From: a virus
Taxonomy: Duplodnaviria; Caudoviricetes
Virus record (IMG/VR): IMGVR_UViG_3300043496_000014
Span: 2,245 to 66,244 of that record
DNA length: 64,000 bases
Reading direction: 5' to 3' (one strand)
Position 1 is the first letter of the stretch, and every line of letters starts with the position of its first letter. The notes under the pieces were generated by a model. That model was not told where the DNA came from, made no database searches, and saw nothing but the letters and a program-made list of their open reading frames with translations. Of this stretch, positions 1 through 64,000 are shown one piece after another. Position numbers and translations under genes: made by a program.

Positions 1-33
1 GTAGGTTTGTACTTCAGTGACACTAACGTACAT
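1..33 (-). CDS. 5' end of a gene running off the window (MYVSVTEVQTY...), possibly a PD-(D/E)XK/RecB-like exonuclease
   Basis: ATG at 33 with AGGA upstream; the 11 visible codons resemble the hSxTEIxxY N-terminus of phage PD-(D/E)XK nucleases; too short to be sure. Confidence 0.3.
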   Translation of the reverse strand, partial: MYVSVTEVQTY

Positions 34-81
34 GGCATACGTATCCTATGCAGGGTGTGGTGTGTAGGGTGTAGGGTGTAG

Positions 82-340
82 TGTGATGAGGCAATAGCCA
101 CATCTATTCGTGATAGCTGTACGGTGTGGTACAGCTATCACTATCTAGTGGGCAAAGCTATTGCTACGTGCAGCATGGTTACCCAGTGCTGTGCCTCACC
201 ACAATGTGCTGGATCGCATTGGGAGGAAACCCAACACCTGTACAGGATACCGTATCCAGTACAGGCAGTGCCAGTGACAGATGGTCACCCAAGGTTACAA
301 GAGCATCACAGTGCAGTGTTGTTAGTGTGATAGGGTGACG
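82..340 (-). ncRNA. candidate structured non-coding RNA
   Basis: Nested stems: 13-bp perfect hairpin 110-141; 12-bp stem TGTGGTGAGGCA/TGCCTCATCACA with a G-U pair on the minus strand; GNRA-capped stem CAGCAcTGG-GTAA-CCATGCTG; CCTGTAC/GTACAGG stem. Confidence 0.45.
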
Positions 341-343
341 CAC

Positions 344-1687
344 TTATGACAATGCTAATTGCCTAGCCAGTTCACGGTTACCAGCATTGCCACGTGACGT
401 ACGGATAACAGGTATGCGTACGTCAATCGTTTTCTTGGCACGTACATAGTACACGTTGACAGGCGTAGTGACAGGAGTGGACGTATCAGTTCTATCTCTA
501 TGTGCACGTGCTAATGCTTGTGTGTGCTTACCCTGTACATAGGTTTCTTCAGCATACACAACATGATGTATGTGTGACAAATCTACACCCTCTGACAATG
601 CCTCGATAGTAGCCACAATTACATGTGGTCGTTTCTTGACACGCTGTGTGTTTAGGAGGGTAGCACGCTGAGTAGGTGGTGTGTCACCTGTTAGTACTAT
701 GTTGGGTGTACCGTTCTTGGTAAGGTGCTTAGATACAGTGTTGGCACTCTCACGGTACCACGTGTAAATCAAAGTGGTGTTTGGTGGAGGTATTGAGTCT
801 ACAATACCCTGTATGGCATCTAGCTTGGTGAGTGTCATGGTTAGTTGACGCAACAGGTAGTACACTTCACCTACACTCTCAATAGGCTGTCCAGCTAATT
901 GCCAATCGTTCTTTAGTTTAGTGTATGCACGACGTACAGCAGTGGGCAACTCAATGGTAATGGGATGCTCAATCAGTGGTGGTAACTCCCTGTGCACGTC
1001 TGTGTAATCACGCATCAGCATGTATGGGGTGAGCATCTTATTGAAGTCTACACGCTTCTTTTCGGCGATACCGTAGATATGTGGTGCGTATGGTGCTTTC
1101 CAATTGACTGCATACCACTCTCTAATGAACGTCCAGTAACTGGTGAACGTATGTGGGTCTAGACAGTGCAACAGGTGCCATATATCCTCATCTGATTTGT
1201 AGTATGGTGTTGCTGTAAGCATGTATGTGTTGGGTGTGCGCCAAATCAACTGTCTAGCAGCAATGGACTGCTTGGCATCTTTGCCTCGTATATGGTGTGC
1301 TTCATCTATCACTAACGTGTTTACACTAGGCATGTCATACGTACGCAACATCTCTGTGTTGATGACACGCACATCAGCATACGTTAGCAACTCTGCTTGG
1401 CGCTTAGCGTGTGCACCTTCAGGTAAGCTGATTGAAGCAGTAGGCAAGAAGTCACACAACGTATCAAACCATTGGTTGGTAAGGTACGTGGGACAGATGA
1501 CTAAAGCAGGTAGATGATTGGCAATGGTAGCAATGGTAGTAGGTGTCTTACCTAAACCGTATGCATCTGCTAGGATAGACTTAGGGTGTGCCATCTGGAA
1601 CTGATGTGCCTCATGCTGATACCCACGTAACACACCAGTAAATGGTGTGGAACATGGGTGTTGATGATGGCTGTGTATAACGTCCAT
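344..1687 (-). CDS. SNF2-family (SF2) helicase
   Basis: Motif I ADAYGLGKT, motif II DEAHH, motif III TATP, C-terminal EGVDL and QALARAHR. Confidence 0.9.
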   Translation of the reverse strand: MDVIHSHHQHPCSTPFTGVLRGYQHEAHQFQMAHPKSILADAYGLGKTPTTIATIANHLPALVICPTYLTNQWFDTLCDFLPTASISLPEGAHAKRQAELLTYADVRVINTEMLRTYDMPSVNTLVIDEAHHIRGKDAKQSIAARQLIWRTPNTYMLTATPYYKSDEDIWHLLHCLDPHTFTSYWTFIREWYAVNWKAPYAPHIYGIAEKKRVDFNKMLTPYMLMRDYTDVHRELPPLIEHPITIELPTAVRRAYTKLKNDWQLAGQPIESVGEVYYLLRQLTMTLTKLDAIQGIVDSIPPPNTTLIYTWYRESANTVSKHLTKNGTPNIVLTGDTPPTQRATLLNTQRVKKRPHVIVATIEALSEGVDLSHIHHVVYAEETYVQGKHTQALARAHRDRTDTSTPVTTPVNVYYVRAKKTIDVRIPVIRTSRGNAGNRELARQLALS

Positions 1688-1692
1688 TGCTG

Positions 1693-2187
1693 TTACCGTC
1701 CAGGTATGGTGAGTTTAGGCATAGGTGGTACGTTGGCAGTGGCACGTGCTTTAGCTTGCTGTGCTTGCTGATTTGCCTGCACTATAGCAGGTATCTGGCC
1801 TGCTGCTATCTCAGCACGTAACTCGTGTACAAAGTCAGCAAAACGGTAGTGTTTGCTAGGTACCCACAGCTTGTACAGTTGCTGTAGTAGCTGTATGGGT
1901 AAATCGTAGTCACGTGCTAAAGCTTCCCAGTGGTTGTCATCTGCACTCATATATGCACTGACATTTTGGGAACCACACTGTGGACAATACTTATAGGCAC
2001 CAATAGCAGTACTAGGTTCCACTCTGTATATACGCACCATCATGCCACATGCAGCATGGCACTTAATGGTGATACGTGGTGGTGTTAGCTCGTGTAGCTT
2101 GACTGGTGGACTGTGATCTATAGCTACATCTACAGCTACAGCTATCTTGGTATCGTCACCGTCACCATCATTCGTCTTCAGCACCAT
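1693..2187 (-). CDS. hypothetical protein with zinc ribbon
   Basis: CHAAC...CPQCGS motif; sits in the operon upstream of the helicase. Confidence 0.7.
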   Translation of the reverse strand: MVLKTNDGDGDDTKIAVAVDVAIDHSPPVKLHELTPPRITIKCHAACGMMVRIYRVEPSTAIGAYKYCPQCGSQNVSAYMSADDNHWEALARDYDLPIQLLQQLYKLWVPSKHYRFADFVHELRAEIAAGQIPAIVQANQQAQQAKARATANVPPMPKLTIPGR

Positions 2188-2265
2188 CGTAGTATCCCTT
2201 GTATAACCTGTACAGCAAGTAGCTAAACACTACTGCAATAATTAAGGTACCAATGTCAATCATGG

Positions 2266-2499
2266 TTATGCCCGTACCCACTTCCAGCATTGCCTACACC
2301 ACAGTACGTCACCTTCAAATGACAGTGACTCAAAGGGTTGCAGTGGCCGCCATAGTGGGTGGTTCAGACACCTGTCTACTCCCATCACTTCCTCTGCTGA
2401 CACTCCTATCCTTATAAGGATGTTCAGACGCACTCGAAACGGTAGCCTGTCTAAAGCAGCAGCTAGGCGTTCAGCCTGCTGTAACGAGGAAGTGGCCAT
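2266..2499 (-). CDS. hypothetical protein
   Basis: 77-aa ORF with GGAG SD, directly downstream of the promoter at 2551-2579. Confidence 0.6.
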   Translation of the reverse strand: MATSSLQQAERLAAALDRLPFRVRLNILIRIGVSAEEVMGVDRCLNHPLWRPLQPFESLSFEGDVLWCRQCWKWVRA

Positions 2500-2550
2500 A
2501 CTGCTGCACTCCAGAGTGTGGGGCCAGTGACTACCGTACCACGTGCAGGT

Positions 2551-2660
2551 ACTGTAGCATGTGCAGCAGTGCGCGTCAACAAGTGGTGTGGACGAGTTTT
2601 TAGATTAGTGGTAAAAATGCCGTGTGAAGGGTTGCACGCTATACGTGTGCGTGCTATAGT
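2551..2660. promoter_or_regulatory. divergent sigma70 promoter pair
   Basis: Minus strand TTGACG-17-TACAGT (2579-2551); plus strand TTGCAC-17-TATAGT (2632-2660). Confidence 0.7.
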
Positions 2661-2726
2661 ACTGGAACAAGGCAAGCACGGCAGCAGCACATAGCAAGCT
2701 GACCGTATAGGAAAGAAGGTTTTCTC

Positions 2727-3257
2727 ATGGCTCGTCGTGATGATGGTACTGATGGTAACGTGGCAGTCCTGAATCGTCCTATTGGGGACATTGCAGGAAC
2801 TGACACTGACACTGACAATGGTGTGGCTACAGGTGATGGCATGCATCCTGCATCGGATGAGGCTAGTGGCACCAGTGGTGGCACTCGTAAGGCTAAGCGT
2901 AACTCTGATGAACTGCCTGATTCTGACATCATCTCCCTGAACGTGCGTGTGCCAAATGGTCTGCGTAAGCAGATTGCTGTGACTGCTGTGGAACAGCAGA
3001 CCAGTGTGCCACAGCTTGTGGCCAACATGCTGGCTAATGCCTACAGCTACGAATTGCCTACGCCTGCACGTGCACCACGAATCAAGAAGTACGGTAGCAA
3101 GGAGGAACGGCTGGCAGCACAGAAGGCTACTCAGCAGAGGAAGCGTGACGTGACTAAGGCTATCCTTGCAGCTATCGAGTCTGGTAAGCTTGATCTGGAC
3201 GTGGACGCGCTGATGGCTGAAATGCAGACAGACACCGCCACTGAAGCTGCCAGCTAA
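2727..3257 (+). CDS. ribbon-helix-helix-like DNA-binding protein with basic coiled coil
   Basis: ISLNVRVPNGLRKQIAVTAVEQQTSVPQLVANML fits the RHH pattern; has its own promoter and SD. Confidence 0.7.
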   Translation: MARRDDGTDGNVAVLNRPIGDIAGTDTDTDNGVATGDGMHPASDEASGTSGGTRKAKRNSDELPDSDIISLNVRVPNGLRKQIAVTAVEQQTSVPQLVANMLANAYSYELPTPARAPRIKKYGSKEERLAAQKATQQRKRDVTKAILAAIESGKLDLDVDALMAEMQTDTATEAAS

Positions 3258-3426
3258 AGCACCCACGCACACGCACACGCACAGTGACCGTATAGCTAAG
3301 CAACGGATTGTTGCTGAATGGTGCACACCAAGCTAAACCTGTCACTAGCATGACTATGGACACTGGTCTGTGCTGGCACACAGGCTAGTGTCCATTTGTT
3401 TGTGAGAATAAAGGTAGAGTGGAGTA

Positions 3427-3651
3427 ATGGCTGAACAGACAGGTGTGCCACCTAAAGTGGCCCAAGATACACACATGGCTAAAGGTGAGTATGCTGAATT
3501 CTTTGCACGCAACAAACCAGGAATACAGTATGTCAACGTGGAGAATAAAACCTACTTTATCTCACGTCAGTGGAGACTACGTGGACCAATACCAAAGGGT
3601 GTGCGTATCGAGCACACTGGACTAGCCAGTAAACGAAAGCGTAGTAGGTAG
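3427..3651 (+). CDS. hypothetical protein
   Basis: 74-aa ORF with GGAG SD. Confidence 0.55.
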   Translation: MAEQTGVPPKVAQDTHMAKGEYAEFFARNKPGIQYVNVENKTYFISRQWRLRGPIPKGVRIEHTGLASKRKRSR

Positions 3652-3654
3652 TAG

Positions 3655-3870
3655 GTGGATAGAATGACGCATGTAGAGAAGTACACGGTTGATGACACCA
3701 CGTGCTGTAAGCCTATGCGTATTGTGGGGGTGTCTAGTAGTGCAGTACATGACAACATATCAACTGTAGTGCTGTATGTCACGTTAGCCATGCAGTGCCA
3801 TGAGTGTGGTGAGATACGGACTGTAACCAGTAAAACCAGAGCTAACACATGGCCACTGGACAAGAGATAG
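3655..3870 (+). CDS. small zinc-ribbon protein
   Basis: CCKPM...CHECG; follows the previous ORF closely. Confidence 0.5.
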   Translation: MDRMTHVEKYTVDDTTCCKPMRIVGVSSSAVHDNISTVVLYVTLAMQCHECGEIRTVTSKTRANTWPLDKR

Positions 3871-4002
3871 TGCTGGTTGGCCAGAGGATTGATGTAGGAC
3901 GCTTGTAGGGTGGTTTGGCTGTCCCTGTAGCCATGTTCCAGGAGAATGGGCCAGAATCAACGCTCACAGCCTGTGACAGGGTACTACTCTGGTAGCAGGA
4001 AA

Positions 4003-4041
4003 CAGGAAACAGAAAACCCCTGGTCTGTGTGACCAGGGGTT
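4003..4041 (-). terminator. intrinsic terminator
   Basis: 11-bp stem AACCCCTGGTC/GACCAGGGGTT followed by a U-rich tract on the minus strand, just after the stop at 4065. Confidence 0.8.
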
Positions 4042-4064
4042 GTGTGCGTGGTGTGTGGTGTGTG

Positions 4065-4754
4065 TTACTTGGCCGCACAGATGGGGCCAAGTCCACGTGC
4101 CACACTCTCAGGAGTGGTGAGCAGACGGTTGCATAGGTAGCACTTGCCACTGCGAATGGCGTACTGGCGTCCACACTCGTCAATCTTGTCAGTGTTCTTC
4201 AAAAGGAACCGTGTGGCAGCCACAATGTCAGTGTACTTGCCAGTGTTCTTCTTGAACAGGGTAATCTCGTTACCGTTCACGATGCCAATGCTGGTGTAAT
4301 CACCCACGTTGTCAGAACCACTCAGGTAAGAAAGCCACTGCTTGACGGTACCCTTACCGTTCGTGTCTTCAATGGTCTGAAGACGAATGGTGCGATGGCC
4401 ACCCTTGGGACCAACGATGGTGTAGTAACCATCTGCAACGTACTGCTTGCTGTTATCGTAGGTGACTGTGGTGGTGGTGATGGGTGCCTGCTGCTGTGAA
4501 CGGTTGTACTCAGCAATCATGCAGTTCAGCACACCAGCAACCTGTGAGTCATTCAGGCCGTAACCCTTGTCAAGCTGAGTGTGCAGGCTCACCAGGAAGC
4601 TAAAGGTGCCAGTGTAGTTGGTGACGTACTCAGTAGCTGCCATGTAGACTGCGTTACGGTTTATGCTGGCACTGATGTTGTCAGCGTTGACCTTACGACC
4701 GTTGGCAGCAGCAGCTAGGTCAGCGATGTTGAAAGCTACGGTGGTGGTGTTCAT
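4065..4754 (-). CDS. DUF6011-like protein (C-terminal Zn finger)
   Basis: C-terminal CYLCNRLLTTPESVARGLGPIC motif; ATG at 4754 with AGGAG SD, downstream of a promoter. Confidence 0.8.
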   Translation of the reverse strand: MNTTTVAFNIADLAAAANGRKVNADNISASINRNAVYMAATEYVTNYTGTFSFLVSLHTQLDKGYGLNDSQVAGVLNCMIAEYNRSQQQAPITTTTVTYDNSKQYVADGYYTIVGPKGGHRTIRLQTIEDTNGKGTVKQWLSYLSGSDNVGDYTSIGIVNGNEITLFKKNTGKYTDIVAATRFLLKNTDKIDECGRQYAIRSGKCYLCNRLLTTPESVARGLGPICAAK

Positions 4755-4801
4755 AATGTTGACTCCTGTATGTTTGGGCGTTTCGTTCACCCTGTGTCTA
4801 T

Positions 4802-4848
4802 ATAATACACCCTCCACCGTATGGTGTCAATACATTTATGGCTGTTTT
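4802..4848 (-). promoter_or_regulatory. early sigma70 promoter with conserved upstream box
   Basis: TTGACA-17-TATTAT; upstream AAAACAGCCATAAATGTA. Confidence 0.85.
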
Positions 4849-4908
4849 CAAGGCAATTTGTGAAACTGGTGAAAACTCGTTTAGGGTGTGTGGTGTGTGG
4901 CACATAGC

Positions 4909-4938
4909 AAAACACCCTGACTGGTGTGTCAGGGTGTT
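4909..4938 (-). terminator. intrinsic terminator
   Basis: AACACCCTGAC/GTCAGGGTGTT stem plus U tract on the minus strand, after ORF 4946-5137. Confidence 0.75.
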
Positions 4939-4945
4939 GGGTGTT

Positions 4946-5137
4946 TTAGTGGCGATAACGAGTGCCATCAGCGTAGCAGGTGTAGCGTGGGTACTCGAAT
5001 GGTGCGCAAGCAAAGAGTTGATCGGCGCGGCGAACAGTGATGCCGTTACCAGCAGTGCCACCAGTGTGAACGATGTGAGCTACACCAGTGGTGCGTGCAG
5101 CTTTGGTGGCTGCAACGACTGCTTGTAGAATATTCAT
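4946..5137 (-). CDS. small hypothetical protein (monocistronic cassette)
   Basis: 63-aa ORF between a promoter and a terminator. Confidence 0.65.
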   Translation of the reverse strand: MNILQAVVAATKAARTTGVAHIVHTGGTAGNGITVRRADQLFACAPFEYPRYTCYADGTRYRH

Positions 5138-5178
5138 TTGGTTTGCCTTTGTGCGGATTCGTCATTGCTGACACTCAT

Positions 5179-5207
5179 ATAATAGCAGGGTGGTGTGGTG
5201 CGTGCAA
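5179..5207 (-). promoter_or_regulatory. early sigma70 promoter
   Basis: TTGCAC-17-TATTAT with TGn extended -10. Confidence 0.8.
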
Positions 5208-5272
5208 GTATTATCCATACCCAATATGGTGTGTTTTGAGCATAGTGTGATGGGTGTGTGCTAGCAGTGGTG

Positions 5273-5431
5273 CTAATCGTAGTCTGTCACCTGCCCACAG
5301 TAGCATGGTGGATCGTACTTATTACCAGACAGGTGGCGCATAGATTGGCATGGTCCCTGATGTCGTGAGTGTGGGCAATCGTCACATTCCTGTTCATCCT
5401 CTGGCACGTCTACAGGATCACTGTTTCTCAT
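5273..5431 (-). CDS. 52-aa Cys/His-rich protein (not in the ORF track)
   Basis: MRNSDPVDVPEDEQECDDCPHSRHQGPCQ...CYCGQ; ATGA overlap with the stop of the upstream gene. Confidence 0.6.
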   Translation of the reverse strand: MRNSDPVDVPEDEQECDDCPHSRHQGPCQSMRHLSGNKYDPPCYCGQVTDYD

Positions 5432-5751
5432 GGCTTGTACTCTATAGGTGGTGATGTCTTGGCACGTGGTGGGGTGACTTCTTTACCGTCTAGTATCAGC
5501 CTGTTGCCATCATACTTAATGTCTACTCCCATAGGGTACTTACCTTCACGTCTAGCCTGTTCTTCATCCTGCTGTATTTCACGTGAACGTGCACTGTGCC
5601 CACGTATGTAGCCTCTACGGTATGCCATGTACAGCAGTGTACCTAGCTTCTGTTCTAGCAGATTGTCCATACCCTCGTGTTTGATACGGTTGTACTCGTC
5701 AATGAAGGCAGCTTCTATGCGTTCTTCCATGATGCTCATGAATCTGGACAC
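5428..5751 (-). CDS. hypothetical protein
   Basis: 107-aa ORF with AYRRGYIRG motif. Confidence 0.7.
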   Translation of the reverse strand: MSRFMSIMEERIEAAFIDEYNRIKHEGMDNLLEQKLGTLLYMAYRRGYIRGHSARSREIQQDEEQARREGKYPMGVDIKYDGNRLILDGKEVTPPRAKTSPPIEYKP

Positions 5752-5754
5752 TCC

Positions 5755-5840
5755 ACATGGTGAAACTTCAGACTAGAAGGTGGGTCTTCTGTTACTAACT
5801 CACCATCCCTGAAGTCTAACCCACACTCTACACACCATGT
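5755..5840 (-). ncRNA. candidate pseudoknotted leader RNA
   Basis: P1 ACATGGTG/CACCATGT; P2 AGACTTCAGG/TCTGAAGTTT (G-U pairs on minus); P3 AGAAG/CTTCT whose loop ACCCAC complements GTGGGT. Confidence 0.4.
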
Positions 5841-5905
5841 TGCCTCATCAGGTAGATGGCTAGCTGCCTTATCAGACCACGGTTTAGGTGCGTTACTGTT
5901 ACTGC

Positions 5906-6265
5906 TCATGACACTGGTTTCCTGAAACAGACATGACGTACTCCTGTCAGACTGTAGGCTTCACTGCGTGACCACACAGCTACGTCTATCCACGGCATTG
6001 GTGTACCGTTACCCAGTCTACCACGGTCAGCTACTCTAAAGGTACCTAGACCTTCAATGGTAGCTAAAGAACCCATAACAACATCCCAACTAGCAGCTAC
6101 TATTGGTTCACCACTCAGTATGTGTGTTCCATCGTAGGTGAACAAACTGAATTCTGTACGCACATACCCTGTGATCTTAGCATCACCACACCAGGGTGAG
6201 TAAGCAGGCATAGGCGTAGCTGTGGTGAGTGCAAGCATGGAAGCTGCTACTAGTAGACGTGACAT
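5906..6265 (-). CDS. secreted 3D-domain (MltA/RlpA-like) protein
   Basis: Signal peptide; ITGY, TYDG, VAA, VADRG and WIDVAV motifs of 3D domains. Confidence 0.8.
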   Translation of the reverse strand: MSRLLVAASMLALTTATPMPAYSPWCGDAKITGYVRTEFSLFTYDGTHILSGEPIVAASWDVVMGSLATIEGLGTFRVADRGRLGNGTPMPWIDVAVWSRSEAYSLTGVRHVCFRKPVS

Positions 6266-6284
6266 GCAGTGTATCTCCTAACGC

Positions 6285-7202
6285 CTATCGACGTACATCG
6301 TATACCTTCTCTACCATACCCAGCAACTTGTCACCACGTTCATAGGGTGCTATCCATATGACATGGTGTGCACCCTCAGAAGGGTACCACTGTGCTTTGT
6401 GGTGTCCACTTACTACATGGTGACGTACTCCACTACTACCCTCATTAGTATCACGCATACGTTCTATGCGTTCACGTACTTCTTTACGTAGTGCTACTAC
6501 GTTAACGGTATCGTCCTGTGTATCACGGTATGTAGGATGTTTGGATACTTCTCTACCTTCTCTACGTTCGGCTGTTTGTTTGTTGTCATGTGTATATGGT
6601 GAGTTAAGAAACGCCAGCATCTTCAGGATGCTACCAGCAGCATACGCTTGGCTATCGTTTGTGAAGTCTTCAGGGAACCGTGCACCAAATTGAATTATGC
6701 TTATGCTTATGTGAGACTCTTTGATACCTTCAGCAGTAGTCATGTCAATTGTTACTGTCATCATCCCTTCATCTTTACAGAGTACCATCCATGTAGACAC
6801 ATGTTCTTTGCCAGAAATGGAGTCACGCATTCTAACTGGTTGGGCAAATACGAATAGCATGACGTTGAATGGCATTATCTCACCACTAATGACGTGTGGC
6901 TTTAGTTCAGGTGCTGTAGCCATATCGTACATATCTTGCCTCCATAGATATAGCTGTGCATTTTCTTCTATATCCCTAGCTAAAGCATGGTTTACATACA
7001 TGTTGTTTTCAGGTGTCATGTTCCACTCAGGACCAGCCAACACCGTGTACCCATTGTCACACAGCATTGCTAATGTATTGTATTTGATGGCTAATGCTTG
7101 CCATGCTTTGGTTAGTGGTCCCACGCCACTGTACCTACACCAATTCTCCAAACGTGCTACCAGTGGATGGTTGGCATGGTATGCTGCACGTGGGAACCAC
7201 AT
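6285..7202 (-). CDS. hypothetical phage protein
   Basis: 305-aa ORF with GGAG SD; C-terminal RHHVVSGHHKAQWY...WIAPYERG motif. Confidence 0.75.
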   Translation of the reverse strand: MWFPRAAYHANHPLVARLENWCRYSGVGPLTKAWQALAIKYNTLAMLCDNGYTVLAGPEWNMTPENNMYVNHALARDIEENAQLYLWRQDMYDMATAPELKPHVISGEIMPFNVMLFVFAQPVRMRDSISGKEHVSTWMVLCKDEGMMTVTIDMTTAEGIKESHISISIIQFGARFPEDFTNDSQAYAAGSILKMLAFLNSPYTHDNKQTAERREGREVSKHPTYRDTQDDTVNVVALRKEVRERIERMRDTNEGSSGVRHHVVSGHHKAQWYPSEGAHHVIWIAPYERGDKLLGMVEKVYDVRR

Positions 7203-7204
7203 AG

Positions 7205-7531
7205 TTAGTTTGCCTCCTGTTCCTGTTTGTGTGCTGACCAGTCGAATTCTGTACCCACACGGTAGATGGCTCGCATTTCGTAGATGGTTGCCTGTGTCTG
7301 TGGGTCTTCAGGGGACTCTACCATAGTGTGGGCCATGCTGATGGCATCTTCCAGTTTACGTGGTGCCTTCTCATCCACGATGGCCCAACCTTCACTCCCT
7401 GGATACGTGGTGAAGTAGATAGGGTACGTGGTGGCGTAGTAGGCGTCACGCTGTTTCTTGGTAATGTGCTCTTTCCAGAACCGTTTTACTGGAAAGCCAT
7501 TTTTGTATACCACCTGCTTACTGGTTGCCAT
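7205..7531 (-). CDS. hypothetical protein
   Basis: 108-aa ORF in a tightly packed operon. Confidence 0.7.
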   Translation of the reverse strand: MATSKQVVYKNGFPVKRFWKEHITKKQRDAYYATTYPIYFTTYPGSEGWAIVDEKAPRKLEDAISMAHTMVESPEDPQTQATIYEMRAIYRVGTEFDWSAHKQEQEAN

Positions 7532-7877
7532 GTACCTGTTCCCTCTCCTGATTGATACGTTCAGCTAGGCTAAACAATGCCTGTGCCATACTCAGATGAT
7601 GCTTAGCACGTAGGAAGGTACGTTGACCACTACCATCTGAGATTATCTTGCTTGTTTCTATGTACTCGTCTGCACGTGCTGCAAGGTAGCTGACCAATGC
7701 GTCTAGTGCATCAGGTGCACTATGCTGAATGAAGTACTGTAGCTCCAGGTTGACTGTGGGTGTGGTGGCCATACGTACTATGTACTCCTTACTTACCGTG
7801 AACCATGACACGTAGGTGTGCCATAGCTCCACGTCTGATGTCACCTTCAAACTTGTGGTACTTACCCTGCTTGCCAC
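7518..7877 (-). CDS. hypothetical protein
   Basis: ORF overlapping its neighbours in the operon; start uncertain. Confidence 0.5.
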   Translation of the reverse strand: MASRVSTTSLKVTSDVELWHTYVSWFTVSKEYIVRMATTPTVNLELQYFIQHSAPDALDALVSYLAARADEYIETSKIISDGSGQRTFLRAKHHLSMAQALFSLAERINQEREQVHGNQ

Positions 7878-7954
7878 AGGTACACTCGTAACGGAACATC
7901 TGCTGTCCGTACCTGAAGATTTTCTTTGTAGTGATCTTGTGTACGTTCATCATG

Positions 7955-8215
7955 TTAGTTACTAGCCTCCAGTGGCTGCAATGGCTTGCAACCGTTCTCA
8001 CACCACACGGCAGCATCTTGGGTGCTGCTAAGCACGGCACCATGACGCATCCAGATTGTGCAGTACGTCACTGCACGTCCGTACTCATCAATCCGTCGCA
8101 CACGATGCATGGTGTGCTTGTACTGGCCATTGGCGTTCAGGTGGTACACGGTGTCGTTGACCAGCAGGGTAACTTGCTCACCTGTGTGTGCGTTGAAAGC
8201 AATGGTGCGTGCCAT
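7955..8215 (-). CDS. hypothetical protein
   Basis: AGGAG SD; first gene after the promoter at 8262-8291. Confidence 0.7.
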   Translation of the reverse strand: MARTIAFNAHTGEQVTLLVNDTVYHLNANGQYKHTMHRVRRIDEYGRAVTYCTIWMRHGAVLSSTQDAAVWCENGCKPLQPLEASN

Positions 8216-8261
8216 GTTAGTAGTTCTCCTGGTTCTGTGTATTGGTGCGCTGTCTGTAGGT

Positions 8262-8309
8262 ATCTTAGCAGGTGCCTGTTATGGTTGTCAATACCCATAA
8301 CAGGCTGTT
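8262..8309 (-). promoter_or_regulatory. early sigma70 promoter with upstream box
   Basis: TTGACA-18-TAAGAT; upstream AACAGCCTGTTATGGGTA. Confidence 0.8.
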
Positions 8310-8317
8310 GTGGGAAG

Positions 8318-8473
8318 TTATTTGATTGGTGTAATTTTGGCCTTATGGCCATTGTTGGTATCCTCGCGGACACACTGTGAGCCACATGGCCCGCACACGC
8401 GACCCTTGAAGCCACGTGCGCTGGAAGTGGTGTAAATGTGGGTTGGGGTGGAAGCGTTGCAGATGATGCACAT
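8318..8473 (-). CDS. small zinc-finger protein
   Basis: MCIICN...CGPCG; AGGAG SD; lies between two promoters. Confidence 0.65.
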   Translation of the reverse strand: MCIICNASTPTHIYTTSSARGFKGRVCGPCGSQCVREDTNNGHKAKITPIK

Positions 8474-8519
8474 GTGGGTGACTCCTGTGTGTTGTGTGTC
8501 AGTGTTCCCTGACACCCTT

Positions 8520-8567
8520 AGTATGGCACACCTGATTGGTGGTGTCAATACATTATAGGTCCGTTTC
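8520..8567 (-). promoter_or_regulatory. early sigma70 promoter with upstream box
   Basis: TTGACA-17-CATACT; upstream AAACGGACCTATAATGTA. Confidence 0.8.
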
Positions 8568-8575
8568 TACCAATA

Positions 8576-8606
8576 ATGGGCACACCACATAAATTGGTGT
8601 GCCCAT
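8576..8606 (-). terminator. hairpin, probable terminator
   Basis: 12-bp stem ATGGGCACACCA/TGGTGTGCCCAT downstream of the stop at 8626. Confidence 0.6.
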
Positions 8607-8625
8607 GTAGAGAGTGTGGTGGTGG

Positions 8626-9033
8626 CTAGCTAGGCGTTAGGGTAGCTGTCCACTTAACCTGTGTACTCACCTTCAGGTAGTAGGTACCACGCTTGACCGC
8701 GTAGACGTGGGTACGTCCACCTGCTAGAGTGCTGGTGTTCACCAGTAGCTCACCAAAGCCTACCGTGTCATCTACTGACACCAGATTCATTGACACGTAC
8801 TTCTGTGGTGTAACGGACCAGTCCAGTGTGTAGGCACCACCCTCCAGGGTAAATGGTGCAGTCTGTGTCAAGCCACTGCCATCAAAGACAATAGGTGCAC
8901 CTGTTGCTGGTGGCTCACATACGTTAGTCTGTGCGTAGCTGGCATTGGCAGTGGTAGGTAGCAGCATCAGTGCACAGAGTGCAGTAATAATGATGCGTCG
9001 GCGATTGTTAGTTGGCACGGTAGGGTACTCCAT
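8626..9033 (-). CDS. exported beta-sandwich protein
   Basis: RRR + hydrophobic + ANA signal peptide; GSG...PFTLEGG.Y...GTYYLKV pattern. Confidence 0.7.
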   Translation of the reverse strand: MEYPTVPTNNRRRIIITALCALMLLPTTANASYAQTNVCEPPATGAPIVFDGSGLTQTAPFTLEGGAYTLDWSVTPQKYVSMNLVSVDDTVGFGELLVNTSTLAGGRTHVYAVKRGTYYLKVSTQVKWTATLTPS

Positions 9034-9253
9034 AGATGTGGGTGTATAGGTTAGTGGCTTTATCTAACCACTCTAAGGTGTCAATCCAACCAAAGGTTGT
9101 AGTGATGGCAGTACGCTCCACTTGGTAGCGCGTTTTGCAGCGTGGGCATTTCTTGTTGTATGTCTCACGTGGTAACAAGGTCATGGCGTCTATGATAGCT
9201 GGCCCACCACAGCATGGATACGTAGTCTTTAGGATGCGTATGTCCATTGGCAT
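9008..9253 (-). CDS. zinc-ribbon protein
   Basis: PCCGG...CPRCK. Confidence 0.6.
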   Translation of the reverse strand: MPMDIRILKTTYPCCGGPAIIDAMTLLPRETYNKKCPRCKTRYQVERTAITTTFGWIDTLEWLDKATNLYTHIYGVPYRAN

Positions 9254-9255
9254 GC

Positions 9256-9552
9256 CTATCCCACCAAACCAAGGTGGGACTTAGGCATGCGACGGAACAA
9301 GCTACAACCAATGCTGTAGCATGGCATAACCTTCACTGTCCATTCACTGTCACTATCAACGAAACGCACACGCACGTCACGCGAGTCAACGGTGTACGTA
9401 TAGCCACCACGTCCCTGCTGTATCTTGGTTGCTTCAGCCTGTGCATACCGCTCGGCTGTGGGTGCACTAGCAAAGCAAGTCTGTCCGTAGAAGCTGCCAC
9501 TAGGCTCATTGCGCGTAACAACTGCGTGGTGCTGGCTATCTGACTTCATCAT
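9256..9552 (-). CDS. hypothetical protein
   Basis: First gene after the promoter at 9583-9612; start MMKSD. Confidence 0.65.
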   Translation of the reverse strand: MMKSDSQHHAVVTRNEPSGSFYGQTCFASAPTAERYAQAEATKIQQGRGGYTYTVDSRDVRVRFVDSDSEWTVKVMPCYSIGCSLFRRMPKSHLGLVG

Positions 9553-9582
9553 GGTTTGTATGTCCTGTGCCTTGATAAAAGG

Positions 9583-9612
9583 AGTATGACACACACCACA
9601 CTGTGGTGTCAA
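9583..9612 (-). promoter_or_regulatory. early sigma70 promoter
   Basis: TTGACA-18-CATACT. Confidence 0.8.
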
Positions 9613-9624
9613 TACTTATTTCAG

Positions 9625-10050
9625 TCAATCGTAGCCAAAGCTGAAGTGCATGATGTCTGATGGCGGTATCAGGGTGGTTAGCAAGTCAGTGAAGGCACGT
9701 AGGGTGTACGGTGTATTACCCTGGAGTATCCACAGCTTGTTGTGTGTAATACCGTCACGTCCGTACGTGTCAACGGTAGTTGTGGTGAACAGTTCCCTGA
9801 CTGCTGTCATCAGTTGTGTGTCAGCTACTGTAGCAGGTAGCGTATCCCAATCCCACATGATGCTGATGGACGCATGCTTACTGGCCATTATGGTATCTGA
9901 TCCCTGGTGTACAAATTCGTATTCCCGACGACCACACTTAGTGCCGAACCCTGGTGCACGGTCAATGCAGAAAGCACCTGCTGTACCATCTGACATGAAT
10001 GGATGGAACGTTGACCACGATTTCACGTCACGCATTAGTTGCTCATGCAT
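9625..10050 (-). CDS. hypothetical protein
   Basis: 141-aa ORF translationally coupled to the upstream gene. Confidence 0.65.
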   Translation of the reverse strand: MHEQLMRDVKSWSTFHPFMSDGTAGAFCIDRAPGFGTKCGRREYEFVHQGSDTIMASKHASISIMWDWDTLPATVADTQLMTAVRELFTTTTVDTYGRDGITHNKLWILQGNTPYTLRAFTDLLTTLIPPSDIMHFSFGYD

Positions 10051-10340
10051 TAGTAGTTAGCTCCATGATTCTCACCTGAACAGGTGCACTCGCACACTGG
10101 TCCCTTGCTCGCACGACACTTGGCACCACAGGTAATCTTGTCAGAGTACTTACCCTGGACAGACTGACCGTACTTACCCTTGCCACACTCAGGACACGCC
10201 ATCAACAGGAAACCACGAATACGGTACAGCTTGAAACCCTCTGGTGTGGTGGTGTCAGAAGTAGCCACACGTGTCACTGACTTGCACTCGTTGGTAGCCT
10301 TGTGACGGTAGATGATGTGACCACTGTTGTGTGCGTACAT
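10050..10340 (-). CDS. Cys-rich protein (CxxxC..CxCxCxGxNHG)
   Basis: CGAKCRASKGPVCECTCSGENHG; AGGAG SD. Confidence 0.75.
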   Translation of the reverse strand: MYAHNSGHIIYRHKATNECKSVTRVATSDTTTPEGFKLYRIRGFLLMACPECGKGKYGQSVQGKYSDKITCGAKCRASKGPVCECTCSGENHGANY

Positions 10341-10367
10341 TGTGTGCTCCTGTGCTTTGATAATAGG

Positions 10368-10397
10368 AGTATAGCAAGCACCGTGTGGTGGTGTCAA
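10368..10397 (-). promoter_or_regulatory. early sigma70 promoter
   Basis: TTGACA-18-TATACT with TGC extended -10. Confidence 0.85.
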
Positions 10398-10400
10398 TAC

Positions 10401-10715
10401 TTATTTTGGTGTGGGTGGTGGCCAGATAGCGTGACGTAAGCTGGTGTTGCTGTGTAGCTTAGCTACGTCTCTTTCAGCAAACAGTGGCCATACTGCACGT
10501 AGCTTCCTGATAGCCTCTTTTCTGGTAGCGTTGATACGTGCATAGCTCACCTGCATACTGGCAGCTATGTCTGTGGTGGACACCCTACGTACATAGTACT
10601 GGTACAGTATGTTGGCTGCACGCTCCATATCGTAATTACGATTATGCTTTGTAGCTTGTAGTAATCGTAGAAGGTCAGCTTTGGTTAGACCAGAGTGTGT
10701 AGGTGTAGGTGTCAT
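10401..10715 (-). CDS. sigma70 region-4-like HTH protein
   Basis: ILYQYYVRRVSTTDIAASMQVSYARINATRKEAIRKLR matches the region 4 HTH pattern. Confidence 0.7.
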   Translation of the reverse strand: MTPTPTHSGLTKADLLRLLQATKHNRNYDMERAANILYQYYVRRVSTTDIAASMQVSYARINATRKEAIRKLRAVWPLFAERDVAKLHSNTSLRHAIWPPPTPK

Positions 10716-11113
10716 TGTTTACCTCGTGTGGCCATGATGATGATTAACAGGATCAGTATAATGTACAACGTCCACCACAGTAGAGTACTGTCACTGTAGG
10801 TTATGTCCATTCAGTGTGTGCAAACCTGTGGTCTGTAGACATAGGGGTATGGGTAGGAGTAGGGGTATGCTCACTTAGTGGTTTGGCACACACATCACAG
10901 GGTAGCGTACAGCACCACTCTATGCATATGGGTATATGTTGGTAGGGTTGTGCAGCAGCATCTACGTACTGTAGCAGCAGCTTACCTAGTGCAGCTACCT
11001 GTGTAGGTGCGTCCACTGTAGTCATCAGTAGTGGTGGGTCAGGATCAGTAGGCTTGTGTGGTGCGTCACGATGCACCCACACTCTGCCACTCCTGTACAG
11101 GTACACGGTGTAT

Positions 11114-11377
11114 TCAGGCATGCTGTGTGCACTCCTGGCAGTCAAGATACCATGTGCTACGGAAAAACCTACGTGTAGACGTTGGGTGACGAAACGTGAC
11201 ATTGGGGTTAGGGTACTGGTACGTTAGTCCACACTGTGTCTCTACTGTGTACACCTTAGTTTGCTGTTCGTTCACACGATGCCACACTGGGTTATAAGCA
11301 TCAGTGTTGATAACGTACCTGTCACTGGTAGTGTTTGGGTCACGATGTATGGTCATGTTAGACACAACTTTCTTCAT
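11114..11377 (-). CDS. hypothetical protein
   Basis: ORF in operon with WH...CG...CQEC. Confidence 0.5.
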   Translation of the reverse strand: MKKVVSNMTIHRDPNTTSDRYVINTDAYNPVWHRVNEQQTKVYTVETQCGLTYQYPNPNVTFRHPTSTRRFFRSTWYLDCQECTQHA

Positions 11378-11618
11378 ACTGATACTGCTGGTACTCTGGA
11401 CTGTACTCTGCTATGGCTTGCATACGGTCCCATAGTCCTGTACCGTCACTTCCACATGGGTGGTCTGTTACCCAACCTGCTGGACATCCTGGTTCCCAGT
11501 AGCTGCCAGATTCACCAGGATCGTACTCCATGATGGCAGGTTGTAAACAGTGTGGACACGGTATGGTGACCATAGGAGGGGTAACAGGATAGTCACGCTG
11601 ATACGAGTGCATGGTCAT
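11358..11618 (-). CDS. hypothetical zinc-binding protein
   Basis: CPHC, YDPGE.G.YWEPG.PA motif. Confidence 0.55.
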   Translation of the reverse strand: MTMHSYQRDYPVTPPMVTIPCPHCLQPAIMEYDPGESGSYWEPGCPAGWVTDHPCGSDGTGLWDRMQAIAEYSPEYQQYQYEESCV

Positions 11619-11836
11619 GGCTGTGTTACTTCCTTGCTACACGTTGTACAGCTATGGACAGATGGCTACCACACGTGTAGATTGGTCCGTTACCATCAAA
11701 CACGTTGTATTTGGCACGGTACCCTTCTGATGGATAGCAAATCTCACACTTATGTGTGTGGTTGCCTTCTAAGATTTCAACTGAGGCTGTTTTGTAGTCA
11801 GACATGATGGTTACTCCTGGAGTAGTAGCTACTCCC

Positions 11837-12100
11837 TCAAATGAGGGAGTAGAACCGTACTGGCCCAACACCGTCACGCTGAATGCGTGCAGTGGGAGTG
11901 TGCCCACGCTCACCCTCGTTGGTGGTGTCGAACACGTACACCACGGTATCAGGGTAGCTGGCACAATCACGTGCCTTGTCAATGGCAGCAGTGATGCTGT
12001 CAGAGAAGTACTCACCCTTGGTGTCACCAAGCAGGTTGACAACCAACAGTGCAACACGTGCACCAGCAAACGGACCTAGTGAGAGTGGCTGTGCGTTCAT
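11837..12100 (-). CDS. hypothetical protein
   Basis: First gene after the promoter at 12153-12182; GGAG SD. Confidence 0.65.
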   Translation of the reverse strand: MNAQPLSLGPFAGARVALLVVNLLGDTKGEYFSDSITAAIDKARDCASYPDTVVYVFDTTNEGERGHTPTARIQRDGVGPVRFYSLI

Positions 12101-12152
12101 AGGAGTGTGCTCCATGCGCCAGTTTTGTGGTGCTTCACCACTGCGCACCACT

Positions 12153-12202
12153 ACTATAGCAAGCACAGGCACAGCGTGTCAATACCCATTATAGGCTGTT
12201 TT
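12153..12202 (-). promoter_or_regulatory. early sigma70 promoter with upstream box
   Basis: TTGACA-18-TATAGT; upstream AAAACAGCCTATAATGGGTA. Confidence 0.85.
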
Positions 12203-12372
12203 GTGCATTGTAGGTGTCCAGTCACAGGTGCACTGAGGAACTAGACAGGCACGTCTAGCATTGTGCAACACATCTAGGTGCTTGCACACAGTACAGACTG
12301 TGGACTGTAGCAGGTACTGCTGTTCGTCTGGTTCTAGCCTGTACCACCAATCCAGTATGTAGGTATTATGTG

Positions 12373-12762
12373 TCATGGCAGAGCTACCCTACGCACCACT
12401 AGCTTAGTCTCTTTGTCTGTAAGCACCTTGTGGTGGTAGAACACGGTATCTGTGTTGGTCCGTAGCATGGCATACGTGTTGATGGCACGTGCTACGATGT
12501 CCTGATGTGTGGTGTTCAGCAACTTGGCCATACGATCCAGGGTGATATCTAGCGTGCTACCTGGAGCATGCATGGGTGGTTGCTTCTGGAGTAGGGCAGC
12601 TTCAATGGCTTTAGCGTTACTGGTTGCTGTTACAAGGTATGTAGCACGTGCACCAAGCAAGGTTGGATCAAGTGGCCAACCTGCCAACACTTCTACGGTG
12701 TTATCGTCACGTACTACAACTGTGCGTTGCACTATGTTAGGCATGTTTTCCTTGCTCTGCAC
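12373..12762 (-). CDS. hypothetical protein with possible RHH C-terminal part
   Basis: LDRMAKLLNTTHQDIVARAINTY. Confidence 0.55.
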   Translation of the reverse strand: MQSKENMPNIVQRTVVVRDDNTVEVLAGWPLDPTLLGARATYLVTATSNAKAIEAALLQKQPPMHAPGSTLDITLDRMAKLLNTTHQDIVARAINTYAMLRTNTDTVFYHHKVLTDKETKLVVRRVALP

Positions 12763-12817
12763 AGGGGTTCTTAGTCCACAGGGTGGGTTAGGTGTGTCTA
12801 CAGGTAGTGTAGGTGTG

Positions 12818-13261
12818 TTAGTCTGGTGCTTGTATGTAGGTTGTTAGGTGGTGTGCTAGTTTGGCAATATGTTGGGCTATGTTTGGGTCATACTTGTTAG
12901 CCTGCTGTGCCTGTACAGTGTAGTGTTGCATGCTGGCCAGCAACATATGTGCTATGTGTGCTGCACATGCTCGTTGGTATCCTGGCATCATAATGGCAGG
13001 TTGGGTGCACTTAGGTGTGTCGTTATGTGCTGTGTACTCACAAGTAGTGTAGTTGTGTGCAGGTGTTGGTGTGCCTGTTGCACCTACATGTTGGTACGTT
13101 GGTTGCTCACCTGTAGCTGGATTACCAGCAGTACGTTGTATGTACTTAGGCAGTGTAGGTGCCAACTGTGTGTTGCTAGGTGGTAGTTGGTGTGGCCTGT
13201 TGCTGTGTGTAGGTGGGCTGAAGGTAGGTGGGGGTGTGTTGTTGCTGTCATGGGTTGTCAA
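12818..13261 (-). CDS. P/T/H/Q-rich hypothetical protein
   Basis: 147-aa ORF coupled to the upstream gene; extremely CA-rich coding strand. Confidence 0.5.
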   Translation of the reverse strand: MTTHDSNNTPPPTFSPPTHSNRPHQLPPSNTQLAPTLPKYIQRTAGNPATGEQPTYQHVGATGTPTPAHNYTTCEYTAHNDTPKCTQPAIMMPGYQRACAAHIAHMLLASMQHYTVQAQQANKYDPNIAQHIAKLAHHLTTYIQAPD

Positions 13262-13727
13262 CGTAAATATACCTTCCTGTCACAGGATGCTTTATGCGTG
13301 TACGTTTGGCTTGCTGCTCGCGTACTTCCCTCATTTCTTCAGGTGTACGTTTCTTACGTGGTTGTGCAGGTACTTCAGCCATATGTACGGCTATTGCACG
13401 CATACGTATACGGTTGGCACGTGTCCATTGGTGTGCTGTTATCTGTTGCCAATGGCTGTTGTGCTTCTCACGTTTGGCATTCATACGTGCACGTGTCATG
13501 ATGTTTTTGGCACGCTTTACCAGTATGTCCCATTTGTTGGCATGCTGGTTGGTAGCTTGGTGCTTGTGATATATGGACAGTGCACTGTAGTATGCACGCT
13601 GTGCACGTAGTATGTTGGTGTGTGTATCGTTGGTAGGTTGCTGTGCATATGCACGGTCACATGCAACCAAGTGTTGGTGTAACTGTACTATGTGGTTGAG
13701 GGTTGGTGGTGGGTTGAAGGTGGGCAT
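13248..13727 (-). CDS. basic helical hypothetical protein
   Basis: 159-aa ORF; AGGAG SD and TGG-TATACT extended -10 upstream. Confidence 0.6.
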   Translation of the reverse strand: MPTFNPPPTLNHIVQLHQHLVACDRAYAQQPTNDTHTNILRAQRAYYSALSIYHKHQATNQHANKWDILVKRAKNIMTRARMNAKREKHNSHWQQITAHQWTRANRIRMRAIAVHMAEVPAQPRKKRTPEEMREVREQQAKRTRIKHPVTGRYIYVDNP

Positions 13728-13770
13728 GGCTAGTAGGGTTCTCCTGTGGACTGATGCCAGTATACCACAT

Positions 13771-13923
13771 AACAGGCAGTAAAGAATATCCCTGCATCTA
13801 AGTAACCATATATCCTTTTATATGAATTGTATGTATGTTTAGTAAATTTTACTAAACCTATATACTTTTGCTATAAAAGGGTATGAGGTATGTTAGATGC
13901 AGGTGTATTCTTTATTGCCTGTT
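13771..13923. repeat. 153-bp AT-rich imperfect palindrome, candidate replication origin
   Basis: Two 76-nt arms align without gaps around position 13847; 61/76 complementary by hand count. Confidence 0.85.
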
Positions 13924-14181
13924 TCAGACAGTACCATTCCCTAGATTCTCGATATATCCAGTGATGAGCATGGAACATCGGTCACAAAAATGTTCCTTCA
14001 GGTAAATTTTGCCTAGCTTACCAATATTCTTTGGTTTAGATGGTGGTCTAATGCCTACAGGCAAACGTGCGTCCCTCACGATACTACGTACCTTCCAGAA
14101 GGCATTATTAACATGTGTGGGTATGCCACATCCAGCACACTCCACAGTACCACTCTGTACTGTGCTCTGTTCTGGTTCCAT
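13924..14181 (-). CDS. zinc-finger protein
   Basis: CAGCG...FCDRC; GGAG SD. Confidence 0.65.
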   Translation of the reverse strand: MEPEQSTVQSGTVECAGCGIPTHVNNAFWKVRSIVRDARLPVGIRPPSKPKNIGKLGKIYLKEHFCDRCSMLITGYIENLGNGTV

Positions 14182-14183
14182 TA

Positions 14184-14477
14184 TTACTCCACCTTCCTTC
14201 CTTCCATTACTACTGACACATACTTATGGGTGCTAACGCTCACCAGATTGTCACACACAATCTTGTGAGTCAGCATGGTAGCAAACGTGGCCCACTGGTC
14301 ACTCTCTACCTTACCAGTGACTTCATACTCCCATTCAGTAGGCTTTCTCTTTTCCTGCATAAACTTAGGGGTAACCACTCGCACATTCACGTTGGTAACC
14401 CCTGACACCTTAGTTAGTGCCACACGGTTAGCCGCGTCCACTCCACACACTGTTACTGCCACATACTGTGCAAACAT
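14184..14477 (-). CDS. hypothetical protein
   Basis: First gene after the promoter at 14538-14567. Confidence 0.7.
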   Translation of the reverse strand: MFAQYVAVTVCGVDAANRVALTKVSGVTNVNVRVVTPKFMQEKRKPTEWEYEVTGKVESDQWATFATMLTHKIVCDNLVSVSTHKYVSVVMEGRKVE

Positions 14478-14537
14478 GGTTTGTATCCTCGTACCGTAGT
14501 CCGTTGCTGTGCTGTGTTGCTGTGTTCAACTAAGTTG

Positions 14538-14567
14538 ATTGTACCAAGTAAAGTGCACCACGTGCAA
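14538..14567 (-). promoter_or_regulatory. early sigma70 promoter
   Basis: TTGCAC-18-TACAAT. Confidence 0.75.
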
Positions 14568-14569
14568 CC

Positions 14570-14842
14570 TTACTTAGCACGCTTCATTGTATAAATACGT
14601 GTGCACTCGTAACGGTTGTCCCATGTGCTCTGCACTATGTCACTCACCTGCACACCCTCCAGCATCTTGTAACCACGCTTGGCAGCTAGCACGTTAGCAC
14701 GTCCCTCAGCAATTTCGGCGATGTCATGCCACCAACGTGCAGACATGTGCACGAAAAGGTGACCCTTGTGCTCACCCCACTTACGTAGATGTGCACTAAT
14801 CTCCACACCTGTCATGTCAACCTGCTGCTGCTTGCGTGCCAT
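14570..14842 (-). CDS. hypothetical protein
   Basis: First gene after the promoter at 14888-14917. Confidence 0.7.
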   Translation of the reverse strand: MARKQQQVDMTGVEISAHLRKWGEHKGHLFVHMSARWWHDIAEIAEGRANVLAAKRGYKMLEGVQVSDIVQSTWDNRYECTRIYTMKRAK

Positions 14843-14887
14843 TGTGTTGTACCGTCCAGTTCCTTGTTTCTGTGCTCAACTGAGTTG

Positions 14888-14917
14888 ATTATAGCAAGCT
14901 GTGGTGTGTGCACACAA
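14888..14917 (-). promoter_or_regulatory. early sigma70 promoter
   Basis: TTGTGT-18-TATAAT with TGC extended -10. Confidence 0.75.
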
Positions 14918-14920
14918 CAA

Positions 14921-15148
14921 TTAGTGCACACACCTTTTAGCGTAGTCTAGCTTCAGCTTATCGAGGCATGGTGCACAGATACCGTGTAGCATGCTGTGTC
15001 TTACGTACACCTTACCACCATTACCACGCACCACATACTGCCACGTAAACAGCTTAGGCATGCCACCTAGCCACTGTGTGCCACACTCCACACACAGCAC
15101 ACCCTTTAGTGTGCTGTGTGTCTGCGAGCTACCATACTTACTCAACAT
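14921..15148 (-). CDS. zinc-finger protein
   Basis: CVECG...CAPC. Confidence 0.55.
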   Translation of the reverse strand: MLSKYGSSQTHSTLKGVLCVECGTQWLGGMPKLFTWQYVVRGNGGKVYVRHSMLHGICAPCLDKLKLDYAKRCVH

Positions 15149-15485
15149 GGCTCATGCACTTCACGCACATGCTATCAGGTAGCGCGTCTGCGTTGATAGG
15201 CTCACTACGTGGTGTGGCGTACACGCGCGTCTGACGTTGGATGCACAGCACACGCGACTCAGCAAGTGCAGCACGATAGTTGCGCTCGTACTGCTTGTAG
15301 GCAGCACTCTGGAAATGCGCGCGTAGTTCCTCCGAGTCATCTTCCTTGGTTCGCACGTACTCTGGCTTGGCGTTGCGTGCTGCAATGATCCGTTCAGCAT
15401 GCTTAGCGTTCATCAGGTGGTTCTTACCAGTAGCGTATGCAGGGTAGAAGGTCTGTGTGCGAAGGTTGACTACTAGGCGTGCCAT
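15138..15485 (-). CDS. hypothetical protein
   Basis: Start MARLVV after the promoter at 15533-15561. Confidence 0.7.
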   Translation of the reverse strand: MARLVVNLRTQTFYPAYATGKNHLMNAKHAERIIAARNAKPEYVRTKEDDSEELRAHFQSAAYKQYERNYRAALAESRVLCIQRQTRVYATPRSEPINADALPDSMCVKCMSHVE

Positions 15486-15532
15486 GTTGTTGTCCCTGTG
15501 TGGTTTGGTGTGGTGTTTCGTTCCACACTCAT

Positions 15533-15561
15533 ATAATAGCACGCACCCACACACCACGCAA
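15533..15561 (-). promoter_or_regulatory. early sigma70 promoter
   Basis: TTGCGT-17-TATTAT. Confidence 0.75.
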
Positions 15562-15779
15562 TAATTATCTATACCCATTACACGTGTTACGTGCACACTA
15601 GCTGTGGCTCATGTCAGCCAGCATGGTCTGTGCACGTTCTACTAGCTTTCGGTACACCCGTATGTCATTGCTCTGTACACTGGGTGCTACTACCTGTAGT
15701 ATCTTCTCTAGCATGTCTGCTGCATCCTCCAGGTTGCCTGCAAGGTCTTCTATCAAGTCGTGTAGTTCTTCTGTGTTAG

Positions 15780-16103
15780 TCATGGTGTGTACTTCCATTT
15801 CCTACGCCTGTTCACTCTATCGGTCATGGCAGCTATCTGACTGAATAGTCTGTTGTCCATAGGCTGTGCCTCTATATGGGTACTAGCTACCACGTACCCT
15901 TTATTGCCTCCACCCAACACAAATTCCCTACCATCTGCATGGCTAAGTATGGCACGTATGGTATTGCCTTTGAGTCCAGTTACAGCAGCTATGGTGCCTA
16001 CTGTTATGGGTACTCTAGTTGCACGCACCAGTGCACACACTATGTTGTATTCGTATGGTTTCCAGTTAGTTTTACCTGTTCCATGTATCCCTTGTGTTTC
16101 CAT
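15780..16103 (-). CDS. winged-HTH-like protein
   Basis: PITVGTIAAVTGLKGNTIRAILS...GGNKGYVVA. Confidence 0.6.
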   Translation of the reverse strand: METQGIHGTGKTNWKPYEYNIVCALVRATRVPITVGTIAAVTGLKGNTIRAILSHADGREFVLGGGNKGYVVASTHIEAQPMDNRLFSQIAAMTDRVNRRRKWKYTP

Positions 16104-16231
16104 GCTGTGCTAAGCTGCCTCTTTCCTCAAACCTGTGTCAGAGTAGACTAAGGTCAGTGTAGTTGTAACTAACGGCTAACGCACTGCATGTAGAACCCTG
16201 TGCAGTTCCGAGAAAATCTGCCAATACAGTG

Positions 16232-16756
16232 TTACGCATAGCTGTTTAAGAAGTCCCATGCACGTTTGTTCCAATGTGCATCAGCTAATGCGTTATGCTC
16301 ATCTTTACCTTCAGCAGGTAGCTTTGGGTTACCAAGCATGTCTGCCCATTGTTTAATGTCACGACAATACATGGGCCATCCTCTTGGTAGCTGCATCATA
16401 GTGCCAAATAGCTGGCACAACACTACCCAGTCATAATCAGCATAGTAACCCCAAAACTCTGGCCAACCGTATAGCTGTGCGTCACAGAAGCGTATTAGCT
16501 CACGTGCTATCTGTGTACGTGTCAGTAAGCCACCTGTACCACCATCACGTATCCATCTGTTTGCATCACGTTTGTCTGCTTGTCGTGACCATAGTTTAGT
16601 TACTACATTCTCACGTACCCACTCGTTAGCTCTGGACAGATTAGCTTCACTATTCTCAGCATAAAACTCTCTACCATCCTCACACACCATACCAATGCTC
16701 ACTAACTCAATAGTGTGTCCATCCTCGATAAACTCTGTGTCAATCCAGTACTTCAT
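16232..16756 (-). CDS. 3'-5' exoribonuclease Rv2179c-like (DEDDh)
   Basis: IDTEFIEDG, LVSIGMVCEDGREFYA, WGYYADYDWVVL, HNALADA motifs. Confidence 0.9.
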   Translation of the reverse strand: MKYWIDTEFIEDGHTIELVSIGMVCEDGREFYAENSEANLSRANEWVRENVVTKLWSRQADKRDANRWIRDGGTGGLLTRTQIARELIRFCDAQLYGWPEFWGYYADYDWVVLCQLFGTMMQLPRGWPMYCRDIKQWADMLGNPKLPAEGKDEHNALADAHWNKRAWDFLNSYA

Positions 16757-17088
16757 GAGTCATCATCCTCCTGTGTGTTACCTTCTAATTCGTCCCATTC
16801 GTCTGCTGTCCATTGCAGAGGGAACAGAATAGCGTGTATGGCTTTCTCGTGTCTTCTACCCATTTCCTCTGGTGTTGCATCTAGTGTTCTATCGTGTATC
16901 CAACGAGACATGTAGTCTCCAACTACATCAGGTTTAGACATACCTGCACGTATGCCCAACACAAATGCCAAGTGTATAGCAGCATGTATATTGAGCACCT
17001 TACCCTTGTACGTTACTTGGTGGCAGTTGCTAATAGCTGTGTACTCCACACGCCTATCAACATCTTCTCTCTGTTTACTACTGACCAT
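16753..17088 (-). CDS. hypothetical protein
   Basis: ATGA overlap with the nuclease gene. Confidence 0.65.
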   Translation of the reverse strand: MVSSKQREDVDRRVEYTAISNCHQVTYKGKVLNIHAAIHLAFVLGIRAGMSKPDVVGDYMSRWIHDRTLDATPEEMGRRHEKAIHAILFPLQWTADEWDELEGNTQEDDDS

Positions 17089-17524
17089 TCGTTATGCCTA
17101 TATTCCACATAAGTACCATACCAACCATGATACCAACAGCAGCAGTGCTTAGTAGCAATACAAATACCAGTGCAGTACCTACACGTGTATTGGCATGCTC
17201 CACAAGGTGTGTTAGCTCATCCTTACGTACTAACACACAGTCCCTGATATGCAGGTTCTGTGACAGTACATTGAAGATGTGTGCATCGTTACGTGCTTCA
17301 ACGCTAACGGTATTGGTATGTGTGGTCTGCTGGTCATGAAGCCAAGCTGCATAGAATGCCCAAAATGCAGCTTTGTTCCATATGTCATCCGAATCTTTTA
17401 GGTGTGCAAACTTCTCGAAGGGTACAGGTGTGGTTGGGTTAGGCAAGTCCAGGTGTTTCACCAATTCGCCGACGGATTCCAAACCATTCACTGAGTTGTC
17501 AGCATCTTTAGGCATACCAACCAC
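17078..17524 (-). CDS. membrane-anchored hypothetical protein
   Basis: C-terminal hydrophobic helix. Confidence 0.6.
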   Translation of the reverse strand: MVGMPKDADNSVNGLESVGELVKHLDLPNPTTPVPFEKFAHLKDSDDIWNKAAFWAFYAAWLHDQQTTHTNTVSVEARNDAHIFNVLSQNLHIRDCVLVRKDELTHLVEHANTRVGTALVFVLLLSTAAVGIMVGMVLMWNIGITNGQ

Positions 17525-17527
17525 CCC

Positions 17528-17905
17528 CTATCCTACTCTAGTCACAACAACGTTGCCACTATCTACCCACATTACGTGGTAGATGGCAACACCGTTAGGA
17601 TGGCACACGTTCCAGAATCGTTCAACATCCTTAGCTGCTTCAGCTTCAATGCAAGCAACACCTAGAGTGAACGACAAGCCACCATTACTGTACATTACAT
17701 GATTCACATGTGAATCAGTAATGATGTGCTTACCACTCTCTGGTGTGTTGCCAACGATACGCACCACTGCTTGCTCAGGTACCACGCTCATGCCACTCTC
17801 CATGCGTGCTATGACTCGTGACACTTCCTCATGGGTTAGTGCACGATCCTGTATGGTGTGCCAACCGTACGTTGCTATCTGTTCCCTACTAGGTATACGT
17901 CTCAT
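17528..17905 (-). CDS. hypothetical protein
   Basis: 125-aa ORF in operon. Confidence 0.65.
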   Translation of the reverse strand: MRRIPSREQIATYGWHTIQDRALTHEEVSRVIARMESGMSVVPEQAVVRIVGNTPESGKHIITDSHVNHVMYSNGGLSFTLGVACIEAEAAKDVERFWNVCHPNGVAIYHVMWVDSGNVVVTRVG

Positions 17906-18194
17906 CTTGCAGTGCTTCCTGCTTTACTCGTTTGTCTTCACGATCCATCACCCTTTGCACATGCTTACAACGAGTCTTCAGGTTGTTTGCCTGACAGGTA
18001 CACTCCCATGCTTCACGTAGGGTGTTGAACCACACAGTGTAGTGCACATGCTTATCCAGGTTATACACCGTGTAATATCCAGCTTCACGCACTACTCCAC
18101 GTACTCTGTCAAATGTAGGTGCGTGGTAGATTGCACGTAGTCTACTGCTGGTAGCACGCACACGTGCACGTTCACTAGCTGTTGCTGTTTTCAT
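17889..18194 (-). CDS. SWIM zinc-finger protein
   Basis: YTV...WECTC.......CKHV. Confidence 0.8.
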   Translation of the reverse strand: MKTATASERARVRATSSRLRAIYHAPTFDRVRGVVREAGYYTVYNLDKHVHYTVWFNTLREAWECTCQANNLKTRCKHVQRVMDREDKRVKQEALQDETYT

Positions 18195-18460
18195 ATTGCC
18201 TTTGCCTTTGTTGGTTTCTGCTTACGCCACCATGTAGCGTACTGTCTTAGCCAGTCACCATGATTCTTACCAGCACATTCACACTGACATGCACTGCTAT
18301 CAGTGTGCGCCTGTAGGCAGTTAGCAGTGCAGTAGTTGGGTACGTCACGTATTGTGAACGGTGTATGGCTCACTTGTTTGTTCCTATTCCTGCTTTGCAA
18401 TGAGGCATTCCTTGCAGTTAGGTTCCAGCATACTTTTGTTCTGTAAGTGTGGGTTACCAA
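18191..18460 (-). CDS. Cys-rich protein (CxxxC..CxCxCxGxNHG), start uncertain
   Basis: CTANCLQAHTDSSACQCECAGKNHG, similar to the 10050-10340 protein. Confidence 0.65.
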   Translation of the reverse strand: MVTHTYRTKVCWNLTARNASLQSRNRNKQVSHTPFTIRDVPNYCTANCLQAHTDSSACQCECAGKNHGDWLRQYATWWRKQKPTKAKAI

Positions 18461-18574
18461 ACACTGACACTACAAACAGTGTTAGGTATTCACCACACCA
18501 TGCTACTCTGGTCTGTTCATCCCTAATGGCATGCTTGGTGCTCTTAGCACCAACGTATCCATACAGTGCCATGC

Positions 18575-18811
18575 TTAGTTAGCCTCCACCCATACACGTG
18601 CATCCTGGTACACACCACTCATGGTGACCTTCAGATTGGTCATGGGGCCAAACTTGGTACTGTTGTGCATCAACCGTGCACCACGATCCATTTCCTCGAT
18701 AACCACACTGCGCGAGCCGTCCGTACGAATCATGCTAGTGATGTAGTTGTAAGTACCCTCGATACGCTCGCGTGTGACGGTAACCTGTGGAGTGCTGGTG
18801 AATGGCGACAT
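18575..18811 (-). CDS. hypothetical protein
   Basis: First gene after the promoter at 18850-18878. Confidence 0.65.
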   Translation of the reverse strand: MSPFTSTPQVTVTRERIEGTYNYITSMIRTDGSRSVVIEEMDRGARLMHNSTKFGPMTNLKVTMSGVYQDARVWVEAN

Positions 18812-18849
18812 GGTGTGTGTCCTGTCTCTGTGTTTGGTGCGCTGAAGCA

Positions 18850-18899
18850 ATGATAGCACACACCACCCCTTATTGCAATACCCATTTTAGTCTGTTTTG
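18850..18899 (-). promoter_or_regulatory. early sigma70 promoter with upstream box
   Basis: TTGCAA-17-TATCAT; upstream AAAACAGACTAAAATGGGTA. Confidence 0.8.
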
Positions 18900-19192
18900 G
18901 GCACTGTACGTCTAGAACCTGTACGTGGTTGTGGTTTGTAGCGTGAAGGTTCAGGCAAGTCAGGACAACGCATGCTCCAGGTGATATCAGGCACAAGTGC
19001 ACCCAGTATGAACACTAGACCACATTTACACGGTGCTTGACTGCATACCATACGTCCATCACTACCATGATGCCAGTGTCCCTTACGTTGTAGCTCACAG
19101 TCCAGTGTATGTGTGCAGTACTTAAAGAACTGTTTAGCTAGTTCCTTAAACTCTGCATGCCATTCATTTTCACTGTTGTACGGTTGCTGCAT
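18887..19192 (-). CDS. hypothetical protein (H..C...C.CGL)
   Basis: 101-aa ORF. Confidence 0.6.
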   Translation of the reverse strand: MQQPYNSENEWHAEFKELAKQFFKYCTHTLDCELQRKGHWHHGSDGRMVCSQAPCKCGLVFILGALVPDITWSMRCPDLPEPSRYKPQPRTGSRRTVPKTD

Positions 19193-19197
19193 GCTGT

Positions 19198-19419
19198 CTA
19201 CGCTACCTGCTTTATGGGAGTAGGGTTGTCCATAGGAGGAAGGCTACCAGAGGCTGTGAGCGTCGATTCTAGGGCACTCCTTTGCAGGGCAGCTATGGAG
19301 AGGCTACTAGCACCCTTGACCCACGCCACGAGGCACCCACGAGCAGCTAGGCACACCCACGCACCCTGGACCCTTACCAAGTCCCTGCTAGGCAGTGCCT
19401 GACCACAGATGACACACAT
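19198..19419 (-). CDS. small zinc-finger protein, paralog of the adjacent gene
   Basis: CVICG...VC-x5-CL-x2-W...SAL. Confidence 0.6.
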   Translation of the reverse strand: MCVICGQALPSRDLVRVQGAWVCLAARGCLVAWVKGASSLSIAALQRSALESTLTASGSLPPMDNPTPIKQVA

Positions 19420-19423
19420 ACTG

Positions 19424-19669
19424 TTAATCCTTACCTGTAGTAGGTGCGTAGTTCTCTACATGTTCATCTAGTGCAGACTCGTAGATAGGCATGATCTGTC
19501 CTATGGGTGTGTTTACTATCCAACGTGTGAGACACATACGCCTGTTCTTACAGACTCGTTGGTTTACACGCACAACTAGGTTTGCTGCATAGTCCCATGT
19601 AAACCCACACAGGAAGCACTGTGTTGCTTGTGTTGTGCTCATGTTGTTACCACCAGTCTTGTGTGCCAT
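19424..19669 (-). CDS. small zinc-finger protein
   Basis: CFLCG...VC-x5-CL-x2-W...SAL. Confidence 0.6.
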   Translation of the reverse strand: MAHKTGGNNMSTTQATQCFLCGFTWDYAANLVVRVNQRVCKNRRMCLTRWIVNTPIGQIMPIYESALDEHVENYAPTTGKD

Positions 19670-19889
19670 ACACGTGCCTGTTGTATACAGTCAAACATGG
19701 CAAAGGTGTTTAGTTCGTCACGTCCAAGTACAGCAGCTACAGCCTGTGCCATTTGTTCGATAACATCAGTGTAGCTCAGGTGTTCCTGTGGTGGTGCGTG
19801 TGACTGCCAACGTGCACACCTGGATATGTCACCCTCCTGTGTCTGTCCTACAAACGCACACCTTGGCTGTGGTGCCATCTGGCTAGGTT

Positions 19890-20180
19890 TCATTGTTCCT
19901 CGTGTCCAAACCCAAATCCACTACCAAATGGTGAGTCTATTACGCTGACCTTGGCATACGTACCACAGAAGTCACAGCTAACGGTACAAGCCACAAACAA
20001 CGTGCTATTGTCTTCACCCTCAATAACAGATATGCAAGCAAAGCTGCTTGTGTTGGCAGATATACCGCACCACAAACACACATGTGCACGCATATTGCCT
20101 GCTAGTGTAGCTAGAAACCACTTAGATATGGATGGTGGAAACTCTACTGCTTGTCCATCAGTCATGCGTGACAGTGGCAT
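19890..20180 (-). CDS. zinc-ribbon protein
   Basis: CLWCG...CDFCG. Confidence 0.6.
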   Translation of the reverse strand: MPLSRMTDGQAVEFPPSISKWFLATLAGNMRAHVCLWCGISANTSSFACISVIEGEDNSTLFVACTVSCDFCGTYAKVSVIDSPFGSGFGFGHEEQ

Positions 20181-20449
20181 GGTACTTAGCTACCCTTCTT
20201 TTACTCTATGCGAGTTTCGGCTAAGAACGTGTTGAATTCTTCCACGAAATTACGTCCACTCTGTCCCTGTTCTACACGCCACTCTCTGTACTCGTTAGTA
20301 TCAGTTGGGCCACAAGTTGCACGCCAATACTGCAACTCTAGCCATGCGCTATACATCACTGCAAGCTGCATTTCGTCCAATAGGTGCATGGTATGTGCGT
20401 GGGGCCAGTACTTGTGTACTAGCCCCACCCTCCTGTGTGATGTGTGCTG

Positions 20450-21952
20450 CTACTGGATAACCACACTCTCTACAAAGTAGAGGGTATCCAGGCTACGGGT
20501 GACTGCCACGTACTTCAGGTTGGTTTCTTGCACCTGCTGCCAGGGCTGTGTAGCGTACTTGGATGGCATCAGGTGTCCGTCCAGGATGTAGACGGTATGT
20601 GCCTCCATCCCTTTTGCTCTGTGAATGGTGCTCAACGTTGTGCGGTGTCCGTTGCCATCATCGGTGAACAGTGAACGGATGACACCAATCACACTAAACA
20701 CGCTTCTGTCATCCTCTGGCAGTCCATCAATGATGGCCAGAATACTTTCATACTGATCCATCAGTCGTTCAGCCTTGGACTCGTTACGCTTGGCCATTGC
20801 TGCTTGCACTTCACGCTGAGTGTAGGTGTCTAGCTTGTCGGCTAGTTCCTCCAGGTTTGCAGCACGCATTTTCTGAACCAGTGACACAAGCTGTTCACCA
20901 ATGTCACGTCCCATAACCTTCACTGCCTTGTGTGCCTTCAAGAAACGGTAGGCCAGTGTGACCAGTGGAGCGGTGTTACGGCACAGCACAAGGTCCAGGG
21001 TGGTAAAGCTAGCCAGTTCCATCGTGTCTAGCTTCTTGACGGTACCTTCTGGTGCGTTCTCACGTGCTTCAATGTCAGGCACAATGCGCTGTGCCAGAGC
21101 AACCACCTTACGTGGGCAACGGTACGAAATACTGAGTGGGAACCGTGCACACTTGAAGTCATCCTGGATAGCTTGCATGGCACTGGAATCCGCACCACGA
21201 AATGCGTAGATAGCCTGTGCCTCATCACCAACAAACACCGCACGTGCGTCCCTACCCAACATTCGAGCAATCAACAGGCGTTGAATCTTGTTGGTATCCT
21301 GTGCTTCATCCACCATCAGGTGACTGTACTTGATAAGTGGAGCGTTCAGTAGCCAGCACAGGTACAGCATGTCATCAAAGTCAATGGAGTCAAGGGTGTC
21401 ATTGTTGATGGCCAGTGCTTCACGTGCAATCTTCAGTGCCACGTGGGTGTTGTCAGTGTTTTGGCCATCCTCTGAGAATTCGATGTCGTATCGCTCAACG
21501 AGTGCCAACAACTCTGATTCGTCACACTCTGGCATCAGTGCGTTAGCCTTCATCAGCCCAACAAGCTGACGCACACCCTTACGCACTGCCTCAATGGTAG
21601 TGGCACCGTACGTGTTGTGCATGGAGTCCAGGATGTTGTGCACCTTGTTGCTCTGCACCCACCCTCGTGAATTGGCGTACTGTGCACAGGCAGGGTGGCG
21701 ACGTAGTGCCTGCATGCACACACTGTGGAACGTAGCTGCCTGCACGTGCTTAGGCAATCGGCGCTGTAGCTCAGTAGCAATTGCCTTGTTGAAGGCAAGG
21801 AAGGCAGCACGTGTGCCCACAGGTGAAATCTCGTCACTGAGCATGCACAGGGTGCTGGTCTTACCACTCCCTGCCTTGGCGCTAACAATCGCGTTGCCAG
21901 TGTCGTTGCGCAACCAGTCAATGATTGCCTGCTGGTAGATGCTTGGTGCCAT
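20450..21952 (-). CDS. UvrD/Rep-like SF1 helicase
   Basis: AKAGSGKTS, AFNK, TFHS, VDEAQD, VGDEAQAIYAFRGA, SYRCP, STIHRAKGME, YVAVTR; start MAPSIYQ after AGGAG. Confidence 0.95.
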   Translation of the reverse strand: MAPSIYQQAIIDWLRNDTGNAIVSAKAGSGKTSTLCMLSDEISPVGTRAAFLAFNKAIATELQRRLPKHVQAATFHSVCMQALRRHPACAQYANSRGWVQSNKVHNILDSMHNTYGATTIEAVRKGVRQLVGLMKANALMPECDESELLALVERYDIEFSEDGQNTDNTHVALKIAREALAINNDTLDSIDFDDMLYLCWLLNAPLIKYSHLMVDEAQDTNKIQRLLIARMLGRDARAVFVGDEAQAIYAFRGADSSAMQAIQDDFKCARFPLSISYRCPRKVVALAQRIVPDIEARENAPEGTVKKLDTMELASFTTLDLVLCRNTAPLVTLAYRFLKAHKAVKVMGRDIGEQLVSLVQKMRAANLEELADKLDTYTQREVQAAMAKRNESKAERLMDQYESILAIIDGLPEDDRSVFSVIGVIRSLFTDDGNGHRTTLSTIHRAKGMEAHTVYILDGHLMPSKYATQPWQQVQETNLKYVAVTRSLDTLYFVESVVIQ

Positions 21953-22001
21953 TGCCACGTTGTTTCTCCTGTGGGCTGTCTCTGCTAGCCCCCACACACA
22001 T

Positions 22002-22050
22002 AGTATGCCTGATGCAGGCACCCAGTGTCAATACCCATTATGGACGTTTT
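22002..22050 (-). promoter_or_regulatory. early sigma70 promoter with upstream box
   Basis: TTGACA-18-CATACT; upstream AAAACGTCCATAATGGGTA. Confidence 0.85.
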
Positions 22051-22057
22051 GAGCACT

Positions 22058-22474
22058 CTACCCTATGCACTCTTGTTTGCTACACGGTTCAAAGCAAATA
22101 CCGTGTTGTAGGGAAGCCTCCAGCATGGTAGTGACACCTAGTCCTGCTAGGTACGTATTGCACTGTGCTTCACTAACAATAATGTACGGACCAGAATTTG
22201 GGTTGTGTGGTTCCCATGCGTGTACGTGTGGTGTCTCCTGTACCTGTTTCTGCTTGTGCTGACCAATGTGCCACACGTTAGTAATCATGATGGTGCTGAT
22301 AGCCATGTTGTATCCAGCTATCTCACCAGTCATTTCAATGTACGTGTGGGAACGTGGTGCATGCTTTGCACGCTTTTGTTTCAATTCATCCACGTTACCT
22401 TGGTACACATGCACCAATGCCTGGAGCACACTATACGGTGTCTGCTCACCATCACTATCAAGAATCAACATCAC
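22058..22474 (-). CDS. hypothetical protein
   Basis: 138-aa ORF with GGAG SD. Confidence 0.6.
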   Translation of the reverse strand: MMLILDSDGEQTPYSVLQALVHVYQGNVDELKQKRAKHAPRSHTYIEMTGEIAGYNMAISTIMITNVWHIGQHKQKQVQETPHVHAWEPHNPNSGPYIIVSEAQCNTYLAGLGVTTMLEASLQHGICFEPCSKQECIG

Positions 22475-22743
22475 TCGTTACTCCATTCCTGTTGAACCGT
22501 GAACGTGAACGGTACGGACTCACGTGCATCACAACTACCCACACATACACGTGCATGCGTGCATGTGGTCATGTACCCTTGCATGTGGTGCATCATGTCT
22601 GCCAGTGGATCAGTTGTACCAGACGCATTTCTACTTGACGTATGCACTAGTTCACCATCCACATACATTTCAACAGTATATGGACGACCACTAATCAACG
22701 CACTATGCATTACTAGATGCACCTTGCGTACTCGTGTACCCAT
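22471..22743 (-). CDS. hypothetical protein (start uncertain)
   Basis: ORF downstream of the promoter at 22789-22818. Confidence 0.5.
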   Translation of the reverse strand: MGTRVRKVHLVMHSALISGRPYTVEMYVDGELVHTSSRNASGTTDPLADMMHHMQGYMTTCTHARVCVGSCDARESVPFTFTVQQEWSNE

Positions 22744-22788
22744 TGCACTAGACACCGTATCTGTGCCTCCCACCATCAGACTGAAAAC

Positions 22789-22818
22789 AGTGTAGCACCA
22801 ACCAGCAGATACTGTCAA
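22789..22818 (-). promoter_or_regulatory. early sigma70 promoter
   Basis: GTA-TTGACA-18-TACACT. Confidence 0.75.
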
Positions 22819-23004
22819 TACAAGGTGTGCTGTCCGTTTAGGGTGCTGCATTATTGCCTCCTGGGTACAAGGTGTGCTAAGCTGTGCGTAGTGGCCTAGT
22901 GGTACAGGTGGGCAGGAAAGCCGCATTAGGAGACGTTGACATCGGCTGCCGCCTCCTAGGAACCCCTGTGCAAGGCAAGGAAATTACGAGGATTGGTGCA
23001 ACAC

Positions 23005-23376
23005 ATGACAAGCGTACTTATGGTGAAGGTTTCACCAGAATTCAAGGCAGCTATCGAGGAAGCTGCCAATGTAGATGCAGATGCAGACGGTAACCTGAGT
23101 GAATTTATCAGGGAATGTGTAGCCACGTCCATTGGCTACGATTTGAGCAGTGATACTGCAATGGATGGACGTGGTAGACCACGTACGTACGAAACAGATG
23201 AACAGCGTATGCAGGCTAGGCGTGAAGCTGAACGTGCACGGCAGCTACACCGTAAGCAGGTGGTAGAAGCCATCATGAAACAGAACCGACTAGAAAGCAT
23301 AGATGCTCTGGAGGCATGGCTAGCACAACGAGGTATCAGTGTTACAGACGACGTGGAATTAGCTCAGTCGGCGTAA
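23005..23376 (+). CDS. RHH-like DNA-binding protein, paralog of 2727-3257
   Basis: VLMVKVSPEFKAAIEEAA...NLSEFIRECVATSIGYDL...GRPRTY. Confidence 0.75.
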   Translation: MTSVLMVKVSPEFKAAIEEAANVDADADGNLSEFIRECVATSIGYDLSSDTAMDGRGRPRTYETDEQRMQARREAERARQLHRKQVVEAIMKQNRLESIDALEAWLAQRGISVTDDVELAQSA

Positions 23377-23641
23377 CTACCACCATACCTGTGCCGATTG
23401 CTTCCAGTAGCAATGACACGTTACCCTGGTTTGCATGCGTGTAGCCTAGCTGTGCTGCTACACGCTGCAAGCCTATGTGTGCGTTAACAGATAACCGTGC
23501 ACTAATCAGGCGTTTAGGTGCATCAGTTTTAGGTGGCCTAAGTGCATGTCCATTCAAGTGTTTCTTGATAATCTCTACAGCTTGTGCATCATCTTCATAC
23601 ACATAGTGTGGTCGTTCGTTGTTGCTATTACCATCACTCAT
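23342..23641 (-). CDS. RHH-like protein
   Basis: ISARLSVNAHIGLQRVAAQLG...NVSLLLEAIGTG. Confidence 0.65.
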   Translation of the reverse strand: MSDGNSNNERPHYVYEDDAQAVEIIKKHLNGHALRPPKTDAPKRLISARLSVNAHIGLQRVAAQLGYTHANQGNVSLLLEAIGTGMVVVTPTELIPRRL

Positions 23642-24080
23642 CTGTTTGTTCCTCCACTTTAATCCAACCTGTACCTACTGCTTCGAGTACTGCTGCCATA
23701 CACTGTGGGCCATCAACGTAGGTAGGTGCACCTACTATGCGTCTACTTGGTACGTACGCTATGCCTAGAAGCATGGCCCACTTACTGGCATCAACCAATG
23801 CGTCACGTGTCAGTGTCACCTTACGTCGTCTGCGTGGTGAGTACAAACGCCACTCAGGTGACATACCTGCTTCTAACATCTCATGGTCATACTCGCGTAT
23901 CTCTGGTGGTCTGTTGTCCACTAACTGTTGTCTCACTATCCATTCAAAGTAGTGGTGTATGCCTTTGGCATTGTCCCTACCATGTTGGAACCCTAGCCTA
24001 CGTCCTACATCAACAAGTACGTCATATGCTTCATCTGTGATGTACAGGACACAGCTTACTGTCTGACTCAAATCGTTCAT
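23634..24080 (-). CDS. tandem RHH-like protein
   Basis: Two strand-helix units, ending LEAVGTGW like its neighbour. Confidence 0.6.
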   Translation of the reverse strand: MNDLSQTVSCVLYITDEAYDVLVDVGRRLGFQHGRDNAKGIHHYFEWIVRQQLVDNRPPEIREYDHEMLEAGMSPEWRLYSPRRRRKVTLTRDALVDASKWAMLLGIAYVPSRRIVGAPTYVDGPQCMAAVLEAVGTGWIKVEEQTDE

Positions 24081-24097
24081 AGGTCACCCATTCCTGT

Positions 24098-24127
24098 AGT
24101 ATATACAGTCTTCCCTCTCCGAGTCAA
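24098..24127 (-). promoter_or_regulatory. sigma70 promoter
   Basis: TTGACT-18-TATACT. Confidence 0.7.
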
Positions 24128-24313
24128 GGTGGCCAACTGGTACCTGTTCTTAGCTGCTTACCTATGGTAAGATGGCAGTAGGTACCCTATGACTACCGTA
24201 ACACCTGTACAACACACATGTGTCTACTGTAAGGTACGTCTCACTATTAAAGTGAAGACAACAGATGGCTATGTGTGTCCTGAGTGTTACCATACACGAG
24301 TCATGACACAAAG

Positions 24314-24868
24314 ATGACTGACCACGATTCTGGTGCCAACTACCCACGTATCAGGCTTGTGCGTCCACAAGGAAGTGACGTACGCACACCTGAAGAAATA
24401 CGTGAAGGTGTAGTACCTCCACCAAGTGGAGAACGACCAACAGATGAGCAGGTGTTGCAGTCACTGATTGCTAACAACTGCATACCTGTACGTGTGAGTG
24501 CGTGTCTAGGGATAACTGAAGAATACGTACTGGCAGTAGCCATACGTAATACACGTGCACTTAGCACCATGATGCGTGCACGGTTGATGATGAGTAGCTT
24601 TACTACCCTTATCAAAATGGATGCTGTGATGCAAGTAGCTATGGAGGATATGCCTGCTGATGCTTTGGGACGCACCTACGCTGCAACACTCACAGCATTC
24701 ACCAATCTTGCTGGACAGTTTGAGGAAAAGATTACAGACAATGACACTGATGATGCTGCTGCTGCTAAGGATAGTATGCTGGAACGCCTAGAGAAAATGG
24801 GTAAACGTGAAGCTGCACAGCAGGCATTGTATAACGACAATGAATCTGTTGGTGGTACTGCATCGTGA
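24314..24868 (+). CDS. putative terminase small subunit
   Basis: Position and GTGA overlap with terL; helical with HTH-like N-terminal part. Confidence 0.6.
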   Translation: MTDHDSGANYPRIRLVRPQGSDVRTPEEIREGVVPPPSGERPTDEQVLQSLIANNCIPVRVSACLGITEEYVLAVAIRNTRALSTMMRARLMMSSFTTLIKMDAVMQVAMEDMPADALGRTYAATLTAFTNLAGQFEEKITDNDTDDAAAAKDSMLERLEKMGKREAAQQALYNDNESVGGTAS

Positions 24869-26241
24869 CAGTATCAATCGGCGAAACGATTGCACGTAAG
24901 CTTACGTTCCATGATCTACGTAAGTTTATGACCCTTACAGAAATTGCTGACATGATACGTTCACTTGATATGTCTGAAGCATACAAGTTGAAGTATGACT
25001 ATGATTTTTGGGCACGTCCTACACAGAGAATGCCTAAAGGTACGTGGCGGTGTTGGTTCCAGAAGGGTGGCAGAGGATCAGGTAAAACGTGGACAGGTGC
25101 TAACGTAGTTAAGAAGTGGGCTAAAGACTTTGAGCGTATATTAATCATAGGTAGAACAGCATACGATGTCAGAGACACTATGATAGAAGGTCAGTCAGGT
25201 ATATTGTCAGTTAGTCCAAAGCAGTGGCGTCCTGAATACGAGCCTAGCAAGCGTAGGTTGACATGGCCCAATGGTGCACAGGCACTGTTGCGTTCGGCAG
25301 ATGAACCAGACAGTGTACGTGGGCCACAGTTCCATAAAGCATGGGGTGATGAACTAGCTAGTTGGCGATACGGTAAAGAAACGTGGGACAACGTAATGTT
25401 GGCACTACGTTTAGGTGATGATCCACAGATTGTGGTGACTACCACACCAAGACCAACAAAGCTTGTAAAAGATATACTAGCCCTTAACACCACAATAGTT
25501 ACTACTGATTCCACATACGCTAACGTAGAGAATCTAGCTGAATCATGGGCCAATGACATCATTAGAATGTACCGTGGTACCAGAACAGGACTACAGGAGC
25601 TAGAGGGTAGAGTACTAGACGATAATCCTTACTCACTATGGACACGTGCTAAGCTAGATGAAACACGAGTCTATCGTACACCTGATCTAGATGAAATAGT
25701 AATTGCAGTAGACCCAATGGTAGCTGATCTAACAGCTAAGGAAATACGTAACGAGGGTAGACTAGAATACGATACAGAGCAATCTGAAACAGGCATTGTA
25801 GTAGTGGGACGTGCAGGTATAAAGGGTGACCTAGAATCAGAAGGTTATACCCTGGATGACATGTCCATGCGTGGTACTCCATTGCAGTGGTGTACACAGG
25901 CAGTGACTGCATACTACAGGTATGGTGCTGATTCTATAGTTGCTGAAGCTAACCAGGGTGGTGCATTGGTGAAAGCAGCTATACATGCTGTTGACCCTAA
26001 TGTACCTGTAGTGTTGGTGCATGCATCAAAAGGTAAGAAGACACGTGCAGAGCCTGTTAGCAACATCTTTGCACAAGGTAGAGGGCACCATATGGGGTTG
26101 TTCCCACAGTTGGAAGACCAGTTGTGCGAGTGGCAACCAGGAATGCCTAGCCCTGACAGGTTAGATGCTGAAGTATGGGGTTATACGTACCTGATGGTTG
26201 ATCCTGAAGTGCAACGTATTGCAGTGATGGGTGACGACTAA
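24865..26241 (+). CDS. terL: terminase large subunit
   Basis: GGRGSGKT Walker A, RGPQFHKAWGDE Walker B, TTTPRP, nuclease motifs AVDP...EANQGG...SPDRLDA. Confidence 0.97.
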   Translation: MTVSIGETIARKLTFHDLRKFMTLTEIADMIRSLDMSEAYKLKYDYDFWARPTQRMPKGTWRCWFQKGGRGSGKTWTGANVVKKWAKDFERILIIGRTAYDVRDTMIEGQSGILSVSPKQWRPEYEPSKRRLTWPNGAQALLRSADEPDSVRGPQFHKAWGDELASWRYGKETWDNVMLALRLGDDPQIVVTTTPRPTKLVKDILALNTTIVTTDSTYANVENLAESWANDIIRMYRGTRTGLQELEGRVLDDNPYSLWTRAKLDETRVYRTPDLDEIVIAVDPMVADLTAKEIRNEGRLEYDTEQSETGIVVVGRAGIKGDLESEGYTLDDMSMRGTPLQWCTQAVTAYYRYGADSIVAEANQGGALVKAAIHAVDPNVPVVLVHASKGKKTRAEPVSNIFAQGRGHHMGLFPQLEDQLCEWQPGMPSPDRLDAEVWGYTYLMVDPEVQRIAVMGDD

Positions 26242-26435
26242 TGAGCACCAACCTTAACACAGACAAAGTGGTGTACTACAAGTGTGGTACATGTGGCACA
26301 AAGTTTGGTGAGTTCCCTAATGCTACTGTGGTAAACGAACATTTCAAAACATGCACTGCGTATCTAGGTAGTGATGCAGTAAAGAAGGAACGACCACTAG
26401 TCTTCTATCAAGCAGACAGAGGCAGTGAACAATGA
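26241..26435 (+). CDS. small C2H-type zinc-finger protein
   Basis: YKCGTCG...F......EH..TC; coupled to both neighbours. Confidence 0.6.
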   Translation: MSTNLNTDKVVYYKCGTCGTKFGEFPNATVVNEHFKTCTAYLGSDAVKKERPLVFYQADRGSEQ

Positions 26436-28609
26436 TTAGTAAAGACACACTTAATTATAAGAAGCGTGACAAGGTGGAGCGTATCTACCTTGGTAAACGT
26501 ACATGGTTGCAAAGGGTAGCACAAAGATTCAAGCAGCTTACTTCCATCAACTTTGGACGCACTACTACATGGTCGTATGACCGTTCGTACTCATCACGTG
26601 ACGGTACGATAAACTACCGTGAGTTAGCTGGAGAGGGTAGGAACAACGCTATTGTGTATGCAGCTATGGACTTGTTGGCTACCACGTTTGCACAGTCACC
26701 TATAGTGGTGAAACAGTTGTCTGGTGACCAGGAAGTTATCGTACCGAATCATGAAATGGTGCAACGTATTAGGCGTCCTAATGATTACTACTCTGGTCAG
26801 TTGCTATGGAAAGCAACCATGATAGATTACGCATTTGGTAACGCATACTGGTTGAAGGTGCGTAGTGGTGCAGGTAAGCCAGTACAGTTCTACTGGGTAC
26901 CGTCACACACTATCACACCTATGTGGCCTAATGACAACACTACGGTGTTTATATCCCATTACGAATACACACCTAATGGTACTGTGATAAACGTTGCACC
27001 TGAAGATGTGTTGCACTTCCGTAATGGACTGGACCCTAAGAATATACGTAAAGGTTTGTCACCACTAGGTGCGTTGCTACGTGAGATAGTGACAGATGAG
27101 GAAGCAGCAGAGTTTACACACACTATCCTACGTAACTTAGGTGTGACAGGTATGATAATCAGCCCTTCTAACGAGAAGGGAAAGATTACACAAGCTGATG
27201 CAGACAAGATCAAGGCTAGTGTGATGAACCGTACACAAGGTGACAGGCGTGGTGAACCACTGGTGATAGGTGGTTCCATCAAAGTAGACCAGATGGCTAC
27301 TGATGTTACCAAGCTAGACTTGTCAGCCATCAGGCACATACCAGAGGAACGTATCACAGCAATCTTTGGTACGCCTGCTATCCTGCTAGGGTTGGGTACA
27401 GGACTGGAAAACGCTACATACTCCAATGTAGATGGATTGCGACGTATCTTCTATGAGAACAAAGTGATACCTATTCAAAACTTCATTGCTGCTGACTTGC
27501 ACACACAGTTGATGAGTGACTATGTATCAAATGTTGATGCATTTACCATTGAATTTGACAATGAAAACGTTAGGGTGCTCAAAGAAGACGAGACACAGCA
27601 AGTTGACCGCCTACTAAAAGAACTAGAGAGTGGTGCACTAACTGTCAACGAGTACCGTGCTGAACGTGACAGGGAACCGTACCCTACAGACATGTACATG
27701 TTGGCTAGCCGTATCATACCTGTAGCAGTAGATGACATCGTAAAGAAGGCTACGGTACAGGATCAACCAGAAGCACTAGCAGCAGGTAACCAGGGTGCAT
27801 TGCCTCCAGGTGATGGTAACGACACTACTACCACTACCAACGCTGACGGTAGCACAGTTACCAGTAGCAGTACCAGTAGTGCAGGTAAAGCACGTACCAC
27901 TACCACTAGCACTAAAGACATTAGTGACAGTGTTGATAGGATACGTGCCAGGATGATTGGTCAGTGTGCCAATGATGTGCACGCATATCTGAACGAACAA
28001 CGTGCATTTGTTGTGGCACAGATTGAAGACCAATCCAAAGCACGTAAGATACGTATAAACTGGCCACGTGTGCAGCAGGACTATGACACGCTCAAAGGCG
28101 TGTTGGAACCGTGGTACAAGCGTACGCTAACAGCAGTGCATGATGTGGTACAGGACATACTTGATACTAGGTACGAGTTGACTGGTACAGATGAGCGTAC
28201 GTACCTGAAGGCAGCAGCACTGAACATTAAGGGAATAAACGAATATACACGCACCAGTGTTGCCAAGGCTATTGCCACCAGTGTTGAACTAGATGAAACA
28301 GTGGAAGAACTAGCCATGCGTATCAATGATTTGTACGTGTTCTCTGAGTCACGTGCACTAGAGATAGCACGTACAGAATTAGCACAGGCTACCAATCTAT
28401 CACAGATTGAATCGTACAAAGCATCGGACGTTGTGGTGGGTGTACGGATCACTGATGGTGACCAGGATTCAGTGTGTGCAGCATTGAACGGTAGACGTGT
28501 CAAGATTGCTGAAGCACGTAGCATTCCACCGTTGGGACACCCTAACTGTGTGCGTAGATTCTGGCACATCTTAGATGCAGCAGAGCTAGCAGAAAGTGAG
28601 GCAGCGTAA
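26432..28609 (+). CDS. HK97-type portal protein fused to a MuF/gp7-like head morphogenesis domain
   Basis: Portal motifs GNAYW, VLHFR, GLSPL, IFGTP, LTVNEYR; T/S-rich linker; C-terminal RALEIARTE...VCAALNG...PPLGHPNCVR. Confidence 0.9.
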   Translation: MISKDTLNYKKRDKVERIYLGKRTWLQRVAQRFKQLTSINFGRTTTWSYDRSYSSRDGTINYRELAGEGRNNAIVYAAMDLLATTFAQSPIVVKQLSGDQEVIVPNHEMVQRIRRPNDYYSGQLLWKATMIDYAFGNAYWLKVRSGAGKPVQFYWVPSHTITPMWPNDNTTVFISHYEYTPNGTVINVAPEDVLHFRNGLDPKNIRKGLSPLGALLREIVTDEEAAEFTHTILRNLGVTGMIISPSNEKGKITQADADKIKASVMNRTQGDRRGEPLVIGGSIKVDQMATDVTKLDLSAIRHIPEERITAIFGTPAILLGLGTGLENATYSNVDGLRRIFYENKVIPIQNFIAADLHTQLMSDYVSNVDAFTIEFDNENVRVLKEDETQQVDRLLKELESGALTVNEYRAERDREPYPTDMYMLASRIIPVAVDDIVKKATVQDQPEALAAGNQGALPPGDGNDTTTTTNADGSTVTSSSTSSAGKARTTTTSTKDISDSVDRIRARMIGQCANDVHAYLNEQRAFVVAQIEDQSKARKIRINWPRVQQDYDTLKGVLEPWYKRTLTAVHDVVQDILDTRYELTGTDERTYLKAAALNIKGINEYTRTSVAKAIATSVELDETVEELAMRINDLYVFSESRALEIARTELAQATNLSQIESYKASDVVVGVRITDGDQDSVCAALNGRRVKIAEARSIPPLGHPNCVRRFWHILDAAELAESEAA

Positions 28610-28610
28610 C

Positions 28611-29765
28611 ATGAAGTACGCACGTAAGGTGTTGCCAGCAATTGGTGCAAAGGTGTTGCAGGATGCTGGCGGACAAGGCTTGGTAGAGGCTTACTGTAGT
28701 GTCTTCAATAACGTTGATTATGCTGGTGAGATAATCAGACCAGGATTCTTTGCAGACACCATTGCACAGTCCACTACACAGGGTAAAACGCTACCTAAGA
28801 TATTGTGGTCACACAACATGTATGAACAGCCAATAGGTGTGACACGTGAAGCTGAGGAAGTGTTGCCATATGACGCGCGTCTGCCTGCTGTTATACAGCA
28901 GCTAGGTGGGTTGCGAGTTGTTGGGCAATTCAATATGGACACGCAACTAGGTAGAGACACTTTCAGTAACATAAAGATGGGTGCTCTGGATAAGTACTCC
29001 ATTGGATACTACGTGTTGGTTGACTCGTATGACCGTGAATCGGGCATTGTGGAGTTGCTAAAGGGTGAGTGGCTAGAGTGGTCACCTGTCAACTTTGCAG
29101 CCAACGATGCAACACTGACCGTAGATGCAAAGAACGGTGTAGGAGGAAACGGTACCAAGACAGAGCACCTGTACATAGTACGTAGTCCAGCAGAATTTGT
29201 TGATGGTTCATTCAAACGTGACGTGCACAAGCATGAGACGCTTGGATTGGAGTACACCGTAGTCACTGGTAAGCTACGTGCTACTGGTGATACAGAGGCA
29301 GCTAACGTACGCTTTGATGCAGACGCATGGGATGCATCAGACGCACAGACACTCTGTACTGACTACGGACGTGGTACCTTTGAACCAGCAACCAACACTA
29401 ACACCACTGGCAGCATGGAGGGATTCAAGGAACGTTTAGCAGATCATGGTGCACGCATGGTTGCACAAATGTCTGCATACCTGGACAGAGTAGAACACGT
29501 AGCTAAGCTACGAATAGCTGAAGGCAAAGCTGGACGTGTTCTCTCTGAGGCTAACCGTACGATCCTGGCAGGATTGCTACCAGACCTTACCTCAGTATCT
29601 GACCGTGTACAGAAGTTGTTAGATGACACTTCAGTGTCAACTGATGATGCTGGTAAGGCAGCAGGTGCTAGTGTGGTTGTGGTGCGTGATTCTGCTGAGA
29701 TTAGACGGATGTTGGGACGTATGCACGTCCTGAATGCAGAGCTAGTAGCAGCAACCGTTGATTAG
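28611..29765 (+). CDS. HK97-family prohead protease with C-terminal extension
   Basis: AYCSVFNNVD, LWSHN, YSIGY, EWSPVNFAAN; C-terminal KAGRVLSEANR. Confidence 0.92.
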   Translation: MKYARKVLPAIGAKVLQDAGGQGLVEAYCSVFNNVDYAGEIIRPGFFADTIAQSTTQGKTLPKILWSHNMYEQPIGVTREAEEVLPYDARLPAVIQQLGGLRVVGQFNMDTQLGRDTFSNIKMGALDKYSIGYYVLVDSYDRESGIVELLKGEWLEWSPVNFAANDATLTVDAKNGVGGNGTKTEHLYIVRSPAEFVDGSFKRDVHKHETLGLEYTVVTGKLRATGDTEAANVRFDADAWDASDAQTLCTDYGRGTFEPATNTNTTGSMEGFKERLADHGARMVAQMSAYLDRVEHVAKLRIAEGKAGRVLSEANRTILAGLLPDLTSVSDRVQKLLDDTSVSTDDAGKAAGASVVVVRDSAEIRRMLGRMHVLNAELVAATVD

Positions 29766-29783
29766 CGAATGGGGGTGTGTGTC

Positions 29784-31154
29784 ATGAAGACTGCTGAGAT
29801 ACGTGCACGAATGGCCAACCTGATGCAGGAAAGCAAAGGGTTGATTGAGCAGTACCCTGACTTCAGTTTTCCTGATGATGTGTACGAGCGTGTCAAGTCC
29901 ATTGATTCAGAACTAGGTGATTTGAAGGGTAAGCTGGACAATGCCAACCGTTCCAAGGAAATAGTGGAACGGATGAGCAGCTTTGACAGCTACCTGAATG
30001 AGCCTGCTGCCAACAGCAATGGCACTACACATGCTGGTGACAGTGGCGGTGCTGGTAAGGCACGTGGCAGTGATGATGGTGCACAGCACCAGCACCAGCA
30101 GCACCGTAAGGCTGTTAGTCAGATTGTGCTTGGTGATGGTGAGTACAGTGACTGGCTAAAGAAGGTTGCACCAAGTGGCAACTTCTCTGAGAAGGTGCGT
30201 GTTGCCTCACCACAGGTGCAGATTCCTGGTGGTTTGAAGGCACTGGTTACTGGTGCATCGGACTCGTCTGCTGGTGCATTTGTCTTTACAGATGTTCAGC
30301 GTAACTTGGATCAGTTCATTCTGCGTCGTCCACTTGTCATGCGAGACATCATTACGATTGGTCGTACTGAGTCTGACATGGTGGAGTACGTACGTCAGGT
30401 TTCAGAAACCAACAATGCTGCAATGGTGCCTGAAGCAACCAGTAGCGCACCTATTGGTGATGGTACTGGTGGTACAGTGCTTCCTGCTGCTGGTGGTTTG
30501 AAGCCACAGTCAGCAATGGTGTTTGAACGGGTTACCACACCTGTTCGTACCGTTGCACACTGGATGCCAGCTACCAAGCGTGCACTGTCTGATGCAGGAC
30601 AGATGGAGACTCTGATTGACAACTTCCTTCGATATGGTGTGGAGGAAGAACTAGAAGATCAGATGGTCATTGGTGATGGTACTGGTGAGAATTTCTATGG
30701 ACTCGCCAACATCACTAACCTGACTGCACAGAACTGGGACACCAACCTGATGGTGACCACTCGACGTGCCAAGACTAAGGTGCGTACGGTTGGGCGCATG
30801 TCACCTACTGCGTACCTGCTGAATCCCTACGATTGGGAGAGTATCCAGCTACTGCGTACAGAGGATGGTGGTGCAAACACTGGTCAGTTCTTCTTTGGTG
30901 GGCCAGCAGCAGTGGAAGTGCCTACCCTGTGGAACCTGCCTGTTGTTGAGTCTGAGTCTGTGCCAGTGGGTACAGGGTATGTGGGTAACTTCAAAACCCT
31001 GATCCTGTGGGACCGTGAACAGGCAGGCGTGCAGATGACTGACTCGCATAACGATTTCTTTGTGCGTAACCTTGTTGCCATTCTTGCTGAGGCACGTGCA
31101 GCGTTTGGTTGCCTACGTCCCTCTGCCATTGTCGAAATGGACCTTACTGCGTAG
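29784..31154 (+). CDS. major capsid protein (HK97 fold, N-terminal delta domain)
   Basis: Coiled-coil N-terminus, LKPQS, RTVAHW, GDGTGENFYG, FVRNLVAILAEAR. Confidence 0.95.
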   Translation: MKTAEIRARMANLMQESKGLIEQYPDFSFPDDVYERVKSIDSELGDLKGKLDNANRSKEIVERMSSFDSYLNEPAANSNGTTHAGDSGGAGKARGSDDGAQHQHQQHRKAVSQIVLGDGEYSDWLKKVAPSGNFSEKVRVASPQVQIPGGLKALVTGASDSSAGAFVFTDVQRNLDQFILRRPLVMRDIITIGRTESDMVEYVRQVSETNNAAMVPEATSSAPIGDGTGGTVLPAAGGLKPQSAMVFERVTTPVRTVAHWMPATKRALSDAGQMETLIDNFLRYGVEEELEDQMVIGDGTGENFYGLANITNLTAQNWDTNLMVTTRRAKTKVRTVGRMSPTAYLLNPYDWESIQLLRTEDGGANTGQFFFGGPAAVEVPTLWNLPVVESESVPVGTGYVGNFKTLILWDREQAGVQMTDSHNDFFVRNLVAILAEARAAFGCLRPSAIVEMDLTA

Positions 31155-31195
31155 TAGCACGTAGTAATGCGTGCATTGTGTGGAGTGTAGGTACC

Positions 31196-31849
31196 GTGCC
31201 AAAACGTTGCATCATATGTGGGGCCATTGGTGCAACGTGTGGCACACCTACCAGAGTGCTACCTGTAGATCAGGTAGTTACAGGATACATAGTAGCTGGA
31301 GACAAGCTGTTGCCACATATACCACAACCACCATCTGACATGTCAGATGAGGAACGTGAAGAATACGAGTTGATGGCTGTGGCAATGAACAAGCGTAGTC
31401 TACGCACACAGCTACGTGAAAGGGAGGAACAGGCAATGTCTGAGGGTAAAGCAGCACACACATCCCTTAGTTACGTTGATCGTGGTGACGGTATCCTAGT
31501 CAAGATGGCACCTGATGTGGCCAAGCAGTATGTGGACACAGTAGAAGGTGCCAGCATTGTCAAGGAAGGTGCACTGCCACAGCCTAAAGAGGGTGAAGTA
31601 ATTGGTGCTACCAAGGCACGTGTTGGTGAAGTGTTCAACGAGGATGGCACACAGAAGGATGACATACAGCCAATGACCAGTCGCATGTTCAATGCGGACA
31701 TGCGTACCAGGAATGAGGCTGTACCTGCTGTAGACAAGGCAGTGCCTAACTCCACTGGCACACCTTCTGAAACCACTGAAACCATCACACCCTCACCCAC
31801 TGGTAGCACCACCAGTGAACCTACCCTGAAGCAGCCACCACGTAAGTAG
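31196..31849 (+). CDS. hypothetical head-region protein
   Basis: GTG start after GGAG; N-terminal CIICG..CG; acidic, P/T-rich C-terminus. Confidence 0.65.
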   Translation: MPKRCIICGAIGATCGTPTRVLPVDQVVTGYIVAGDKLLPHIPQPPSDMSDEEREEYELMAVAMNKRSLRTQLREREEQAMSEGKAAHTSLSYVDRGDGILVKMAPDVAKQYVDTVEGASIVKEGALPQPKEGEVIGATKARVGEVFNEDGTQKDDIQPMTSRMFNADMRTRNEAVPAVDKAVPNSTGTPSETTETITPSPTGSTTSEPTLKQPPRK

Positions 31850-31876
31850 GCACGCACGCACGCATAGGTGTTGTAG

Positions 31877-32476
31877 ATGGCTACCAGTATCAAGGGATAC
31901 ACCACAGTAGAAAACGTACAGGCACAGCTTGGACGTACGTTGACTGCTGCACAGGTAACGTACCTGGAAGAAAGCATTATGCCTGCTGCTGAAGCATGGG
32001 TAGATGCTACAGGTGGACGTGCCTATGGTGAAGGTGTTGTAGTTGCTGAACAACTGACAATGCAACCTGCTGGATACACGTGGTTGTCTACAGCACCTGT
32101 GGTGAGTGTTGAAGGTGTACGTGGTTGGTTGTGGGGCCAAACAGTAGAACAGATACAGCTACTGCCACCAGAGTATTACGCACTGATTGATGATGTTAGT
32201 GGACAACTGTACATACCTAGTTACGCTAACTATGCGTACCTGGAAGCTGACTACACACCTGATAGTACGGTACCTGCTGCAATAGGGTTGGCTACGTCCA
32301 TACTATGTGGGTACTACATGAGAACGGTAGTGCACCCTGAAACAGAATGGCTGACTGATTACTCCAGTGGACAGGACATACGTATAAAATTTAGAGAGTT
32401 GACGATACCACAGATGGTGTATGACCTAATTGAGAGTGCTTCAGGTAGTGTGTCAGGTGGCTACGTCATTGCATGA
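31877..32476 (+). CDS. head-tail connector (adaptor)
   Basis: YTTVENV...AAEAWVD..GR...VPAAIGLA; synteny. Confidence 0.8.
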   Translation: MATSIKGYTTVENVQAQLGRTLTAAQVTYLEESIMPAAEAWVDATGGRAYGEGVVVAEQLTMQPAGYTWLSTAPVVSVEGVRGWLWGQTVEQIQLLPPEYYALIDDVSGQLYIPSYANYAYLEADYTPDSTVPAAIGLATSILCGYYMRTVVHPETEWLTDYSSGQDIRIKFRELTIPQMVYDLIESASGSVSGGYVIA

Positions 32477-32513
32477 CATAGCTACAAGCACAACACACAT
32501 GGGAGGAAGTAAC

Positions 32514-32972
32514 GTGGCAGAGAACCAGAGTGCACAGGCTGACAGTGGTGATGCACTGGTGCGTATCCAGAGTGAAGATGGCACCAAGCAGTACAGTGTG
32601 ACTGAGGATGCTTACCACAGCACAGCAATGGCTAGCCTTGACGGACAGACGTACGAGGAAGCTGGCTACACCATTGTGAGCTACGAGGATGGCACACCAT
32701 ACGGTACTGATGCTGAACCTACTAAGTGGGCCAAGAACAAGAATGCTGGTGCACCAGCAATAGGTGCAGATGCTACCAGTGTGACCAACATTGATGGTGA
32801 GCCAGCAACAGAAGACCAGATAGCTGCTGCTGGTCTGTCTGCACAGCCCACACAGCCCACACCGTCTGCACAGCCTGCACCACCACCAACGGCAGCAGTA
32901 CCACCAACAGCACCTGCACTTACACCACAGCCTGCACCTGTTGTGACGCCACCTACGCCACCAGCACCGTAA
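32514..32972 (+). CDS. hypothetical protein with Pro-rich tail
   Basis: GGAGG SD plus GTG start; acidic domain followed by P/A/T repeats. Confidence 0.7.
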   Translation: MAENQSAQADSGDALVRIQSEDGTKQYSVTEDAYHSTAMASLDGQTYEEAGYTIVSYEDGTPYGTDAEPTKWAKNKNAGAPAIGADATSVTNIDGEPATEDQIAAAGLSAQPTQPTPSAQPAPPPTAAVPPTAPALTPQPAPVVTPPTPPAP

Positions 32973-32993
32973 CTGAATGGGTAACTGACTGAC

Positions 32994-33383
32994 ATGTTGG
33001 CACCTGAAGAACTGGTCAGCTTACGTGGAGTGGCACTAGCCTCGTTGCAGGGTGAGTGTGACATTACACGTAAAACACGCATGCGTCAACCAAACGGTAG
33101 CTGGAAAGATGTAGCAGCAGTGGTTGCATCCAGCGTGCGGTGTCGTAAGGTGCCAACAGGTCAGACACCAGAGGAACGTGCCATATTAGGTGGCACAACG
33201 TTGGCAGAGCAAGGTGTGTCAACGTTCATACTGAGTGGAGAACAGCCTATCTACAAAGATGATGTAATAGTGTACCCACCAGGAGGCAAAGGTTACGGTG
33301 TAATTGGTGTGTATTCGCGCACAGATGGTGAGTACGTACGTGCAATGGTGTACGATGATTCATCCTCACCTAGTGAGCCATAA
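32994..33383 (+). CDS. head closure / head-tail joining protein
   Basis: Synteny, size and beta-rich sequence. Confidence 0.7.
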   Translation: MLAPEELVSLRGVALASLQGECDITRKTRMRQPNGSWKDVAAVVASSVRCRKVPTGQTPEERAILGGTTLAEQGVSTFILSGEQPIYKDDVIVYPPGGKGYGVIGVYSRTDGEYVRAMVYDDSSSPSEP

Positions 33384-33392
33384 GTAACAACC

Positions 33393-33746
33393 ATGCAGAT
33401 GAGACTGACAGCACAATGGGCCAGTAGGGTTGCCACGTATCGTGCACGTGTCAACAAAGATACTGGTACGGAAGTGCGTGATAGGCTGATTAGGATTAGG
33501 GACAGATGGTCCACAGATGTACGTGTGGATACTGGCCATTACAGGGATACAGTAGCAGGCACAGAACCTGAGATGCAAACCAGCACACAGGGACGAATAC
33601 AACCACCACATGAAGACTATTTCGTATTCAACGAATACGGTACTAGTCGTATGTCAGCTAGACCTTCAATGCGCCAAGCGATAGCAGCAGAGCAACGCGA
33701 CTTTAGTAACACTATCAGTAACATACTGAAAGACATAGGGCTGTAG
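33393..33746 (+). CDS. HK97 gp10-like neck/tail completion protein
   Basis: VDTGHYR, EYGTSRMSARPSMRQA. Confidence 0.85.
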   Translation: MQMRLTAQWASRVATYRARVNKDTGTEVRDRLIRIRDRWSTDVRVDTGHYRDTVAGTEPEMQTSTQGRIQPPHEDYFVFNEYGTSRMSARPSMRQAIAAEQRDFSNTISNILKDIGL

Positions 33747-33754
33747 GTAGTGAT

Positions 33755-34210
33755 ATGACATTCAGTTTGAGTGGTATGTCTCCAGTACTGATGACAGAGA
33801 TAGTAGATGAGATAGTGACTGAATTGCAGAGTGATGCAGAGTTGATGGGCACACCATTAAATGGAAACATCTATCCAGACATCGAACCTGGACATGATTA
33901 CCCTGTGTTGGTAGTGTTGGGTGTGATTGGTGAAGTTACACGTACACTCAATGCTCAGCACGTGTGGCGTGATGCTGAGATACAAGTGACAGCTAGAGAC
34001 AAAGGAGGAACTGACAAAGGTTCCCTTGTATTGATAATGCGTAGGGTTAGCATCGTATTGGAGGGACTACGTATACAGCGTAATGGCTTGTACATTGGTC
34101 CCATACATGAGATACGAGAACGTCCACGTGGGCCAGATAGAGTTAACGACGATTTGTACCCACAAATTGTAGTGGAGTACGATTGTAAAGCCTACAGACA
34201 TAGTGTGTAG
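33755..34210 (+). CDS. tail terminator
   Basis: IYPD...YPVLV; synteny before the major tail gene. Confidence 0.7.
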   Translation: MTFSLSGMSPVLMTEIVDEIVTELQSDAELMGTPLNGNIYPDIEPGHDYPVLVVLGVIGEVTRTLNAQHVWRDAEIQVTARDKGGTDKGSLVLIMRRVSIVLEGLRIQRNGLYIGPIHEIRERPRGPDRVNDDLYPQIVVEYDCKAYRHSV

Positions 34211-34239
34211 GTGTTGGTGAATGGTGAGGGGGTGGTGTC

Positions 34240-35262
34240 ATGCCAATTGAACGAGCGATAGCCACAAGTATCGTACAGATAGCACCAGAGGCTACGCCTG
34301 GTGTGCCACTGCCTGCTACTAAGCGTTTGAGCAGTATGTCTGTCTCGTTGGCACCTGATGCTGATGTGGCGTTCCAGGGACCAACAGGTTACCTGTTTGA
34401 CACTACTAGTGTGGTGAACCGTGAGTGGTCCACCAGTGATGTGAGTGGACTGCCAGCATACAGTGAACTACAGTATCCCTTGTCTAGCCTTATGGGTACT
34501 GCTGTGATTAGCACACCAGCCACTGCTGTGTTGGCACGTGACTGGGTGTTCAACATCGTGCACAATCGGCAGGGTATACCTAAGACGTACACCATTGAAC
34601 AGGGTGACGTTGATGCAGGTACAGCAGAGCGTGCAGGGTACTGTTTCTTCAATGCGCTGGATATGTCGTTCAGCCGTGAAGGTGGTACTGACCTTGGTGG
34701 CAGTGTGATGGGTCAGATCATTGACTATGATTTCACACTGACTGATCCACTCACGGTAACTGGTGTGCCACAAGTACCGATTCAGCCTAATGAAGTGAAC
34801 GTCTACCTTGATCTGGACAGTGCAGATTTGGGTATGACACAGTGGGTGGATGCGTTTACGGTTGGCTGGTCTATTGCTGACCGTTGGAACGTTGGTTACC
34901 CATTGAATCGTAGCAAACCATCCTTTGATCGCCACTACGCTACTAAGCCTGATCCTACCATGACGTTCTCAGTAGCCAACAACGCTGTGGGACGTGAACT
35001 GATTGGGTATTTCAGGCAGCGTACAGCAGTGTTCATCCGTATTGATGGTCTTGGTCCGTTGATTGAGACTGTTGGTACTGCACCAGGAGTGGATTTCAAC
35101 TACATGTATCAGATGGACATGGCTGTACAGCTTAGTGCAGCATTCAGTCCTGCTGATATCAATGGACTTGCCACACTGGATTGGACTGGCCGTATTGTCT
35201 ACGATTCCACGTGGGATAAGGCAATGTCAGCCAAGATACGTAACGCACAGGCTGCACTGTAA
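34240..35262 (+). CDS. major tail (tube) protein
   Basis: E.TPG...PAT N-terminus, TYTIEQG motif, synteny. Confidence 0.85.
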   Translation: MPIERAIATSIVQIAPEATPGVPLPATKRLSSMSVSLAPDADVAFQGPTGYLFDTTSVVNREWSTSDVSGLPAYSELQYPLSSLMGTAVISTPATAVLARDWVFNIVHNRQGIPKTYTIEQGDVDAGTAERAGYCFFNALDMSFSREGGTDLGGSVMGQIIDYDFTLTDPLTVTGVPQVPIQPNEVNVYLDLDSADLGMTQWVDAFTVGWSIADRWNVGYPLNRSKPSFDRHYATKPDPTMTFSVANNAVGRELIGYFRQRTAVFIRIDGLGPLIETVGTAPGVDFNYMYQMDMAVQLSAAFSPADINGLATLDWTGRIVYDSTWDKAMSAKIRNAQAAL

Positions 35263-35331
35263 CAACAACAGTGTAGGCGTGCATGCATGTGTGTGGGTGC
35301 ATTGGTACCCACACACGCAGTGGAGTATAGC

Positions 35332-35739
35332 GTGGATTTGGCAGCACTTAGGAACAAGTCGGTTACCATTCGTATTGACTTTGATGGTGAGCTACTTACC
35401 ATCACATACAACCCACATATGTATGATGATGATTGCCAGCGTATTCTGAATGACTTGACGAATCAGCCTGACAACACTGGTTTGGCTGGTATCTTCGAGC
35501 GTTTGCTTACGTCATGGGATTTGAAGGATTCTGGTGTACAGGTTCCTTGCACGTATGAATCGTTCACGATGTTGCCACCATTCCTACGCACTAAGATTCT
35601 GAATGCTGTGATTGAGGATGAGATGGAGCGGGGAAAGTTGAGAAGCTCAGACAATGGCTCGAATCAAGCGGTAACTCGTCGCTCGGCTCTTGTCCCGATT
35701 GGTTCATCTGCATCAGCGACTTCAAATGGGCAGGAGTAG
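35332..35739 (+). CDS. tail assembly chaperone (gpG-like)
   Basis: Between tail tube and tape measure; LTSWDLKD motif; GGAG SD plus GTG start. Confidence 0.85.
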   Translation: MDLAALRNKSVTIRIDFDGELLTITYNPHMYDDDCQRILNDLTNQPDNTGLAGIFERLLTSWDLKDSGVQVPCTYESFTMLPPFLRTKILNAVIEDEMERGKLRSSDNGSNQAVTRRSALVPIGSSASATSNGQE

Positions 35740-35912
35740 TTGGTGATTGGTGTCACCTACTTGACTTGCCATGTACACCGTTAGTACACAAGTACTTACG
35801 ACGTTGGATTAACTGGTCTAAAGTGGCAGAGATACAGGCACAACGTACAGTGGACAAAAAGAACAGAGACAGACAGGCACGTCGTGGTGCTGCTGCACGT
35901 AGGGGTAGATAG
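35631..35912 (+). CDS. -1 frameshift extension of the chaperone (gpGT-like)
   Basis: G-GGA-AAG slippery heptamer at 35631-35637 in the correct phase; the -1 frame is open to TAG at 35912. Confidence 0.85.
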   Translation, partial: GKVEKLRQWLESSGNSSLGSCPDWFICISDFKWAGVVGDWCHLLDLPCTPLVHKYLRRWINWSKVAEIQAQRTVDKKNRDRQARRGAAARRGR

Positions 35913-35921
35913 GGAGAACTG

Positions 35922-38900
35922 ATGGCTGCTGTTGGTGCCAACGGTGGACTGATGGTGAATGTAGGTGTAAACCTACAGCAGTTCAATGCTGGCATGCAAC
36001 AGGTTGAACAGCGTGGACAACAAGCTGCTGCAAACCTGAACAAAGTAGGCAGTGCACTAACTTCAGGTGCTGCTATGGGTGCAGGGTTTGCAGCAGCTAC
36101 CACAGCGTTATCGGGCATTGTGGGTGTGGCACAGCAAGCAGGCAGTGCCATCATTGGACTGAACAGCACACTGGAACAGGCACGTATTGGATTCACTGCC
36201 TTTACAGGTAGTGCACAGAAGTCTAATGACTTTATAAAGCAGCTACAACAGTTTGCTGCTACCACTACCTTTGAGTTTCCTGGTCTGTTGCAAGCAGCTA
36301 GGCAGCTTACTGGTATGGGTGTGCAAGCTGAGTTAGTCATACCTATCCTAAAGGATGTTGGTGCTGCTGTAATGGCAGTAGGTGGGGGTGAAGAACAGAT
36401 AAAGGGAGTGAACCGTGCACTAACACAGATGATGGCAGCAGGTAAAGTTAATGCACAGGATATGAACCAGTTAGCACAAGCAGGCATACCAGCATGGAAA
36501 ATGCTTGCTGATTCAATGGGCATGACTATTGGGCAAGTTAGAAAGATGAGTGAAGAAGGTAAGATATCAGCAGAACAGATGCTACAGGCGTTCCATAACT
36601 TTGTACAGAATAATAACCTTGGTGATGTAGCTACTAAAGCAGGGCAGACATGGCAAGCAGCTACCAGCAACATTATTGATGGTTTGCGTAACATTGGTGC
36701 TGAAGGATTAGAACCGTTATTTGGTTTGTTGCGTGACGGTGCAGTAGCTATGGCTAACTTCCTTGTATCAGATCAAGCTGCACAGTTTGGTGCAGACTTG
36801 AAGGCTACGATACAAGAAATCATAGATATGGCCAAACCGTTGCAGGATGCCTTTGCACGTGCATTTGAGGCATTCAAGACTGATGGTATTACAGGTGCAA
36901 TAGGTAGCATAATAACTGACATTGGTAACTTTGCTAGTTCAATGGGTAGTGCAGGGTTTCAGTTAGTATCGGAATTTGCATCAGGCATGCTGAGTGGTGC
37001 TGCATCGCTGATTACTGATGCAGCTACAGCAGTAGCTGACATCATCTCATCTTTCCTGATTGGTCAGTCACCACCACCACAGGGACCACTCTCTGCAATC
37101 ACAGAGGGTGGTACTGCGTTGATGGAAGCCTATGTACAGGGTATGATGGGTGGTGTGCAACAGGTTACTGATGTTGCAGAGGAAGTAGCAGACGCATTCG
37201 GTAACGTATCTAAAGCTATGACACTGGCAGAGGGTGCAGCAGCATTCAAGGCAGCAGCAGGTGATGCTGATGCATTGAAGGCAGCACTAGATGATGTAGA
37301 AGGTGTACTACGTACAGTAGATGCCAACATACAGGCTAACTCACGTTCACTCCAGGATATGAGGAATGCTGCTGAAGACATCAATGATGCTTACGATGCT
37401 GCTATAGAACCACTACAAGCACAGGTTGATGCACTCAAAGAAACTAACGATCTAGCACAGAAACAGGCTGATATACAGTCCAAAATACAGATGGCACAGC
37501 TTAAAGGTAAGCTACAAGAGGCACAGGGTGATCCTGTTAGACGTGCACAGTTGGAAACCAGACTAGATGAACTAGATGCTGCACAGAAGCAGCTACAGTT
37601 CCAGGAGAAACAAATATCCCTTGATTCACAGTCTGCTTCAATTGCTGCTAAAGCACGTGGTGAGAAGGTAAACGATACTAAGAATGATGCTGCACGTAAT
37701 GCACTAGCACAACAACGTCTAGGGTTGGAAAAAGAAGAAAACGGTATACGTCAAGAACTAGATGGTATGGTGAACAAGGGTGTTGTTGCACAGACAAAGC
37801 AACAGATAGCCATAGCACAAGCTGCTAACGACCAGCGCAACCTAAACGGTGAAATTGCTGACCTACAACGACAACTAGCAGCAGCACCACTAGAAGCACA
37901 GATAGCTGAATTAAAGAAGCAGCAAGATGGACTGTTGAAGCCTATACAGGACCGTATCAAAGAATTGGAGCGTGAAGGACAGCAGCTACGTGAACAGAAA
38001 CAGGATTGGCAGGACATTAAGAGTGGTATACAGGACACACTAGCTGCACAGCGTGCTGCTGCTGCTGAAGCTAAGAAAGCTACAGCAGATGCTGCTAAGG
38101 CAGCTAAGGATGCTGCCACAAACAAGCCTATGGACCTTACCAAGATATTTGACCCTGAAGAAATTAAAGCTGCTGCTACAAAGGTTGGCACGTCATGGGT
38201 TGCAGGTATTAGGGACTATCTCAACACCAATGGTGCTGGTCTGGTTGGTGGTGCTATAGGTTCCATACTAGGTGGTGCAGCGTTTGGGCCACTGGGTGCT
38301 GTTGCTGGTGGACTGTTCGGTAAGTCATTCATGGAACGCATGCAGCAAAACTTTGGTACCCTGGATGGGTTCCTTAAATCAGTCGCCGAAAAGATTGCTG
38401 GTGCACTAAAAATAGACATATCTGGTGCTGAGAGTACAGGTGAAGCTTTCGGTAAGATATTCGATACGATGAAGGAACGTGCTACTACTGCAATGGAAGC
38501 TGTACGTAGCACCATAGCTGAGAAGTTGCAGGGTGCACAGGATGTTATGGCCACTGTACAGGGTAAGTGGCAAGAGATGTTTGGTAGTGAATCAGCAGGT
38601 TCTAAAGCAGGTATTGCTGCTATTGATGGCATCAACAAAGCATTCCAGGCACTACAACTGTTGATGAGTGGTGACGTACAGGGTGCAATAGATACATTAC
38701 AGCAATCGTTTGACCAGTTTGGTATAGCAGGTAGTGAATCGGTCAAACAGATAACCACGTCATTCAATGACTTGAAAGCAGTACTAGAACCATTGGTACC
38801 TGTGGTTGCTGGTATTGCTGTTGCGTTTGCTACATTCCGTACACTTACGGTTGTAGCTGCTGGTGTAGCTGCATTGGCAGCAGCATGGACTAGTATGAGT

Positions 38901-41900
38901 GCTACGTTTGCTACTGGTGGCACTATACTTGGTGGCATCATCGCTCTACTAGGTGGGCCAGTTACAGCAGCTATCATCGCAGTATCTGCTGTAGTTGGTC
39001 TGCTTGCAGCAGCATGGATTGGTAACTGGGGTGACATACAGGGTGTCACTGCAACAGTGGTTGAAGCCATTAAGACTGGCTATGCTGCACTAAGTGAATT
39101 CCTGAGCACTACCACTGCTACCATATGGGCAGCTATGCAGAGTGCATGGGAAACAGGTACCACAGCTATACAAGCTGTATGGACAACTGTTACCACTGCT
39201 ATACCTAACCTGCTTACAGCTATGTGGAATTTACTTACACCAGAGAATCAGGCTAAGCTGCTGGAACTACAAACGTTGATGCAGGAAGCATGGACGGTTA
39301 TACAAGCACTGTGGACAACAGCTACCACAGCTATTACTACTACTGCTACTGCATGGTGGGCCACACTAACAGCAGGCTTCCAGAAGTTGTGGGAAGATAT
39401 CCAACTGTACTGGAACAGTGGTATAGAGGGTATACAGAAGGCAATTACACCAGCATACGAAAGTATACAGACAGCTACCACTACGTTCTTCACGACGATT
39501 AGTGGCTACTGGGAAACAGCTAAAACAACATTAGGTAATCTAGCTAAACAGCTAGGTGAGACTATTATGACTGCACTGACTGGTGCATTGAATGCTGGTG
39601 TAGGTATGATGGTGGATACCGTCATAGCAGGTGTCAAGAAAGCACTAGAAGCTGCCAAGGGGTTGTTAGCTGGATTGGGTGGTGGTGCTGGTGGTATGCA
39701 AACCATGTCCAGTAAGGTGACTGGTGGCAGTAAAGCTAATCCAGAGATACAGGCTATTTTGAATGCTGTAGCTGAGAAGTACAAGCTAGACGCAAAACTG
39801 TTCACTGCACAGATACAACACGAGTCTGCTGGATTTGATCCTAATGTGATTAGTGGTGTACGTAAGGGTAGTAGTGGTGAGCTAGGGTTAGGGCAATTTA
39901 TGCCTGATACCCTAAAGGCTATGCTACAGAAGAACAACCTTACTATGCAGCAGTATCTAGGTGATGCACAGGTACAGATTGAACTAGCTGGCCAGCATAT
40001 GGCAGAGCTAGTTACTACCTTTGGTGACTATGACAAAGCACTACAAGCATACAACGGTGGTGCTGGTGGTGTAGGTAGTGCTGCAACCACAAAGTACGCA
40101 CAGATAGTACATGAAGTTGCATCAGGCTTACAATCAGTCAATACGAGCCAGAATATTACTGCACAGAAGATGTCAATGAATGTTGACCAGATTACTGCTG
40201 GTAGGCAAGCTGGCTTGTCTATGGAGGAAGCACAGGCTATCTGTGGGCCATATGCTGCTGTGTTGTTTGCACAGGCTACAGGGAAAACACCATCCTTATC
40301 AGAAGCTAAAGAGCTAGCACAGGCTACAGGGTGGAGTGCTGCTAAGGGTATGGGTGGTACTGGCAACTTTATGGGGTTGCTAGGAAAAATGGGTATCAAT
40401 GCAGTACGTCAAGCTGCAACACCAGAGAATGTGAATGCTGCACTTGGTGCTGGTAAACCTGTAGCGTTCAGTACTAACAGACATTACTTTGTTGGGTCGG
40501 GTGGCACTGCTGAGGGTGGTATTAACGTTGGTGCCACAGGTACTGTGATGTCAAAGTACGGTGGTAAAGCTATCATGACTCTAGCCGAAATAGAGTCTGT
40601 TGGTAACGGTATGAATGATCTTATTGTACTGACAGATAAGTTAGCAGCAAGTGGCCAACAGTCATTCAATGAGTTGACAGCAAGTGCAACACAGTTCGGT
40701 GATGCAATGGCTACAGGTAATGAAGGTATACAAGCAGGCATAGAACAGACATCTGCTACTACATCAGATACTGCTACAGCTATAACTGCATCCACACAGA
40801 CACTAACACAGAGTATCCAGGGTGGATTGGTACCTGCTGGACTTGCTGCACGTGATGCTGTTGGTGCTATGGCAATGGGTATACAGCCACTTATTAGCAC
40901 ATGGGCACAAGGTGGCATGACTTCCAATCAGTTGGCAGAGTCTATCGTACAGTTAGCAGCACAGTCAGGACTAGCTACAGCACCGTTGGCACAGTTTGCA
41001 GCAGGTAACGCTACTGTAGGTGAAGCACTACGGCAGGTTATGGGTTCACTAGCTGCTGCTGATCCTGCCTTTGCTCAAATACAGGAAGCAATGGGTAGTG
41101 CACAGGTAAGCACAGAACAGCTTGCTGATGTGCTGCTACGTGGCTTGTCTAACGTAACTGGTGTCATTGGGCCAGCTATGAGCCAGATAGCTGTGAGTGC
41201 CAAACCAATAGAAACAGCGTTTGCCACTGGTGCTATCAGTAGTGAACAGTTTGTGCAGTCCGTAGTTGAACTAGCAGCTACTTCAGGACTCACACAGGCA
41301 CCACTGCGCATGATGCAGGATGGTGTGCTAACCACTAACCAAGCATTGGCAGCAGTGGTAGCTACAGCAGCAGAGGTAAACCCTGCATTCACTGACATGG
41401 CTGCATCCATCACAGACTTGCCTGAACCTGCTACTGAAGCTGCACAAGCTTTTATTGACTGGTCACAGTCATTGGCAGACTCAGCTACTGCTACCACTGA
41501 CAACGTACAGGTTATTCAGGACTTGCCTACTGCTGTAACTGACATACAGCAACCTATGCAGGATGCATCCACTACTACGATGCAGGTACTACCTGATGCA
41601 ACAAGTACTGCATTAGATTCCACCATATCAGCCATACAGAATGCAGTGGGGCCAGCAACGAATGCAGCTACTGATGTTGGTAATGCTATTGTTGAGGGTA
41701 TTAGATCGGCTGTGGAAGCTGGTGCAGAGTCCATAGCTGATGCAGCAGTAGCTATTGTAGAGAAGGCACTAGAAGCAGCTAAGAAGGCAGCAGATAAGGT
41801 AAAGGAATCAGCTAAAAAGGATGGTGGTGATAAGGGTGATGACAGTGATTCAAAGGCTACTGGTGGACGCTTGTCTAGTGGCATGTGGACACTGGTTGGT

Positions 41901-44300
41901 GAGAATGGGCCAGAACTAATTGATCCGAGTGGCTATGTGTACACTGCTGAAGAAACAGCAGGTATGGCATCTGATGCACTCAATAGTGGCTTAGTATCAC
42001 TACAAGCGTTTGCTAGTGGTGGTGCTATGAAAAGTAGCAGTAAGAAAAAGAAGACATCTAAGAAGAAGGATAAGGATAGTGGTGGTGGCAGTAATACACC
42101 ACCAGAGAAGCCACCAGCACCACCAAAGGCACCTGTGAGTGATGCTGAGTATGCACTAGAAGTAAGCATACTAAAGCTGACACAGCAACGTGACGAGCAA
42201 CTAGTAAAGATGTTGCCTATTACTGAGGCACTACGTAAGGAGGAACGTGCACAGGAGGAAGCAGCTAAGGGTACGTTGGAACAGCAGATAGCTGTTGGCT
42301 ATGCTAAGCATGTGATTGCTGATGTGGATGTCATCATAGCTAAGAAGCGTTTTGAAGAATTGAAGGATGGTCAAACACTTCAGTTCCAAGAGGGACGCTT
42401 GAAAGAACTACAGGAAGAACAGGCTATTATTGCTAAGGGTAGTCTCGAAACACAGCTAAAGATGAATGAGCTAGATGGTATCAGGCTGAAGAATGAAGCA
42501 AAGATAGCTGAGCTACAGTTAGCTGCACTGCCTGCACAGCAGGAACTGGCTAACGTGCAGGCTAAGATAGCTGAGATACAGAAGGGTAGCGTAGAAGACC
42601 AGATTAAGACAGCCAACATACAAGCACAGCAGCATAAAAACCAGTTCCAGATTAATGAGCTAAACATTGCTGCTGCACCACTACATAAGGAGGAAGCACA
42701 GCTACAAGCTGAGATACAGAAGACACTAGAAGGTACTACTGAACAGAAGAAACAACAGGCACAGTACCAGACACAATTGGCTACACTAGAACTAGCCTCA
42801 TTGAAGAATCAGGAGGCTATGCTACCTATACAGCATCAGATATCACAGGTACAGAAGCAGATAGATGATGTGGCACGTGGGACACTAGAAGACCAGTATG
42901 CAGCTATTGATGCTACAAGGGAAGATGCTAAGCTACGTATGGAAGAAATCAATATTAACTCTCAGCTACGTAAGATCAATGCTGGTACACTGGAGATGTC
43001 ACAGGAACAGATTAATGCACTACACAAGCAGCTAGAAGTTATTAACGACCAGAAGGCAGACATTGGTGACCAGAACGAACTGAAGCAGCTACAGGCTACC
43101 ATCAACAACACTGATGCACAGAAGCAGCTAGCAGCACTCCAGGCACAGGAACGGCAGCATCAGAATGTAGCTGATGATCTGGACTACCAGAAGTCCGTTA
43201 TAGAAAATCAGACTGGTCAGATTGGTGCACAGAATCAAGTATCTGCTGCTGGCCAACAGGAACGACTAGCAGCAGTACAAGCACAGCTAACTGTGTATAC
43301 AGCACAGATTACTGAGCTACAGGCACAGAACGATGTACTGGGTCTACAAGTTGACAACATAGCACTAGGTAACCAGATACGGGCTGATGCACTTGCTGCA
43401 CAGCAGATCAAGCTAGAAGCACAGGTAGGTGAGTACAACAAACAGATCACTGCTGTACAGCAACAGAACGCACTAGTGTCTGCACAAAGTGCACTGCTTA
43501 GTGCAAACAATGCCGTAGCAGCACAGGGTAGCCAAGCACAGATACTTGGCCTACAGAATTCCATTGCACTACGTCAGGTAGAAATTACACACCTTGGTAA
43601 TGAACGTGACTTGCTCCAGGGACAGATTACGCTCATCAACACACAGACTACTGCTAGTGCTGCTATGCACAACGAGAATATCACCAGACTGGAGAACCAG
43701 AAGCATCTACAGGATAATATCCTAGAAGACATCAACGCACAGCTTGGTTCACTGAACGCACAGAAGAAAGTATACGAGGATATCAGAGCACTAGCTGATG
43801 CCATTGCAGCTAGGCCAGTTAGCCCACCAGGGACTACTTCACCTAGTGGTGGGCCACCAGGAACTGTAGCAGCTACAGCTACCAAGAGTGGTGCACAGAC
43901 ACTGTATCTTAGCAGAGGTACAGGTACAGATGGCTGGTACACATCTAGTGGACAGTTGATAGTACAGGGTGGTTCAGCCAATCCACCTAGTGGCTATCAG
44001 GTAAAGTGGCTGGCTAGTGGTGGTACGTGGCATGCTGGTGAAGTTGCTGTACTAGGTGAGAATGGGCCAGAGATAGCCATAGCTAAGTCTGACATGCACG
44101 TGTTCCCTAACGAACAGTCACAGCGCATTGCACGTGCCTTTGGTGGTGGCACACGTAGTGGTAGTGGTAGTGGCAGTGGTGCAGCACAGAAGAATGTGAC
44201 CGTAAATGTGGAATACCATAGGCACTCTGGTACTGACTACGGTGAAGGCACTTTGCCACAGATTGTGCGTGAAGCAGTAAACGTAGCACTGAGAAGTTAG
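35922..44300 (+). CDS. tape measure protein with SLT transglycosylase and peptidase C39-like domains
   Basis: Tape-measure N-domain (FAATTTFEF...QMMAAGKV), W-repeat region, HESAGFDP/GLGQFMPDT/AYNGG, CGPYAA...HYFV, coiled coils. Confidence 0.95.
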   Translation: MAAVGANGGLMVNVGVNLQQFNAGMQQVEQRGQQAAANLNKVGSALTSGAAMGAGFAAATTALSGIVGVAQQAGSAIIGLNSTLEQARIGFTAFTGSAQKSNDFIKQLQQFAATTTFEFPGLLQAARQLTGMGVQAELVIPILKDVGAAVMAVGGGEEQIKGVNRALTQMMAAGKVNAQDMNQLAQAGIPAWKMLADSMGMTIGQVRKMSEEGKISAEQMLQAFHNFVQNNNLGDVATKAGQTWQAATSNIIDGLRNIGAEGLEPLFGLLRDGAVAMANFLVSDQAAQFGADLKATIQEIIDMAKPLQDAFARAFEAFKTDGITGAIGSIITDIGNFASSMGSAGFQLVSEFASGMLSGAASLITDAATAVADIISSFLIGQSPPPQGPLSAITEGGTALMEAYVQGMMGGVQQVTDVAEEVADAFGNVSKAMTLAEGAAAFKAAAGDADALKAALDDVEGVLRTVDANIQANSRSLQDMRNAAEDINDAYDAAIEPLQAQVDALKETNDLAQKQADIQSKIQMAQLKGKLQEAQGDPVRRAQLETRLDELDAAQKQLQFQEKQISLDSQSASIAAKARGEKVNDTKNDAARNALAQQRLGLEKEENGIRQELDGMVNKGVVAQTKQQIAIAQAANDQRNLNGEIADLQRQLAAAPLEAQIAELKKQQDGLLKPIQDRIKELEREGQQLREQKQDWQDIKSGIQDTLAAQRAAAAEAKKATADAAKAAKDAATNKPMDLTKIFDPEEIKAAATKVGTSWVAGIRDYLNTNGAGLVGGAIGSILGGAAFGPLGAVAGGLFGKSFMERMQQNFGTLDGFLKSVAEKIAGALKIDISGAESTGEAFGKIFDTMKERATTAMEAVRSTIAEKLQGAQDVMATVQGKWQEMFGSESAGSKAGIAAIDGINKAFQALQLLMSGDVQGAIDTLQQSFDQFGIAGSESVKQITTSFNDLKAVLEPLVPVVAGIAVAFATFRTLTVVAAGVAALAAAWTSMSATFATGGTILGGIIALLGGPVTAAIIAVSAVVGLLAAAWIGNWGDIQGVTATVVEAIKTGYAALSEFLSTTTATIWAAMQSAWETGTTAIQAVWTTVTTAIPNLLTAMWNLLTPENQAKLLELQTLMQEAWTVIQALWTTATTAITTTATAWWATLTAGFQKLWEDIQLYWNSGIEGIQKAITPAYESIQTATTTFFTTISGYWETAKTTLGNLAKQLGETIMTALTGALNAGVGMMVDTVIAGVKKALEAAKGLLAGLGGGAGGMQTMSSKVTGGSKANPEIQAILNAVAEKYKLDAKLFTAQIQHESAGFDPNVISGVRKGSSGELGLGQFMPDTLKAMLQKNNLTMQQYLGDAQVQIELAGQHMAELVTTFGDYDKALQAYNGGAGGVGSAATTKYAQIVHEVASGLQSVNTSQNITAQKMSMNVDQITAGRQAGLSMEEAQAICGPYAAVLFAQATGKTPSLSEAKELAQATGWSAAKGMGGTGNFMGLLGKMGINAVRQAATPENVNAALGAGKPVAFSTNRHYFVGSGGTAEGGINVGATGTVMSKYGGKAIMTLAEIESVGNGMNDLIVLTDKLAASGQQSFNELTASATQFGDAMATGNEGIQAGIEQTSATTSDTATAITASTQTLTQSIQGGLVPAGLAARDAVGAMAMGIQPLISTWAQGGMTSNQLAESIVQLAAQSGLATAPLAQFAAGNATVGEALRQVMGSLAAADPAFAQIQEAMGSAQVSTEQLADVLLRGLSNVTGVIGPAMSQIAVSAKPIETAFATGAISSEQFVQSVVELAATSGLTQAPLRMMQDGVLTTNQALAAVVATAAEVNPAFTDMAASITDLPEPATEAAQAFIDWSQSLADSATATTDNVQVIQDLPTAVTDIQQPMQDASTTTMQVLPDATSTALDSTISAIQNAVGPATNAATDVGNAIVEGIRSAVEAGAESIADAAVAIVEKALEAAKKAADKVKESAKKDGGDKGDDSDSKATGGRLSSGMWTLVGENGPELIDPSGYVYTAEETAGMASDALNSGLVSLQAFASGGAMKSSSKKKKTSKKKDKDSGGGSNTPPEKPPAPPKAPVSDAEYALEVSILKLTQQRDEQLVKMLPITEALRKEERAQEEAAKGTLEQQIAVGYAKHVIADVDVIIAKKRFEELKDGQTLQFQEGRLKELQEEQAIIAKGSLETQLKMNELDGIRLKNEAKIAELQLAALPAQQELANVQAKIAEIQKGSVEDQIKTANIQAQQHKNQFQINELNIAAAPLHKEEAQLQAEIQKTLEGTTEQKKQQAQYQTQLATLELASLKNQEAMLPIQHQISQVQKQIDDVARGTLEDQYAAIDATREDAKLRMEEININSQLRKINAGTLEMSQEQINALHKQLEVINDQKADIGDQNELKQLQATINNTDAQKQLAALQAQERQHQNVADDLDYQKSVIENQTGQIGAQNQVSAAGQQERLAAVQAQLTVYTAQITELQAQNDVLGLQVDNIALGNQIRADALAAQQIKLEAQVGEYNKQITAVQQQNALVSAQSALLSANNAVAAQGSQAQILGLQNSIALRQVEITHLGNERDLLQGQITLINTQTTASAAMHNENITRLENQKHLQDNILEDINAQLGSLNAQKKVYEDIRALADAIAARPVSPPGTTSPSGGPPGTVAATATKSGAQTLYLSRGTGTDGWYTSSGQLIVQGGSANPPSGYQVKWLASGGTWHAGEVAVLGENGPEIAIAKSDMHVFPNEQSQRIARAFGGGTRSGSGSGSGAAQKNVTVNVEYHRHSGTDYGEGTLPQIVREAVNVALRS

Positions 44301-44316
44301 GGTAGGGGTAAGGTAG

Positions 44317-45219
44317 ATGGCTAACGGTTGGCCAGATTATCCAGGTGGTTCACCATCATACGATGTCATATGTTACAAGCGTCCAGATAACGTTGTGATA
44401 AATCTATCGTCACCACCATATCAGTTGCACTCGTATGAAGGGTTCGGTATATCTGAATTCCAGCACACAACCGTTGCACCACCACAGACACATGGTGAGT
44501 ATTGGTACGATGTCAGGATGGATGCTAAGGTACTGACAGTGGAGTTTAGCTACACTGGTGGTGGTGTACCAGAGGAACAGTCCAGTAGACGTGCAGTGGT
44601 CAGAGCCTTCAATCCGTTGATGGGACCAGGAACACTACGTATAGATCAAGCTAATGGTGTGTCACGTGAGATACGTTGCATACTGGCAGAATCACTACCA
44701 CTGCCTAAAGACGACACAGAAGCACCAGGACATTACAGGACAGTGGTACGGTTCAAATCGCATGGCATACCAGCGTTTATTGATCCTGTGATACAAACGT
44801 TTACACTCAACTTCAACTTGAATCCAGGTAACTTCCTGTTTCCCTGGACGTTTCCACGTATCTTTGCACAGTCAGGGTTTGCTAGCAGTCCTATCATCAT
44901 CAATGATGGTGACATTGAAACACCTGTGCATATAGATTTGTATGGACCATTTTCTGATCCAGTGTTCAAGAACACTACATCTGGCAAGTCATTGTCCCTT
45001 ATTGGTTTAAACTGTATTGCAGGACAACACTTAGTGATAGATACAGACCCTGAACGATACGTCATACAGTTGGATGGTAACGACGTGTGGCAGTACGTGG
45101 TTGATGCAGACATGTGGGGTTTGGTTGCTGGTAACAACCAGTTAGTGTTTGACATAGGTAGTACTACCGTTGTTACAGCAGGTACCGTTCAGTGGTACAA
45201 CAGGTATTTGGGACAGTAG
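44317..45219 (+). CDS. distal tail protein (Dit)
   Basis: Follows tape measure; NDGDIETPV...GP..DP...LVAGNNQL...WYNRY. Confidence 0.85.
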   Translation: MANGWPDYPGGSPSYDVICYKRPDNVVINLSSPPYQLHSYEGFGISEFQHTTVAPPQTHGEYWYDVRMDAKVLTVEFSYTGGGVPEEQSSRRAVVRAFNPLMGPGTLRIDQANGVSREIRCILAESLPLPKDDTEAPGHYRTVVRFKSHGIPAFIDPVIQTFTLNFNLNPGNFLFPWTFPRIFAQSGFASSPIIINDGDIETPVHIDLYGPFSDPVFKNTTSGKSLSLIGLNCIAGQHLVIDTDPERYVIQLDGNDVWQYVVDADMWGLVAGNNQLVFDIGSTTVVTAGTVQWYNRYLGQ

Positions 45220-45235
45220 GACAGGTAGGCATAAC

Positions 45236-46222
45236 ATGGCACAAACAGTACGTTTCGTAGATAGTATCTCGTACACTGAAGCAGATCAGGCTGACTTTAA
45301 TATGCGTATGATGCGCCCACAGGGTGTCATACCTGAATCTGTGTTAGGTACACTGATAGTTAGCGCCATAGGTAGCATGGCAGTGCGTGTTGGTCCAGGG
45401 GAAGCCTTTGTACAGGGTTTCCAGTATAAGAATGATGCTAACCTTGACTTGGGTATAAGCAGCAATACTAGCGGTAGCACACGCATTGACTACGTAATAC
45501 TACGTTTGAACCGTACTGCCAATACGTTGATACTGGCTATCCTCCAGGGTGTTTCAGGTGCTGGAGCACCAACGTTGACACAAGTAGTTGGTGGTACATG
45601 GGAATTCCCACTGGCACAGGTTATGGTAGTGAACAATGCCAGTACCATTACTGCTGGCAACATTGGTGACTACCGTGTACTGAGTAGGTGGCCACTGTCT
45701 TCAATAGATGGTGCGATGGCTACTGATGCTGAACTAGCTGCTGAAGCTAGTGCACGTTCCAGTGCAGATAGTGCTGAAGTTACCGCACGCACCAATGCAG
45801 ACGCGGCACTGAACACTGCGATAAACAACGAGTCTGCCTCTCGTGCCAACACTGACAATACACTGAACGCTGCAATAAATGCGGAGGCTACTACTCGTTC
45901 CAATGAAGACATTGCACTCAGTAACAGAATTAGTCCATTGGAATCCATAAAGCCTACTATGGTCATATCTCTATCTTCTGGTGGCGGTGTGTACACTGCA
46001 AAAGGTAATATTTATAGTATTAACCACGATTACACTGGAGCATATAGAATAAACTTTGCTACGCCGTATTACTCAACTACGTCGTATGCTGTATTTGCTA
46101 TGGCATTCAACGTACAGGCTGTAGCCTACGTTATTGATAGACAGACTACATACGTAACTGTACAGTACAGGACCATAGGTAACGTGGACGTGAATTGTGA
46201 TAACTACATTCTCATATTCTAG
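45236..46222 (+). CDS. tail fibre/baseplate protein, paralog 1
   Basis: Shared N-domain (GEAFVQGF.YKN...RID.V.LRL...LTQVVGG.WE.PLA), coiled coil, gp53-like C-terminus (GAYRINF). Confidence 0.8.
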   Translation: MAQTVRFVDSISYTEADQADFNMRMMRPQGVIPESVLGTLIVSAIGSMAVRVGPGEAFVQGFQYKNDANLDLGISSNTSGSTRIDYVILRLNRTANTLILAILQGVSGAGAPTLTQVVGGTWEFPLAQVMVVNNASTITAGNIGDYRVLSRWPLSSIDGAMATDAELAAEASARSSADSAEVTARTNADAALNTAINNESASRANTDNTLNAAINAEATTRSNEDIALSNRISPLESIKPTMVISLSSGGGVYTAKGNIYSINHDYTGAYRINFATPYYSTTSYAVFAMAFNVQAVAYVIDRQTTYVTVQYRTIGNVDVNCDNYILIF

Positions 46223-46231
46223 GGAAATGGT

Positions 46232-47566
46232 ATGACAGAAGTTGCACGCTTCTTTGATTCACAGTCATACGGTGAAAGTGACCAAGCTGAAGTCACTGCA
46301 CGTATGGTGCGTGATGGCATATGTATTGGTGTTGGTAGTGAGTTAGCCGTTACGAGTGGTGTTGCTGGTTTCGTATCAGTAAACACTGGTGAAGCATTCG
46401 TACAGGGATTCTGGTACAAGAATACGGCTGTAAAGACTCTAGCTGTTAGTAGTAACGTTACGGCTATAACACGTGTAGATGTAGTGGTATTACGCCTTGA
46501 CCGTACTGGTAATGCATTAGTAGCTGCTGTACATGAGGGTACTCCTGGTGGTGGTGTGCCACCTTTAACACAAGTAGTAGGTGGTATATGGGAGATGCCA
46601 CTAGCAAACCTTAGCACTACATCAGGTGTCACTACTATTGCTGATGCTCGTGTATGGCAAAGCAATATGTACAACCCAATGACCACTGCTGGAGACATCG
46701 TTGTAGCTGATGCACGTGGTGTAGCACAGCGTAAAGCAAAGGGTGCTAACGGTAGCTATCTTGGTGTGGACGGTGCAGGCAATCTAAACTACAGTGTACC
46801 TATTGGCTTTGCTAACCCTATGGCAGCAGCAGGTGACATCATCGTTGGTGGTGCTGGTGGTGCTGCTGGTCGTGCTCCTATAGGTGCTGGTAACAGTATC
46901 TTTGGTGTCAATGCAGCAGGTGTGCTTGGTTATTACACTGATCCTAACGCAGTGATTCCTGCTGGTACACTACATCCTGGTAGACTAACATCCTGGTCAG
47001 GTGCCACGTATACTAACCATGTGTTGTATGACTACGGTAGTGGTATCAGTGTAGCTAAGGTGCAAGATATACTGTGTGCAGTAAACTCTATTGGTGGTGA
47101 CAAAATATCGGATAACACGATACATGGTGGTAACAAGATAATAGATGGTACCGTTGGTACAGTTGAACTAGCAGGCCGTAGCATATCTAATGTCTTCTTT
47201 GCACAAGGTGCTGCTACTGGTGGCATCGGTTCAGGATCGTGGCAGAATGCATCATTCAATATTGGTGCAACTGGTCTACGTATTAATGAAACACTCATGG
47301 TGGTTGCCTTACAGTTTACTGCCTCGTATGCTTCCGTTGGGCAATTAGGTGGTGTAGGTATTGGCCTAGATACAATTGGTGGCCCATCATGGTACGCACA
47401 CTTCCACATCCCGATTGCTGGTCTTATTTCTACAACCATTATAGGGTATCATTTGGCGGGTGCAGTCAATCACAATTATTACGCACTGAACTACACGAGT
47501 GCTGGTGGTAGTACCGTGAACGGTGGTTGGCCAGGACAGTTCGTAGCCATTGCGCTGAACCGATAG
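46232..47566 (+). CDS. tail fibre/RBP, paralog 2
   Basis: Same N-domain; NPM..AGDI.V repeats; Gly-rich shaft. Confidence 0.8.
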   Translation: MTEVARFFDSQSYGESDQAEVTARMVRDGICIGVGSELAVTSGVAGFVSVNTGEAFVQGFWYKNTAVKTLAVSSNVTAITRVDVVVLRLDRTGNALVAAVHEGTPGGGVPPLTQVVGGIWEMPLANLSTTSGVTTIADARVWQSNMYNPMTTAGDIVVADARGVAQRKAKGANGSYLGVDGAGNLNYSVPIGFANPMAAAGDIIVGGAGGAAGRAPIGAGNSIFGVNAAGVLGYYTDPNAVIPAGTLHPGRLTSWSGATYTNHVLYDYGSGISVAKVQDILCAVNSIGGDKISDNTIHGGNKIIDGTVGTVELAGRSISNVFFAQGAATGGIGSGSWQNASFNIGATGLRINETLMVVALQFTASYASVGQLGGVGIGLDTIGGPSWYAHFHIPIAGLISTTIIGYHLAGAVNHNYYALNYTSAGGSTVNGGWPGQFVAIALNR

Positions 47567-47579
47567 GAGATAAGTAACC

Positions 47580-48155
47580 ATGAAGATCAATAAGGCAGTG
47601 AACATTGAGCTACTACAGAAAGAGCTACGTGATGCTGGTGTACCGTTTAGGGGTATAACTGCGTGGTTTACTGATGTTGATGGTGAGATAGATATATTCG
47701 ATCATGATAAGAATGGAGTACAGATTGATCCGTCACCAGCAGCTATTGCCATAATAGAAGCACACAATGCTCCACCAGAACCACCAACACCTGACTTTGG
47801 TAATGATGAACCTGACTCAAACTTTCGTGCACAAGCAGCAACAGCAGTAGCAGGGCTACGTAACTATATGAACCTGGAGACTGCACCCACACCAGCACAA
47901 CGTATAGCATGGGAGCGTCTAGTGTGTCGTATCCTCCTATTCTTGATACGATACGTCATAGCTCCACCACCAGTATCTGTACCTATACCTGCACCTATGC
48001 AGTTTACACCACCTTCAATAGAACCACTGTTGTTACCTGGAGACGATATAGTAGCAAACATGATTGCTAGGGGTGAATTTGCTGGTGCTGGTGGTAGTGC
48101 AACAACTGATGTGCCACTGAAGCCTGTGCCACCACCAGAAGGATTGGGAGATTAG
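47580..48155 (+). CDS. putative tail fibre chaperone/accessory protein
   Basis: Follows the fibre gene; AGGA SD. Confidence 0.6.
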   Translation: MKINKAVNIELLQKELRDAGVPFRGITAWFTDVDGEIDIFDHDKNGVQIDPSPAAIAIIEAHNAPPEPPTPDFGNDEPDSNFRAQAATAVAGLRNYMNLETAPTPAQRIAWERLVCRILLFLIRYVIAPPPVSVPIPAPMQFTPPSIEPLLLPGDDIVANMIARGEFAGAGGSATTDVPLKPVPPPEGLGD

Positions 48156-48159
48156 TGAC

Positions 48160-49683
48160 GTGACAGAAGTAGCACGTTTCTTTGATGCGCAGTCATATAG
48201 TGAAGGGGATCAGGCTGAAGTACAAGCACGGTTCCGTTCTACAGGTGTACTAATTGACGTAGCTAGCAGGCTTGTGGTGAGTGCTCCAGGTGGTATGTTT
48301 GTGTCCATTGCTCCAGGTGAAGCAATGGTAGAAGGGTTCTGGTACAAGAATACTGCTGCACTACAACTGGCTGTTGGCAACAACACAAGTGGTAGCACGC
48401 GCTATGACAGAGTAGTGTTGCGTCTAAGCCGTACAGGTAACACACTGAATGCAGCAGTAGTAGTAGGCACTGTTGGCGCTGGAGCACCACCAGCACTGAC
48501 GCAGATAGTGGGTGGTATATGGGAACTACCACTGGCTGTCATTACGGTGCCTACTGGTGTAGGTGCCATACTACCAAACATGATAACCAATAACCCTGTG
48601 TATACAAACATGCTTGTAGATGCACGTCCTAACTTGTTTGATAACCCTACGTTTAGAGTCAATCAGCGTAGTATTGTTGCACTTAGTACTACTGGATATG
48701 CTGCTGATAGATGGATTACAGGACTAACGAATAATACAGGAGGCTTTGTTGTACAATCTGTAGCTGCATATCCACCTAATATGGGATTCTTTGAGACGCA
48801 ACCAGTAAAATCACTTCTTGTGTCACGTGGCAACGCTGTAGCAATTGCTGCTGATACACTCATTGGTCCACAGCAATCACTAGAAGGTATCAAGGCTACA
48901 CCGCTCTTTGGTCAAACAGCGTGTGTATCATGGTGGTCTTTCTGTAACAAGGTAGGTACCTTTAGCTTTAACTATGAGCAATTTGGTGGTAACTGGAGAT
49001 ACATTGCTAGCTGGACACATGGTCTAGCTAACACATGGCAGTTTAACTACGTAGTGATACCGTGGAACGTTGGTGCTGGTTGGATAGATACTAGTGCTGG
49101 TTCCCTGACGTGTAGATGGTTAGCAGTATGTGGTGACAACTACAGACATACCGTTACCAACCAGTGGGTGAATGTTAATGGTAAGTATATCGGACCAGAC
49201 CATGATAACCCACTCACTGCTACTGCTGATGTGCTGTGGATTTATCAGCCTAAACTAGAGGTAGGTAGTTACCCCACACGCTTTGAAGTGCCTGATCCTA
49301 CATTGGAACGTATACAGTGCTACAGGCAACTGTACGTGGAACGTGAACAAATAACAGGTTGGGTTGGGAGTAATGCTGTTGCGCTAGAAGCCACACAGTA
49401 TTTACCTGTACAAATGAGAGTGATACCAGCATTCTCTGTGCCTGTTGTACCATCATTTGCTCAAGGTGCTGCACCAACTGCTAATCAAATAGGCGTTCTA
49501 TGTCAATCGTCATGGATTACCAACTTTACATACAGCAGTTGGGTAGCATGGGTGAATATAGGTGCTAAAACACATGGTTCATTCATAACTTCTAGTACAG
49601 TAGGAACTGGTATAGGTGCAGGACAAGCAGCATCCATTGTGTTGGGTAGCAACATACAAGTAGTATACAGTTCGGAGTTGTAG
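48160..49683 (+). CDS. tail fibre/RBP, paralog 3, with carbohydrate-binding-like domain
   Basis: Same N-domain; NLFDNPTFRVNQR...YAADRW...QPKLEVGSYPTRFE...CYR. Confidence 0.85.
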   Translation: MTEVARFFDAQSYSEGDQAEVQARFRSTGVLIDVASRLVVSAPGGMFVSIAPGEAMVEGFWYKNTAALQLAVGNNTSGSTRYDRVVLRLSRTGNTLNAAVVVGTVGAGAPPALTQIVGGIWELPLAVITVPTGVGAILPNMITNNPVYTNMLVDARPNLFDNPTFRVNQRSIVALSTTGYAADRWITGLTNNTGGFVVQSVAAYPPNMGFFETQPVKSLLVSRGNAVAIAADTLIGPQQSLEGIKATPLFGQTACVSWWSFCNKVGTFSFNYEQFGGNWRYIASWTHGLANTWQFNYVVIPWNVGAGWIDTSAGSLTCRWLAVCGDNYRHTVTNQWVNVNGKYIGPDHDNPLTATADVLWIYQPKLEVGSYPTRFEVPDPTLERIQCYRQLYVEREQITGWVGSNAVALEATQYLPVQMRVIPAFSVPVVPSFAQGAAPTANQIGVLCQSSWITNFTYSSWVAWVNIGAKTHGSFITSSTVGTGIGAGQAASIVLGSNIQVVYSSEL

Positions 49684-49693
49684 GTAACATAAC

Positions 49694-50305
49694 ATGCCAG
49701 CCAGATACAAGCGTGTGACACCATTGCACGATGAACTGTGGATTGATACAGAAACAGGTACATCGTTTGGTAACTCTGAAACCAAAGAGTACCTAGCATA
49801 CCAGGAGTGGCTAGCACAAGGTGGCATACCTGATGATGCAAACCCACTTCCTGTAAACTACAGTGACAACGAACGACACACAGCACAGGTGCTAACTACT
49901 AATAGTGCACCACAGGAATTATGGAGGTACACCACAACGAACAAGACAGGGTATGACATCGTAATCAGGATTATTGCCGTAGACAAAGGTAATGGTGCCA
50001 TAAAGAAGCAAAGTGTAGATGCTACTGTCTCTAGGATAGGTGCTACACCTAATCTAGTAGGACGTACAGATCAGGTGTCACACACTACAGGTGGTACACG
50101 TGGCAATGATGCACACATCAGTGAATGGCAACTCAATCCGTCATTTGATGGCTATGACCTTGTGCTGAGTGTAGTAGGTGCAGATCAACGTAACATAGAC
50201 TGGCATGCCACTATCAGCATGGTTAAGTTTGCACCTGATGGCATTGTTACAGCACCAGTAATAGCATTGGCACAAGCGCACCTACAGACACAGGCACTTG
50301 ACTAA
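49694..50305 (+). CDS. tail fibre-associated protein
   Basis: EYLAYQEWLAQGGIP motif typical of fibre-assembly proteins. Confidence 0.65.
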   Translation: MPARYKRVTPLHDELWIDTETGTSFGNSETKEYLAYQEWLAQGGIPDDANPLPVNYSDNERHTAQVLTTNSAPQELWRYTTTNKTGYDIVIRIIAVDKGNGAIKKQSVDATVSRIGATPNLVGRTDQVSHTTGGTRGNDAHISEWQLNPSFDGYDLVLSVVGADQRNIDWHATISMVKFAPDGIVTAPVIALAQAHLQTQALD

Positions 50306-51468
50306 TGGCTATAAACCAGTATGCCATAAACGTGTTCAGTGCAAACGGTGTACGTCTGCGCATCCTGAACATTATACAATCGGCGAGGTATCGTAAGGCA
50401 GAGAATGAAACAGGTGATTGGGAGTTAACACTGGCATACGGTGATGGTAGTATACCTGAGTTGCTGTCACCACCTAACACGGTGGAATTCTGGAGAGATG
50501 GTAAGTATCAATTTGGTGGATTGATACGACACCAACGAGTGTTCCAGGATGGACGTGTACCGTTCTATACCGTGAGTGGGCCAGGATACCTACAGTGGCT
50601 AGCTGATTGTCGTATGCGTCCTGCAACAGGCACAGGTGACATTACGTATGCTGCTGATAACCTAGACGATATTATGAAACGTATAGTACGTGAACAGGTA
50701 TTGGACTTCAATACTCGTATAGTAGTGGCTGCTGACAGTGGACTGTGTGCAGTAAGTGAACAATATGTAGCTACAGCATATGAACATGTATTAGAGACAC
50801 TACAGAATATTGCTGAACGTGCCAAGGATACAACCTTTGATGTGATACGTGATACTGATGGTGCACTACGGTTCCGTACCTACACACCTAGTCGTGGGCC
50901 AGATAGAAGCAAGGGTACAGCTAGTCCTGTGTTGTTTGATTTGCGTGGTGGTAACCTGATAGATGCTGAATGGATCAGGGATGGTAATGCTGTAGTGAAT
51001 GCGCTATGGGCAGGTGGGCCAGGAGACAAGGCTTCGAGATACATCTATCCACCTACGTATGCACTCACTAACTCACAGAGCATACTTGATTGGGGACGTA
51101 TAGAAGGATTCTTTGATGCAGGTAGTGAAGGTACAGTAGCTACTGATAAGAAGTGCCAAGAAGAACTAGATAAACAGTCTGTTGGTGAAGAATCGGTCAG
51201 CTTTAAGGTGTCACCCTTTGGTAGATACATACTTGGACGTGACTTTGATTTTGGTACCAAAGTCACTGTGGTATGGGAAGACGTACTAGAGTTTTCTGAT
51301 ACCATTAAGGGGTTGGAAGTACGCCTAGACAGTGGTTCAGGTGTAGCACAGGTAGACATCAATGTGGGTGACACACTGACAGGTGACACACAGACACGTG
51401 CCAGTATCATCCTAGGTAAGTTTCTGCGTAGACTACGCCAAACCATTGGCGTACAGACAAGGCACTGA
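50305..51468 (+). CDS. siphovirus ReqiPepy6 gp37-like minor tail (hub) protein
   Basis: GDWELTL, GPDRS, N..WAGGPG, WGRIEGFFD, DFDFGTKVTV. Confidence 0.85.
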   Translation: MAINQYAINVFSANGVRLRILNIIQSARYRKAENETGDWELTLAYGDGSIPELLSPPNTVEFWRDGKYQFGGLIRHQRVFQDGRVPFYTVSGPGYLQWLADCRMRPATGTGDITYAADNLDDIMKRIVREQVLDFNTRIVVAADSGLCAVSEQYVATAYEHVLETLQNIAERAKDTTFDVIRDTDGALRFRTYTPSRGPDRSKGTASPVLFDLRGGNLIDAEWIRDGNAVVNALWAGGPGDKASRYIYPPTYALTNSQSILDWGRIEGFFDAGSEGTVATDKKCQEELDKQSVGEESVSFKVSPFGRYILGRDFDFGTKVTVVWEDVLEFSDTIKGLEVRLDSGSGVAQVDINVGDTLTGDTQTRASIILGKFLRRLRQTIGVQTRH

Positions 51469-51474
51469 CAACAC

Positions 51475-51876
51475 ATGGCCAAACAGCAACTGGAACGTGC
51501 GTTTACCATAGTCAGTCCTGATGCTGTAGACACTAACACTGGCACTGACACAAACACAGAACAGGTTAGTGTTGATGGGCAAACAAATGGTAAACGTATT
51601 GTAGTCATACCAATGGCTGAATGGTTCCAGTGTTTGCAGCGTGCTGTGCGTACATGGATACAAGCGTTTATCTTCATGATTGGTGGTGGCACTATCTACC
51701 AGATACTCACAGGGTTAGGCATACCACCAGCAAGTGCAGAGAACCTACCCAGTACAGGCTATGTTGTGTACGATGCCATACTGTATTCCCTGGTGTTGGC
51801 CATAGTTGTGTTTATATGGAATGCGTGTGAATTTGCTCTGGACATCGACATCAAAGCACCACGTTGGAGGGCGTAA
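51475..51876 (+). CDS. putative holin
   Basis: RAVRTWIQA followed by two hydrophobic helices; upstream of the lysins. Confidence 0.7.
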   Translation: MAKQQLERAFTIVSPDAVDTNTGTDTNTEQVSVDGQTNGKRIVVIPMAEWFQCLQRAVRTWIQAFIFMIGGGTIYQILTGLGIPPASAENLPSTGYVVYDAILYSLVLAIVVFIWNACEFALDIDIKAPRWRA

Positions 51877-51879
51877 CAC

Positions 51880-53118
51880 ATGCTAGCCAAACGATTTGGT
51901 ATTGCAGGTAACGTGCATACTGGTTACCCTGACCTTGTGTATTCACGTACCGTCAAGCTAGGGTGGTTGCGTTCACTGGTGCTTGACTTTGGATCGTGGG
52001 AAGCTATGCTACAACAGGTACCTAATGACACCTGTGTAGCTGCTGTAGTGACAGGACAGACACAAGGTCTGAACAATGACTTTTGGTCTGAAGGTTGGAA
52101 AGAGCGATATGAAGCATGCATTACTGAACTATGTGAACGTAGTTACAAGAAACTGCGTCTGATTGAATTCACCAATGAATGGGATTTTTGGGACAACGAG
52201 GATAGGGCACAGAAAGCAGCAGAGTTAGCCATGATTGGCACCAACATATGCAAACGGTATGGCATATTAGGTGTGTTGGGTAGTGTGGCTAGTGCTGACT
52301 GGAAAGCACAACTAGCTAGTGCATTTGCAGTAATAGATCGTGTGGAGTCTGAGTTAGGGTATGAAGTAGTACATGGGTTTGCGTTCCATCCGTATGTTTC
52401 GTACGTTGAACGTGAAGGTGATGGTGGGTTTAGGGTACCTGCTGATCCTGGTGAAGATTGGGAACGTCTATCAGACAAGATACGTGTTGCTATTGACATT
52501 GCTGGTGGTAGACCAGTGGCTATTACTGAAGGTGGTATTAAAGTAGAGGATGCTGGTGGACTGGACGAACAACAGTTGTACGTGCATGGATTCTTCCAGG
52601 ATGAACTATCGCAATTTGATCCTGATGAACTACTGATGGCTACATACTTCTGTTGGTGTGACCAAAATGGTGCTCCAGGTGAACAGGGTATGCAGGGGTT
52701 CGGTCTGATTAACGAGAACGGTAGGCTACGTCCAGCATACAATGCAGCTACGTATCAGTTCCAGAACGCACCTGTAGTCAACATACCTGTACAGAGACTG
52801 ATTGCAAACAGCTACCCTGAAGTGGAACAGCCACCTGTGGTGCCTGAACCACCTATCCAGCCACCTGTGCAGATCCCTACACGTACCGTTACCGTCCAGG
52901 AAGCCATGAGCATACGCTGGCGTGCTCTGGTGCCCACAGCCGTCTATAACCATGACTTTGGCTTTGAACGCCACTGGCGTGCTCCTGAGAACGCATGGTG
53001 GGGTAGTCCACTTACGGAAAGTGAGCTACTACTAGAAGATGAGCGACCAGTACGTATCTTTGCCAACGCAGTGATAGCGTACAACGGTAGTGATGACACC
53101 GTAGAAGTGTTGAGTTAG
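51880..53118 (+). CDS. GH-A clan glycoside hydrolase with C-terminal cell-surface-binding repeat
   Basis: NEW (acid/base), FHPY, ITEGG (nucleophile), FGL....RPAY; Pro linker; FERHWR...WGSPLTESE. Confidence 0.75.
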   Translation: MLAKRFGIAGNVHTGYPDLVYSRTVKLGWLRSLVLDFGSWEAMLQQVPNDTCVAAVVTGQTQGLNNDFWSEGWKERYEACITELCERSYKKLRLIEFTNEWDFWDNEDRAQKAAELAMIGTNICKRYGILGVLGSVASADWKAQLASAFAVIDRVESELGYEVVHGFAFHPYVSYVEREGDGGFRVPADPGEDWERLSDKIRVAIDIAGGRPVAITEGGIKVEDAGGLDEQQLYVHGFFQDELSQFDPDELLMATYFCWCDQNGAPGEQGMQGFGLINENGRLRPAYNAATYQFQNAPVVNIPVQRLIANSYPEVEQPPVVPEPPIQPPVQIPTRTVTVQEAMSIRWRALVPTAVYNHDFGFERHWRAPENAWWGSPLTESELLLEDERPVRIFANAVIAYNGSDDTVEVLS

Positions 53119-53124
53119 TAGCGC

Positions 53125-54120
53125 ATGACACGTGCAGTACTGCTAGCACAACAACAGGGTAACGTAAAGAGCAAGCACACCATACTACAACCTGTAGGTG
53201 GTGCATGGCAGTGGTGGTCACCAGAGATTATTTCGATGGTGACTAACTCACCACTAGAGAATGTTGTGTCTGACTGGCCCAAAGTGTACGGTGCACTGGA
53301 GTTGTATGGAATAGCTGACTACAACACATGTAGGGCAGCTATTGCCACTATTGCTATTGAAACTGCACACAGGTTTGTACCTGTACGTGAAGCCTACTGG
53401 TTAGATGATGCATACGGCTATGAATTAGGTGAACAGTGGCGTGCAAACAACTTACGTTACTACCCATATTATGGACGTGGACACATACAGCTAACATGGG
53501 AGGATAACTACAAATACTACGGTTGGCGTATTGGCGCAGACTTAGTTACGTTCCCTGATAAAGCACTGGTTGGTATAGTTAGTGCTAATGTGTTTGGTTT
53601 GTATTACTATGAGAAGGGTGTGTACCTAGCAGCACAGCGTGAAGACTGGTACGAGTGTAGAAGACTAGTACAGGGTGCGTATGCAGGTATAGAAGAATTT
53701 GTAGCTATCATTGATTCACTGGGTATGTATAGACTTGAAGTACCCTACACGCTATCACGAGTATTAGAGTTAGGGTACTCCAGGATAGGTGACCCATACG
53801 TATGGGATGGTGAGATACCAGGATCGTTTGATTGTAGTGGCTTTATCAAGTGGACGTATGATGGACGTGTACCTAGCTACACTGATGATATCTATGGTGT
53901 GACATACCCATGTCCTGATCCCAATGGTGGTGATGTGGTGCTATATGAATATCATGACGTGAATCAGCCCAACACAAGATTTCCTCATGTTGGGCTGTGG
54001 TTGAATGACCATGAAACGTTGGATGCACGTTACGGTTATGGTGTTGGTGTACACCCTCATCTTCTTGGAGCTAAGCTTTATACTAGGAGGGTTCCTGGTG
54101 TTGTGGTGGATACGTTGTGA
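53125..54120 (+). CDS. endolysin: GH19-like glycosidase plus NlpC/P60 peptidase
   Basis: IETAHRF, YYGRGHIQLTWEDNY; PYVWDG...FDCSGF...HVG. Confidence 0.9.
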   Translation: MTRAVLLAQQQGNVKSKHTILQPVGGAWQWWSPEIISMVTNSPLENVVSDWPKVYGALELYGIADYNTCRAAIATIAIETAHRFVPVREAYWLDDAYGYELGEQWRANNLRYYPYYGRGHIQLTWEDNYKYYGWRIGADLVTFPDKALVGIVSANVFGLYYYEKGVYLAAQREDWYECRRLVQGAYAGIEEFVAIIDSLGMYRLEVPYTLSRVLELGYSRIGDPYVWDGEIPGSFDCSGFIKWTYDGRVPSYTDDIYGVTYPCPDPNGGDVVLYEYHDVNQPNTRFPHVGLWLNDHETLDARYGYGVGVHPHLLGAKLYTRRVPGVVVDTL

Positions 54121-55006
54121 CAATGCTGTCTGCATTGTCAGTATGCCGTAGTTGATCGTAGCCTAACAGGGTACCACTTATGTGTGTAGGATCAGGGTGT
54201 ACCTGTGCCTGATGCTCTTTTGGGCCAGCATGTTCAGGCTTCTGTGGTACTAGTCTGTTGTACAAGGCTATGTCTTCATCTATTGGTCTGAATCCAGCAA
54301 TACTAATCATGTCTGAGTGTGACTTAGCGTAACTGGTACGTGCACACCGTGCAACACTCAGTGCAATGCATGTGGACTGTGGCAGCAACAGGCGTTCCCT
54401 TGGTGACACAAACGGTAGGTGCCACTCGTTTGTGTGTAGGAACGTTGGCGTACTAGCACGGTAGGCTGTGTGTGCCAGTCCAGCAACCTGCTGCACTTCA
54501 TCCTGTGCTGTATGATGTGTCCGTAGTTCAAAGAAATGCAGCCACCATACGTCGATAGCTGTACACACCAATGTGGTGTACTGCCATGTAGCTAGTGGCC
54601 TATTAGCTATTTGTTTGTGTACACCAATGCCCATAAGTGCCAGTGACTCTAGCAGTGACACATAACGTGTCTTTAACCATATGTGTCTAGCTAGTTGGTG
54701 TCTCCAACCAGTGTGGTAACCTTTTGATGAATGCATACTGACTGCACGCTTAGGGAACCGTGTAGGTACAAATGGATTATTGAGTACGTCCCTCAGTATC
54801 TGTTTGGTAGGCTTAGCACGGTTGCTGTTGGTGGACTTGTTACTGTCCACTTCTATGGCTATCTTGTCAGAAGCTTGCTGTGACTTGTAGATAGTACGGT
54901 GCGTCAATATGTCCTGATGAATAATGCTAGGGTACGTAAGCAGCATGGTTGTTAGCCGTATACCATGTGGTGCTATGCTGTCTGCAACTACAGTGGCTTG
55001 TATCAT
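54083..55006 (-). CDS. thyX: FAD-dependent thymidylate synthase (atypical)
   Basis: VADSI...RLTT, LTHR...SNRAKP, HKQIANR, FFELR....AQDE, WHLPFV, SVARCARTSY, EHQA. Confidence 0.85.
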   Translation of the reverse strand: MIQATVVADSIAPHGIRLTTMLLTYPSIIHQDILTHRTIYKSQQASDKIAIEVDSNKSTNSNRAKPTKQILRDVLNNPFVPTRFPKRAVSMHSSKGYHTGWRHQLARHIWLKTRYVSLLESLALMGIGVHKQIANRPLATWQYTTLVCTAIDVWWLHFFELRTHHTAQDEVQQVAGLAHTAYRASTPTFLHTNEWHLPFVSPRERLLLPQSTCIALSVARCARTSYAKSHSDMISIAGFRPIDEDIALYNRLVPQKPEHAGPKEHQAQVHPDPTHISGTLLGYDQLRHTDNADSIVTTYPPQHQEPS

Positions 55007-55566
55007 GGCTTGTACCTGCTTTCTACTGGTCCTGTGCTGTTGTAGTAATGGCCCACAACGTTGTATGGACGTGTTGACATGGTGTTCATTCGATAGAACC
55101 TAAGTTGCGCTATACGCATACCCTCCCACAGGCGTAGCCACCAGGGTGAAGCATTGAACAGTTCCAGGGTGAGTTGTCCTGACCAACCAGGATCAATGAA
55201 ACCCGCTGTCATGTGCACAGCTAACCACCATCTGCCCAACGAGGAACACCCTGCTATGTCTGCTGCTATCGTAGCATCAGGGTGTAATGTGAGTATTTCT
55301 TGTGTGTGTCCTAGTGCTACACCGTGTGGTGGTAACCAATACTGGTATCCACTGTCATAGGGATACAACTTGTCCTGTAGTAATGGCTGTTCATCTGATG
55401 CAGGATCAAACCTAGCAGGACCGTCCAGGTTAGGTATCAGTAGCTTGCCACCTAAATGCACATCATAGGAAGCAGGCTTGATGTCATCAAAGTTGTATGG
55501 ATTAAGTATGATGTTCTGTAGGTTTATTTCCTCCATGATATCGTAATCACTCAACATCTTTAGCAT
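55003..55566 (-). CDS. dcd: dCTP deaminase
   Basis: PASYDVHLG, SSLGR, TAGFIDPGWSGQLTLE, RIAQL. Confidence 0.92.
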   Translation of the reverse strand: MLKMLSDYDIMEEINLQNIILNPYNFDDIKPASYDVHLGGKLLIPNLDGPARFDPASDEQPLLQDKLYPYDSGYQYWLPPHGVALGHTQEILTLHPDATIAADIAGCSSLGRWWLAVHMTAGFIDPGWSGQLTLELFNASPWWLRLWEGMRIAQLRFYRMNTMSTRPYNVVGHYYNSTGPVESRYKP

Positions 55567-56182
55567 CCACTATGCGTTGTAGACACAGGAAGTACCCTAT
55601 ACCATCTACTCTGTTCTCTCTGTTGGGACGGAATGATTCACGTGATATCTTTAGTTGTATCAACATCAGTGCTACATCTTCAGGTGTAATGTGAACGTCT
55701 ACCTTTAGTTTCCTGAGCAGTGTACCTGTCCACATGTGTGCTATCTTCTCAAAGTTTACGTTAGGATCGTCATACGCCTGTTCACGGTCACCATACACTA
55801 TAGCTCTGGCTTCCTCATCAATGGTGGGTTGTTGTTGCTGTACAGTGAATGGAGGGTTATTAAACATATTGGAACGTTCATCTGTAGGTTGTTCTGGTTT
55901 GTATGGGTGTGCAGTCACTGTAGTGTTGTCTCCTGTCTGCTTGTGTGCTGGTGCGTCTTTTTGTCCTGAACAATGGCCACATATTTCTACGTTCCAACGC
56001 TGTGTCATTATGGGCCAGAATTTGTGTTGGTTGCTAGCTGATCTAATATGGTCTTCATAAGCATGTATGGTGTGTGCTTCAGCTTGTAGGCATATACAAC
56101 AGATTGTAGTACCATTACTTCTGTATCTATGTACTGAGTGTAGCTCGAATGTGTCTGCAAATGTACGGTATGTAGTGGTCAT
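55547..56182 (-). CDS. DUF6378-like protein with N-terminal His/Cys repeats
   Basis: EEARAIVYGDREQAY..P..NF..IA..W...DVALML..LKISR...DGIGY. Confidence 0.8.
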   Translation of the reverse strand: MTTTYRTFADTFELHSVHRYRSNGTTICCICLQAEAHTIHAYEDHIRSASNQHKFWPIMTQRWNVEICGHCSGQKDAPAHKQTGDNTTVTAHPYKPEQPTDERSNMFNNPPFTVQQQQPTIDEEARAIVYGDREQAYDDPNVNFEKIAHMWTGTLLRKLKVDVHITPEDVALMLIQLKISRESFRPNRENRVDGIGYFLCLQRIVDAKDVE

Positions 56183-56655
56183 GGGTCACTTGGTACCTGT
56201 AGCGTGGTAAGTAGCTGCCTGACAAACAGGTAGCGTATCACGTGTGCCATTGCATCAACTTCATGTCGTTGGTCATGCTTGGTGTTGCCATCGTGTGCTG
56301 TTGGTAGTGCTATCTTGGTACGTGCGTACGATAGGTACGCCTTACGTTGCTGTGGTGTGTCTTCTACTAACTGTATCTCATGCTCTGCACACAATGCCTG
56401 CACACCACCAATGATCCTGACAGTGTGCAATCCATACTTACTAATAAGTTGAGCATTGAAACGTTCCATGATTACCACGTCTACTGGTGGACGTATGTAT
56501 GCCCACACCTGTTCAGGTTCAGTACAGGTAGCACTAAAGTAGTTGTAGTGCAGTGTGCGTGTACCACTGGTGTTGTCCCACAGTGTAGCTATAGCTATGC
56601 CAGTAGAGACACCTGGATCAAGTCCTAAAATTGTCGTTGGTTGTATGTTCATCAT
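56179..56655 (-). CDS. RuvC-like Holliday junction resolvase
   Basis: ILGLDPGVSTGIA, VIMERF, HEVDA. Confidence 0.8.
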   Translation of the reverse strand: MMNIQPTTILGLDPGVSTGIAIATLWDNTSGTRTLHYNYFSATCTEPEQVWAYIRPPVDVVIMERFNAQLISKYGLHTVRIIGGVQALCAEHEIQLVEDTPQQRKAYLSYARTKIALPTAHDGNTKHDQRHEVDAMAHVIRYLFVRQLLTTLQVPSDP

Positions 56656-57146
56656 ATGCCTAAAGCCTTTGCTAACTTTCTTTCCAGTTTCCTTGTTTCG
56701 TTATGTTCCAGTTGCCACGATGTTGTACACTCTTTACACTGTTTGTCACCTTCAACTCTTTTATGTAATCTTTTCTTACACAATCCCAATTCTATATACG
56801 AACCTAGCTGTATGTATTCTTTTATAGCATTCATAAACTGTTCCTCCTTTACTTCATCTAGATACTCACTTAGTAGTGAATACACCACTTCTACATCATG
56901 TATCGTTTGTACACTCCAAGCGTATCGCGGCTTGTATTGCTCAGCAGTAGACTTCTTGTATATGTTACCAATTCCAACGATACGCTGAAATCTGGCTAAT
57001 ACGGTTGGCACATCGTCAGTGTACGATGATTGTGTTATAGAACACGAAATTGATCTACAATTATCTCTGGCACGTTGACTGCAACCAACGTAACCCTCAC
57101 CATCAAAGAAACCTGCTGCCCATGCTAGTTCTGTTTCTGTACTCAT
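56652..57146 (-). CDS. free-standing LAGLIDADG homing endonuclease
   Basis: LAWAAGFFDGEGYV; ATGA overlap with the polymerase stop. Confidence 0.9.
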   Translation of the reverse strand: MSTETELAWAAGFFDGEGYVGCSQRARDNCRSISCSITQSSYTDDVPTVLARFQRIVGIGNIYKKSTAEQYKPRYAWSVQTIHDVEVVYSLLSEYLDEVKEEQFMNAIKEYIQLGSYIELGLCKKRLHKRVEGDKQCKECTTSWQLEHNETRKLERKLAKALGI

Positions 57147-59548
57147 GCTATGTTCCTGATGTCTGATGTGTTCTTCAGCTTTGTTGCATGGCCCCATGAT
57201 TTGCCTATGTATTGCTCTGTAGGTATGCATGGGAAGTCTGGTGCTAGTTCAGGGAATGGTGGTGCCTCCATGACATGCTTGATAAGCTGCATAGCCTCGT
57301 ATGCGTGTTTCTTTGATATCTCAAACACTATAGCATCGTGTACGTCAAACAGGATGTATGAGTCCAATGGTTTGAGTAGTGGATGCAGCTTGATAACTGC
57401 ACTCAGTGTCACGTCACCTGCTGTGCTCTGTATAGGGAAGTTTACTGCCTGCTTCAGTATACGTGGGTTAGGTTCCAACATAACAAATCGTCGTTTGCGT
57501 CCAGTAATAGACTGTATCTCACCTGTACGTTCTAGAGTTTGTAGGGTGTTTCGGTACCATGCGTTGTAGCGCGTGTTACTCCTGAAGAATCCATTAATGT
57601 ATGCCTGTGCTTCTGACACACTGATTTGTGCTGTTTGTGATAGTGAGTAAGCCTCCATACCATAGAAGATACCAAACGTCACTACCTTGGCTATACGTCG
57701 CATTTCCTCACGGTAGTTGTCGTCAGCAGCCATCATTGCTCTGGACTTGTGCATCACATTGACTGCTGTTTCTAGGTGGTAATCCTTCTGGAGTGCTTCC
57801 CACATGACAGGATCGTGTGAGTACCCATATGCTGTGTATATTTCTGCACGTGAGTAGTCAGCATACGCTATCAGGTAGTTATCGTTGGTTGGTATGATGG
57901 CTTGACGTAGCTTACCGTACTTGTCAGCTTGATTAGAAGGTCTAGGGATAGTCTGTACAGCAGGCTTAGCATAGGAACGTCTACCTGTAGCTGTACCATG
58001 TAGGTTGATGTCAGGATGTATACGTCCATGTCCAGGAGAATGCTTACTAATGTGACGTACCCAACCGTCCACGTAAATGGAATAGTTGTGCTCCAGGTGT
58101 CTGTACTCTAGCAATGCATCAACAAATGGGTGTCGTCCACTTAGTGTCTCCAGAACAGCCTTTTTCGTAGATGGGCCACCAGACAACCCAATGATGCCGT
58201 ACAACAGCTTGCCTAGCTGTTGCCATGAATTCAAGTTGATTGGGTCGGCATCATTGGGCCATCCTGCATCGTAGGCTATCTGCTGCATACGCTCCTGTTC
58301 GGAGTCCTTTTCATCACCCCATTCCTGTTCTAGCTGTGTCAGCAGGTGTGTGTCCACACGTGCACCACGTGCCTTTACCTCTTTGAGCACGTTGGCAGCA
58401 GGTATCAGGAGATTCGTGTACACACTACGGGTGCCTTCTGACAGTTGCCAGTCACGTAGCTTACCTGTACACAGCCTAGCAGTGTATGCAGCATCCTTAG
58501 CATTGTATTCCATAAGCTGTGCCAAACCTAGTGTGCGTGTATCTTCATAGAATCCTGCACCCTCATACTCTCTGGCTAGTGGCTTCAAGGAATGATACCC
58601 TGGTCGTTCATCACAGGTGTAGGACTGCAATAGGGTATCCTCGTATATCTGTAGCCATACACCCAAATCACGGTGAATGATGGCAGTATCAAACATAGAG
58701 TAGTGGAACGTGTACTGCACATCTTCTGGCCACACACAGCCTTTGAAGACATGTGCTTCACCTACCCATGTACGTACACCATCTGATATGGCTAGACATA
58801 CCAGAGCATCCTTACGTATGTTGATGATGTCCACAAAGCCACTATTGGTTTCTACATCCACAGCTACAGGTATGTTACGAGGAAGGCTGTCTAGTATCTG
58901 CTGTGCTTCCTGTGTGTTGGTGATGGTGTGGTAGGGTACGTGCCACTTGCTACCATCTGTTGGCCATGTGAGTATTTCAGGTATCTTACGTAAGTCACGT
59001 ACGATATCGTATGCTACGTTGGATACACGGTCAGACTCTGTATTGTTAGTGGACATAGTATCGTGGAACAATGCAGCAGGCTGAATCATAGGCATGATCC
59101 AACAGGAATACTGTGGTGACCACAATACGGAACCACGTGCTTGATTGATCGTGTGGTCAGTCCAGTACTGGCATACCTCTGAACCTAACAGGATGATAAG
59201 TTTAGGACGTATGGCCATTATCTCCTGATGCACACGTCCAAAACACTTATTCATATGTGCTCGTGTTATCTTGCCTTCCTGGTACCAACACAGCATGTTC
59301 GTTACATACATGTTGCTACGTGGAAAGCCACACGCATTAGTCAAGTTATTAAACAGCTTACCTGTTGGTCCAGTCAGTGGCTTGCCTGTCTTTAGTTCTT
59401 CCTTACCTGGAGCAACACCAATCACCATGATGCCATGTTGGATGTTACCCATACCCTGTACACATGGTGAATGACACACTGGCCCCAACACCGTGTTGTC
59501 ATCTATGGTCAGTAGTACGGGTGTGGGTGCAATGAGTGCTGCTGTCAT
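57143..59548 (-). CDS. family A DNA polymerase with N-terminal UDG-like domain and 3'-5' exonuclease
   Basis: VIGVAPGKEE...G.TG.L (UDG family 4-like); DVET exonuclease; ADYSRAE; RRIAKVVTFGIFYG; NFPIQS; VHDAI. Confidence 0.95.
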   Translation of the reverse strand: MTAALIAPTPVLLTIDDNTVLGPVCHSPCVQGMGNIQHGIMVIGVAPGKEELKTGKPLTGPTGKLFNNLTNACGFPRSNMYVTNMLCWYQEGKITRAHMNKCFGRVHQEIMAIRPKLIILLGSEVCQYWTDHTINQARGSVLWSPQYSCWIMPMIQPAALFHDTMSTNNTESDRVSNVAYDIVRDLRKIPEILTWPTDGSKWHVPYHTITNTQEAQQILDSLPRNIPVAVDVETNSGFVDIINIRKDALVCLAISDGVRTWVGEAHVFKGCVWPEDVQYTFHYSMFDTAIIHRDLGVWLQIYEDTLLQSYTCDERPGYHSLKPLAREYEGAGFYEDTRTLGLAQLMEYNAKDAAYTARLCTGKLRDWQLSEGTRSVYTNLLIPAANVLKEVKARGARVDTHLLTQLEQEWGDEKDSEQERMQQIAYDAGWPNDADPINLNSWQQLGKLLYGIIGLSGGPSTKKAVLETLSGRHPFVDALLEYRHLEHNYSIYVDGWVRHISKHSPGHGRIHPDINLHGTATGRRSYAKPAVQTIPRPSNQADKYGKLRQAIIPTNDNYLIAYADYSRAEIYTAYGYSHDPVMWEALQKDYHLETAVNVMHKSRAMMAADDNYREEMRRIAKVVTFGIFYGMEAYSLSQTAQISVSEAQAYINGFFRSNTRYNAWYRNTLQTLERTGEIQSITGRKRRFVMLEPNPRILKQAVNFPIQSTAGDVTLSAVIKLHPLLKPLDSYILFDVHDAIVFEISKKHAYEAMQLIKHVMEAPPFPELAPDFPCIPTEQYIGKSWGHATKLKNTSDIRNIA

Positions 59549-59779
59549 GTACCCTCATGCTGTTGGTTGATGCTGCTAGGTATGGCGTATGGGCACCATG
59601 TGTACGCTGCTTCACCTGTACCTATACCGTGGTACCAACGTAGTGTAGCGTTACACAGGGTGCATCGTGCAAACACTCCTGGTGCACATGGTGTAGAACC
59701 TATGTCTACCATTTCATGCCCATGTGACAGAGCTACACTGGTCAGTGCTCGCATTCTACCTAACTCGTGACTGTCCATC

Positions 59780-60070
59780 TCACTCAAACACCATACCTGT
59801 TCCATTGCACTGTGTACAAGTAGCGTGTGGTGCAGGTTGTTGGCAAGGTTGGCCCCAACCTGTACTCTGTACTGGTGTGTACGCTTGGTGCACACACCTA
59901 CCACCCTCGTTAGACTGTAAGCACATGTAGCACGTTGGACGGCCACAAGACTTACACTTGTAGGCCACATTCACATGACACCAGTCACATAGTGTCACGT
60001 TCACAATGAGTGACTGGTGACCGTTAGTAGTGGTGGGCTGAAGGCGTGTGCCTTTTGGGTATGGTGGCAT
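59780..60070 (-). CDS. Cys-rich hypothetical protein
   Basis: Multiple CxxC; C-terminal CTQCNGTG. Confidence 0.55.
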   Translation of the reverse strand: MPPYPKGTRLQPTTTNGHQSLIVNVTLCDWCHVNVAYKCKSCGRPTCYMCLQSNEGGRCVHQAYTPVQSTGWGQPCQQPAPHATCTQCNGTGMVFE

Positions 60071-60078
60071 GGTGTCAG

Positions 60079-60267
60079 CTAACTGGCCATAGCCATGTCA
60101 GCTATCATACGGTCAGTCAGCAAGCCACGTTCACGTAGGTCATTAATAATCAGCATACGGGTGTATAGGCTCATTGACATACCAAGCTTTGGTGCAAGGT
60201 CTTTCACTTGCTGGTACACAGGTGGTTCTAGATTTACCTGTATGTCTTCACTTCTCATTTGTCGCAT
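60079..60267 (-). CDS. RHH/CopG-like regulator
   Basis: IQVNLEPPVYQQVKDLAPKLGMSMSLYTRMLI; AGGAG SD. Confidence 0.75.
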   Translation of the reverse strand: MRQMRSEDIQVNLEPPVYQQVKDLAPKLGMSMSLYTRMLIINDLRERGLLTDRMIADMAMAS

Positions 60268-60271
60268 ATTG

Positions 60272-62728
60272 TTACTCCTGTGGTGGTGGCAGTGTGGGTG
60301 CTGTGTTGGTGGTTGGCATAAATCGCCATACACGTGTCTTCTGGTTGGAATCGAATTTCCATTCTACCAGGAAACGTTGTTTCAAGGCGTCCTGCATGGC
60401 CCACAGCTTACGGCCAAGCTTCACTGAGTTACCGTACTGCTTCGAGAAGCCTACATTAGAACCACCCAGTACGTCAAATATACCCCATAGCTTAGCAGGC
60501 GTCTGGAATACGTCATTACGGTATCTGGTGCTCTGTATGTAGGCTTCTATGATGCTGACCAGCATACCATCCTCATCTAGGACAAAACCTTTTTGCTGGT
60601 CTACTATCTTCTGTATGGCACTGTAGAAGGCAGTTGGGTAGCCTAACGCATTGGCAATACGTTGGCCTATCTCTGAGAAGTCCTGTACACGAAACTGCGC
60701 CACATGTGTTGGTGGTGGTTCGGCTAGTACACGTTGTACATCCCTTGCTATTTGGCCCCAATACTTAGCTCGATTGTCCCTCACATTCTTAATGATGGCT
60801 GTCTCGTTGTGCCAGTTCTCGATACGTTCAAACGTAATCATCAGCAGTCTGTCTACAACGTCTTCCCTACCAAACTTAGGGTTGTGCGCTGTTACACCTA
60901 ACACTGCCTGTAGACGTAGTGTCACTACATCTAGGTCAGTGTACAGTTTACGCTTGGTTATCTCTGATATACCTGCTGCACGTGCAATACGGTCAGGCAA
61001 CCAACGTTCCCATGTATCTACGTTGTCAATGACATGCAGTGGATCAGTAGCCATTGCATAGTCAAAGTCTTGTGGTGTGGTAATGCCAGATACTGCCTTA
61101 TGTGGACCGTAGAGTATGGCGTATACACGCTTAAATAGCGTGGACTTACCACTACCCTTCTGTCCAAATATGGCAAGGATAGGTCTGCTAGAAATAGCCG
61201 TACGCATGAGGATAAAGATAAACCAGGAACGTAGTATAGCCATAGCTTGTTCAGCGTTTACACCTTCATCTGCTAGGTGCTCCATTGACATACCAAACAT
61301 GGCATTAAACCATGTGTCTGTAGTTGAATCGTTGTATTCGGTATCTAGCTCTGGTGTTACTGGGTAATCGTTCCAGAGAAACACTATGTCATTGTACCCA
61401 TTGATTACAGTATCAATGGTGGTAGGTGTTATGCGTAGTATGTCTTTGGTACCAGCATGTAGTAACATGGTAGGTGGTGTATCGGTGTCTATGGACTCTG
61501 GTGTGTAGTGTGACAGAGTTGCCATCTCACCTGTTGCCTGGAGTCCTGCTGTATGGTTAATCAGTGCGTTGACTACGAACAGGTGTTCAGGCTCTGCTGC
61601 ATTTAGACCAAACATCTTGTCTAGCAGTACGTTCAGTTCAGTGGACACATGTGTAATGGGTATAGGCTTACCACTCTCATCTAGTATGTACCAGAGGGAA
61701 CCACCACGTGCATGGATGAATTTACCATGTGTCATCATCTGGTTACGAGCAAGGTCAGCTACTGCTGCACGTCTGTCTGCTAGTGTCTTGTTGGTACGCC
61801 TAGCTGTGTCAATACGTCCACGTATACCAGATGCACCACTTAGTGCTTCACGTTCAGCACGTATGACATCCTTAGCTAGTTCCTGTAGTCCGTTGTATCT
61901 CAGGAACCTAAATTTATTGTTCTTGGAATGGTATGCAATTAAGAACACTTCCTCACGTTGCATACCCACTCTGAAACATTCAGCCATGAGTGACCACAGT
62001 GCAGTACTACGATCAGGTGCTTCATTGTAGTAATGTACGTGCAAGCCTTCACGTATACGGTGCTTGTTGGATTCAAAGAACATGTTAGCATTGTTGTACC
62101 CTGCTGGTACCTGGAGTGCCTGTCTAATCCAGGAGTCATCCACCAGGATAGCCAACGGTTCGGTAACTGATAGTGGAGGGAATGCGTCAAAGTCAGCAGG
62201 TAGATACAGGTTGCTGTTGTAACTATTGACACGCACACGTTCTGGTGGGTTGTACTTCCAATTCTTGGTATTGGGTACACGCATCATGTGTCCCAACGAC
62301 CAACCACTATGGTCAGCTTTGTCAATACCCCATGAAACACGCCTGCTAATCTGTTCCAAGTCTTCAGCAGGTATCCACTGGTTTAGCTTCCAGTACGCCT
62401 GAAACCTGTGGTCTGATGAATTGAGCAACAGACTAGGTGGCAATGGTGCACTACTAGGGATAGCATGGTCTAGGTCAACCTGAATGGTGCACGTATCCAT
62501 AGCAAACTTCTTGTGCGAATCACGTTCAGTAAACAGGTGTGATGAATAGAATACGTTTAGTCCCTCATCTGTTAGTCCCTGTATGAGCAGTGCAGTGGAA
62601 TCAGAATCATCTGGCCATGCACGCCAGTATTGACGCCAACCACTACCATCAGGTAGTGATGAACATATTGGCAACCAACCACCCTTTTCAGCAGTGATGA
62701 CAAAGTGCAGGAAGGCAAGTGTGTCCAT
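60272..62728 (-). CDS. primase (RepB/AEP-like) - helicase fusion
   Basis: VDLD, SS..RFQAYW, MRVPNTKNWKY, DRS; C-terminal GQKGSGKST and IDNVD. Confidence 0.9.
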   Translation of the reverse strand: MDTLAFLHFVITAEKGGWLPICSSLPDGSGWRQYWRAWPDDSDSTALLIQGLTDEGLNVFYSSHLFTERDSHKKFAMDTCTIQVDLDHAIPSSAPLPPSLLLNSSDHRFQAYWKLNQWIPAEDLEQISRRVSWGIDKADHSGWSLGHMMRVPNTKNWKYNPPERVRVNSYNSNLYLPADFDAFPPLSVTEPLAILVDDSWIRQALQVPAGYNNANMFFESNKHRIREGLHVHYYNEAPDRSTALWSLMAECFRVGMQREEVFLIAYHSKNNKFRFLRYNGLQELAKDVIRAEREALSGASGIRGRIDTARRTNKTLADRRAAVADLARNQMMTHGKFIHARGGSLWYILDESGKPIPITHVSTELNVLLDKMFGLNAAEPEHLFVVNALINHTAGLQATGEMATLSHYTPESIDTDTPPTMLLHAGTKDILRITPTTIDTVINGYNDIVFLWNDYPVTPELDTEYNDSTTDTWFNAMFGMSMEHLADEGVNAEQAMAILRSWFIFILMRTAISSRPILAIFGQKGSGKSTLFKRVYAILYGPHKAVSGITTPQDFDYAMATDPLHVIDNVDTWERWLPDRIARAAGISEITKRKLYTDLDVVTLRLQAVLGVTAHNPKFGREDVVDRLLMITFERIENWHNETAIIKNVRDNRAKYWGQIARDVQRVLAEPPPTHVAQFRVQDFSEIGQRIANALGYPTAFYSAIQKIVDQQKGFVLDEDGMLVSIIEAYIQSTRYRNDVFQTPAKLWGIFDVLGGSNVGFSKQYGNSVKLGRKLWAMQDALKQRFLVEWKFDSNQKTRVWRFMPTTNTAPTLPPPQE

Positions 62729-62738
62729 ATGTATACTG

Positions 62739-63005
62739 CTACCGTGCCACGTGCAGTTTGGGACCACGGTTAGGCATGTTTCTGATTACCACTAACCTAC
62801 CATGTTCGTAGTTAGCCGCTGCCACATCTTCCAGTGGCATCGTAGCAGATACAAACACTTCCAGGTGGTAGTACTCTGGTGTGCACCAGCAACACAAGCT
62901 AGGTATGCTCACACTAATACCCTGGTTGTTCATTGGAGGCATGAATGCGTGCCAACAATGTGGCTTGTCTTCTGTACGCATGTGACACAGTGCATTGTCA
63001 GTCAC
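62739..63005 (-). CDS. hypothetical protein
   Basis: AGGAGG SD plus GTG just after the tRNA; HCWH...CCWC. Confidence 0.45.
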   Translation of the reverse strand: MTDNALCHMRTEDKPHCWHAFMPPMNNQGISVSIPSLCCWCTPEYYHLEVFVSATMPLEDVAAANYEHGRLVVIRNMPNRGPKLHVAR

Positions 63006-63021
63006 TGTAGTGTGTGCCTCC

Positions 63022-63097
63022 TGGTGGGCTAGGCGTGAATCGAACACGCGACCATAGTGTTATGAGCACCATGCTCTGACCACTGAGCTACTAGCCC
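63022..63097 (-). tRNA. tRNA with CAT anticodon, most similar to tRNA-Ile2 (lysidine-modified, reads AUA)
   Basis: GGGCTAG-TA-GCTCAGTGGTCAGAGC-A-TGGTG-CTCATAA-CACTA-TGGTC-GCGTG-TTCGATT-CACGC-CTAGCCC-ACCA; 76 nt with encoded CCA; paired 1:72 and no GGG/CCC anticodon stem, so not an initiator. Confidence 0.92.
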
Positions 63098-63356
63098 TTG
63101 TGTGCTACTGATCGTCTTCTGTTGGTGTGGATATGGTTGGGTGTGGTTCTTCTGTTGGTACAATAGTTGGTTTGGGTTTCTTGGTGCTAGGTGGTTGCAT
63201 GTTGTCTTCTTTGGTCTGTGGCTGTGGTTTGCGCATGGTTTACCTCACATGTGGTGCGTGCGTGCTACTGTAGCACAGCAGGGTAGGTGCCTATCAGTGC
63301 ACCAACAGTGGGCAGACTGTTGGTTACAACGAATTACTACAGTAGCACGCATTATC

Positions 63357-63395
63357 TGTACACACAGGTGACGGTTCGTATCACCTGTGTGTACA
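63357..63395 (-). terminator. 15-bp perfect hairpin downstream of the SSB gene (terminator or processing site)
   Basis: TGTACACACAGGTGA/TCACCTGTGTGTACA; no clear U tract. Confidence 0.55.
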
Positions 63396-63411
63396 TTTCA
63401 GTGCGTGCTAG

Positions 63412-63840
63412 CTACACGCTAGGCTGTGCCAGGATGCGATCAATGTTCGTCTGATCCACTTCAGGTTCATTCTCAGAACGACGATACTTACGCACACTGG
63501 TAGTGATCCATGCCTCAGTACCGTGCAGTTCCTTAAACACCTGTTCCATGTCAACGGATGGCTGCACAACTTCCTCTGGATCAGCACCAAACGCTATGGC
63601 AGCATCCACCATGAATGGCACAGCAGTGGGGCTAGCAGACAGGTTCCTGAACGCCTTCTTACCAGCGTACGGTGCACCCTCATCCTCGTGTACGGTCAGT
63701 TCCAACACAAGCATGGGAAACTTGTCTGGTCCACTGGCGTCACGCACACGTGAGTTAGTGAGCACCACGTGGTACTCTCCTGGTTCCAGAGGCTTACGGT
63801 TCTCCATTGCCTCTGCCGCATTAACAACCAAACCAGCCAT
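63412..63840 (-). CDS. DUF669-like single-stranded DNA-binding protein
   Basis: PLEPGEYHV...PMLVLELTV...YAGKKAFRNL; located in the replication module. Confidence 0.75.
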   Translation of the reverse strand: MAGLVVNAAEAMENRKPLEPGEYHVVLTNSRVRDASGPDKFPMLVLELTVHEDEGAPYAGKKAFRNLSASPTAVPFMVDAAIAFGADPEEVVQPSVDMEQVFKELHGTEAWITTSVRKYRRSENEPEVDQTNIDRILAQPSV

Positions 63841-64000
63841 GTTCTCTGTTCCTTGTAGATGTGTGTTGTGTGTGGTCAGTGTCAGTGTCAGTGTAAAGGT
63901 TAGGTGCCAGGAGTTATGCGCACTCCTGGCAATCGCTCCTACACTACGTTGTGTGAAACGGCGGTGCACGTATTCGCATACATACCTTTGCTCTGTTACT

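What the first reader, a model, noticed from the sequence alone, without database searches (positions are those of the whole stretch)
1..64000. Purine/pyrimidine-alternating genome (apparent dipyrimidine avoidance) coupled to a likely AUA-decoding tRNA: possible UV- or defence-proofed genome
Seen: the DNA is full of GTGT/ACAC/GTAC/TGCA/ACGT. Hand counts of same-class (YY or RR) steps gave 19/59 at 1-60 and 16/59 at 13021-13080, against about half expected. A Lys/Ala-rich tape-measure line (38041-38100) gave 26/59, mostly CT/AG steps. Synonymous choices appear to favour ATA (Ile), GTA/GTG, CGT, GCA, ACA, CTA and GGT, which avoid TT/TC (and AA/GA on the other strand). The only visible tRNA resembles Ile2, which decodes the normally rare AUA. 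Established: cyclobutane dimers form best at TT and TC; C in dimers deaminates to U; DarT toxins and some ssDNA deaminases target TC-containing motifs. Inference: selection against photolesion or defence target sites reshaped codon usage, the tRNA offsets the translational cost, and the UDG-like domain on the polymerase could handle uracil lesions. Only a few lines were counted.
Basis: partly seen in the sequence, partly recalled or inferred. Interest (0 to 1): 0.85.

Follow-up and report, generated by a model that had tools for sequence, protein, structure and literature searches.

The report
Soil phage genome rich in AC/GT steps
This uncultured soil phage and its closest relatives write their whole genome with a large excess of the DNA steps AC, CA, GT and TG, have lost many restriction sites, and carry a tRNA for the resulting excess of ATA codons; protection from ultraviolet light fits only part of the pattern, and the cause is still open.

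Summary
Same-class (RR/YY) steps are 0.417 against 0.500 expected. The deficit survives nulls that keep the amino acids and the codon usage, and it is also present in intergenic DNA.

The rule is not dipyrimidine avoidance. Weak/strong alternation is equally strong (also 0.417). The four steps AC, CA, GT and TG make up 36.1% of all steps against 25% expected. CG is the most depleted step (0.54) and CT is not depleted (1.05).

Four contigs with 67-73% identical polymerase share the bias. None of 154 other phage loci does.

Restriction-site loss is also very strong. CCGG and 26 of 64 six-base palindromes are absent, against 0.7±0.8 expected.

ATA makes up 43% of Ile codons. The tRNA(CAT) has Ile-type marks, and a relative has tRNA-Ile(TAT) at the same position.

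A published photoreactivity index is 22% low. However, avoiding TT and TC alone does not reproduce the pattern, and the phage occurs in soil, rhizosphere and sediment runs.

The cause is unresolved. I favour a clade-specific mutation/repair signature.

Earlier notes of this scan described local dinucleotide-purged islands in other phages, none genome-wide.

The parts
1..64000 (.). Genome-wide excess of AC/CA/GT/TG steps (36.1% of steps against 25% expected). AA/TT, GA/TC, CG and GG/CC are depleted. CCGG and 26 of 64 six-base palindromes are absent.
63022..63097 (-). tRNA with anticodon CAT, read here as lysidine-type tRNA-Ile2 (AUA decoder). It has G3:C70, C4:G69, C11:G24, T12:A23 and anticodon loop CTCATAA.
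   Evidence: ARAGORN; sequence; Rfam tRNA 69.4 bits; discriminators from PMC1635315; tRNA-Ile(TAT) at the same gene position in L081
57143..59548 (-). Family A DNA polymerase with N-terminal UDG-superfamily domain and 3'-5' exonuclease domain. Used as the marker of the clade that shares the bias.
   Evidence: Pfam; homologues; alignment A1; alignment to 1UI0
54083..55566 (-). ThyX-like thymidylate synthase (54083-55006) and dCTP deaminase-like protein (55003-55566). Ordinary dTTP supply; no base-modification enzyme recognised.
   Evidence: Pfam; PHROGs
56652..57230 (-). LAGLIDADG homing endonuclease gene with weaker bias (same-class 0.453, AC/CA/GT/TG share 0.304, GC 0.40). Likely a later arrival, only partly assimilated.
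   Evidence: Pfam
19198..19419 (-). Small ORF without the R/Y bias (same-class 0.502, GC 0.586), the clearest compositional outlier among the 95 genes.
53125..54120 (+). Endolysin (GH19 plus NlpC/P60), used as a weak hint to the host.
   Evidence: Pfam

Best explanation
The window is nearly all of a 66-kb tailed phage genome assembled from metagenomes; near-identical sequence is held by public soil, rhizosphere and sediment runs.

Shown:
- The DNA follows a clade-specific rule that acts on the double strand, not on protein or RNA. A base tends to be followed by its amino/keto partner (A with C, G with T). AC, CA, GT and TG are 45% in excess and all other kinds of step are depleted.
- This rule sets the third codon position according to its neighbours. 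After T a purine is preferred, which makes ATA, GTA/GTG and CTA/CTG the preferred codons.
- On top of it, selection has removed CCGG and 26 six-base palindromes, and the set of removed sites differs between relatives.

Inferred:
- The heavy use of ATA is a by-product of the DNA rule. The single phage tRNA is an AUA decoder that the host's TilS would activate, and it pays the translational cost.
- The cause of the rule is most likely a context-dependent mutation/repair bias of the clade's own replication machinery, a genomic signature in Karlin's sense, rather than proofing against UV or against one named defence. This last step is the weakest: no test run here separates mutation bias from selection.
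For: DNA-level and strand-symmetric:
- The same bias is seen at codon positions 2-3, at 3-1 junctions and in intergenic DNA.
- Both members of each complementary pair shift alike under an amino-acid-preserving null.
- A single rule fits: R/Y and W/S same-class fractions are both 0.417 and M/K is 0.557. Group ratios are identical steps 0.78, transition partners 0.89, complement partners 0.88 and amino/keto partners 1.45.

Clade-specific and maintained:
- Four distinct contigs with 67-73% identical PolA have same-class 0.433-0.436, CA 1.39-1.52 and AC 1.26-1.30.
- All other loci listed in that call (PolA identity 41% or less) lie between 0.460 and 0.544.
- Capsid relatives at 45-61% identity sit in 65-72% GC contigs with GA/TC 1.17-1.43 and CG 1.08-1.39.
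- Against the 154-locus background, z is -4.8 for same-class, +6.7 for CA/TG and +4.6 for AC/GT.

Restriction avoidance is separate from the rule:
- 26 of 64 palindromes are absent, against 0.9, 5.3 and 9.3 in Markov-1, -2 and -3 simulations and 0.7±0.8 under synonymous permutation.
- CCGG is 0 against 83±8, CAGCTG 0 against 44 and CTGCAG 0 against 42.
- L081 keeps CCGG (22 observed, 21 expected) and CTGCAG (18, 15) yet shares the dinucleotide bias.

tRNA:
- G3:C70 and C4:G69.
- L081 has tRNA-Ile(TAT) just upstream of the same small ORF, primase and PolA gene string.
- The ATA share of Ile codons is 42% here and 28-38% in relatives, against 17.7±12% in 73 GC-matched loci.

No methyltransferase, DpdA or hypermodification enzyme was recognised among about 55 of the 96 predicted proteins scanned.
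Against: - No test here separates mutation bias from selection. The planned context-resolved SNP spectrum failed because only 40 of 647 difference rows were shown.
- More distant phages with the same UDG-PolA architecture (40% identity or less) lack the bias, so the polymerase type alone does not produce it.
- The depleted dipyrimidines are exactly the two most photoreactive ones, and Pg is lower than in all 154 background loci, including those at 72% GC. A selective reading therefore remains open.
- Selection on DNA words is plainly effective in this lineage, so weak selection on dinucleotides is plausible too.
- The host is unknown, so a host with the same signature cannot be excluded.
- The tRNA lacks C5:G68 (it has T5:A68) and has an anticodon stem unlike the three bacterial tRNAs that share its acceptor stem.
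Confidence: 0.5

Rival explanations
1. UV proofing. Selection against photoproduct-forming TT and TC steps reshaped the genome, and the rest of the pattern is compensation.
For: - TT 0.73 and TC 0.73 are depleted while CT 1.05 and CC 0.84 are not, or hardly. This matches the photoreactivity order TC > TT > CT > CC quoted in PMC5626843 (passages).
- Pg = 0.196, against 0.252 predicted at this GC (-22%, residual z -5.9), and lower than all 154 background loci.
- Clade relatives have a Pg/expected ratio of 0.84-0.86, against 1.04±0.045 in the background.
Against: - CG (0.54) is the most depleted step and AT is depleted. W/S alternation is as strong as R/Y alternation.
- With TT and TC fixed, the model predicts TA 1.30, GC 1.22, CG 0.83, CA 1.24 and AC 1.19. 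Its rmse over all 16 cells is 0.169, against 0.279 with no constraint, so it explains only part of the pattern.
- The 20 holder runs (16 studies) are labelled soil, rhizosphere or freshwater sediment, or carry no label.
- No photolyase or dimer-repair gene was found among the proteins scanned.
- The benefit by the index is only about a fifth fewer lesions.
Confidence: 0.07
2. Proofing against a host factor that reads very short DNA words, for example a TC-specific deaminase, an ADP-ribosylating toxin, or an unknown nuclease or binder. This would be analogous to CpG and UpA suppression in viruses of eukaryotes.
For: - Selection on words is very effective here: 26 of 64 palindromes and CCGG are absent, and 41 hexamers with a Markov-3 expectation of 8 or more are at 15% of it or less.
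- The avoided sets differ between relatives.
- TC/GA, AA/TT and CG are depleted at freely variable positions.
Against: - TNTC has O/E 1.00 against dinucleotide expectation, and YTC (1.01) and RTC (0.99) do not differ. No extended motif is seen.
- One factor would have to read three unrelated steps.
- The dinucleotide bias itself removes hardly any six-base site (0.9 absent in Markov-1 simulations), so it is not a by-product of restriction avoidance or a route to it.
Confidence: 0.15
3. Selection for a physical property of the DNA, such as even duplex stability, flexibility for packaging, or few AT-rich islands that attract silencers or spurious promoters.
For: - The variance of AT count in 30-bp windows is 0.54 of binomial. 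Windows with 70% AT or more are 0.9%, against 3.7% in shuffles.
- Both the weakest steps (AA, AT) and the strongest (CG, GG) are depleted.
Against: - The variance ratio lies inside the background range (0.75±0.17, minimum 0.51, n=71).
- Alternating R/Y runs of 12 or more number 56, against 69±8 under Markov-1. Long Z-prone runs are therefore no more frequent than the dinucleotides predict.
- ACAC/GTGT is 0.81 of the dinucleotide expectation.
Confidence: 0.1
4. Host mimicry. The phage simply carries the dinucleotide signature of its unknown host.
For: Lytic phages often resemble their hosts in signature (my own knowledge; PMC2917420 seen only in the search listing). The host is not identified here.
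Against: - None of the 154 background loci comes near; these include three bacterial MAG stretches, of which the one of 8 kb entered the background of 154, and prophage-like contigs of 65-72% GC.
- Weak host hints point to Actinomycetota: capsid and primase hits to Arthrobacter and Gordonia phages, Sipho_Gp37, DUF6011 and an Rv2179c-like domain, and a weak Atlas lead. The link of DUF6011 and the Rv2179c-like domain to Actinomycetota, and the high GC of Actinomycetota genomes, are recalled and come from no call.
- Arthrobacter phage Anansi, with a similar replication gene order, has an ordinary signature.
- A survey reports R/Y-alternating patterns as generally suppressed in prokaryotes (PMC4060949, passages).
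Confidence: 0.08
5. The phage's own DNA base modification has dinucleotide-specific targets, and these shaped the composition.
For: The replication module holds an atypical ThyX-like protein, Dcd, DUF6378 and a UDG-like domain. Earlier notes of the scan link purged words to guanine modification in other phages (unchecked).
Against: No methyltransferase, DpdA, hydroxymethylase-kinase or glycosyltransferase family was recognised in about 55 of 96 proteins. The unassigned proteins of 200 aa or more outside the tail-gene block that follows the tape measure number only two (287 aa and 305 aa). dCTP deaminase plus ThyX is an ordinary route to dTTP.
Confidence: 0.05

Closest known systems
Genomic signature (dinucleotide relative abundance, Karlin and co-workers)
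   Same: A strand-symmetric dinucleotide profile that is constant along the genome, shared by close relatives and present in coding and non-coding DNA alike.
   Different: The values are outside the range of the 154 phage loci examined (CA/TG 1.52 against a maximum of 1.27; AC/GT 1.37 against a maximum of 1.21). They reduce to one simple rule, amino/keto partner steps at 1.45 times expectation. Typical ranges in bacteria are recalled, not measured here.
Restriction-site (short palindrome) avoidance in phages
   Same: Specific four- and six-base palindromes are absent far beyond codon-aware and Markov nulls, and the avoided sets differ between relatives.
   Different: The extent is large (26 of 64 six-base palindromes plus CCGG in 66 kb). 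It coexists with strong enrichment of other palindromes: GTGCAC 95, CACGTG 83 and ACGT 586. It does not explain the dinucleotide bias (Markov-1 gives 0.9 absent).
Photoprotective bipyrimidine signature (Jones and Baxter 2016, as reviewed in PMC5626843)
   Same: A low weighted sum of TC, TT, CT and CC incidences for the GC content.
   Different: In that work the low index comes with high GC, and TC is actually high in haloarchaea (passages). Here GC is 48%, TC and TT are low, and most of the pattern lies outside dipyrimidines.
Lysidine-type tRNA-Ile(CAU) genes of T4-like phages (PMC1524935)
   Same: A phage-encoded tRNA with a CAT anticodon and IleRS/TilS-type features, called Met by gene finders (passages).
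   Different: Here it is the only tRNA, in a siphovirus-like genome where ATA is the commonest Ile codon. A relative has a TAT-anticodon tRNA-Ile at the same position.
CpG and UpA suppression in RNA viruses of vertebrates (ZAP, RNase L)
   Same: Virus-wide dinucleotide depletion at synonymous sites, attributed to a host factor that reads two-letter words. Recalled; no paper read here.
   Different: That is an RNA-level, one-strand effect. Here the bias is strand-symmetric, includes intergenic DNA, and no reader is known.

Membership tests
tRNA-Ile2 (CAU anticodon, lysidine-dependent AUA decoder) | CAT anticodon in a canonical cloverleaf | tested here: met
   ARAGORN; Rfam tRNA 69.4 bits
tRNA-Ile2 (CAU anticodon, lysidine-dependent AUA decoder) | Not an initiator: lacks A11:T24 and G12:C23, and lacks the C1/A72 mismatch | tested here: met
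   The sequence gives C11:G24, T12:A23 and G1:C72. Discriminators from PMC1635315 passages.
tRNA-Ile2 (CAU anticodon, lysidine-dependent AUA decoder) | G3 or A3 with C70 or T70, given as a negative discriminator of tRNA-Met and fMet, which usually have C3:G70 | tested here: met
   G3:C70 read; rule
tRNA-Ile2 (CAU anticodon, lysidine-dependent AUA decoder) | C4:G69 and C5:G68, frequent in tRNA-Ile(CAT) | tested here: inconclusive
   C4:G69 is present, but position 5:68 is T:A. The paper calls these pairs frequent, not universal.
tRNA-Ile2 (CAU anticodon, lysidine-dependent AUA decoder) | Lysidine at C34 made by TilS, and charging by IleRS | not testable with these tools
   Needs RNA mass spectrometry and aminoacylation assays in the unknown host.
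UV-target (bipyrimidine) avoidance | TT and TC depleted after control for amino-acid content | tested here: met
   With amino acids and codon usage kept, ratios are TT 0.86 and TC 0.73. With amino acids only kept, they are 0.82 and 0.67.
UV-target (bipyrimidine) avoidance | The bias is confined to, or explained by, dipyrimidine steps | tested here: not met
   CG 0.54, AT 0.88, W/S same-class 0.417. The model with TT and TC fixed leaves an rmse of 0.169 against 0.279.
UV-target (bipyrimidine) avoidance | Light-exposed habitat and higher UV survival | tested here: inconclusive
   Holder runs are labelled soil, rhizosphere or freshwater sediment. Survival is not testable here.
Restriction-site avoidance | Palindromic sites absent beyond nulls that keep protein, codon usage and oligonucleotide composition | tested here: met
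   26 of 64 absent against 0.7±0.8 and 9.3±1.5 under Markov-3. CCGG is 0 against 83±8.
Restriction-site avoidance | Matching restriction systems in the host | not testable with these tools
   Host unknown.
Active family-4 uracil-DNA glycosylase | Motif A (GE-G/A-PG) and motif B (HP-) residues | tested here: not met
   Alignment to Thermus UDG 1UI0 puts GVAPG opposite GEGPG and QPAAL opposite HPAYL. The consensus of 19 homologues reads VIGVAPGKDE and IQPAALFH. That the E and H are catalytic is recalled, not tested.
DarT-type target (TNTC) avoidance | Motif rarer than its dinucleotides predict | tested here: not met
   TNTC 1,657 observed against 1,661 expected.
Host-like genomic signature | Odds ratios equal to those of the host chromosome | not testable with these tools
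   Host not identified. No look-alike among the 154 loci.

The most novel reading that the evidence does not exclude
A widespread clade of soil phages has been rewritten genome-wide by selection at the level of two-letter DNA words. T is kept away from a following pyrimidine, C away from G, and identical neighbours are avoided. This would make the genome less vulnerable to a hazard that reads such steps on DNA: photoproduct formation at TT and TC, or a still unknown host defence. It would be a DNA-phage counterpart of CpG/UpA suppression in viruses of eukaryotes, with a dedicated AUA tRNA paying the translational price.
Probability: 0.2. Interest if true: 0.8.

Novelty: new variant of a known kind. 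Interest (0 to 1): 0.55.

Why it matters
Whether dinucleotide signatures come from mutation or from selection is an old open question. This clade offers an extreme and simply stated case: one rule, a 45% excess. It sits in a phage that occurs nearly unchanged in many public soil data sets, alongside relatives that share the rule but not the list of lost restriction sites. Population data could therefore separate mutation from selection. If selection is the answer, there is a DNA-level hazard for phages that nobody has named. The case also shows that a DNA-level rule can dictate codon usage strongly enough for a phage to keep a decoder for a normally rare codon. Finally, it is a warning for host prediction and binning methods that rely on k-mer similarity.

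Tried and rejected
- **Near-DNA search.** A search of the phage collection found nothing. Protein searches with portal, capsid, polymerase, terminase, primase and endolysin gave only hits below 60% identity, to hosts of several phyla.
- **Host inference.** A tRNA-derived pattern scan of genome contigs gave three MAG hits (SAR324 and two Planctomycetota) with ordinary signatures and different anticodon stems. I rejected these as host evidence. The endolysin Atlas look-up gave only a weak lead, 0.90, commonest phylum Actinomycetota.
- **Mutation against selection.** I laid contigs of four runs on 20 kb. 11 to 427 differences per run were tallied by type, but only 40 of 647 rows were shown and all the data are contigs. 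No polarised, context-resolved spectrum could be made.
- **Bias as a by-product of restriction avoidance.** Rejected: Markov-1 sequences lose 0.9 of 64 palindromes, and L081 shares the bias while keeping CCGG and CTGCAG.
- **General palindrome minimisation as the driver.** Rejected: ACGT, TGCA and GTAC are 2.2-2.3 times enriched. Total six-base palindromes are nevertheless 731 against 900±27.
- **Microsatellite slippage or Z-DNA run selection.** Rejected.
- **AT-island or silencer avoidance.** Not outlying.
- **DarT motif.** Rejected.
- **Amino-acid reshaping.** Modest in long ORFs: Q +2.7 sd, A +2.0, F -1.9.
- **Other notes.** Two- and three-constraint models never fitted fully (best rmse 0.105-0.134). 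Family scans covered about 55 of 96 predicted proteins; the rest, mostly under 110 aa or structural, were not scanned. Supplementary files of papers were not asked for. Palmeira et al. on UV-targeted dinucleotides was not read: only papers holding that phrase came up in the listing, and my attempt to read the phrase in one of them failed. I recall that paper's conclusion.

Full report
**What the window is.** The window is bases 2245-66244 of a single 66,244-base virus record. The record is classed as linear, with an estimated completeness of 81%.

It encodes these recognisable proteins:
- a large terminase, a portal fused to a Mu-F-like domain, an HK97-type capsid protein and a 2,792-aa tape measure;
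- Dit-like and Gp37-like tail proteins and a GH19 plus NlpC/P60 endolysin;
- a replication block with a Sak4-like annealing protein, an exonuclease, an SNF2 helicase, a UvrD-like helicase and a primase;
- a family A polymerase with an N-terminal UDG-like domain, a RuvC-like resolvase, a LAGLIDADG endonuclease, a dCTP deaminase-like protein and a ThyX-like thymidylate synthase.

My gene model has 95 genes covering 94.6% of the genome, in three strand blocks. There is one tRNA. No near-DNA relative is in the phage collection.

**The observation.**
- Same-class steps are 0.417 against 0.500 expected.
- The strand-symmetric odds ratios are CA/TG 1.53, AC/GT 1.37, AA/TT 0.73, GA/TC 0.73, CG 0.53, CC/GG 0.84, AG/CT 1.05, TA 1.04, AT 0.89 and GC 1.06.
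- Permuting synonymous codons among sites of the same amino acid keeps both protein and codon usage. It gives 0.455±0.001 same-class steps, against 0.418 observed.
- Drawing codons by base composition alone gives 0.483±0.001 (200 runs each).
- TT, AA, TC and CG are depleted and TG, CA, AC and GT enriched under both nulls. CT is 1.03 and 1.14, so it is not depleted.
- The bias is strongest where the sequence is freest. At codon 3-1 junctions AA is 0.46, TC 0.40, TT 0.53 and CG 0.46, against AC 1.76, CA 1.75, GT 1.71 and TG 1.50.
- In 3,436 bases of intergenic DNA, CA is 1.61, AC 1.50, GA 0.64 and CG 0.44.
- Every 2-kb window lies between 0.379 and 0.469.
- Little-conserved early genes reach 0.34. 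The capsid gene (0.457), a small ORF at 19198-19419 (0.502) and the homing endonuclease gene (0.453) are the least affected.

**What the rule really is.**
- Purine/pyrimidine alternation is only half of it. The weak/strong same-class fraction is also 0.417, while the amino/keto same-class fraction is 0.557.
- Grouped by kind of step, identical neighbours are at 0.78 of expectation, transition partners (AG, GA, CT, TC) at 0.89, complement partners (AT, TA, CG, GC) at 0.88, and amino/keto partners (AC, CA, GT, TG) at 1.45. The last group is 36.1% of all steps.
- CG is retained mainly as ACGT (586 of 2,030 CG) and is almost absent next to C or G.
- Long alternating runs are 3.5 times commoner than in shuffled sequence (56 against 16±4). 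They are no commoner than dinucleotide frequencies predict (69±8), and ACAC/GTGT is 0.81 of the dinucleotide expectation. I therefore see no selection for Z-DNA-type tracts and no slippage.
- Codon choice follows the rule. After T a purine is preferred (ATA, GTA/GTG, CTA/CTG). After C, A or T is preferred. After G, T is preferred (CGT 3.23, GGT 2.47). After A, C or G is preferred.
- ATA is 491 of 1,143 Ile codons.

**Relatives.**
- A protein search found polymerases of 59-97% identity from metagenomes, none with a name.
- With an alignment of 19 polymerases I fetched 160 loci from metagenome and IMG/VR contigs.
- The four distinct contigs with 67-73% identical polymerase (L081, L082, L083, L162) share the bias: same-class 0.433-0.436, CA 1.39-1.52, AC 1.26-1.30, AA 0.75-0.81, GA 0.81-0.87 and CG 0.65-0.81.
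- All other loci listed in that call, at 41% identity or less, lie between 0.460 and 0.544.
- Capsid relatives at 45-61% identity lie in contigs of 65-72% GC with an opposite profile: GA/TC 1.17-1.43 and CG 1.08-1.39.
- Two named phages with partial similarity, Arthrobacter phage Anansi and an uncultured siphovirus, are ordinary.
- Against 154 deduplicated loci of 8 kb or more (2.64 Mb), this genome has z = -4.8 for same-class steps, +6.7 for CA/TG, +4.6 for AC/GT and -3.8 for CG.
- At about 30% amino-acid divergence, synonymous sites should be saturated (inference). If so, the shared bias is actively maintained and not merely inherited.

**Restriction-site loss.**
- CCGG does not occur at all. 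The expectation is 24 from trinucleotides and 83±8 under synonymous permutation.
- 26 of 64 six-base palindromes are absent. The expected numbers absent are 0.9±0.9, 5.3±1.7 and 9.3±1.5 under Markov-1, -2 and -3, and 0.7±0.8 under synonymous permutation.
- Several absent sites are made of favoured steps: CAGCTG 0 against 44-54, CTGCAG 0 against 38-42, CCATGG 0 against 13-34 and TGATCA 0 against 12-17.
- The four palindromes built around GATC and the four built around TCGA are all missing, although GATC occurs 99 times and TCGA 40 times.
- 41 strand-symmetric hexamers with a Markov-3 expectation of 8 or more are at 15% of it or less. Many of them are not palindromes.
- The sets differ among relatives. 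L081 keeps CCGG (22 observed, 21 expected) and CTGCAG (18, 15). L082 and L083+L162 lack TTAA (0 against 11 and 0 against 8), which this genome keeps.
- Word-level selection is thus strong and recent, and it is separate from the shared dinucleotide rule.

**The tRNA.**
- The gene at 63022-63097 (minus strand) has a CAT anticodon.
- From its sequence I read G1:C72, G3:C70, C4:G69, T5:A68, C11:G24, T12:A23 and the loop CTCATAA.
- In passages of Silva et al. 2006 (PMC1635315), G3 or A3 with C70 or T70 are given as negative discriminators of tRNA-Met and fMet, and so as indicators of tRNA-Ile(CAT). C4:G69 and C5:G68 are described as frequent in it. A11:T24 and G12:C23 are given as marks of initiators.
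- The relative L081 has a tRNA-Ile with a TAT anticodon directly upstream of the same string of small ORF, primase, small ORFs and polymerase. Its acceptor stem is nearly the same.
- The ATA share of Ile codons is 42% here and 28-38% in the relatives, against 17.7±12% (maximum 48%) in 73 GC-matched loci.
- Lysidine-type tRNA-Ile genes are already described in T4-like phages (PMC1524935, passages).
- I put the AUA-decoder reading at about 0.85.

**The UV reading.**
- In its favour, the review PMC5626843 (passages) quotes the photoreactivity order TC > TT > CT > CC and the index Pg = 1.73 TC + 1.19 TT + 0.61 CT + 0.39 CC.
- This genome has Pg 0.196, against 0.252 predicted from GC in the background (-22%, z -5.9). 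That is lower than all 154 loci, even those at 72% GC. The four relatives are also low.
- Against it, I fitted minimum-change models from a GC-matched prior. Fixing TT and TC predicts CA 1.24, AC 1.19, TA 1.30, AT 1.06, GC 1.22 and CG 0.83. Adding CG still gives CA 1.33, AC 1.14, TA 1.21 and GC 1.18. The observed values are 1.52, 1.37, 1.04 and 1.05.
- The equal weak/strong alternation has no UV rationale.
- The 20 runs (16 studies) that hold at least half of the words sampled from a 9.9-kb stretch are labelled soil, rhizosphere or freshwater sediment metagenome; two carry no label. Seven of them may be sources of this very assembly.
- The UDG-like domain aligns to Thermus family-4 UDG with V in place of the E of GEGPG and Q in place of the H of HPA. 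These substitutions are conserved in the clade consensus. A uracil-repair role is therefore doubtful. That the two residues are catalytic is recalled, not tested.

**Other causes considered.** A DarT-type motif is not specifically avoided. AT-rich islands are few, but within the background range. No modification enzyme was recognised in about 55 of 96 proteins. The host could not be identified. Weak hints point to Actinomycetota. The attempt to obtain a context-resolved variant spectrum failed for lack of displayed rows.

**Verdict.**
- Dipyrimidine avoidance for UV or DarT proofing is at best a partial description.
- The cause of the AC/CA/GT/TG excess remains open. I favour a clade-specific mutation/repair signature (about 0.5) over selective proofing (about 0.2-0.3 for all forms together).
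- Literature: three searches aimed at phage dinucleotide bias listed no description of such a phage genome. This covers only the held library, and only listings and the passages named above were read.
- Earlier notes of this scan on other genomes describe local dinucleotide-purged islands, none genome-wide. No look-alike stretch of this genome was on record.

Noticed in passing
L241:1-200 (genome start, outside the window) and window about 63800-64000: The first and last roughly 200 bases of the 66,244-base record share two long blocks. Between them lies a variable tract of GTCAGT-like repeats. This could be a terminal repeat or a repeated control region that has diverged in its repeat tract.
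   Followed up: no
whole window: All four six-base palindromes centred on GATC and all four centred on TCGA are absent, while GATC (99) and TCGA (40) themselves occur. GTGCAC (95), CACGTG (83), TGTACA (55) and TACGTA (54) are abundant.
   Followed up: partly
whole window: Non-palindromic hexamers are missing against Markov-3 expectation: CACCTC 0 against 30, ACGAAG 0 against 26, CAGCTC 0 against 24, CGCAGC 0 against 22, CTCTTC 0 against 19. The pentamers ACCTC, CCCAG and AGGCC are at 0.18-0.25. They are candidates for asymmetric restriction sites or for internal Shine-Dalgarno avoidance.
   Followed up: partly
L081:6234-6308: A relative with 73% identical polymerase carries tRNA-Ile with a TAT anticodon where this genome has tRNA(CAT). 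Two different solutions for reading AUA thus exist in one clade.
   Followed up: yes
window 58949-59548 (minus strand): The UDG-like domain of the polymerase has V and Q at the places of the E and H of the two family-4 UDG motifs. These are conserved in the consensus of 19 homologues, so it may bind rather than cut.
   Followed up: partly
window 18001-38000: Near-identical copies occur in 20 public runs of 16 studies (soil, rhizosphere, sediment). Strains differ by 11 to 427 substitutions per 20 kb, about 69% of them transitions in run X13. One segment, 18373-18809, is deleted or replaced in two runs.
   Followed up: partly
window 56652-57230: A LAGLIDADG homing endonuclease gene overlaps the 3' end of the polymerase gene. 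It holds the most AT-rich stretch found (56740-56882), with GC 0.40.
   Followed up: partly
window 54083-63969 and L245 (Arthrobacter phage Anansi): The order resolvase, polymerase, small gene, primase, tRNA, recombinase, exonuclease and helicase resembles that of Arthrobacter phage Anansi, although the proteins are only about 25% identical.
   Followed up: no
whole window: The six-frame ORF list has 116 ORFs of 100 aa or more for about 60 real genes of that size. Many long ORFs on the wrong strand mislead a simple longest-ORF gene caller.
   Followed up: no
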